Below the pieces are notes generated by a model. The model was not told the origin of the DNA, searched no databases, and saw only the letters and a program-made list of their open reading frames with translations. The position numbers and the translations under genes were made by a program. Shown here in pieces: positions 1-21,166 of a stretch of 21,166 nucleotides of DNA. This DNA is from Nanobdellota archaeon (GTDB taxonomy: Archaea; Nanobdellota; Nanobdellia; Woesearchaeales; JAHWHD01). Every line of letters begins with the position of its first letter. Position 1 is the stretch's first letter. The stretch spans positions 9,071 through 30,236 of the forward strand of contig JAYENX010000031.1 in assembly GCA_034722435.1 (NCBI GenBank). The letters are read 5' to 3'.

Positions 1-2064
1 CGGACTTAGACCTGCGTTGATTAAAGTTCCGTTGTTATAAAGTTCAATGTATCCTATAATCGGACTGACCAGGGTTGCATTCAGATCTGCGAAGTCGTTT
101 AAATCTAATACAATATCCCCATCAACATTGTTCAATGAAAGATTTACTTCTGAAGTTGCCTTTGCAATTGTCATTAGGTTAGATGTTTGTGCAGAAGTGT
201 AGTTCTCAGTTGTTGTAACATTACAAGTATAATTGTAGATTCCAGCTCCCAATATAGTTTGGTGAGGATTGGAAACTAATGTTCCGTCAAGGTAAAGTTG
301 TGGTGTAACTTGTAATGTGTTGGCTGTACAATTAACAGTAGTTTGAGTGCCGTAAATTTCTGACCAAGAAGGATTTGCTTCTAAGGTTAGTACAGGTGTA
401 GCTTTGTTGATGACGTAAAGCCAAGCATCAGTTTCGTTTAAGTTGTTAAGAGAGTCGTTGGAATATTCTCGCCAAGTATAAGTTCCTGCAGCAAGATCTG
501 AATAAGTGTAATAAAATTCTGAACCGATAGAGGTTACGATAGTAGTGTTGGTTAGAGTGCCTCCGAAGTCGTGTTCAATAATTACTGCGTCAAGTCCAAC
601 TCCAGTATCTGTCCAGGTTACATTAAATTCGTAAGATTGGCCAGAGGAATAGGTTACAAGGCTTATTGGAGATGTTAAATTATTTGACCATTGCGGTGCT
701 TGAGTGTCAACTGTGAAAGTTCTGGTTTCGCTGGTGTTGGTATTACAAGAATCATCAGTACAACTAAGGTTCCAGGAATGTAAGCCATCATTAAAACCAA
801 GCACAATTTGGGTGGTTGGTGTGGCATTAATAGTTGAAATATCAGTTACATTAATCAAACCGTCAATTGTTAGATTACAAAACATAGTAGTTGTAGAGTC
901 ATCAACAGATGTCCAGTTGAATAAAATGCTTGTATCAGAAGTGTTGTAGTAATTAATAGGATAGTTCAAGTCGACTGCAGGAGGGTTGTCGGAAAGAACG
1001 TTAATAAAATGAGTTTCAAAGGATTCAGTATAATTTTCAGTTGCAGGATAGTGAGCAGTAATATTATAAGAACCGCTCTCGTTAAATTCAGTGTAATTGT
1101 TAAGCGGACTTAGACCTGCGTTGATTAAAGTTCCGTTGTTGTAGATCTCGATATATCCAGCTAATGGAGTTACAAGGGTTGCGTTGATGTCAATAAAATC
1201 GCAACTATTAGCAATAATATCCCCATCAACATTGTTCAATGAAAGATTTACTTCTGAAGTTGCCTTTGCAATTGTCATTAGGTTAGATGTTTGTGCAGAA
1301 GTGTAGTTCTCAGTTGTTGTAACATTACAAGTATAATTGTAGATTCCAGCTCCCAATATAGTTTGGTGAGGATTGGAAACTAATGTTCCGTCAAGGTAAA
1401 GTTGTGGTGTAACTTGTAATGTGTTGGCTGTACAATTAACAGTAGTTTGAGTGCCGTAAATTTCTGACCAAGAAGGATTTGCTTCTAAGGTTAGTACAGG
1501 TGTAGCTTTGTTGATGACGTAAAGCCAAGCATCAGTTTCGTTTAAGTTGTTAAGAGAGTCGTTGGAATATTCTCGCCAAGTATAAGTTCCTGCAGCAAGA
1601 TCTGAATAAGTGTAATAAAATTCTGAACCGATAGAGGTTACGATAGTAGTGTTGGTTAGAGTGCCTCCGAAGTCGTGTTCAATAATTACTGCGTCAAGTC
1701 CAACTCCAGTATCTGTCCAGGTTACATTAAATTCGTAAGATTGGCCAGAGGAATAGGTTACAAGGCTTATTGGAGATGTTAAATTATTTGACCATTGCGG
1801 TGCTTGAGTGTCAACTGTGAAAGTTCTGGTTTCGCTGGTGTTGGTATTACAAGAATCATCAGTACAACTAAGGTTCCAGGAATGTAAGCCATCATTAAAA
1901 CCAAGCACAATTTGGGTGGTTGGTGTGGCATTAATAGTTGAAATGTCAGTTATATTAATCAAACCGTCAATTGTTAGATTACAAAACATAGTAGTTGTAG
2001 AGTCATCAACAGATGTCCAGTTGAATAAAATGCTTGTATCAGAAGTGTTGTAGTAATTAATAGG
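1..2064. repeat. Intragenic tandem duplication with 1104-bp (368-aa) period; 112-960 is near-identical to 1216-2064
   Basis: By-eye comparison: 1-36 = 1105-1140; 37-111 diverged from 1141-1215; 112-960 vs 1216-2064 differ at only two sites I could find (841/1945 and 849/1953). Confidence 0.95.
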
Positions 2065-5000
2065 GTAATTTAGATTAACCTCGGGTGCAAATGTATCAAC
2101 AGAAGTTATAGTGACATCATCAGTTAATGTTATAGTTTGTCCACCTGTACAAGTGACATTGTATTCAAATATGTTTGCTGTAGCAAAAGTCCTATTATAT
2201 TCGTACAATAAAGAGGTTGCATTGTAAACCATAGGCTGGTCTATTAAATCGTTAAAAGTAATTGTACATGTGCCAATAATTGGTTCAGCTTTATTTAGAG
2301 TAGTGTAATTAGCATAGAATGCGACTAAACTATCAGTATACTTTGTTAAATTATCCTTATCAGTATCAGTCTGGTCCCAAATCTCAAGTTGCGAATTCCC
2401 TACAGTTGTATAATTACTGAAATGCGTTACATTGAAAATAGCAGTACCTGTTGCAATGTCGAAAGTTACATCTGAGCAAGTTTCGTTACACCAAATGCCG
2501 TCTACATATACCAAAGGTGCGAAATCCCACGTTAAACCACGCATTACGATTTCAGCGGATGCATTAAAAGAGTCGTCAAGACCAAATTCAATTTCTACTA
2601 AGTTGTATGTAAGGTTAACACTGACATCGAAGTCGATAGATGAAGCATCAACACAGTCCCACCATCTAATTCTGTCATCAACAGCATCTAAGATTGCAGT
2701 TCCGTCACAGACATTTGTAATGTCCGGAACATCATTCCAATCAGTAGTGTTACCCGTAAATGTTGTAGTGTTTATGGTTACAGCAGCAGTTGTATTGACT
2801 AAGAATGATCTTGTTATAGTTTGGTTGTAATTCATACTATCGTATGAAATGATTGTCCAATTGTAGTAACCGTCTGAAAGTTCATTAACTTCGAACAGAG
2901 TTTCGTTATAAATACCGCTGATTGATTGTGTTTGGTTAATCACTCCGTTGATATAAAGTTCTATGGATTGTAGTGCATTATCATCAGTGGATGTTATGTT
3001 GAAAGAGACATTTCCATTTACGTCGACAGCATTATCTCCAGGATAATGAATAGTCATTGATGGAGGTGTATCATCGCTTCCTATGAAATAGGTGGTGACT
3101 GAATCGTTAAGATTGCCTGCGACATCTCTTATAAAGAATGTTACATTGTATTGACCGTCTAGTTCACCAAGTGTGAAAGTTGTATTATATTTATCACCCA
3201 CGGCATTTTCAAGGAATACATAAGTTATGTTACCTTCGGGGTCAACAACTTCTGCTTCTACAAGTTCTGTCAAAAGTATATCGTCACTTGCATAAACTGC
3301 GAGTTCGATTGTTGTGTTGTAACCGTAGATTGAACCAGGTTGTGGAGATATCAATGTTGCGCTAGGAGGTACGTAGTCTGTCAAGTTGAAAGTTCTTCTT
3401 GAAATCTCTGCGTCAGTTGAAGAGTCGTATACAAATATTGTCCAAACACCAGGGTATGTTGTTGAGTTTGTTATAATCAGGTCATCAGCATTACCTGAAC
3501 CGTCAACAGTGATGTTAGGGCTTATCCGGACATAATTAATACCGTCGAACCATGCAAAGTATACTTCGCTTAGACCTTGCAAGTAGAATGCTTTTGCATA
3601 TACTGTGCTATAAATTGCAAAAACATCTTGAAGATTGGTTCTTCCAGAGTCGTTGTATAACGCAACACCTCGAGGTGTATTATTTATTGTTGCGGTTTTA
3701 AAGACTGTTGAATCAAGTGATGAGTTAGCGTAGATATAAGTTATCTCATCCATACCCATAGGGGCGTCATTAGGAACAACCACCTTCAGGAAGATTTTTT
3801 CCAGGTCACCAAGTTGTTCTAGTAAAATGTCAGCATAACCGTCTGAATTAGAGTCTTCAAGAGGTGCATAGTACTTATCTAGGAATGTTTTTTCCCAACC
3901 TAAAGTATCAGTATATTGTAGATTGATATAGTCTGGTTCATACCAGTTATTTGTGATATTAAATTCGTAGTAATGTATTGAACCAGCTGTGACTGTTTCA
4001 TTGTAACCAGAAGGTTCTAAGATTAGCCTGTCGTAGACAGTTGAGTTTGCATATGAAGTGTCAAAAATACTAGGATCGGCTGATGAGTTTATCTGGATAC
4101 TTGTTGAGTCATTTGTTCCAATTACAGCAGCCACCGGCACCTCAACCAATAACTCTATTTTTTTAGATTGCAATGGTTCAAGTAAACCAGTATCAACAAA
4201 ACCGTCTGCATTCGTGTCAGTAAGCAGACTGTTGTTATAGTAGATATAAGTGTTCCACGCATTAGATGAAAGTGAGTATATATTTATAGTATCTGAGATT
4301 GCCTGGTAATTATAAATTGTGTAATTCACAGATATGTTCATGTTCTGCGATGTACTTACAGTATATAATTTAGGAAGTATTGCTATATTATTAATAGTTG
4401 TTGTATCAATTACTGTGCTAGTATAATTACTTGCCTGACCTGTGATATTAGTTGTATCAATTGTACCAGTAGATACAACTGAAGGTACAGTTATTTCTAC
4501 TATCAAAGTTGTGTATTCTTGGACGTCTAGAGTAATATCAGGAATTCCGTTTCCGTTTGTATCAGTAACTTCAGTTTCTGATGAATCCGGGTAGTGTAAT
4601 TTCACATCCCATCCTTGAGATGATATGTTGTAAAGATCGATAGTTGACTGTACATTACCACAGTTCATCAAATCGTGCGCATAGTAAACAATAGTTCCGT
4701 TAGTTGTTGCTTTTTCATTATCAGGTTTGAATAAGAACGCAGTACTAGTTGGAGTAAGAAGTTCTCCAATATTATCAGTAAGCTGGTCAGGCAGATTTCC
4801 TCCGGAACCTCTCGCTGCAGCACCTTTAAAATTTATAGATGTAATTCCAGACAATCCTAAGTCTGACCATAATACTTTAGTTTCAAGTTCTACACCAGAT
4901 TCTGCACCACCAAGAACTTTGGATTCTAATATTCTTGAGTTAGTGATTGAACCAGGCATGTTATAACCATCTCCAAACATCTGGTCACCTGGTGAAACTG

Positions 5001-6951
5001 CAGGAACATAATCATATAGATAAGAAGTGTAAAGTTGATTTGAACCTGACCAAACAAAGTTAAGCACATCATCAGTTGCATTCATATAACCATCTCTATC
5101 ATAATCAAGATATACCAACATAGCTATCTGGTTTGAACCTGAAGCTAGTCTTCCAAAATAGAAGTATAGATTAGTTTCGTCGTATGTGTACGCGAATTTA
5201 ATCATATCCCTATCCGCAGTGTCAACAGAGTCTGCATCTCCTGTTAAAGCACTAGGATCTGTGACGTAGTTAAGTGGGTTTGATAACACAGATTGCCAGT
5301 CTGCTAAATCTCCATCAGGAGTAACAGTTACTGAAGTAATGCCTGAACCATCCCCTAATTCTGAGCAACTAGGAGTTACGTTATCAATAACGTTAAGATA
5401 AACTGTGCTGTCGTATAAAGTAGAACTTCCAGTTTCGTTATACAATAATGTATAATTCCAATTACCAAGGAAATGTGTCCGAGGTTCGTAAATAATTAAC
5501 TGTTCAGGACCTACCCAAGATTTAGGACCCTCTACTAAAGTTCCGTTTCTTTCAATATAATAATAACCGCCTGAACCTGACAAGGTCCATTCTAGAGTTG
5601 TTTCTTCACCAATCTCAACAGTTTGGTCATCTGGCTGAGTAATGTTCAAAGGTGGTGCGCCAGTGTAAGTTACATTGAAATAAAGTACATCCCAGTAAGC
5701 AGTCTCAGTAGTATCGGCCCCTGCAGGAGTTCTGTCAATCTCTGATTTTGCTAAAGCTCTTGTTCCAGTAGTGTTAAAAAAACTATCGCAAGTCCAGGTT
5801 TCAAGAGTGGTTATGTTTGTACACGTAACTCCCGGATTGGTAGTTATACCTGGACAAACAGTTGAAGCTGCAGTATAAGATACGCCGCCATCGGCATCTA
5901 CCGAAATGTCACATGATTGACCATTTGCAACATCAACCCACCATTCATAACAAATAAATACCTCGTCAATCGATTCACAAAAATCTACTGATGTATCTAC
6001 AGATTCAATTCTAACACCTGCGTAAACACTTTTACCATAAGTGTGAGCCTCTGTTACTCCGTCATCAGATTCAAGATATCCCCCATTTGTTTCGTTACAG
6101 GCTATGTTGAAAGTACCTAATGCTTGCCGGTCTTCAGCTGAGCAAGTGCTTACAGTCTCTGCAAAACCCGGATCGTCAGGCGTTAAGATGAATGTATATT
6201 CTTGACCAGGAATAAGCCCTGTTTGAAATAGAACCCATTCACCATAACAGTGTTGCTCGTCAAAGTTCCAATCTTTACATTTGTAAAGTTCTGTGCCAGT
6301 AGCAGTTACTGTAACTGTTGCTTCAGTAAATTTTGAAGGAGTTGGATCGATTGAATAAACTTTTTTATATTTTCCAAACGGCTCAACATCTTCAACTTTG
6401 ACCAATCCCGCAGTATTTTTTGAAACTTCCACACCTTTGAACTCAATCTTTTTTACGTGTTTATTATTTATATCAACATCAATATTGTATTTACCTTTTG
6501 TAAGTTGAGTATTTGAAAGGCCCGTTGTTTGAATAATAAAATTGTTGTTTTTATCTTTAACAGTTATCAAAGCATCCACTCTTTTTTGTTTACTGTCTTT
6601 AACTATTAATGAAGTTTTAAGAATAACAGGTTCGGAAGAAGCATCAGAAAAACTCGCTTCTTCAATAATTATTTCTGTAATATTGTTAATGGTTAAATTA
6701 TTAATAGTTAATTCTAAAGATTCATTGATTGATTCAATAAGAGTTTTATTTAATGATTGGTTCAAGATTAAACTTAAAGTTTCATCAGTAGTGTTTATAG
6801 TTTCATTAATAGTAACATTTCCGTTTTCAACAAAGAAACCAGTGATTGAAGGACTGTTACTGATAAAGATTGCTATAACTAATAATGCCAAGAATGGTGC
6901 AAGATTTAAGAAGACTTTTTTCAAGTTCCCATCGTTAGAATTCCGAGTCAT
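1..6951 (-). CDS. Giant secreted/surface multi-Ig-domain protein, >=2317 aa; partial, C-terminus runs off the left edge
   Basis: ATG at 6951 overlaps the upstream TGA (ATGA). Begins MTRNSNDGNLKKVFLNLAPFLALLVIAIFISNSPSITGFFV (N-terminal TM/signal). Stretches I translated (6951-6840, 6180-5880, 5340-5280, 5220-5160, 4920-4860, 2520-2400, 1220-1) are all open in one frame. The ORF track lists no stop-terminated ORF in this frame. Many N-x-S/T sequons and repeated beta-sandwich units. Confidence 0.93.
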   Translation of the reverse strand, partial: MTRNSNDGNLKKVFLNLAPFLALLVIAIFISNSPSITGFFVENGNVTINETINTTDETLSLILNQSLNKTLIESINESLELTINNLTINNITEIIIEEASFSDASSEPVILKTSLIVKDSKQKRVDALITVKDKNNNFIIQTTGLSNTQLTKGKYNIDVDINNKHVKKIEFKGVEVSKNTAGLVKVEDVEPFGKYKKVYSIDPTPSKFTEATVTVTATGTELYKCKDWNFDEQHCYGEWVLFQTGLIPGQEYTFILTPDDPGFAETVSTCSAEDRQALGTFNIACNETNGGYLESDDGVTEAHTYGKSVYAGVRIESVDTSVDFCESIDEVFICYEWWVDVANGQSCDISVDADGGVSYTAASTVCPGITTNPGVTCTNITTLETWTCDSFFNTTGTRALAKSEIDRTPAGADTTETAYWDVLYFNVTYTGAPPLNITQPDDQTVEIGEETTLEWTLSGSGGYYYIERNGTLVEGPKSWVGPEQLIIYEPRTHFLGNWNYTLLYNETGSSTLYDSTVYLNVIDNVTPSCSELGDGSGITSVTVTPDGDLADWQSVLSNPLNYVTDPSALTGDADSVDTADRDMIKFAYTYDETNLYFYFGRLASGSNQIAMLVYLDYDRDGYMNATDDVLNFVWSGSNQLYTSYLYDYVPAVSPGDQMFGDGYNMPGSITNSRILESKVLGGAESGVELETKVLWSDLGLSGITSINFKGAAARGSGGNLPDQLTDNIGELLTPTSTAFLFKPDNEKATTNGTIVYYAHDLMNCGNVQSTIDLYNISSQGWDVKLHYPDSSETEVTDTNGNGIPDITLDVQEYTTLIVEITVPSVVSTGTIDTTNITGQASNYTSTVIDTTTINNIAILPKLYTVSTSQNMNISVNYTIYNYQAISDTINIYSLSSNAWNTYIYYNNSLLTDTNADGFVDTGLLEPLQSKKIELLVEVPVAAVIGTNDSTSIQINSSADPSIFDTSYANSTVYDRLILEPSGYNETVTAGSIHYYEFNITNNWYEPDYINLQYTDTLGWEKTFLDKYYAPLEDSNSDGYADILLEQLGDLEKIFLKVVVPNDAPMGMDEITYIYANSSLDSTVFKTATINNTPRGVALYNDSGRTNLQDVFAIYSTVYAKAFYLQGLSEVYFAWFDGINYVRISPNITVDGSGNADDLIITNSTTYPGVWTIFVYDSSTDAEISRRTFNLTDYVPPSATLISPQPGSIYGYNTTIELAVYASDDILLTELVEAEVVDPEGNITYVFLENAVGDKYNTTFTLGELDGQYNVTFFIRDVAGNLNDSVTTYFIGSDDTPPSMTIHYPGDNAVDVNGNVSFNITSTDDNALQSIELYINGVINQTQSISGIYNETLFEVNELSDGYYNWTIISYDSMNYNQTITRSFLVNTTAAVTINTTTFTGNTTDWNDVPDITNVCDGTAILDAVDDRIRWWDCVDASSIDFDVSVNLTYNLVEIEFGLDDSFNASAEIVMRGLTWDFAPLVYVDGIWCNETCSDVTFDIATGTAIFNVTHFSNYTTVGNSQLEIWDQTDTDKDNLTKYTDSLVAFYANYTTLNKAEPIIGTCTITFNDLIDQPMVYNATSLLYEYNRTFATANIFEYNVTCTGGQTITLTDDVTITSVDTFAPEVNLNYPINYYNTSDTSILFNWTSVDDSTTTMFCNLTIDGLINITDISTINATPTTQIVLGFNDGLHSWNLSCTDDSCNTNTSETRTFTVDTQAPQWSNNLTSPISLVTYSSGQSYEFNVTWTDTGVGLDAVIIEHDFGGTLTNTTIVTSIGSEFYYTYSDLAAGTYTWREYSNDSLNNLNETDAWLYVINKATPVLTLEANPSWSEIYGTQTTVNCTANTLQVTPQLYLDGTLVSNPHQTILGAGIYNYTCNVTTTENYTSAQTSNLMTIAKATSEVNLSLNNVDGDIIANSCDFIDINATLVTPLAGYIEIYNNGTLINAGLSPLNNYTEFNESGSYNITAHYPATENYTESFETHFINVLSDNPPAVDLNYPINYYNTSDTSILFNWTSVDDSTTTMFCNLTIDGLINVTDISTINATPTTQIVLGFNDGLHSWNLSCTDDSCNTNTSETRTFTVDTQAPQWSNNLTSPISLVTYSSGQSYEFNVTWTDTGVGLDAVIIEHDFGGTLTNTTIVTSIGSEFYYTYSDLAAGTYTWREYSNDSLNNLNETDAWLYVINKATPVLTLEANPSWSEIYGTQTTVNCTANTLQVTPQLYLDGTLVSNPHQTILGAGIYNYTCNVTTTENYTSAQTSNLMTIAKATSEVNLSLNNVDGDIVLDLNDFADLNATLVSPIIGYIELYNNGTLINAGLSP

Positions 6952-7247
6952 TTTCTAACGAATACCTCTCTTTTTTTAATAGGGCATTTCCAAATTTCAA
7001 AAAACTGGTCAAGGTCAGGTTCAAATTCTTTAGAAACCATTAGAACTGTTCGACCAAGATGGTCAACATTGAATCTTTTAACAACACCAGATTTACCATC
7101 ACGACCTTTAAGTGCATAGTAGAAACGAACTTTATCTTTCTTTTCTAGATGCAAAGTAGAATATGTATAAATAATAAACTCTCTAAGATTCGTTAATTTT
7201 TCACCTCTTTTTTCACTCAAGCTGTTAATTAAGTTAACACAAGACAT
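6948..7247 (-). CDS. Small basic cytoplasmic protein, possibly ferredoxin-like (Cas2/VapD-like) fold; start codon uncertain
   Basis: Core FIIYTYST..KVRFYYALKGRDG..GVV..LGRTVLMV..FFEIW..VFV fits a beta-alpha-beta-beta-alpha-beta pattern. No TM segment. Stop codon overlaps the giant gene's ATG. The track ATG (7247) overlaps a predicted TATA box. Confidence 0.8.
   Translation of the reverse strand: MSCVNLINSLSEKRGEKLTNLREFIIYTYSTLHLEKKDKVRFYYALKGRDGKSGVVKRFNVDHLGRTVLMVSKEFEPDLDQFFEIWKCPIKKREVFVRK
7223..7239. promoter_or_regulatory. Operator-like palindrome TGTTAA-n5-TTAACA containing TAACTTAATTAAC (minus strand)
   Basis: 6-bp arms just downstream of the TATA box. The 13-mer matches the RHH-operon operator arm at 12 of 13 positions. 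Confidence 0.45.
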
Positions 7248-7260
7248 ATTTAAAGGTTTC
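7247..7260 (-). promoter_or_regulatory. Archaeal BRE + TATA box for the small-gene/giant-gene operon
   Basis: Minus strand reads GAAACC-TTTAAATA (TATA at 7254-7247). Confidence 0.65.
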
Positions 7261-7585
7261 TATGTTACGAAAGAAACAACAAGACTTGAAAACAGAAAGA
7301 AAGTTAAATTAATTCACACAGAAAAACAACAAAAAGATATTCGTTAACCTATTTAACATAAAGAATATATGAAATAAATTAAAATCAAAAGAAAATGGTC
7401 TTTAAAATATACGTTTAACAATCCCATATTGAATAATTCTTCATATGTTTAAAAACATTGCGATTTAAAATTAATTGAAGAGTGTTATAGATGTAAAATT
7501 AATTAATTATTAAACATTTAGTAGCAATAAAATTAAAAGAAAAATTTGAATAGCATTTAGTAATGTTTTACTATGCCTGACATTT

Positions 7586-7600
7586 CCAAACATTTATATA
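7586..7600 (+). promoter_or_regulatory. BRE + TATA box for the 271-aa gene (leaderless geometry)
   Basis: CCAAACA-TTTATATA (TATA 7593-7600). ATG lies 25 nt downstream and no SD is present. Confidence 0.7.
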
Positions 7601-7625
7601 CATAAATAAGGTAAATTTATCGAAT

Positions 7626-8441
7626 ATGAGAAAAGAGGTAAGTACTCACACTTTAATAATAATATCAATATTCTTTGTTCTTATAGCAATCGCGGTAACT
7701 ATTTCTTTTTTATCAGAATATAATTTAGATTGGAATTCGGTCACAGGTAATGTAGTAGGATTAGCAGAGGTTGATGTTGTATGTTTAGTAGGAATTTCAA
7801 TGCCTGTTAATCACATTAATTTTGGTGCTGTTCCACAAAGTTATTTTGATGATACAACAGATAATAATCCTGAACCAATGATTATACAAAATGATGGAAG
7901 TATAAAAGTTGATGTTTCAATTGCAAGAGATGAGACTAGTACAGCTCTTTTTAGTGGAACAGGCGGAGGAGATAACACTTCAAGTTTTCAATTCAAAGCT
8001 GATTACTCTAATGAAACAGGAGCTTTTAATTATGCAGAATCTTTAACAGACTGGACATACGTGCCTGGAACTGATGGTTTGATTGCGATCACAGGTCTTA
8101 ATTATTCGGACAGTTATGATTCGGCTGAGATTGATCTTAAAATTCAAGTCCCTTATAATGAACCATTAGGTAAGAAAAACGAAACATTAAATTTTATTGC
8201 AACAGCTTCAGAAGGTGCAATATGCGGGGATGAAGATGGTAGTTGTAGAGATAAGTTTACAGAGTGCGCTGAAAGTTGTGCACCTCCAGATTCTAATTGT
8301 TATATCAGTTGCGGTCAAATCTTTGGAAGTTGCGTAAGTGTAAGTTGTACAGACCAATTACAAACTTGTAAAAATGATTGTACGGATGCTAATTGTAGAA
8401 CGGCATGTAACGTAGAGTTCAAAGAATGTACATCATTATAG
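7626..8441 (+). CDS. Exported pilin/WxL-like subunit with a Cys-rich C-terminal extension (candidate minor or tip subunit)
   Basis: N-terminal TM, then VTGNVVGLAEVDV, INFGAV..QNDG..VDVSI and IQVPYNEPLGKKNETLNFIA. Clear paralog of 8699-9283. 13-Cys tail. Confidence 0.9.
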   Translation: MRKEVSTHTLIIISIFFVLIAIAVTISFLSEYNLDWNSVTGNVVGLAEVDVVCLVGISMPVNHINFGAVPQSYFDDTTDNNPEPMIIQNDGSIKVDVSIARDETSTALFSGTGGGDNTSSFQFKADYSNETGAFNYAESLTDWTYVPGTDGLIAITGLNYSDSYDSAEIDLKIQVPYNEPLGKKNETLNFIATASEGAICGDEDGSCRDKFTECAESCAPPDSNCYISCGQIFGSCVSVSCTDQLQTCKNDCTDANCRTACNVEFKECTSL

Positions 8442-8484
8442 AAAAGTTTAAAAATTGAAATATAAATTAATATATAAAAGGAGG
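8441..8484 (+). promoter_or_regulatory. Internal promoter candidate and strong Shine-Dalgarno for the 69-aa gene
   Basis: GAAAAG-TTTAAAAA (8441-8454). AGGAGG at 8479-8484, 8 nt before the ATG at 8493. Confidence 0.6.
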
Positions 8485-8492
8485 ACATTAAG

Positions 8493-8702
8493 ATGATAAA
8501 GAATTTATTAGCGGTTTTAATTATAGTTGCGATAGTGATCTCTTTAGCAGGCGTGTTTTTAGTTTTGAATACAAACGATGCGCCAGATGTAAAAATTGCT
8601 GCAGGAACTGCAAAAGTTAATGTTATAGCGGCATCAAACATTCCCGCTTCAACAGGTCAAGCAATTGTAAATGTTATTGAAAATACGGAGGTAGTAAAAT
8701 GA
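8493..8702 (+). CDS. 69-aa membrane peptide: TM helix plus two tandem G-x-A-x-V-N-V-I strands
   Basis: Strong SD and hydrophobic N-terminus. GTAKVNVI and GQAIVNVI recur at a 17-aa period. ATGA overlap with the next gene. Confidence 0.85.
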   Translation: MIKNLLAVLIIVAIVISLAGVFLVLNTNDAPDVKIAAGTAKVNVIAASNIPASTGQAIVNVIENTEVVK

Positions 8703-9283
8703 AAGAAGAGATTTCAAATAAAACATTAGCAATCCTTGTTATTATAGCAGTCATAGTTTCAATAGGAACAACTGTTACACTCTTGACAAGATTAGATTCA
8801 GGTGCAACAGGTGCAGCAACAGGATTAGCCAAAGTTGATGTAACTGGTTTGGTTGCGATTTCGTTACCAAGTAATACTGTTGATTTCGGTTCAGTTGTAC
8901 AAGGATATACAGCGGACACTACAACTAATAGTCCAGCACCATTAACAGTTCAAAATGATGGCGGTGTACCAGTAAATGTATCCATAGAGAGAGATAATTC
9001 TAGTTCAGCATTATTTAGTGGAACAGGTTCAGGAGATAACACTGCAACGTTCAAGTTTAAGATTGATACAGTAAGCGGAGAACCAAATTCATTCAATTAT
9101 GGGTCTTCAACAACTTCATGGACAAATGTTCCGGGTACAACAGCTATCGAGGATGTCATAACAGATTTAAATTATACAAATACTAATGATATCGCAGAAG
9201 TTGACTTACAAATCAATGTACCGAACGACGAACCATTAGGTTCTAAAAACGAAACTTTAGTTTTTATAGCTGAACAGTCTTAA
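8699..9283 (+). CDS. Exported single-domain pilin/WxL-like subunit (candidate major subunit)
   Basis: GGAGGT SD at 8687-8692 and ATGA coupling. TM, then ATGAATGLAKVDV, VDFGSV..QNDGGVPVNVSI and INVPNDEPLGSKNETLVFIA. Confidence 0.92.
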   Translation: MKEEISNKTLAILVIIAVIVSIGTTVTLLTRLDSGATGAATGLAKVDVTGLVAISLPSNTVDFGSVVQGYTADTTTNSPAPLTVQNDGGVPVNVSIERDNSSSALFSGTGSGDNTATFKFKIDTVSGEPNSFNYGSSTTSWTNVPGTTAIEDVITDLNYTNTNDIAEVDLQINVPNDEPLGSKNETLVFIAEQS

Positions 9284-9285
9284 AA

Positions 9286-9302
9286 TTTTTTTATTTTTAT
9301 TT
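9286..9302 (+). terminator. Oligo-T archaeal terminator candidate after the 194-aa gene
   Basis: TTTTTTTATTTTTATTT directly after the TAA at 9281-9283. Confidence 0.55.
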
Positions 9303-9305
9303 AAA

Positions 9306-10439
9306 ATGAAAAAAGTTTTAATTTTTATTTTGTGTATTCTAATTTGTCCAGTATTAGTTAGTGCTATAGGTATTGGACCTCCGAGACAAACTATAGAATT
9401 TCAAGCAGGTTTAGAGAAAGAGTTAATATTTTTCGTAGTTAATACCGAACAATTAGATTTAAGCGTAAGTATGTATTCTAAGGGCGAACTTGCTGAATTT
9501 ATAACAATTGAAAACAATCAGTTCAATCTTAAACCTGGAGAAAAAAAGGATGTTGCAGTAAAATTAAAATTACCCTTTAAGATTGATACTCCTGGAAAAA
9601 ACCTTATAAAGATTGGGGCTCTCGCATCACCAAAAAGTTCAAAAGATGCAACTGTCGCCGCAAAAGCAGGTGTCGAATCTCAATTATATATAGATGTGCC
9701 TTATGAAGGTAAATATTTGACAGCATCTTTAAACGCAAATAATGCAAAAGTAGGAGAAAATATTAACTTTGCGATCAATTTAAAAAATAATGGTTTAGAA
9801 AATATTGATTCAGTTAGCGGTATAATAAAAATATATGATTCTGAAAGTGACAAAGTTTCAAGTGTTAATGTTGTCTCAAAAAGTGTTAATGCAGGAGAAA
9901 GTGAAAAACTAGAAGCATCATGGAACACTAAAAATGTTAAACCAGGGTCATATAAAGCTATTGCAGATATTGACTTTGATGGAAATAAAAAGAGTATTGA
10001 AGCAAGTTTTAATGTTGGAGATGTTCTTATTGAAATAATAGATTTGAAAAATAATGATTTTAAACCAGGCGATATTGCTAAATTTACAATAACCGTGCAA
10101 AGTAAATGGAATAAAAAAATATATAACGCGTTTTCTTTAATTGAGGTTTATGATATGCAAGGAAATCTTCAAGGGGAAACAGAAAGTAAAAAAATAGATA
10201 TAGGTGCATGGGAACGAAAAGATATTGAAGCTTTTTGGGATTCAACAGGGGCAGTATCTGGAGATTATAAAGTAAAAGTTGTTCTTAATTATGAAGGTAA
10301 AACTTCTGAAAAAAATTTTAACATTACAGTTAAAGAGAAAAGTAGTTATGGATTAATAATCTTAAGTATTATCGTTGTTATGTTAATGATAGTGGTTGCG
10401 TGGTTTAAATGGGAAAAGTCAAGAAAGAAAAAGCGATAA
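9306..10439 (+). CDS. Membrane-anchored three-Ig-domain protein, PapD-like / DUF916-DUF3324 (WxL-interacting)-like architecture
   Basis: SPase I-type signal (VSA|IGIGP) and PapD-like opening IGIGPPRQTIEF..FFVVN. Two CARDB-like repeats (N-x-G..WNT..PGSYK and W..GAVSGDYKVKV). C-terminal TM plus basic tail. Confidence 0.9.
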   Translation: MKKVLIFILCILICPVLVSAIGIGPPRQTIEFQAGLEKELIFFVVNTEQLDLSVSMYSKGELAEFITIENNQFNLKPGEKKDVAVKLKLPFKIDTPGKNLIKIGALASPKSSKDATVAAKAGVESQLYIDVPYEGKYLTASLNANNAKVGENINFAINLKNNGLENIDSVSGIIKIYDSESDKVSSVNVVSKSVNAGESEKLEASWNTKNVKPGSYKAIADIDFDGNKKSIEASFNVGDVLIEIIDLKNNDFKPGDIAKFTITVQSKWNKKIYNAFSLIEVYDMQGNLQGETESKKIDIGAWERKDIEAFWDSTGAVSGDYKVKVVLNYEGKTSEKNFNITVKEKSSYGLIILSIIVVMLMIVVAWFKWEKSRKKKR

Positions 10440-10825
10440 TAATTCTTGCTATTGTTATATTAGTAGTAGTAGCCGTATCTTATTTAGTTTATAACATGTT
10501 AAAGCCAGACGATATTCAAGTTATAGATATGACCATTAAAGTAGGAAATTATACAGGTTTTGATGTTAACACCAGTTATTTAATATTCGGAACAGTTGTT
10601 CCAGGCGGTTATTCTAAAAGAAGTATTAAGATAAAAAATATAGATGATAAAAAGCACAATGTTGAAATTGTTACTGAAGGAGAACTTTCAGATTGGACAA
10701 AGATTTCAAATAATAACTTTATAATTAATAATGGCGAAATTAAAGATGTTGATGTTACTATTTTTATTCCTGAAAGATCAGATATGAGAAAATATGATGG
10801 GAAATTGGCAATAATATTTAGATAA
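10409..10825 (+). CDS. TM-anchored single pilin-like Ig domain
   Basis: N-terminal TM, LIFGTVVPGG..IKIKN, terminal TIFIPERSDMRKYDGKLAIIFR. Overlaps the previous gene by 31 nt, so the start is approximate. Confidence 0.85.
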   Translation: MGKVKKEKAIIILAIVILVVVAVSYLVYNMLKPDDIQVIDMTIKVGNYTGFDVNTSYLIFGTVVPGGYSKRSIKIKNIDDKKHNVEIVTEGELSDWTKISNNNFIINNGEIKDVDVTIFIPERSDMRKYDGKLAIIFR

Positions 10826-10895
10826 TGTAGTTTATTTGTATCTTATTGTATTTTAAAAAATAATTTCGAATTATTCTATTTATTGCAATAATGTT

Positions 10896-12221
10896 CTATT
10901 TTTTGTTATTAAAATCTTTAGTTTTGAATCTTCTAAATCCTGTATAAACAGTTATTAGAATAACCGATAAAATGGCTACAACTAGTAATAGATTAAAGAA
11001 AGGTATTGGTATCCACAGTCCGGGTTTTTCAATATTTATGGGTTGTACAGATTCTATAAAACCTGAATCGCAAGATCTCGAATCAACAGGTTTAGTTTTT
11101 CTCATTACCTTGAGTATCTTTCCTTCAGCAACTAGTTTATCACATTTATTTGAATCATAACAATTTCTGGTTTGTTTTCCATCAACACAAATAGACCATT
11201 CTCCGCAAATCCAGAACTCTTCACAAGTAGGTGGAGGGTTTGAGGGTGAAAATGATGAAGCTCTACTAGCTGCTCTTGTTATAGGATTAGGGCCAATACC
11301 TAGCCCTGGGTCGGCAGGTTCTAAAAATATAGTAGTGCTCCGAGAACCGTTAGTAAGATTAGCAAGTACTGTCCAGTTATCATCATTACAATAACGTTCT
11401 GTAAAGTTCCAATTTAAGCATTTGAAAAGTTGAAAACCTTGACTATTATCAAAACTTAATTGTACTTCCATGTTTGAAAAATGAGTTATCAAAGGATTAA
11501 CAACCACCAGCCTGTTCCATTTACGTTCATCTATCGAATCTATACCTAAAAAATCGCCAATAGTTCCAACATTGATAAAATCGTAGAATATAATTTTGTC
11601 CAAACCTCTGTAATTATAAGGATTTATTTCTATAGTATAACTCATACCCCATAAGAATGAAAGGTTATAAATCTCGTCATCGATTGCAATCAATCTATCA
11701 TCGCTGTCTCTATAGACTAATATCTCTCCGTCACCAGTTTTATTAGGCGCTTCAACTAATCTTCCAAAAGCTTCATAAGGAGGGAGTATTTCGATAATTT
11801 TGTCCCTATTATTAGTATATTCGTTAAGATCTTTAGCGAGTAGAGTATAATTATCATAAGCCATCCCGCATGTATCCCAGATTGTGTTAAATGAACCTGA
11901 ACCGTCTGTGCTAAGATTTATAGGATAGTTTGCGATTACAGAACCGGTTGAATTTAAAATATAAAATTCAATAAGTCCATCATCTGTAAAATGAGACCCC
12001 AGTATGGAAATATTAATACCAGGGGAATAAATCTCGTGTTCAGTATAAAGAGATGATTCTGGCCTCACAACATTAAGTAAGATATTTGCGGCAGCAGTAT
12101 GACCTACAATTTCTGGCTGTTTTAATAAAATTGAAAAACTTGAAATCGTAATAGCTATCCAAATTATAATTAGTGCCAGAATTAATCTTGAATTTACCTC
12201 ATAACCCCTCTTTTTAACCAT
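10896..12221 (-). CDS. Surface protein: TM/signal, lone strand, MG2-like Ig domain, KC-WNF-C-W module, TSP1-like Cys motif, C-terminal TM
   Basis: YSPGINISI..DGSGSFNTIW; LFKCLNWNFTERYCNDDNW..EPADPGLG; CEEFWICGEWSICVDGKQTRNCYDSNKC; C-terminal hydrophobic helix plus basic tail. Confidence 0.92.
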   Translation of the reverse strand: MVKKRGYEVNSRLILALIIIWIAITISSFSILLKQPEIVGHTAAANILLNVVRPESSLYTEHEIYSPGINISILGSHFTDDGLIEFYILNSTGSVIANYPINLSTDGSGSFNTIWDTCGMAYDNYTLLAKDLNEYTNNRDKIIEILPPYEAFGRLVEAPNKTGDGEILVYRDSDDRLIAIDDEIYNLSFLWGMSYTIEINPYNYRGLDKIIFYDFINVGTIGDFLGIDSIDERKWNRLVVVNPLITHFSNMEVQLSFDNSQGFQLFKCLNWNFTERYCNDDNWTVLANLTNGSRSTTIFLEPADPGLGIGPNPITRAASRASSFSPSNPPPTCEEFWICGEWSICVDGKQTRNCYDSNKCDKLVAEGKILKVMRKTKPVDSRSCDSGFIESVQPINIEKPGLWIPIPFFNLLLVVAILSVILITVYTGFRRFKTKDFNNKK

Positions 12222-12232
12222 TAAAATAAAAA

Positions 12233-12269
12233 TTGCGAATTATATATATAAAGTTTTGCGAATTATATA
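12233..12269. repeat. Exact 14-bp direct repeat TTGCGAATTATATA (12233-12246 and 12256-12269)
   Basis: Two identical copies at a 23-bp period, straddling the TATA/BRE of the 441-aa gene. Confidence 0.8.
12245..12260 (-). promoter_or_regulatory. BRE + TATA box for the 441-aa gene (leaderless geometry)
   Basis: Minus strand CGCAAAAC-TTTATATA (TATA 12252-12245). ATG at 12221 follows about 24 nt downstream. Confidence 0.75.
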
Positions 12270-12306
12270 ATAGTTTAATAAAACATTTTAATAAAAAATA
12301 AGTAGA

Positions 12307-12314
12307 TTTAAATA
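12307..12314 (+). promoter_or_regulatory. TATA box of the RHH-RHH-394aa operon
   Basis: TTTAAATA, 47 nt upstream of the ATG at 12362. Confidence 0.65.
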
Positions 12315-12322
12315 GGAGTTCC

Positions 12323-12358
12323 CTAACTTAACTAACTAAGTTCACTTAGTTAAGTTAG
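12323..12358. promoter_or_regulatory. Inverted-repeat operator upstream of the RHH genes
   Basis: Outer 13-bp arms CTAACTTAACTAA (12323-12335) and TTAGTTAAGTTAG (12346-12358). Nested inner palindrome TAACTAAG-ttca-CTTAGTTA. Ends 3 nt before the ATG. Confidence 0.75.
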
Positions 12359-12361
12359 TAA

Positions 12362-12493
12362 ATGGTAAATATCAATATAACAATTCCAGACGAATTGCAT
12401 AAAAATGCGAAAATTAAGAGCGCTATCTCAGAGATTTCTTTAAAGGAATTCATAATTAAATCATTAAAAGAGGGCATTAAGAAAAATGGTTAA
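12362..12493 (+). CDS. Ribbon-helix-helix DNA-binding protein 1 (43 aa; not in ORF track)
   Basis: MVNINITIPDELHKNAKIKSAISEISLKEFIIKSLKEGIKKNG: alternating N-terminal strand followed by two helices, the Arc/CopG/ParG-type pattern. Confidence 0.88.
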   Translation: MVNINITIPDELHKNAKIKSAISEISLKEFIIKSLKEGIKKNG

Positions 12494-12614
12494 TGTTAAT
12501 ATTAAGATTTCTAATGAACTGCATAAAAAGATTAAAGTGAAATGTGCAATTAATAGCATAACACTCAAAGATTTTGTAATAAAAAGTTTGAAAAAGAAAT
12601 TGAAAAATGGATAA
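12486..12614 (+). CDS. Ribbon-helix-helix DNA-binding protein 2 (42 aa; not in ORF track)
   Basis: MVNVNIKISNELHKKIKVKCAINSITLKDFVIKSLKKKLKNG. 26 of 43 aligned positions identical to RHH1 (hand count). 8-nt overlaps with both neighbours. Confidence 0.88.
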   Translation: MVNVNIKISNELHKKIKVKCAINSITLKDFVIKSLKKKLKNG

Positions 12615-13791
12615 AAAGATTGCTTGGATAGTTATTGGAATAATAGGTTTATTATCTATTAACGTAGCTTTTGCTTTTGATTTAGTCACAGGCGGTTTTA
12701 TTTATTCTCAAGGTTCGTTCACAGTTGACAATATTGCACCCGTAATTGATGTTATTAGCGAGATTATAGGGGATGAAGGAGATTTAATAACTATAAACGC
12801 TAATGTTTCTGATCCTAATGGCGATCCAGTTACAATAAGCTATAGTCTTCCATTCAATGAATCAGGACAATGGCAAACTATAATTGGAGATGGAGGAGTT
12901 TATCAAGTAACGGTTTCTGCTTCAGATGGGACTCTTAACAGCACTGAAAATGTAATTGTTAAGATTGTACCATACTGCGGTGATGGAATATGCAGTGCTA
13001 ACAATAGTGAAACTTGTAGCAATTGTGCAACTGATTGTGGAGAATGTGCTAGTTCTAGTAACGGAGGAAGAAAAAGGGACAAAGAAATAATTCCAGAACC
13101 TGAACTTGAAAATGAAATAGAAGAAGAAGAAGAAGAAGAAGAAGAATCTACAGAAGATGGTCAAGAGCAAGGAATGTCAGAAATTGAAAAAGTTTCAGAG
13201 GATGAAAAAGATGAGAAAGGGGTTTTAATAGTATCAGAAGATTTAGGTGTCGATGTGAACATAATTAAGGATGGCGAAGGAAAAAAAGGTGTTGATACCA
13301 GTACATCAGACACCATAAGAATTAAAATAAACATAGTACAATCCTTAGGTATTAAGGAAGATACCACTATTAAAGTTAAATATTTAATAATACCAATTAA
13401 AGATAATATTATAACAGCTAACGCAATTTATGATGATTATGCAGATGCTTTAGTTGAGTCATCGTATTCTTTTTATTTAGAAGAGTATGTGGAAGTTTCA
13501 GCTGAAAATATCAACTTGATACGAGAGATAGATATACCAGAACATCTCAAATCTGGAAAGTATAAGCTCGTTATAGTTGTAGAACACGAGGGCAGAGTAG
13601 CAATTGACGAAACAGAGTTTGTTGTGCCTAAAAGAATCGATTTAGAGCAGTCATTAATAAAAGATGTTTCTAATAAATTATTAACAGGCATAATAGCGAT
13701 TATAGTTTTAATTACACTATTCTTAAAAGTAAAAGAAGAAAATGAACGTAAGAATAAAGAAAAAAAGTTGAAGAAAAGAAAAAAGAAATAA
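12607..13791 (+). CDS. Surface protein: signal/TM, cadherin-like Ig domain, CGDG-C Cys motif, acidic linker, Ig domain, C-terminal TM
   Basis: NIAPVI..VSDPNGDPVT..VTVSASDG; YCGDGICSANNSETCSNCATDCGEC; poly-Glu; IP.HLKSGKYKLVIVV; TM plus Lys-rich tail. Confidence 0.92.
   Translation: MDKKIAWIVIGIIGLLSINVAFAFDLVTGGFIYSQGSFTVDNIAPVIDVISEIIGDEGDLITINANVSDPNGDPVTISYSLPFNESGQWQTIIGDGGVYQVTVSASDGTLNSTENVIVKIVPYCGDGICSANNSETCSNCATDCGECASSSNGGRKRDKEIIPEPELENEIEEEEEEEEESTEDGQEQGMSEIEKVSEDEKDEKGVLIVSEDLGVDVNIIKDGEGKKGVDTSTSDTIRIKINIVQSLGIKEDTTIKVKYLIIPIKDNIITANAIYDDYADALVESSYSFYLEEYVEVSAENINLIREIDIPEHLKSGKYKLVIVVEHEGRVAIDETEFVVPKRIDLEQSLIKDVSNKLLTGIIAIIVLITLFLKVKEENERKNKEKKLKKRKKK
13120..13146 (+). repeat. 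(GAA)9 perfect trinucleotide repeat encoding Glu9
   Basis: Nine consecutive in-frame GAA codons. Confidence 0.95.
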
Positions 13792-13807
13792 TAGTTTAAT
13801 TCTTCAA

Positions 13808-14317
13808 TCATTCTAAAATAAAACTTTTAATTTCAATATAAGTACCAGGGTCGGTTTCTATAACCACGTCAAGATTGTTCAGATAAAAGGATTCAAAAAA
13901 ACAAGTATCGACGCATTCTGAATAAAATATTCTTGATTGGACATTATTAGTTGTAGAAGTGACTTCGCGATTATCAGAGCCAGATTTAGAAGTTTGGCCA
14001 GTTATTGCAACAGGATTGCTCAATTCTGCATCAGAATCAAAGACAAGCACTCTTTCACCAGAATCAGTTAAAAGGTACACTTTAGCATTTCCGGACCCAG
14101 TAACTTGACCGTTAATTTTTAATGATCTTAATTGAATTGGATCCATATTGTTTTGTTCTAATAATGTGAAAAAACCATTTTCTGTTGCAGATAAGTTAGT
14201 GTTAATTATCCAAGAATCAGAAGAAACAAAACCAGTTATTTCAGGGTCTAAGTATAGCAGTACAAAGCCTAGTGCAAGTATTGCAAAAGCTAGGCCAACA
14301 AACAGTCTTGAGGCCAT
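13808..14317 (-). CDS. TM-anchored single-domain surface protein with an E-C-x-D-T-C motif
   Basis: TM then ITGFVS; LRSLKINGQVTGSGNAKVYL; FYSECVDTCFF. Imperfect TATA (ATTATATA, 14351-14344) upstream. Confidence 0.88.
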   Translation of the reverse strand: MASRLFVGLAFAILALGFVLLYLDPEITGFVSSDSWIINTNLSATENGFFTLLEQNNMDPIQLRSLKINGQVTGSGNAKVYLLTDSGERVLVFDSDAELSNPVAITGQTSKSGSDNREVTSTTNNVQSRIFYSECVDTCFFESFYLNNLDVVIETDPGTYIEIKSFILE

Positions 14318-14354
14318 ATTAAAAACAATAAAAAAGAAATTAGTATATAATACT

Positions 14355-14960
14355 TTACCTTTTAGATCTCTTTTTCTTAGCCTTTAAAGGTTTTGTCGCC
14401 TTCTTTGATTTTGTAGGTTTCTTTAAAGGTTTTGCAGGTTTCTTTGATTTTCCTTTCTTGAAGTGATACAATAGGACAACCACAAAAACAGCAACTAAAA
14501 CAAGAGCTATTATTAAAGTAAAATCGTAGCTTTTATCAGGAATTGTCATATTATTTGTTAGTCTCTGTTGAACAACGTTTACATTAACAGGAAGACCACA
14601 AGAATCAATTTTTACAGTGGCGCCTGATTGTTCACTTGCAGGACTGCATCTGATGCAAAATTCTTGAGTATAGAAACCAAGTATCTTAGGAGCTTTAACA
14701 GTACCGTAAAACTCTGCTTTTGAGTTTGCATCTACAAACATAATATCATCATCAAAATCAATATTTAAATCAGACTCGCCTTGCAATTCATAAATACATT
14801 CAATTGCTTGAGGTTTATTAAGATTCTGAATCTGGAACTTAAATCTGCCTGATTCTGACTTAAGAAGTTCTAGTTCTGGTGGTAACGGATTTGTTACACC
14901 AGCATAAACTATAGGAACTAAAAATAAGGTAAATAGTAAAATTGCGATAAGTTTTTTCAT
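14355..14960 (-). CDS. Membrane-anchored single PapD/DUF916-like domain protein with a long Lys-rich tail
   Basis: GAGGTG SD at 14971-14966. Signal VYA|GVTNP, then FKFQIQN..GTVKAPKILGFY, C-terminal TM and KKPAKPLKKPTKSKK tail. Resembles domain 1 of 9306-10439. Confidence 0.9.
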   Translation of the reverse strand: MKKLIAILLFTLFLVPIVYAGVTNPLPPELELLKSESGRFKFQIQNLNKPQAIECIYELQGESDLNIDFDDDIMFVDANSKAEFYGTVKAPKILGFYTQEFCIRCSPASEQSGATVKIDSCGLPVNVNVVQQRLTNNMTIPDKSYDFTLIIALVLVAVFVVVLLYHFKKGKSKKPAKPLKKPTKSKKATKPLKAKKKRSKR

Positions 14961-14973
14961 TTCAACACCTCTT

Positions 14974-17568
14974 TTATGATAATGTTATTGTTATTGTTGT
15001 ATTATAAGTACCTGCACTAAGACCCGTAGGAGGATAGATATGGTAATAGGTATCCAGAGTTTCATTCAGCGCATTATCTGAACATGTAGCTGCACTACAA
15101 ACCTCTAATCCTGTGCCAGGCTCAAAAGTTTTTGCAGTAGTATTCATGTAAACTGGAGCTACATAGCCAGATGATTCTGCAGATTGTGAATTATCGTCAT
15201 CAATCTGGAAATCTGTTCCTGTCAAGTTCCAAGTATCGGTTCCTGAAGTAGGATTAGTAGCAGACCATTCCAGGTTAAGATTGTCGTTACCCCAGTTTGT
15301 CATAGTTGCTAAGCTCGTACCAGGGTTCCATTGATTAAGGTCAATGCTACCGTCACCAAGAGTTACAAGTGAAGGATAATCTATTGCTTTCAAAGTTCCA
15401 TAAATCCAAGAATCTGTATCCTCTCCATCAGATACTCTTTTACCTGCCTGGCTACTTATATTTACAAATAGTTGATAGTTTGCATTAGGCACGTCAAAGA
15501 ACTGTGGAGTTCCTTGAGTTTTATTTGTTGTAAACTCATATGTACATGTTGAGCCTGATCTGGAGACGGAGTCAACTTGCCAACCAAAGTCATACGAAGA
15601 TTCAGAACAGGATGCGTTATTTAAACATAGATAAATGTACGCTGTAGAATCTGTGTCGCAATCGTCATCTGTGTCTGTTGCAGTTAATTTAACAGCGACA
15701 GTTGCATTTGAATGTTCAACAGGATTCAAAGCGCATGTTGAAGATGTGCAACTAGAATATGCAGAACCTGCATCTGTTAAGCTTACATCTGTAATATCAG
15801 GAAGATAATCTAATAAATCTAATGTAGTGTTAAGGTCTAAACCTGTACCGTCAGTGTTGCCGTCGGTTGTCCAGACCTGGACATAAACAGTATTGTTAGC
15901 GTAAATTGTTCCAGGGACTCCCCAAGGTATTGCGGAGTCTACATCTTCGCCTGCTTTATTTGCTGCGTCATTATTTTCATAAGTACCATCGCCGTAGCTT
16001 GTACCAACCCTTAAATGATATGTTAAAGTGTCAGCAGGCCAATGATTGTCTGTACCATCATCAGGATCGGTGGCTGTCCAAGTTAAAGTTGGCGTTTGAT
16101 CATGAGTATCTAAAGGTAAGAACGATGTTGGTTGAGCAGGTAAACTGTTTAAAAGATTAAATTCAACATCATAAGCTGTACCATTCTCTGAACCGTCGTT
16201 AGGTGTAAGTCTTACATAATATGTTCTGTTAGTTCCGGAATAATCTAAGCCTGAAACAGCAGATACTGCATCTGAGCTTGTTGAAGAAGAATATGCATCA
16301 CAAGTGTTTGTGTCCCTATTTCCAGATGTGGTTGAAATACAAACATAAGTTGTAACTGTATCGCCATCATTATCCGAAGTTGTCCATTGCATATTAGGTG
16401 TTTGATCGTGAGTATCTAGACTGGAAGAATCCCAATTAGCTGCACCGTCTTGTATCTCAAAACCTGAAGGTTGATTAGGTGGCGTGTTTTGTATTGTTTC
16501 GTTTGTACTGTTAACAGCGTCACCAATATAAGAATGTTCATCTACAGGTGTGACTTCGCACATCCATATATCGCTAGTTCCAGTATTTGAACTTGCAATT
16601 GTTGAACTTGTAAATCCTGTAAGTGCCCATGCACTTCCAGTAAAGTTATACCATCTAAATGTTGAAGTTCCCTCTGAATCAGAATCTCCATCAGCAAAAG
16701 AATATGAACATGTCAAAGTTTGACTAGTTGTAGGGTTGTTAGGAGTTATATCTACAGATGAAGCTGTAGGTTTATGGTTTACATGAAATGTATGGCTGTA
16801 ACCAGTTGAACATTGTCCAGGACATGAATCGTCATTAGGTGGACAATCGCATACGAAAAAATAAGCGTCATAAGTTGAAGAACTTTCGCCAGAGGTTAAA
16901 GTATAAGCACAACCTAAATCCGCATCATCACTATATGTGCCAGCATATTCGTTGCACCATTCTCCTCCAGTACATGTACCGTCAGTTCCAATGGCGTTTG
17001 TTTTACACACTCTTAATGAATGATTATCAGCTGCATCAGTGTCAGTATGAGAAGTCATTGAAAATGTTACATCTTCACCGTCATGTTTAGGGCTACCCGA
17101 ACTTGAATCTGAAGTCTGAGTACTTACAGTAGGAATTGCGTCTGTTAATGTAAAGGAAAGCGTATCATTAATAGTACCATTTGAAGTACCATCTGTTGGC
17201 GTTAGTTTAATATAATAATTTCTTGAAGCAGTACCCCAAGTATAGTCCCAGTTTGATTCCACCTGAGTAAAAGCATAAGAAGGATCTGCATAAGGACCTG
17301 CGTTTACAACATCACATGAATTGTCATCAGTATCCGCACTTATACATACATATGTAGAAACAGGGTCCCCATTAGGATCTGAACCTTCTGTCCAAGAGAA
17401 TGTTTGATCTTTATCATGAGTTGTTGTTGGTGTCCAATCGTACGGAGAATCCGGAGCTGCGTTTCCAATAGTAAATGTTCCAACAGGACTTTCAGTTTCA
17501 GCATAAACTGCAAAAGAAAATAAACTTATTATTAGTATAGATATTATGGTTACAATTGCTTTATTCAT
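14974..17568 (-). CDS. 864-aa secreted FN3/Ig-repeat protein ending in a pilin/WxL-like domain; no C-terminal TM
   Basis: Signal VYA|ETESP. Three THD-x-x-x-x-x-x-W..D-x-[DN]-G repeats and many Cys. Ends TNWGNDNLNL..HIYPPTGLSAGTYNTTITITLS. Confidence 0.93.
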   Translation of the reverse strand: MNKAIVTIISILIISLFSFAVYAETESPVGTFTIGNAAPDSPYDWTPTTTHDKDQTFSWTEGSDPNGDPVSTYVCISADTDDNSCDVVNAGPYADPSYAFTQVESNWDYTWGTASRNYYIKLTPTDGTSNGTINDTLSFTLTDAIPTVSTQTSDSSSGSPKHDGEDVTFSMTSHTDTDAADNHSLRVCKTNAIGTDGTCTGGEWCNEYAGTYSDDADLGCAYTLTSGESSSTYDAYFFVCDCPPNDDSCPGQCSTGYSHTFHVNHKPTASSVDITPNNPTTSQTLTCSYSFADGDSDSEGTSTFRWYNFTGSAWALTGFTSSTIASSNTGTSDIWMCEVTPVDEHSYIGDAVNSTNETIQNTPPNQPSGFEIQDGAANWDSSSLDTHDQTPNMQWTTSDNDGDTVTTYVCISTTSGNRDTNTCDAYSSSTSSDAVSAVSGLDYSGTNRTYYVRLTPNDGSENGTAYDVEFNLLNSLPAQPTSFLPLDTHDQTPTLTWTATDPDDGTDNHWPADTLTYHLRVGTSYGDGTYENNDAANKAGEDVDSAIPWGVPGTIYANNTVYVQVWTTDGNTDGTGLDLNTTLDLLDYLPDITDVSLTDAGSAYSSCTSSTCALNPVEHSNATVAVKLTATDTDDDCDTDSTAYIYLCLNNASCSESSYDFGWQVDSVSRSGSTCTYEFTTNKTQGTPQFFDVPNANYQLFVNISSQAGKRVSDGEDTDSWIYGTLKAIDYPSLVTLGDGSIDLNQWNPGTSLATMTNWGNDNLNLEWSATNPTSGTDTWNLTGTDFQIDDDNSQSAESSGYVAPVYMNTTAKTFEPGTGLEVCSAATCSDNALNETLDTYYHIYPPTGLSAGTYNTTITITLS

Positions 17569-17624
17569 TGATATCCCTCTTTTATTTTTAAATAGTAATT
17601 ATTTGAATATTTAAATGTTTTCAT
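17565..17624 (-). other. Possible 19-codon bridging mini-ORF MKTFKYSNNYYLKIKEGYQ
   Basis: AGGAGTGA (17638-17631) lies 6 nt before the ATG at 17624. Its TGA overlaps the 864-aa ATG (ATGA). Confidence 0.35.
17608..17622 (-). promoter_or_regulatory. BRE + TATA candidate for the 864-aa gene
   Basis: Minus strand GAAAACA-TTTAAATA. A GAGGGA SD-like sequence lies 5 nt before the ATG at 17568. Confidence 0.55.
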
Positions 17625-17626
17625 TT

Positions 17627-20600
17627 TTAATCACTCCTTATGTTAATAGTTGATTGATAATTTTGAGATATAGTTCCAGAAGGTATGTAACCTCTGAAGT
17701 AAATTTCTTTAGTCTGTTGAACAGAAAGTTTGTAAATTTCTTGGTATGTAGTTGCAAGTTCAGTGTATGTGCCAGTAGCTGTTTCGTTGTATGTTGCATT
17801 TCCTACACCAATTGAATATGAAGAATTTGTCTGACCAATGAAATCTGAACCTGAAAGGCTTATGTTAACGAGGGAGTTACCAGTATTTCTGATATACATA
17901 GGATATGCATCAGAACTGTTCACAGTTTCTAAAGGTAAACCTGAGAATGAAACTGTCGATATGCTTAGTTCATGTGCAATTAGAGTATTATAATAATAGC
18001 TACTGTTTTCTTGATCAGAGTTAGAATCTGTAAGATTAACATCCAAGGTTACGCTCCAGTCTCCAGGATTTCTGAAATAATCCATGTTCCAAGATGTATT
18101 ACATTGCGTTTGTGTCCCAGTAGTTTGAATTATGCCAGTAGCAATATTTAATGTTGGCGAAATATACGAATCTGATGCATTGTAAATCCTTACTTCGCAA
18201 GAATCTATTGCAGTTGTGTTTGTAATGTTTGCTACAAGCGTTACAGTAACATTATTGTCTTCAACAGGGTTTATCTGAAATCCTGCAGTAAGTTCGTCAT
18301 CATCAGGAGTTATTAAGATGTCAGTTATGTTAACCGAAGCCTGACCTAATTGAACTGTAAATGTCCCATTTTTCTCATATGCATTAAAACCTAGACTGCA
18401 ATTTGCATTAATGTAATAATTATAAGTTGTTGCAGATAACGAAGTTGTATCGTAAATATATGTCCAAATATCTTGCGAATCAGGATTCATAGTATAGTTA
18501 ACACCATCAAAATTTAGTAGAACAGTATCAACTGTTCCAAGACTAGTTACATTCACAGTGAATGTGATATTTTCTCCTTGAGTTACAGGATCAGGAGAAT
18601 CGTCTAAAGTGTTAATCCAAATTCCGCAGCTAGTTGTTGAAGCAGTATTGTTAACATCAGTATTATTTATATTTCCAGCATGGTCTTTAGTGTGGACTGT
18701 AATAGTATAATTAGTATTGTCATCTAATCCCGTTGCATTATAGAATGCGTTTGTTGTGTTAATCACATTTGTTCCGTTGATATAAATTATTGTTTCGTTG
18801 AAATCAGCGTCAACAGGGTTTGTCCAAGTCCAATATATTGAAGCAATATCTTGAGATTCATTTTGTAAGTTTGTAACCGAGGCAGGAGGAGATGTGTCAG
18901 ATTCAGTGTAAGTTACATTAAAATAGAATACGTCCCATGTAGCTGTTTCAGTTGAACCCTTACCTGCAGTAGGTCTTGAGAGTTCAGATTTTGCGTATGC
19001 TCTTGTTCCGGATGCTCCAAAAAAGTTTGCACAAGTCCATGTTTCTAGTGAAGTAACATTAGTACAAATTATACCAGGATCGGTTGTTGTTCCTGGGCAG
19101 GTTGTTGTTACCGCAGTATAACTCGCACCTGCATTTGCATCTATACTTATGTCACAATCAGTAGGTGCAGATTGTACTTGCGTACTCCACCATTCATAAC
19201 AGAAGAAAACTTCGTCAACACTTTGACAATTTGTTATGCCTGTATCAACTGATTGAATTCTTACTCCAGCATAAGTACCTTTAGTATAAGTATGAGTTTC
19301 AGTTGTTCCACCATTAGTTTCTAAAGATGAACCGTCTGTTTGGTCGCAAGTTCCTCCGAATGAACCTTTAATGGCCTCGTCTTCAGCTGCACAAGTACTT
19401 ACAGTCTCTGCAAAACCTGGATCGTCAGGAGTTAAAATAAAAGTATAATCTTGTCCCGGTATTAAATCTGATTTGAATAATGACCAAGTACCGAAACAAG
19501 TTTGAGTTGCGAAATTCCAATCCTTACATTTGTAAAGTTCTGTACCTGTTGCAGTTACTGTAACAGTTGCGTTAGTAAAGTTCAGGTTAGTAGGGTCAAT
19601 AGCATAAACTTCAACATAATTATCGAATTCAGGAACATCATCAATTTTGATGTCTGCAGTAAAGTCTTCATAAATTGTTAAATCACGATATTCAATTTCC
19701 TGAACAGGATGATTATTAAGTTTGGTTTTAATATTATATTCGCCTTCTTTGAGAATTTTCTTTGCTTGACCATGATTTTTAGAAGCTTTAACTTCATCAG
19801 TTAAACTGTCAATAAGTTCGATTGTAGCGTCAATCTCTGAACCAGATGCGTCCCTTACAACAGTTGTGAAGTCAACATTTTTCGCAGTACCAAATTCGAA
19901 CGCTTCCGTGTGCGCTCCGACCAAGATTCTGAAACGTTCATCGTTCCAATTGAAAACTGTCAGAGTTATATTTTCATCAGCCGACGAGGTCTTTTTATCA
20001 AGCAAGTATTCGACATTTCCTTTGATGAAAATAGGTAAAGGTTTAGATGAATCATGATGGAATTTAACAGTTAAGTCGTTTGTTTCATCGTCTTTTACGA
20101 TTGAATCAATAATTGCGTCGTATCTTATATCTTCTTTAATTTTCAAGTAAGAAACGTTAGTTACATTATAACCTTCAGCAAAGCTTTGAGTTCCTAATAA
20201 TTCTACTTCGTAATCTTCACCAGGAACAATACTTCTAACTTTAGTCCAACCATCTAAACAAATTTGTTCTAAGAAGTTCCAAGAATCGCACCTGTAAAGT
20301 TCTGACGAGTTTGCAGTTATAATGGCTTTTGCAGATGCAAATTGAACTCTTGGGTCGATTGCGTACTGCTGTACAAAGTCTGGAGAAGTAACTGTTTCAA
20401 CATATTCGAATCCTGCAAGTTCAGTTGTTGTTTCAGTTAAATCAGTTCCTGCAAAAGTTATACTTTTAACAGGATGTGTATCCCCGCTAAAAGACATTAC
20501 TTTAGGATTAATAACAACATCATAATATCCAGATGCAAATTTAACAATGTCCCCGGAATGTCCAGATTCAATCGTTGAATGGTCGTCATAAATTGTTACA

Positions 20601-21166
20601 TACGCATCTACAAGTTCTCCATAGCTGTCAGTTATATTAAGCGCAACATCAACAGATTGTTCAATAGTTGTAAGATTTTGTACTAAGTAAGTTGCAGAAT
20701 CAACATTAAATATAATTTCACCTTCGACTTCAAATACAAGAGCGTACTCTGTTGAGTTAAGTCCTTCAGGAAGTAAGCAACTGTCTGCACAAACTTCGTT
20801 GAAGTCGAACCTTTGCCATAAAGATTCTTCAATTGTTTCATTAAGCGTTAGGTTTTCAATTAATTCAACAGTTTCATTTAGTTCAGTTAGATTTTCATCA
20901 ATAAAAGTAACATTTTCAGGAATAACACCTTCGACAATTGTTTCATTAACAGTAACTTCGCTAGTAACATTATCTAAAACAATCTCTTCAGTTATGTTTT
21001 CTTCAATAATTGGTTCAATTACTTCAACAATAGATCCATTGTTTTCAACTTCAGGAAGTTCGACTATTTCTTCAGTTTCAGATGGTTCTTCAATTACTTC
21101 CTCAGCATCAGAAGAAGAATCTTCATCAATTTCAGTTTCTTCAGAAGTTTCACTAGACGAATCATC
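17627..21166 (-). CDS. Large secreted multi-domain surface protein, >=1179 aa; partial, N-terminus beyond the right edge; ends in a pilin/WxL-like domain
   Basis: I read the frame from 20497 to 21166 and found no stop, so the track's MSFSG start is internal. Contains an acidic stalk, FNEVCADSCLL, two KC-WNF-C-W modules, an 8-Cys domain, an FN3-like domain and terminal IRNTGNSLVNI..GYIPSGTISQNYQSTINIRSD. Confidence 0.93.
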   Translation of the reverse strand, partial: DDSSSETSEETEIDEDSSSDAEEVIEEPSETEEIVELPEVENNGSIVEVIEPIIEENITEEIVLDNVTSEVTVNETIVEGVIPENVTFIDENLTELNETVELIENLTLNETIEESLWQRFDFNEVCADSCLLPEGLNSTEYALVFEVEGEIIFNVDSATYLVQNLTTIEQSVDVALNITDSYGELVDAYVTIYDDHSTIESGHSGDIVKFASGYYDVVINPKVMSFSGDTHPVKSITFAGTDLTETTTELAGFEYVETVTSPDFVQQYAIDPRVQFASAKAIITANSSELYRCDSWNFLEQICLDGWTKVRSIVPGEDYEVELLGTQSFAEGYNVTNVSYLKIKEDIRYDAIIDSIVKDDETNDLTVKFHHDSSKPLPIFIKGNVEYLLDKKTSSADENITLTVFNWNDERFRILVGAHTEAFEFGTAKNVDFTTVVRDASGSEIDATIELIDSLTDEVKASKNHGQAKKILKEGEYNIKTKLNNHPVQEIEYRDLTIYEDFTADIKIDDVPEFDNYVEVYAIDPTNLNFTNATVTVTATGTELYKCKDWNFATQTCFGTWSLFKSDLIPGQDYTFILTPDDPGFAETVSTCAAEDEAIKGSFGGTCDQTDGSSLETNGGTTETHTYTKGTYAGVRIQSVDTGITNCQSVDEVFFCYEWWSTQVQSAPTDCDISIDANAGASYTAVTTTCPGTTTDPGIICTNVTSLETWTCANFFGASGTRAYAKSELSRPTAGKGSTETATWDVFYFNVTYTESDTSPPASVTNLQNESQDIASIYWTWTNPVDADFNETIIYINGTNVINTTNAFYNATGLDDNTNYTITVHTKDHAGNINNTDVNNTASTTSCGIWINTLDDSPDPVTQGENITFTVNVTSLGTVDTVLLNFDGVNYTMNPDSQDIWTYIYDTTSLSATTYNYYINANCSLGFNAYEKNGTFTVQLGQASVNITDILITPDDDELTAGFQINPVEDNNVTVTLVANITNTTAIDSCEVRIYNASDSYISPTLNIATGIIQTTGTQTQCNTSWNMDYFRNPGDWSVTLDVNLTDSNSDQENSSYYYNTLIAHELSISTVSFSGLPLETVNSSDAYPMYIRNTGNSLVNISLSGSDFIGQTNSSYSIGVGNATYNETATGTYTELATTYQEIYKLSVQQTKEIYFRGYIPSGTISQNYQSTINIRSD

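What the first reader, a model, noticed from the sequence alone, without database searches (positions are those of the whole stretch)
7626..21166. Candidate donor-strand ('plug-and-socket') surface filament/adhesin system in a DPANN-like archaeon
Seen: five proteins (271, 194, 138, 864 and >=1179 aa) carry a related last beta-domain. It opens with hydrophobic-x-F(G) or similar, has a central hydrophobic-x-N-x-G strand (N only in the 138-aa protein), and closes with I/V-x-V/I/P-P-x4-G/x-x-Y/K-x2-T/K-hydrophobic, e.g. PPTGLSAGTYNTTITITLS and VPNDEPLGSKNETLVFIA. The 271- and 194-aa proteins have an alternating strand right after the signal (GLAEVDV, GLAKVDV). Established: WxL domains and chaperone-usher pilins (CfaB, CsuA/B) end in a similar P..G-x-Y-x-x-x-hydrophobic strand, and the pilins polymerise by N-terminal donor-strand complementation with PapD-fold chaperones. 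Inference: the locus encodes an usher-less archaeal version with major and minor subunits, membrane-bound chaperone-like proteins (377 and 201 aa), and large adhesins tethered through their terminal socket domain.
Basis: partly seen in the sequence, partly recalled or inferred. Interest (0 to 1): 0.9.

Follow-up and report, generated by a model that had tools for sequence, protein, structure and literature searches.

The report
Archaeal chaperone-type strand-exchange pilus locus
A tiny symbiont-type (DPANN, Woesearchaeota-like) archaeon carries a widely conserved gene set that most likely builds a surface fibre whose subunits lock together by lending each other a protein strand, helped by membrane-tethered chaperone-like proteins and tipped by giant adhesins, an assembly route shown so far only in bacteria.

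Summary
The 271-aa and 194-aa proteins are clear paralogs. They define an unnamed ~150-aa domain with 1265 representative hits. It occurs as small membrane/signal + domain proteins and at the very C-terminus of giant proteins. The ≥1179-aa protein carries a divergent copy. The 864-aa C-terminus is not linked by sequence. The 138-aa protein is a different, chaperone-type Ig domain.

The 194-aa model most resembles donor-strand pilus subunits. A predicted trimer places its conserved N-terminal strand (G42, A44, V46, V48) in the neighbour's groove, antiparallel to the last strand (score 0.74, best control 0.00).

The 377-aa protein has a signal, three Ig domains and a C-terminal membrane helix. 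Its best structural match is the enterococcal WxL-interacting protein (Z 14.4), followed by chaperone-usher chaperones. The 201-aa protein is a one-domain version.

The cassette giant adhesin / chaperone-like / strand-only membrane peptide / small pilins / chaperone-like / 138-like recurs in the 18 related loci fetched. Pilin and chaperone genes co-occur across genomes.

This is the Elr/WxL and Pam pilus logic, in an archaeon, with a pilin domain that is not WxL. Polymerisation is predicted, not shown. This scan has reached the same reading for similar loci in other DPANN genomes.

The parts
7626..8441 (+). 271-aa pilin-like subunit: N-terminal hydrophobic helix, V-T-G motif, donor-like strand (G45-V51, nt 7758-7778), pilin domain, and a ~75-aa Cys-rich C-terminal tail. 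Candidate minor or specialised subunit.
   Evidence: 51% identical to the 194-aa protein. Family HMM E 1e-60. Homologs with C-terminal extensions exist (P0003, P0004, P0007, P0012, P0015).
8493..8702 (+). 69-aa membrane peptide: a membrane helix followed only by two donor-like strands (G38-I45, nt 8604-8627; G55-I62, nt 8655-8678). Candidate base, terminator or membrane anchor that plugs a pilin groove. Its stop overlaps the start of the 194-aa gene (ATGA).
   Evidence: The N-terminal helix and strand match the pilin family HMM (E 2e-5). Peptides of 61-99 aa with a membrane helix and one or two [ST]-G-x-V-x-hydrophobic-x-V/I strands precede the small pilin genes in at least 14 related loci.
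8699..9283 (+). 194-aa pilin-like subunit (candidate major subunit): helix 7-31, invariant G38, donor strand G42-V48 (nt 8822-8842), beta-sandwich pilin domain 52-194 (nt 8852-9280).
   Evidence: 1265 representative homologs. AF2 pLDDT 90.2. Foldseek top hits are donor-strand fibre subunits. Predicted trimer ipSAE 0.74 vs best control 0.00. Donor-strand positions are conserved.
9306..10439 (+). 377-aa membrane-anchored chaperone-like protein: signal 2-13, D1 21-131 (nt 9366-9698, PapD/MSP-like, long C-terminal hairpin), D2 138-237 (nt 9717-10016, CARDB / WxLIP_HBD-like), D3 242-342 (nt 10029-10331), membrane helix 348-376 (nt 10347-10433).
   Evidence: AF2 pLDDT 89.9. VIA best match WxLIP 9i1y Z 14.4, then YadV, FimC and SafB at Z 12-12.6. 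Pfam WxLIP_HBD hits in 10 of 23 family members, one over the cut-off. It is the only WxLIP_HBD match in the genome. Conserved K/R27, K136 and alternating hydrophobics 117-131.
10409..10825 (+). 138-aa protein: N-terminal membrane helix plus a single Ig domain related to D1 of the 377-aa family. Conserved accessory protein of unknown role; not a pilin domain.
   Evidence: A2 HMM positions 39-97, domain E 9e-9. Orthologs follow the 377-like gene in at least 11 loci. Weak Pfam Cep192_D4 / HYDIN Ig matches.
14355..14960 (-). 201-aa protein: signal + D1-type domain + C-terminal membrane helix and a basic tail. A short, one-domain version of the chaperone-like protein, paired with the 864-aa gene.
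   Evidence: A2 HMM positions 8-123 and 353-385, full E 1e-9. Orthologs (54% and 42% identity) directly follow orthologs of the 864-aa protein in L040 and L041.
14974..17568 (-). 864-aa secreted repeat protein (candidate adhesin). Its C-terminal ~165 aa is an Ig-like sandwich whose relation to the pilin domain is not demonstrated.
   Evidence: No Pfam hit. hhalign to the pilin family 0.2-0.4%. The Atlas model of residues 700-864 resembles Ig-like domains. Its position between a giant adhesin and a 201-like gene is conserved in L040, and the pairing with a 201-like gene in both L040 and L041.
17627..21166 (-). >=1179-aa giant surface protein (5' end lost in a scaffold gap). Candidate tip adhesin with a divergent pilin domain as its last domain (fragment residues ~1058-1179, nt 17630-17995).
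   Evidence: Family HMM 19.9 bits, genome-wide E 2.9e-5. hhalign 81%. The C-terminal 270 aa are 49% identical to the end of a 4183-aa protein that precedes the 864-like gene in L040.

Best explanation
The locus encodes a chaperone-assisted, usher-less donor-strand-exchange surface fibre of a DPANN archaeon.

Inferred mechanism:
- Small subunits (194 aa as the likely shaft, 271 aa as a variant with a Cys-rich tail) are exported by the Sec system. They are probably cut after the invariant [TS]-G (G38).
- Their Ig-like pilin domain lacks a final strand.
- The membrane-anchored 377-aa protein holds the groove with the long, alternating-hydrophobic hairpin at the end of its PapD-like first domain. 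It would act like ElrE/WxLIP or PamC/D.
- Giant proteins that end in the same domain but have no free donor strand (here the >=1179-aa protein) can only accept a strand. They therefore sit at the distal tip as adhesins.
- The 69-aa peptide has a membrane helix plus donor-like strands and no domain. It can only donate, so it is the best candidate for the membrane-proximal plug that ends and anchors the fibre.
- The 201-aa and 138-aa proteins are one-domain relatives of the chaperone-like protein with unknown accessory roles. The 201-aa protein is probably dedicated to the 864-aa protein.

Shown here: homology, domain positions, fold class, synteny, co-occurrence and the in-silico strand insertion.

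Inferred: signal cleavage, the chaperone function, fibre length, and the roles of tip and base.
For: Family and domain position:
- The 194-aa domain has 1265 representative hits. It occurs both free and as the last domain of proteins up to 4544 aa and up to 6986 aa in genomes.

Fold:
- AF2 pLDDT is 90.2, and residues 32-53 are not packed in cis.
- The Foldseek PDB list is dominated by donor-strand fibre subunits: TLP-1a E 7.9e-4, CsuA/B, FimA, FimG, PapG pilin domain, CupE, TasA, ABP and cannulae.

Strand insertion:
- Predicted trimer ipSAE is 0.74 against a best control of 0.00. The mark was reached by 20 of 30 proteins solved as pairs of one chain and by 1 of 23 solved as single chains. Runs agree in at least 97% of contacts, and pLDDT is 91.
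- Residues 36-51 of one copy lie against 52-69 and 170-193 of the next. [quoted passage not shown] G42, A44, V46 and V48 face the core.
- These four positions are the conserved ones in 29 small subunits, while the outward-facing positions vary.

Chaperone-like protein:
- The best structural match is WxLIP, Z 14.4, rmsd 10.9, 210 aligned. Two-domain matches to YadV, FimC and SafB give Z 12.0-12.6.
- Recurrent WxLIP_HBD hits, with one homolog at 34.7 bits against a cut-off of 28.9.
- A basic residue at position 27 in 20 of 23 members, K136 in 16 of 23, and alternating hydrophobics 117-131.

Synteny:
- The same gene order occurs in 18 loci.
- In 121 class genomes, 34 have the pilin domain and 28 have a full-length 377-type gene at E<=1e-40. 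27 genomes have both.
- 95 of 201 phylum genomes have the domain.

No usher was found.

Precedent:
- Elr/WxL pilus: bioRxiv 10.64898/2026.10.17.759780.
- Pam pilus: PMC13278184.
Against: - No experiment, expression data or mass-spectrometry data.
- The complex predictor may be recalling solved donor-strand complexes. The job also used three copies and my own alignment, unlike its calibration.
- Structural Z-scores for the pilin domain are only middling (maximum 7.7) and are shared with non-pilin PapD-like/ASH Ig domains.
- The N-terminal hydrophobic segment is about 22 residues long, more like a membrane anchor than a typical signal peptide, and cleavage is unproven.
- In large proteins an alternating strand also precedes the domain, probably the last strand of the upstream domain. 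So 'no donor strand' for the tips is an inference.
- WxLIP_HBD and CARDB are common Ig domains. The 377-aa protein itself scores below the Pfam cut-off (16.4-17.2 bits against 28.9).
Confidence: 0.6

Rival explanations
1. Static adhesin-display platform rather than a fibre. The pilin-like domain is a socket by which giant adhesins are held on the single membrane. The socket is complemented by a strand from a membrane-anchored partner: the 69-aa peptide, an uncleaved small subunit, or the 377-aa protein. Only one or a few links form and no long polymer is built. This corresponds to the older 'platform' model of WxL clusters.
For: - All candidate strand donors keep a membrane helix.
- The hydrophobic segment of the small subunits is long enough to be a permanent anchor.
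- Each pilin gene often has its own strand-only peptide gene (L022, L030, L035), which suggests 1:1 complexes.
- A 377-like gene directly follows many giant adhesin genes.
- The platform model was proposed for WxL clusters (PMC10599100, as cited).
Against: - The homotypic head-to-tail contact of the 194-aa subunit is predicted with high confidence.
- The [IAVL]-[TS]-G motif before the strand fits a signal-peptidase site.
- For the WxL clusters the platform model has been revised to a pilus.
- Tandem small paralogs, up to four per locus (L032), fit a shaft better than a single adaptor.
Confidence: 0.22
2. Ordinary, unrelated Ig-domain surface proteins. The shared domain is a generic PapD-like/ASH-type sandwich used as a stalk or S-layer-contact module. 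The predicted strand insertion is an artefact of the predictor.
For: - The top VIA Z-scores for the pilin domain go to HYDIN, CEP192 and MSP-type Ig domains (Z 7.0-7.7).
- There is no Pfam or NCBIfam family.
- One of 23 single-chain proteins passed the complex test in its calibration.
Against: - The inward-facing strand residues are conserved selectively.
- The strand-only peptides are conserved.
- The domain sits strictly at the terminal position of giant proteins.
- It is tightly linked to a WxLIP/PapD-like membrane protein.
- A generic stalk module would not be expected to show any of these four features.
Confidence: 0.12
3. Type IV pilin-like subunits. The N-terminal helix is a class III signal/core helix and the beta-domain decorates a type IV filament.
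For: - The AF2 model shows a long N-terminal helix followed by a beta-sandwich, as in archaeal type IV pilins.
- A loosely conserved S-N-x-x-L motif lies before the helix.
Against: - There is no [KR]-[GA] prepilin-peptidase site before the helix in most members.
- The same domain ends giant proteins that have no adjacent helix.
- No type IV assembly genes lie in this window or in the related loci whose genes were listed.
- A conserved strand with trans-insertion, and a chaperone-like neighbour, are not features of type IV pili.
Confidence: 0.03

Closest known systems
Elr / WxL pilus of Enterococcus faecalis and WxL (Csc) clusters of Bacillota (bioRxiv 10.64898/2026.10.17.759780; PMC10599100)
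   Same: - Same cast and gene logic. [quoted passage not shown]
- A large tip adhesin with the pilin domain as an invariant C-terminal module under a variable payload.
- A chaperone with PapD-like domains held by a C-terminal membrane helix. The best structural match of the 377-aa protein is WxLIP.
- A strand-only base subunit.
- No usher.
   Different: - The host is an archaeon with a single membrane and no peptidoglycan or sortase step. The candidate base is anchored by an N-terminal membrane helix, not LPxTG.
- The pilin domain is not WxL: there is no PF13731 match at E<=10 and no dual W-x-L motif.
- The last buried donor residue is Val, not Phe.
- The chaperone-like protein has a third Ig domain.
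- Extra one-domain relatives (138 aa, 201 aa) are present.
- The preprint reports the system as confined to Bacillota.
Pam pilus of Candidate Phyla Radiation bacteria (PMC13278184)
   Same: - An ultra-small episymbiont lifestyle.
- Ig-like pilins joined by donor-strand exchange.
- PapD/FimC-like chaperones that carry a C-terminal membrane helix.
- A predicted tip subunit and a membrane-anchoring terminator, with no usher.
- The Atlas structure search finds Saccharimonadota proteins with a similar terminal domain (TM 0.52-0.61).
   Different: - Pam pilins have two domains (a nine-strand sandwich plus a truncated Ig), whereas the subunits here have one.
- A sequence relationship could not be tested because no Pam sequences were at hand.
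- Pam pilins are reported as exclusive to CPR.
Classical and archaic chaperone-usher pili (Fim, Pap, Csu, CFA/I)
   Same: - An incomplete-Ig pilin fold class (Foldseek hits to FimA, FimG, the PapG pilin domain, CsuA/B and CfaB).
- Donor strand antiparallel to the last strand.
- A tip adhesin carrying a pilin domain.
- Two-domain chaperone matches (YadV, FimC, SafB at Z 12-12.6).
- A conserved basic pair at positions analogous in sequence to PapD R8/K112.
   Different: - No outer membrane and no usher.
- The chaperone-like protein is membrane-tethered and has three domains.
- No sequence similarity to PapD_N was seen.
Archaeal donor-strand filaments: Sulfolobus threads, Pyrobaculum bundling pili (AbpA, TasA-like), Pyrodictium cannulae (CanA), haloarchaeal Tafi (TafE/TafA)
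   Same: - Archaeal, Sec- or Tat-exported subunits that polymerise through an N-terminal donated strand.
- Moderate structural similarity: ABP Z 6.5, CanA Z 6.4, thread Z 6.0.
   Different: - Those systems are described as free of chaperones and ushers, and they lack giant tip adhesins that share the pilin domain.
- None is reported from DPANN; PMC12337348 does not mention DPANN.
- No sequence relationship was detected.

Membership tests
Elr/WxL-type chaperone-guided donor-strand-exchange pilus | The pilin carries a WxL domain (Pfam PF13731, dual Trp-x-Leu motif) | tested here: not met
   There is no PF13731 match in the six-frame genome at E<=10. None of the 32 family members hits it at E<=1. 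The Atlas feature search gives a WxL cluster only at 0.79, below the lead threshold.
Elr/WxL-type chaperone-guided donor-strand-exchange pilus | Membrane-anchored chaperone with DUF916 (WxLIP_PGBD) + DUF3324 (WxLIP_HBD) and a C-terminal membrane helix | tested here: inconclusive
   Architecture and fold agree. The order is signal, PapD-like D1, Ig D2, Ig D3, membrane helix, and the best VIA match is WxLIP 9i1y at Z 14.4 over residues 19-237. By Pfam the 377-aa protein is under the cut-off (HBD 16.4-17.2 bits against 28.9). Ten of 23 homologs hit HBD, one at 34.7 bits. Only 2 of 23 hit PGBD, weakly.
Elr/WxL-type chaperone-guided donor-strand-exchange pilus | [quoted passage not shown] | tested here: met
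   Met in silico only. ipSAE is 0.74 against a best control of 0.00. The mark was reached by 20 of 30 solved one-chain pairs and 1 of 23 single chains. Contacts 42-48 with 178-189 run antiparallel. The buried positions are conserved.
Elr/WxL-type chaperone-guided donor-strand-exchange pilus | Tip adhesin with the pilin domain as its C-terminal module | tested here: met
   The >=1179-aa protein qualifies. So do many homologs of 250 to 6986 aa with the domain at the extreme C-terminus, next to small pilin genes.
Elr/WxL-type chaperone-guided donor-strand-exchange pilus | Strand-only base subunit anchored to the envelope (ElrB: LPxTG/sortase) | tested here: inconclusive
   A strand-only peptide family exists and is syntenic. 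However, it is anchored by an N-terminal membrane helix, has no LPxTG, and its binding to a pilin groove was not modelled.
Classical chaperone-usher pili | Outer-membrane usher (Pfam PF00577) | tested here: not met
   No match at E<=1 in a genome that is 94.5% complete.
Classical chaperone-usher pili | Periplasmic two-domain PapD-type chaperone | tested here: inconclusive
   Fold matches to YadV, FimC, SafB, FaeE and PapD give Z 10.9-12.6. There is no PapD_N sequence hit, and the protein is membrane-tethered with three domains.
TasA / camelysin (Peptidase_M73) and archaeal bundling pilin AbpA | Sequence or clear fold membership in the TasA-like family | tested here: inconclusive
   No Pfam hit. 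The Atlas model resembles a camelysin cluster at TM 0.56-0.61. The TasA fibre gives Foldseek E 1.3e-2, and ABP gives Z 6.5 at rmsd 8.0.
Archaeal type IV pilins | Class III signal peptide with a [KR]-[GA] cleavage site before the hydrophobic helix | tested here: not met
   In the alignment of 29 small subunits, the position before the helix is A, T, L, N or I, with no conserved G/A after a basic residue.
Pam pili of CPR bacteria | Homology to PamA/B pilins and PamC/D chaperones | not testable with these tools
Only the architectural parallel could be taken from PMC13278184.

The most novel reading that the evidence does not exclude
[quoted passage not shown] It carries giant host-attachment adhesins at its tip.

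Its base would be a new kind of element: a membrane-embedded peptide that consists only of donor strands. This peptide is often encoded one-to-one with each pilin gene, and it plugs the last subunit and anchors the fibre.

If so, tethered-chaperone strand-exchange pili are not confined to Bacillota or CPR. They would be a shared solution of single-membrane cells across both prokaryotic domains.
Probability: 0.4. Interest if true: 0.85.

Novelty: new variant of a known kind. Interest (0 to 1): 0.74.

Why it matters
DPANN archaea live attached to other cells, and how they hold on is largely unknown. Their genomes are full of unannotated giant surface proteins. This cassette gives many of those giants a concrete, testable mounting mechanism.

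The pilin domain is present in 95 of 201 sampled genomes of the phylum. If the mechanism holds, chaperone-guided donor-strand exchange extends into Archaea. Until now it has been shown only in Gram-negative bacteria, with recent preprints reporting it in Bacillota and CPR.

The locus also provides an unnamed pilin-domain family and a strand-only anchor peptide family, both of which could be annotated.

Tried and rejected
- Pfam and NCBIfam on all ten window proteins gave nothing for the 271-, 194-, 69-, 864-, 441- and 169-aa proteins.
- phmmer of the 194-aa protein against PDB sequences gave nothing significant.
- A profile of the 377-aa family against PDB sequences gave only weak CARDB-type hits, E >= 0.05.
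- Linking the 864-aa C-terminus to the pilin family failed. I tried a single sequence, a 27-sequence profile, and comparisons with the 1179 C-terminus and the chaperone family. The Atlas feature search gave only unnamed clusters, plus WxL/SCPU leads at 0.80-0.81.
- A homolog search with the 1179 C-terminus returned only itself.
- The WxL Pfam model found nothing in the genome.
- The type IV pilin reading was rejected on the missing cleavage motif and on the domain's position in giant proteins.
- A genome-wide test of the [ILVMF]-[TS]-G motif after N-terminal helices showed only about two-fold enrichment: 36 of 198 against about 9% expected. That is too weak to call it a general signal.
- Cluster look-ups of ten homologs gave only 'hypothetical protein'.
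- Only one complex job was allowed. The chaperone-pilin, peptide-pilin and pilin-adhesin pairs were therefore not modelled.

Full report
**Context.** The window is G000:C31:9071-30236 of a 1.3-Mb genome that is 94.5% complete. Close homologs of the 864-aa protein are named Candidatus Woesearchaeota archaeon. Atlas relatives of the 194-aa protein are Nanobdellota/Woesearchaeota.

There are two gene groups:
- Plus strand, 7626-10825: 271 aa, 69 aa, 194 aa, 377 aa and 138 aa. Gaps are 22-51 nt or the genes overlap, so this reads as one operon.
- Minus strand, 21166-13808: >=1179 aa, 864 aa, 201 aa and 169 aa, also tightly packed.

**The shared domain.** The 271-aa and 194-aa proteins are 51% identical over their whole length (E 1e-58). 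Neither matches any Pfam or NCBIfam model.

An exhaustive phmmer of the 194-aa protein found 1265 representatives at E<=1e-3 and 607 at E<=1e-10. About a quarter of the best 150 are ~180-240-aa proteins with the same layout. Most of the rest are proteins of 250 to 4544 aa in which the match covers query residues ~33-193 and ends within a few residues of the C-terminus.

Within the window:
- >=1179 aa: a family HMM finds its C-terminus at 19.9 bits. It is the third-best of 1490 genome ORFs, E 2.9e-5. hhalign gives 81%.
- 864 aa: the C-terminus is not linked (hhalign 0.2-0.4%, even with a 27-sequence profile). The weak alignment is collinear and shares the N-x-G and P..G motifs.
- 138 aa: it matches domain 1 of the 377-aa family instead.

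On its own it over-groups. Three of the five assignments stand.

**Fold.** The AF2 model of the 194-aa protein used a 32-sequence alignment and reached pLDDT 90.2:
- helix 7-31;
- an unpacked linker 32-53 at pLDDT 55-77;
- a beta-sandwich 54-194.

Foldseek against the PDB returns almost only subunits of donor-strand fibres. The list runs TLP-1a (E 7.9e-4), CsuA/B, FimA, FimF/G, the PapG pilin domain, CupE, CS17, TasA, the Pyrobaculum bundling pilin, cannulae and CfaB, with TM 0.3-0.5. TLP-1 is itself an environmental donor-strand fibril (PMC11494351).

The independent VIA search is weaker. Its maximum Z is 7.7, and PapD-like/ASH/MSP domains tie with pilins. The pilins cover more of the domain but at higher rmsd: TLP-1b Z 7.1 with 148 aligned, ABP Z 6.5, CanA Z 6.4, Sulfolobus thread Z 6.0. 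The fold class is right for a pilin, but this does not prove it is one.

**Strand insertion.** I modelled three copies of residues 36-194 with the family alignment:
- The score was 0.74 against a best control of 0.00. That mark was reached by 20 of 30 proteins solved as one-chain pairs and by 1 of 23 solved as single chains. The job differs from the calibration because it used three copies and my own alignment.
- The runs agree in at least 97% of contacts, with pLDDT 91.
- Residues 36-51 of one copy lie against 52-69 and 170-193 of the next.
- The pair list shows residues 42 to 48 running against 189 to 178 (antiparallel to the last strand) and against 56 to 66 (parallel to the first strand).
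- G42, A44, V46 and V48 touch core residues 82, 105, 118, 170 and 172.

In 29 small family members, exactly these positions are conserved: G 26/29, A/T 25/29, V 21/29, V 24/29. The alternate, outward positions are variable and polar. They are preceded by [IAVL]-[TS]-G38, and G38 is invariant. That motif fits the -3/-1 rule of signal peptidase I, which is my inference.

The linker between V48 and the first strand is about three residues, so the strand cannot reach its own groove. This too is inference.

**The chaperone-like proteins.** The AF2 model of the 377-aa protein used 23 homologs and reached pLDDT 89.9. It has a signal, three sandwiches (21-131, 138-237, 242-342) and a membrane helix at 348-376.

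Structural and sequence matches:
- The best of 48,161 chains is WxLIP of Enterococcus faecium: Z 14.4, rmsd 10.9, 210 aligned over residues 19-237.
- Two-domain matches to the chaperone-usher chaperones YadV, FimC and SafB give Z 12.0-12.6. D1 alone matches PapD, FaeE and MSP domains.
- Pfam WxLIP_HBD hits 10 of 23 family members. Three checked members match it in D2 at 24.7-26 bits, and one in D3 at 34.7 bits, over the 28.9 cut-off.
- In this genome the only WxLIP_HBD match is D2 of the 377-aa protein.

The family also keeps three sequence features:
- a basic residue at position 27, in the first strand (20/23);
- K136 at the D1-D2 hinge (16/23);
- an alternating hydrophobic run at positions 117-131, in the long last hairpin of D1.

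The two basic positions are analogous in sequence to the R8/K112 pair of PapD, and the run to its G1 donor strand. That comparison rests on established knowledge of PapD, and their placement in 3D was not checked.

The 201-aa protein is signal + D1 + membrane helix of the same family (E 1e-9).

**Synteny.** In 121 genomes of the class, 34 carry the pilin domain. Full-length 377-type genes at E<=1e-40 are in 28 genomes, and 27 of these also have the pilin domain. In 201 genomes of the phylum, 95 carry the domain, covering 73 of 158 genera.

In 18 fetched loci the order recurs:
1. giant protein ending in the domain;
2. 377-like gene;
3. short membrane peptide;
4. small pilin, one to four copies, often each with its own peptide;
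5. 377-like gene;
6. 138-like gene;
7. a ~300-360-aa protein with N- and C-terminal helices.

The short peptides (61-99 aa) all have a membrane helix and then one or two strands of the form [ST]-G-x-V-x-hydrophobic-x-V/I. This is the same pattern as the pilin donor strand. The window's 69-aa protein has two such strands.

The minus-strand module is conserved as well. In two other Woesearchaeota contigs, the 864-aa ortholog is followed directly by a 201-aa ortholog (54% and 42% identity). In one of them it is preceded by a 4183-aa protein whose last 270 residues are 49% identical to the end of the >=1179-aa protein.

**Comparison with known systems.** Archaeal donor-strand filaments are known: threads, bundling pili, cannulae and Tafi. 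All are described as chaperone-free, and none is from DPANN.

Two 2026 preprints describe usher-less, tethered-chaperone systems:
- The Elr/WxL pilus has the ElrE chaperone (DUF916/DUF3324 with a C-terminal helix), the ElrC/D pilins, the ElrA tip with a C-terminal WxL module, and ElrB, a strand-only base. It is said to be confined to Bacillota.
- The Pam pilus of CPR has PamC/D, PapD-like chaperones with a C-terminal helix. It is said to be exclusive to CPR.

The present locus has the same cast. It differs in five ways:
- its host is an archaeon;
- its pilin domain is not WxL;
- its candidate base is helix-anchored rather than sortase-linked;
- its chaperone-like protein has three domains;
- it carries extra one-domain relatives of that protein.

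No usher is present.

**Verdict.** The best-supported reading, at about 0.6, is a chaperone-assisted donor-strand-exchange fibre with giant tip adhesins.

The main rival, at about 0.2, uses the same strand-complementation chemistry only to tether adhesins to the membrane, without building a long polymer.

All of this is prediction. The decisive tests are chaperone-pilin and peptide-pilin modelling, and the co-expression ladder assay.

This scan has already reached the same reading for similar cassettes in other DPANN genomes. My conclusion rests on the tests above, not on those notes.

Noticed in passing
G000 contig C57:2-1679 (outside the window): There is a second, fragmentary cassette in the same genome on a 1.7-kb contig. 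It holds a 377-like gene (E 7e-74), a 138-like gene, and the start of a small protein with a membrane helix followed by I-T-G-H-A-T-G-I-A-A-F-E-L, a donor-like strand.
   Followed up: partly
just beyond window end (contig C31:30237-30436) and C31:30164-31312: A run of 200 N (a scaffold gap) starts right after the window. The >=1179-aa gene is cut by it. The ORF on the far side starts with a membrane helix followed by G-I-T-G-Y-F and is probably its N-terminus.
   Followed up: partly
window 1-6951 (-), 10896-12221 (-), 17627-21166 (-): The >=2317-aa giant protein (2357 aa in the contig) shares a 350-aa module at 51% identity with the >=1179-aa protein. A shorter Cys/Trp-rich module is also present in the 441-aa membrane protein. 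The C-terminus of the 2317-aa protein does not hit the pilin HMM.
   Followed up: partly
genome-wide; in the window at p271, p194, p169, p2317, p394: An [ILV]-[TS]-G motif a few residues after the N-terminal hydrophobic helix recurs in secreted proteins of this genome. It occurs in 36 of 198 proteins with such a helix, against about 9% expected by chance. It may mark a signal-peptidase site, but the enrichment is modest.
   Followed up: partly
L024:8544-8765 (-), L037:3346-3576 (-), L041:13600-13767 (+): Small ribbon-helix-helix-like ORFs sit inside or beside the cassette in several related loci.
   Followed up: no
window 8223-8441 (+): The 271-aa subunit carries a ~75-aa tail with 13 Cys after the pilin domain. 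Several homologs of 219-365 aa also extend past the domain, some with Cys-rich or acidic tails. The function is unknown.
   Followed up: no
L026:7893-9101 (-) and other 377-like genes: WxLIP_HBD matches fall on the second Ig domain in three checked homologs (and in the window's 377-aa protein) but on the third in one. This suggests that D2 and D3 are a tandem duplication of the same domain type.
   Followed up: no

What the first reader, a model, noticed from the sequence alone, without database searches (positions are those of the whole stretch)
8493..8702. 69-aa membrane peptide made of two naked donor-like strands
After its TM the peptide is almost only GTAKVNVI and GQAIVNVI (17-aa period; similarity also visible in DNA at 8603 and 8654). 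These match the post-signal strands of both flanking paralogs (GLAEVDVV, GLAKVDVT) but have no domain attached. The gene has a strong SD and is ATGA-coupled to the candidate major subunit. Inference: a membrane-tethered initiator, anchor or two-arm brancher for the socket domains.
Basis: partly seen in the sequence, partly recalled or inferred. Interest (0 to 1): 0.8.

Follow-up and report, generated by a model that had tools for sequence, protein, structure and literature searches.

The report
Donor-strand-only membrane peptide of archaeal pilus
A conserved 69-residue membrane peptide of a tiny symbiont-type archaeon carries two copies of the strand that neighbouring pilin-like proteins carry once, so it most likely plugs into and anchors a strand-swapped surface fibre, a role so far described only for bacterial pili.

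Summary
ORF 8493-8702 encodes an N-terminal membrane helix followed by two G-x-A-x-V-x-V strands 17 residues apart. They have the same register as the post-helix strand of both flanking paralogs. The gene has a GGAGG Shine-Dalgarno site and an ATGA overlap with the 194-aa gene.

The peptide is real. The cassette 271 / 69 / 194 / 377 / 138 recurs in different genomic contexts, and small helix-plus-strand genes sit directly upstream of 17 of 29 pilin-like genes against 3 of 96 other genes.

Best reading (about 50%): an acceptor-less donor-strand subunit that caps and anchors the fibre base, like ElrB or PamR, but with an N-terminal helix and often two strands.

Strand insertion was not tested because the complex predictor was unavailable. 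The "one strand per paralog" idea has no comparative support.

This scan has already flagged the archaeal WxL-like system in at least 29 other genomes; look-ups by this peptide's and the 194-aa protein's sequence returned only notes on this window.

The parts
8480..8484 (+). Shine-Dalgarno GGAGG of the 69-aa gene, 8 nt before the ATG
   Evidence: read from sequence
8493..8702 (+). 69-aa ORF (P0001): N-terminal membrane helix plus two donor-like strands, with no globular domain
   Evidence: A 72%-identical 69-aa homologue lies in the same cassette. The family is aligned in A3 and A6. No Pfam or NCBIfam hit.
8505..8567 (+). Membrane helix, residues 5-25. It is homologous to the N-terminal helix region of the pilin-like paralogs.
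   Evidence: sequence reading. hhalign of A2 against A6: 95.7%, E 1e-8 over 35 columns. phmmer/hmmsearch against the pilin N-terminus, E about 0.001-0.02.
8604..8627 (+). Strand 1, GTAKVNVI (residues 38-45). The face A36-G38-A40-V42-V44 matches pilin A40-G42-A44-V46-V48.
8628..8654 (+). Pro-containing linker AASNIPAST. In relatives it is variable in length, 5-17 residues.
8655..8678 (+). Strand 2, GQAIVNVI (residues 55-62). The family signature is G-x-[AVI]-x-[VL]-N-V-[IVL].
8699..8702 (+). ATGA overlap: the stop of the 69-aa gene overlaps the start of the 194-aa gene. The GGAGG of the 194-aa gene lies at 8687-8691, inside the peptide gene.
7626..8441 (+). 271-aa pilin-like paralog: helix, VTG, donor-like strand GLAEVDVV, acceptor-type domain, Cys-rich tail
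8699..9283 (+). 194-aa pilin-like protein: helix, ATG, donor-like strand GLAKVDVT, beta-sandwich domain (residues about 50-194)
   Evidence: AF2 pLDDT 92.8. The domain occurs in 1265 proteins, often as the last domain of giant proteins.
9306..10439 (+). 377-aa WxLIP-like, membrane-anchored chaperone candidate: cleavable signal peptide, three beta-sandwich domains, C-terminal helix
   Evidence: Present in 203 of 401 genomes of the phylum.
10409..10825 (+). 138-aa protein with an N-terminal helix and one Ig-like domain. It is a conserved fifth gene, weakly similar to part of the 377-aa protein.
17627..18154 (-). C-terminal domain of the >=1179-aa protein, a candidate distant relative of the pilin acceptor domain (possible tip adhesin)
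   Evidence: hhalign 73%, E 3e-5, 115 columns. Not found by HMM search of the genome.

Best explanation
The 69-aa protein is an acceptor-less donor-strand subunit of a chaperone-assisted, strand-complemented surface fibre of a DPANN (Woesearchaeota-like) archaeon.

Proposed mechanism (inferred):
- Its N-terminal helix stays in the membrane with the N-terminus inside and the tail outside.
- One of its extracellular G-x-A-x-V-x-V strands inserts into the open edge or groove of the last pilin-like domain (194 aa or 271 aa). It takes the place that a further pilin's N-terminal strand, or the strand of the membrane-anchored WxLIP-like chaperone (377 aa), would otherwise occupy.
- Because the peptide has no acceptor domain of its own, no further subunit can be added. 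The fibre base is therefore capped and held on the single archaeal membrane.
- This is the role proposed for ElrB in the enterococcal Elr/WxL pilus and for PamR in CPR bacteria. Here the tether is a transmembrane helix rather than a sortase motif.
- The second strand, present in about 12 of the 18 aligned family members, gives a second binding site: a second acceptor domain, the chaperone, or a hairpin with strand 1.

Shown: the anatomy of the peptide, its conservation, its tight gene pairing with pilin genes, and the chaperone homology.

Inferred: the groove, the insertion, the lack of cleavage, and the position at the base.
For: 1. The peptide is a real, conserved gene.
- A 72%-identical 69-aa homologue lies in the same five-gene cassette.
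- The cassette recurs with different flanking genes.
- Peptides with a helix and 1-2 strands were found in Woesearchaeota, Nanoarchaeota and Undinarchaeota loci.

2. Gene pairing. A small N-terminal-helix ORF lies within -41 to +59 nt upstream of 17 of 29 pilin-like genes, against 3 of 96 other genes in the same loci.

3. Both strands carry the invariant pilin signature. G42, A44, V46 and V48 of the pilin appear in the same register and with the same small-to-large polarity. The motif is rare in the genome.

4. The helix region is homologous to the pilin N-terminus (hhalign 95.7%). The peptide therefore looks like a pilin N-terminus without the domain.

5. The 377-aa neighbour is related to WxLIP.
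- PF11797 matches 20 of 37 family members (best E 3.6e-9) and PF06030 matches 3 of 37.
- There are also two-domain matches to FimC, YadV and SafB, and the protein ends in a C-terminal helix.

6. The 194-aa domain resembles strand-complemented subunits.
- Foldseek's best PDB hits are TLP-1, Csu, the PapG pilin domain, cannulae, FimG/FimA, CupE, TasA and AbpA.
- Its ESM Atlas structural neighbours include camelysin/TasA (PF12389) and DUF4402 (PF14352) clusters.

7. In other organisms the domain is the extreme C-terminal domain of giant proteins, as WxL is in tip adhesins.

8. Precedents. ElrB is a small protein with a donor strand and a tether but no acceptor domain, and is modelled at the pilus base. 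PamR is modelled the same way.
Against: - No structural test of insertion was possible.
- In the monomer model the pilin's own strand (residues 42-49) is not in a sheet. That neither proves nor disproves a groove.
- The pilin domain has no Pfam WxL match (0 of 66 members).
- The pilins also carry helix-length N-terminal hydrophobic segments. If these are not cleaved, the pilins are already tethered and a separate anchor is less needed.
- In distant relatives strand 1 has its own signature, V-x-L-[YF]-V, which differs from the pilin strand.
- Several peptides have [ST]-G just before strand 1, so cleavage there, giving a free peptide, cannot be excluded.
- The peptide gene is translationally coupled to a pilin gene and has a strong ribosome-binding site. 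That suggests more copies than one per fibre.
Confidence: 0.5

Rival explanations
1. Initiator or pre-assembly cap (TapA-like). The tethered strands occupy the groove of newly exported pilin at about 1:1 stoichiometry. They hold it competent, or nucleate polymerisation at the membrane, rather than ending it.
For: Translational coupling to the pilin gene, and a strong ribosome-binding site. TapA's N-terminal strand triggers TasA polymerisation by strand complementation (PMC10151520, listed; not read here). The 194-aa model has TasA/camelysin-like structural neighbours.
Against: The cassette already encodes two chaperone-like proteins, of 377 and 138 aa. In strand-exchange pili that grow from the base, a donor without an acceptor ends growth. 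No SipW-type gene was seen among the cassette genes.
Confidence: 0.2
2. Processed free peptide. The helix is a signal sequence that is cleaved near the [ST]-G or A-A site before strand 1. This releases a peptide of about 30 residues with two donor strands, which caps or cross-links two acceptor domains (fibre to fibre, or adhesin to fibre).
For: Many family members have [ST]-G directly before strand 1, and the window peptide has I-A-A before G38. All pilins have an invariant TG after their helix that may be a processing site. The two strands each have a conserved signature of their own.
Against: The hydrophobic segment is 21 residues, which is helix length. The candidate site lies about 13 residues beyond it, which is far for signal peptidase I. 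No site is conserved across the family. About a third of the members have only one strand.
Confidence: 0.1
3. Not a strand donor. The peptide is a small membrane protein that acts through its pilin-like helix, for example by pairing with pilin helices or with the export or processing machinery. Its amphipathic strands only form a local hairpin or oligomer.
For: The strongest profile similarity to pilins is in the helix region. The fold evidence for an acceptor groove is weak.
Against: The strands, not only the helix, are conserved and carry the invariant residues of the pilin strand. The motif is otherwise rare in the genome.
Confidence: 0.12
4. Non-functional remnant of a truncated third pilin paralog.
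For: The sequence aligns only to the first 50 or so residues of the pilins.
Against: The size (60-96 aa), the stop position just before the pilin gene, the second strand and the Pro-capped strand are kept across distant lineages. The gene has its own ribosome-binding site.
Confidence: 0.03

Closest known systems
ElrB of the Enterococcus faecalis Elr/WxL pilus (bioRxiv 10.64898/2026.10.17.759780)
   Same: A small protein made of a donor strand plus a tether, with no acceptor domain. Its strand follows the consensus of the pilins' N-terminal strands, with small residues followed by V/I in alternate positions. It is encoded in one operon with the pilins and a DUF916/DUF3324 chaperone that has a C-terminal helix. 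It is modelled as the base subunit that ends and anchors the fibre.
   Different: - ElrB has the strand at its N-terminus and an LPxTG sortase signal with a helix at its C-terminus. Here the helix is N-terminal and there is no LPxTG, no sortase and no cell wall.
- Here there are often two strands.
- There is no sequence similarity.
- The host is an archaeon, whereas the paper reports the system only in Bacillota.
- The pilin domain here has no Pfam WxL match.
PamR of the Pam pilus of CPR bacteria (PMC13278184)
   Same: An usher-less strand-exchange pilus with membrane-anchored chaperones in an ultra-small episymbiont. The last subunit inserts an N-terminal strand into the last pilin and tethers the fibre to the membrane.
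   Different: PamR is an RbmA-like folded protein, not a bare peptide. There is no sequence relation, and the host is bacterial.
TapA-TasA of Bacillus subtilis (PMC10151520, PMC9674648)
   Same: An accessory protein supplies a strand resembling the subunit's donor strand. The subunit fold is among the structural neighbours of the 194-aa model.
   Different: TapA is a larger folded protein that promotes polymerisation. TasA is exported with SipW. No chaperone of the WxLIP type is involved.
Chaperone-free archaeal strand-complemented filaments: Sulfolobus threads, bundling pili AbpA, cannulae, Tat-fimbriae
   Different: Those systems have no dedicated chaperone gene, and no described subunit consists of a helix plus strand only.

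Membership tests
ElrB-type base subunit of WxL/Elr pili | Small protein whose strand follows the pilins' donor-strand consensus | tested here: met
   Both strands carry G-x-A-x-V-x-V, in register with the invariant G42, A44, V46 and V48 of the pilins.
ElrB-type base subunit of WxL/Elr pili | No acceptor (incomplete Ig-like) domain | tested here: met
   69 aa. There are 44 residues after the helix, made of two strands and a linker. No Pfam or NCBIfam domain.
ElrB-type base subunit of WxL/Elr pili | C-terminal LPxTG sortase signal plus helix | tested here: not met
   No LPxTG. The only hydrophobic segment is N-terminal. The peptide works like ElrB at most; it is not a member.
ElrB-type base subunit of WxL/Elr pili | Operon partner of a DUF916/DUF3324 chaperone and of pilins | tested here: met
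ElrB-type base subunit of WxL/Elr pili | Strand docks in the pilin groove (model or experiment) | not testable with these tools
WxLIP chaperone (PF06030 + PF11797 + C-terminal helix), for the 377-aa neighbour | Both Pfam modules above threshold | tested here: inconclusive
   The window protein matches PF11797 at E 0.0089, 16.4 bits, below the 28.9-bit cut-off. Across the family, PF11797 matches 20 of 37 members (best E 3.6e-9) and PF06030 matches 3 of 37 (best E 4.5e-4).
WxLIP chaperone (PF06030 + PF11797 + C-terminal helix), for the 377-aa neighbour | [quoted passage not shown] | tested here: met
WxL domain (PF13731), for the 194- and 271-aa proteins | Match to the Pfam WxL model | tested here: not met
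   0 of 66 family members at E <= 0.1. The only link is a weak language-model lead, score 0.81.
Donor-strand-complemented pilin (chaperone-usher, TasA or AbpA type), for the 194-aa protein | Incomplete Ig-like sandwich with an N-terminal extension | tested here: inconclusive
Type IV pilin-like protein (class III signal peptide) | Prepilin-peptidase site ([KR]-G/A) before the hydrophobic segment | tested here: not met
   The N-terminus reads MIKN followed directly by the hydrophobic segment, with no such site.

The most novel reading that the evidence does not exclude
The peptide is a bivalent connector. Its two differently conserved strands insert into two different acceptor domains at once, for example a pilin and a giant adhesin's last domain, or two fibres. 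DPANN cells would then use a bare, membrane-anchored double plug to hold and cross-link their surface proteins on a single membrane. That would be a general non-covalent anchoring device, with no cell wall, sortase or usher.
Probability: 0.15. Interest if true: 0.85.

Novelty: new variant of a known kind. Interest (0 to 1): 0.62.

Why it matters
Chaperone-assisted strand-exchange pili without an usher were described only in 2026, in Bacillota (Elr/WxL) and in CPR bacteria (Pam). The Elr study reports the system as confined to Bacillota. The strand-linked archaeal fibres known so far are chaperone-free.

This cassette, with homologues of its chaperone-like gene in about half of the 401 sampled genomes of the phylum, would place the same assembly logic in DPANN archaea. 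The small peptide would answer how such a fibre is ended and held on a cell that has neither wall nor sortase.

The peptide is also a minimal and easily testable part. Synthetic strands and a truncated pilin domain are enough to test strand insertion. Surface fibres and giant adhesins are thought to mediate host attachment in these episymbionts, so the anchor bears on how they hold on to their hosts.

Tried and rejected

Searches that found nothing:
- Pfam and NCBIfam give nothing for the 69-, 194- and 271-aa proteins.
- Profile searches of PDB sequences give nothing useful for the pilin or chaperone families.
- An HMM search of the whole genome finds the pilin domain only in the two paralogs.
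- The profile search of 5.8 billion proteins with the peptide family returned only 12 hits, all 'hypothetical protein'. The query is short, so this is a lower bound.
- There is no Rfam family in 7000-11000.

Searches that were not informative:
- Foldseek on the whole 377-aa model was dominated by tandem ASH domains of ciliary proteins. The Foldseek-independent search was needed to find WxLIP.

Ideas rejected:
- The 864-aa and 138-aa 'sockets' are rejected by profile comparison.
- 'One strand per pilin paralog' is rejected. One-strand peptides occur in cassettes with two pilins: L011, L015, L019 and L039.
- The antisense ORF 8315-8641 has no counterpart of consistent size in other loci.

Not attempted:
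- dN/dS was not computed. The only close homologue has no retrievable DNA and the others are too diverged.

Full report
**1. Observation**

The window is AT-rich (26-40% GC). It is G000 contig C31, from a 1.3-Mb genome whose closest named relatives are Candidatus Woesearchaeota.

ORF 8493-8702 (+) encodes 69 aa:
- Residues 5-25 are a 21-residue hydrophobic segment, with Lys before it and an acidic/polar stretch after it. By the positive-inside rule this predicts N-terminus in and tail out.
- The tail holds GTAKVNVI (residues 38-45) and GQAIVNVI (residues 55-62), 17 residues apart and sharing 6 of 8 residues.
- The DNA copies match at 17 of 24 bases.

The repeat is more than chance. A 6/8 repeat arises in 60 of 20,000 shuffles of the tail. 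The strict motif G.A.V.V occurs only 12 times in 468,313 ORF residues of the genome, and 4 of these are in this cassette.

- GGAGG lies at 8480-8484.
- The ATGA overlap with the 194-aa gene is at 8699-8702.
- The GGAGG of the 194-aa gene sits inside the peptide gene, at 8687-8691.

**2. The peptide is a real, conserved gene**

- A 69-aa homologue, 72% identical and keeping both motifs, lies in a contig with the same order: 267 / 69 / 194 / 379 / 140 aa.
- The cassette of [about 270-334 aa] / [68-79 aa] / [about 190 aa] / [about 380 aa] / [131-153 aa] recurs next to unrelated flanking genes: ELP3-type radical SAM, SbcCD, ribose-phosphate pyrophosphokinase.
- In loci fetched through the pilin and chaperone families, I found peptides of 60-96 aa with an N-terminal helix and one or two amphipathic strands. 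They come from Woesearchaeota, Nanoarchaeota and Undinarchaeota records.
- Such a gene lies -41 to +59 nt upstream of 17 of 29 pilin-like genes, against 3 of 96 other genes in the same loci. The loci are related, so this is a description, not a probability.
- About 12 of the 18 aligned members have two strands. The others have one.
- Across the family each strand has its own signature. Strand 1 is [ST]-G-x-V-x-[LV]-[YF or polar]-V followed by Pro. Strand 2 is G-x-[AVI]-x-[VL]-N-V-[IVL].
- All database members are annotated 'hypothetical protein'.

**3. Relation to the flanking paralogs**

The 194-aa and 271-aa proteins are 54% identical. Both consist of a helix-length hydrophobic segment, an invariant T-G, a strand G-x-A-x-V-x-V, and a beta domain.

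The peptide aligns to the first 50 or so residues of these proteins. The family profiles match over the helix region (hhalign 95.7%, E 1e-8).

On the buried face, peptide A36-G38-A40-V42-V44 and S53-G55-A57-V59-V61 repeat pilin A40-G42-A44-V46-V48. This is small-to-large in the N-to-C direction. The published Elr donor strands have the same polarity: [S/T]-x-[G/A]-x-[V/I]-x-F.

The pilins' invariant T-G lies 4 residues before their strand (T37-G38 in the 194-aa protein). It has no fixed counterpart at that position in the peptides, although several have [ST]-G right before strand 1. Whether either protein is cleaved is unknown.

**4. What the system is**

The 377-aa neighbour:
- It has a classical A-x-A signal peptide, three beta-sandwich domains and a C-terminal helix (pLDDT 91.5).
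- Scanning 37 family members against Pfam puts PF11797 (WxLIP_HBD, formerly DUF3324) first, in 20 of 37 members with best E 3.6e-9. PF06030 (WxLIP_PGBD, formerly DUF916) appears in 3 of 37.
- The window protein itself is below threshold (E 0.0089).
- The family occurs in 203 of 401 sampled genomes of the phylum. This tally includes two unpublished genomes, G243 and G396, and no other claim here rests on them.
- It is almost always adjacent to a gene carrying the 194-type domain.

The 194-aa protein:
- The model (pLDDT 92.8) gives Foldseek hits that are nearly all strand-complemented fibre subunits: TLP-1, Csu, the PapG pilin domain, cannulae, FimG/FimA, CupE, TasA and AbpA (E 5e-4 to 2e-2).
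- Its ESM Atlas structural neighbours include camelysin/TasA (PF12389) and DUF4402 (PF14352) clusters and a Saccharimonadota cluster.
- The domain has no Pfam model.
- It occurs in 1265 cluster representatives, very often as the last domain of proteins of up to 4544 aa.
- In this window the C-terminal domain of the >=1179-aa protein is a weak candidate of that kind. The 864-aa and 138-aa proteins are not.

**5. Comparison with what is known**

A literature search found a preprint on the Elr/WxL pilus of E. faecalis (10.64898/2026.10.17.759780). According to it:
- WxL pilins carry an N-terminal donor strand.
- ElrE, a DUF916/DUF3324 protein with a C-terminal helix, is the membrane-anchored chaperone.
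- Tip adhesins carry WxL as their last domain.
- ElrB is a small protein made of a donor strand and an LPxTG tether. It is modelled as the terminating base subunit.
- The system is reported as confined to Bacillota.

A second preprint (PMC13278184) describes the Pam pilus of CPR bacteria. It has membrane-anchored chaperones, and PamR inserts an N-terminal strand into the last pilin and tethers the fibre.

Searches for DPANN or Woesearchaeota combined with donor strand, chaperone or DUF3324 found no description of an archaeal counterpart.

The window cassette maps part for part onto the Elr scheme:

| Window protein | Elr counterpart |
|---|---|
| 271 aa and 194 aa | pilins |
| 377 aa | chaperone |
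| giant proteins ending in the domain | tips |
| 69 aa | ElrB-like donor-only subunit |

The 69-aa peptide is not a member of the ElrB family. It has no LPxTG, its tether is at the opposite end, and there is no sequence similarity.

**6. Mechanism**

In strand-exchange fibres that grow from the base, the groove of the newest subunit is held by the chaperone until the next subunit's strand displaces it. A subunit that has a strand but no groove must be the last one.

The most likely role of the peptide is therefore to cap the last groove and, through its helix, hold the fibre on the membrane. I put this at about 0.5.

A TapA-like initiator or holdase role is the main rival, at about 0.2. It is favoured by the translational coupling to the pilin gene.

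Further rivals:
- A cleaved free double-strand peptide (about 0.1).
- A helix-mediated role without strand donation (about 0.12).
- A dead gene fragment (about 0.03).

The second strand is not essential to the family, because one-strand members exist. Its presence also does not track the number of pilin paralogs. The 'two-arm' idea therefore remains open, at about 0.15 for true bivalent binding.

**7. Limits**

Strand insertion, the groove, the membrane topology and the processing are all inferred. The complex predictor was unavailable and no model coordinates could be inspected.

**8. Earlier notes of this scan**

Notes of this scan on at least 29 other genomes describe archaeal WxL-like chaperone-pilin cassettes. 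Look-ups by this peptide's sequence and by the 194-aa protein's sequence returned only notes on this same window.

**9. Verdict**

The finding is a new variant of a known kind: a donor-strand-only base subunit, here in an archaeon, tethered by a helix and often carrying two strands.

Noticed in passing
G000 contig C57 (1681 nt), outside the window: A second, truncated cassette: a partial 377-like gene (2-1054), a 138-like gene (1015-1467), and then an ORF from 1506 that runs off the contig. That ORF has a helix followed by ITGHATGIAAFELL, a pilin-type N-terminus.
   Followed up: partly
window 17627-18154 (-): The last 175 residues of the >=1179-aa protein align to the pilin-domain profile (hhalign 73%, E 3e-5), so it is a possible acceptor-only tip adhesin. 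Its N-terminal part runs into a stretch of N just beyond the window.
   Followed up: partly
window 10409-10825 (+) and homologues in nearly every locus: The 138-aa protein, with an N-terminal helix and one Ig-like domain, is a conserved fifth gene that overlaps the end of the chaperone-like gene. It is weakly similar to part of the 377-aa protein (E 0.0013-0.003; Cep192_D4 and HYDIN-type hits). It may be a second chaperone-like component with the opposite membrane orientation.
   Followed up: partly
whole genome; in the window at 7626-8441, 8699-9283, 12607-13791, 13808-14317 and the start of the giant gene near 6951: A motif [IVAL]-T-G within 25 residues after an N-terminal helix-length hydrophobic segment occurs in 22 of 298 such ORFs, many of them surface proteins on this contig. 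It is invariant in all pilin-like proteins. It may be a processing or sorting signal.
   Followed up: partly
L010:4608-5705, L012:1015-1854, L013:1915-2232, L008:3393-4238, L009:4477-5328: In Nanoarchaeota, Aenigmatarchaeota and Undinarchaeota loci, the gene after the pilin encodes a helix, then ITG or a similar motif, then a G-x-V-x-V-type strand, followed by an unrelated, often Cys-rich domain. These may be further donor-strand-bearing subunits with other payloads.
   Followed up: no
window 8223-8438 (+): The 271-aa paralog extends the pilin-type domain with a Cys-rich tail. In relatives, other C-terminal extensions replace it, for example in proteins of 325-334 aa.
   Followed up: no
window 8315-8641 (-): A 108-aa antisense ORF spans the end of the 271-aa gene, the intergenic region and the first two-thirds of the peptide gene. 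Antisense ORFs at this place in other loci range from none to 210 aa, so it is probably spurious.
   Followed up: partly
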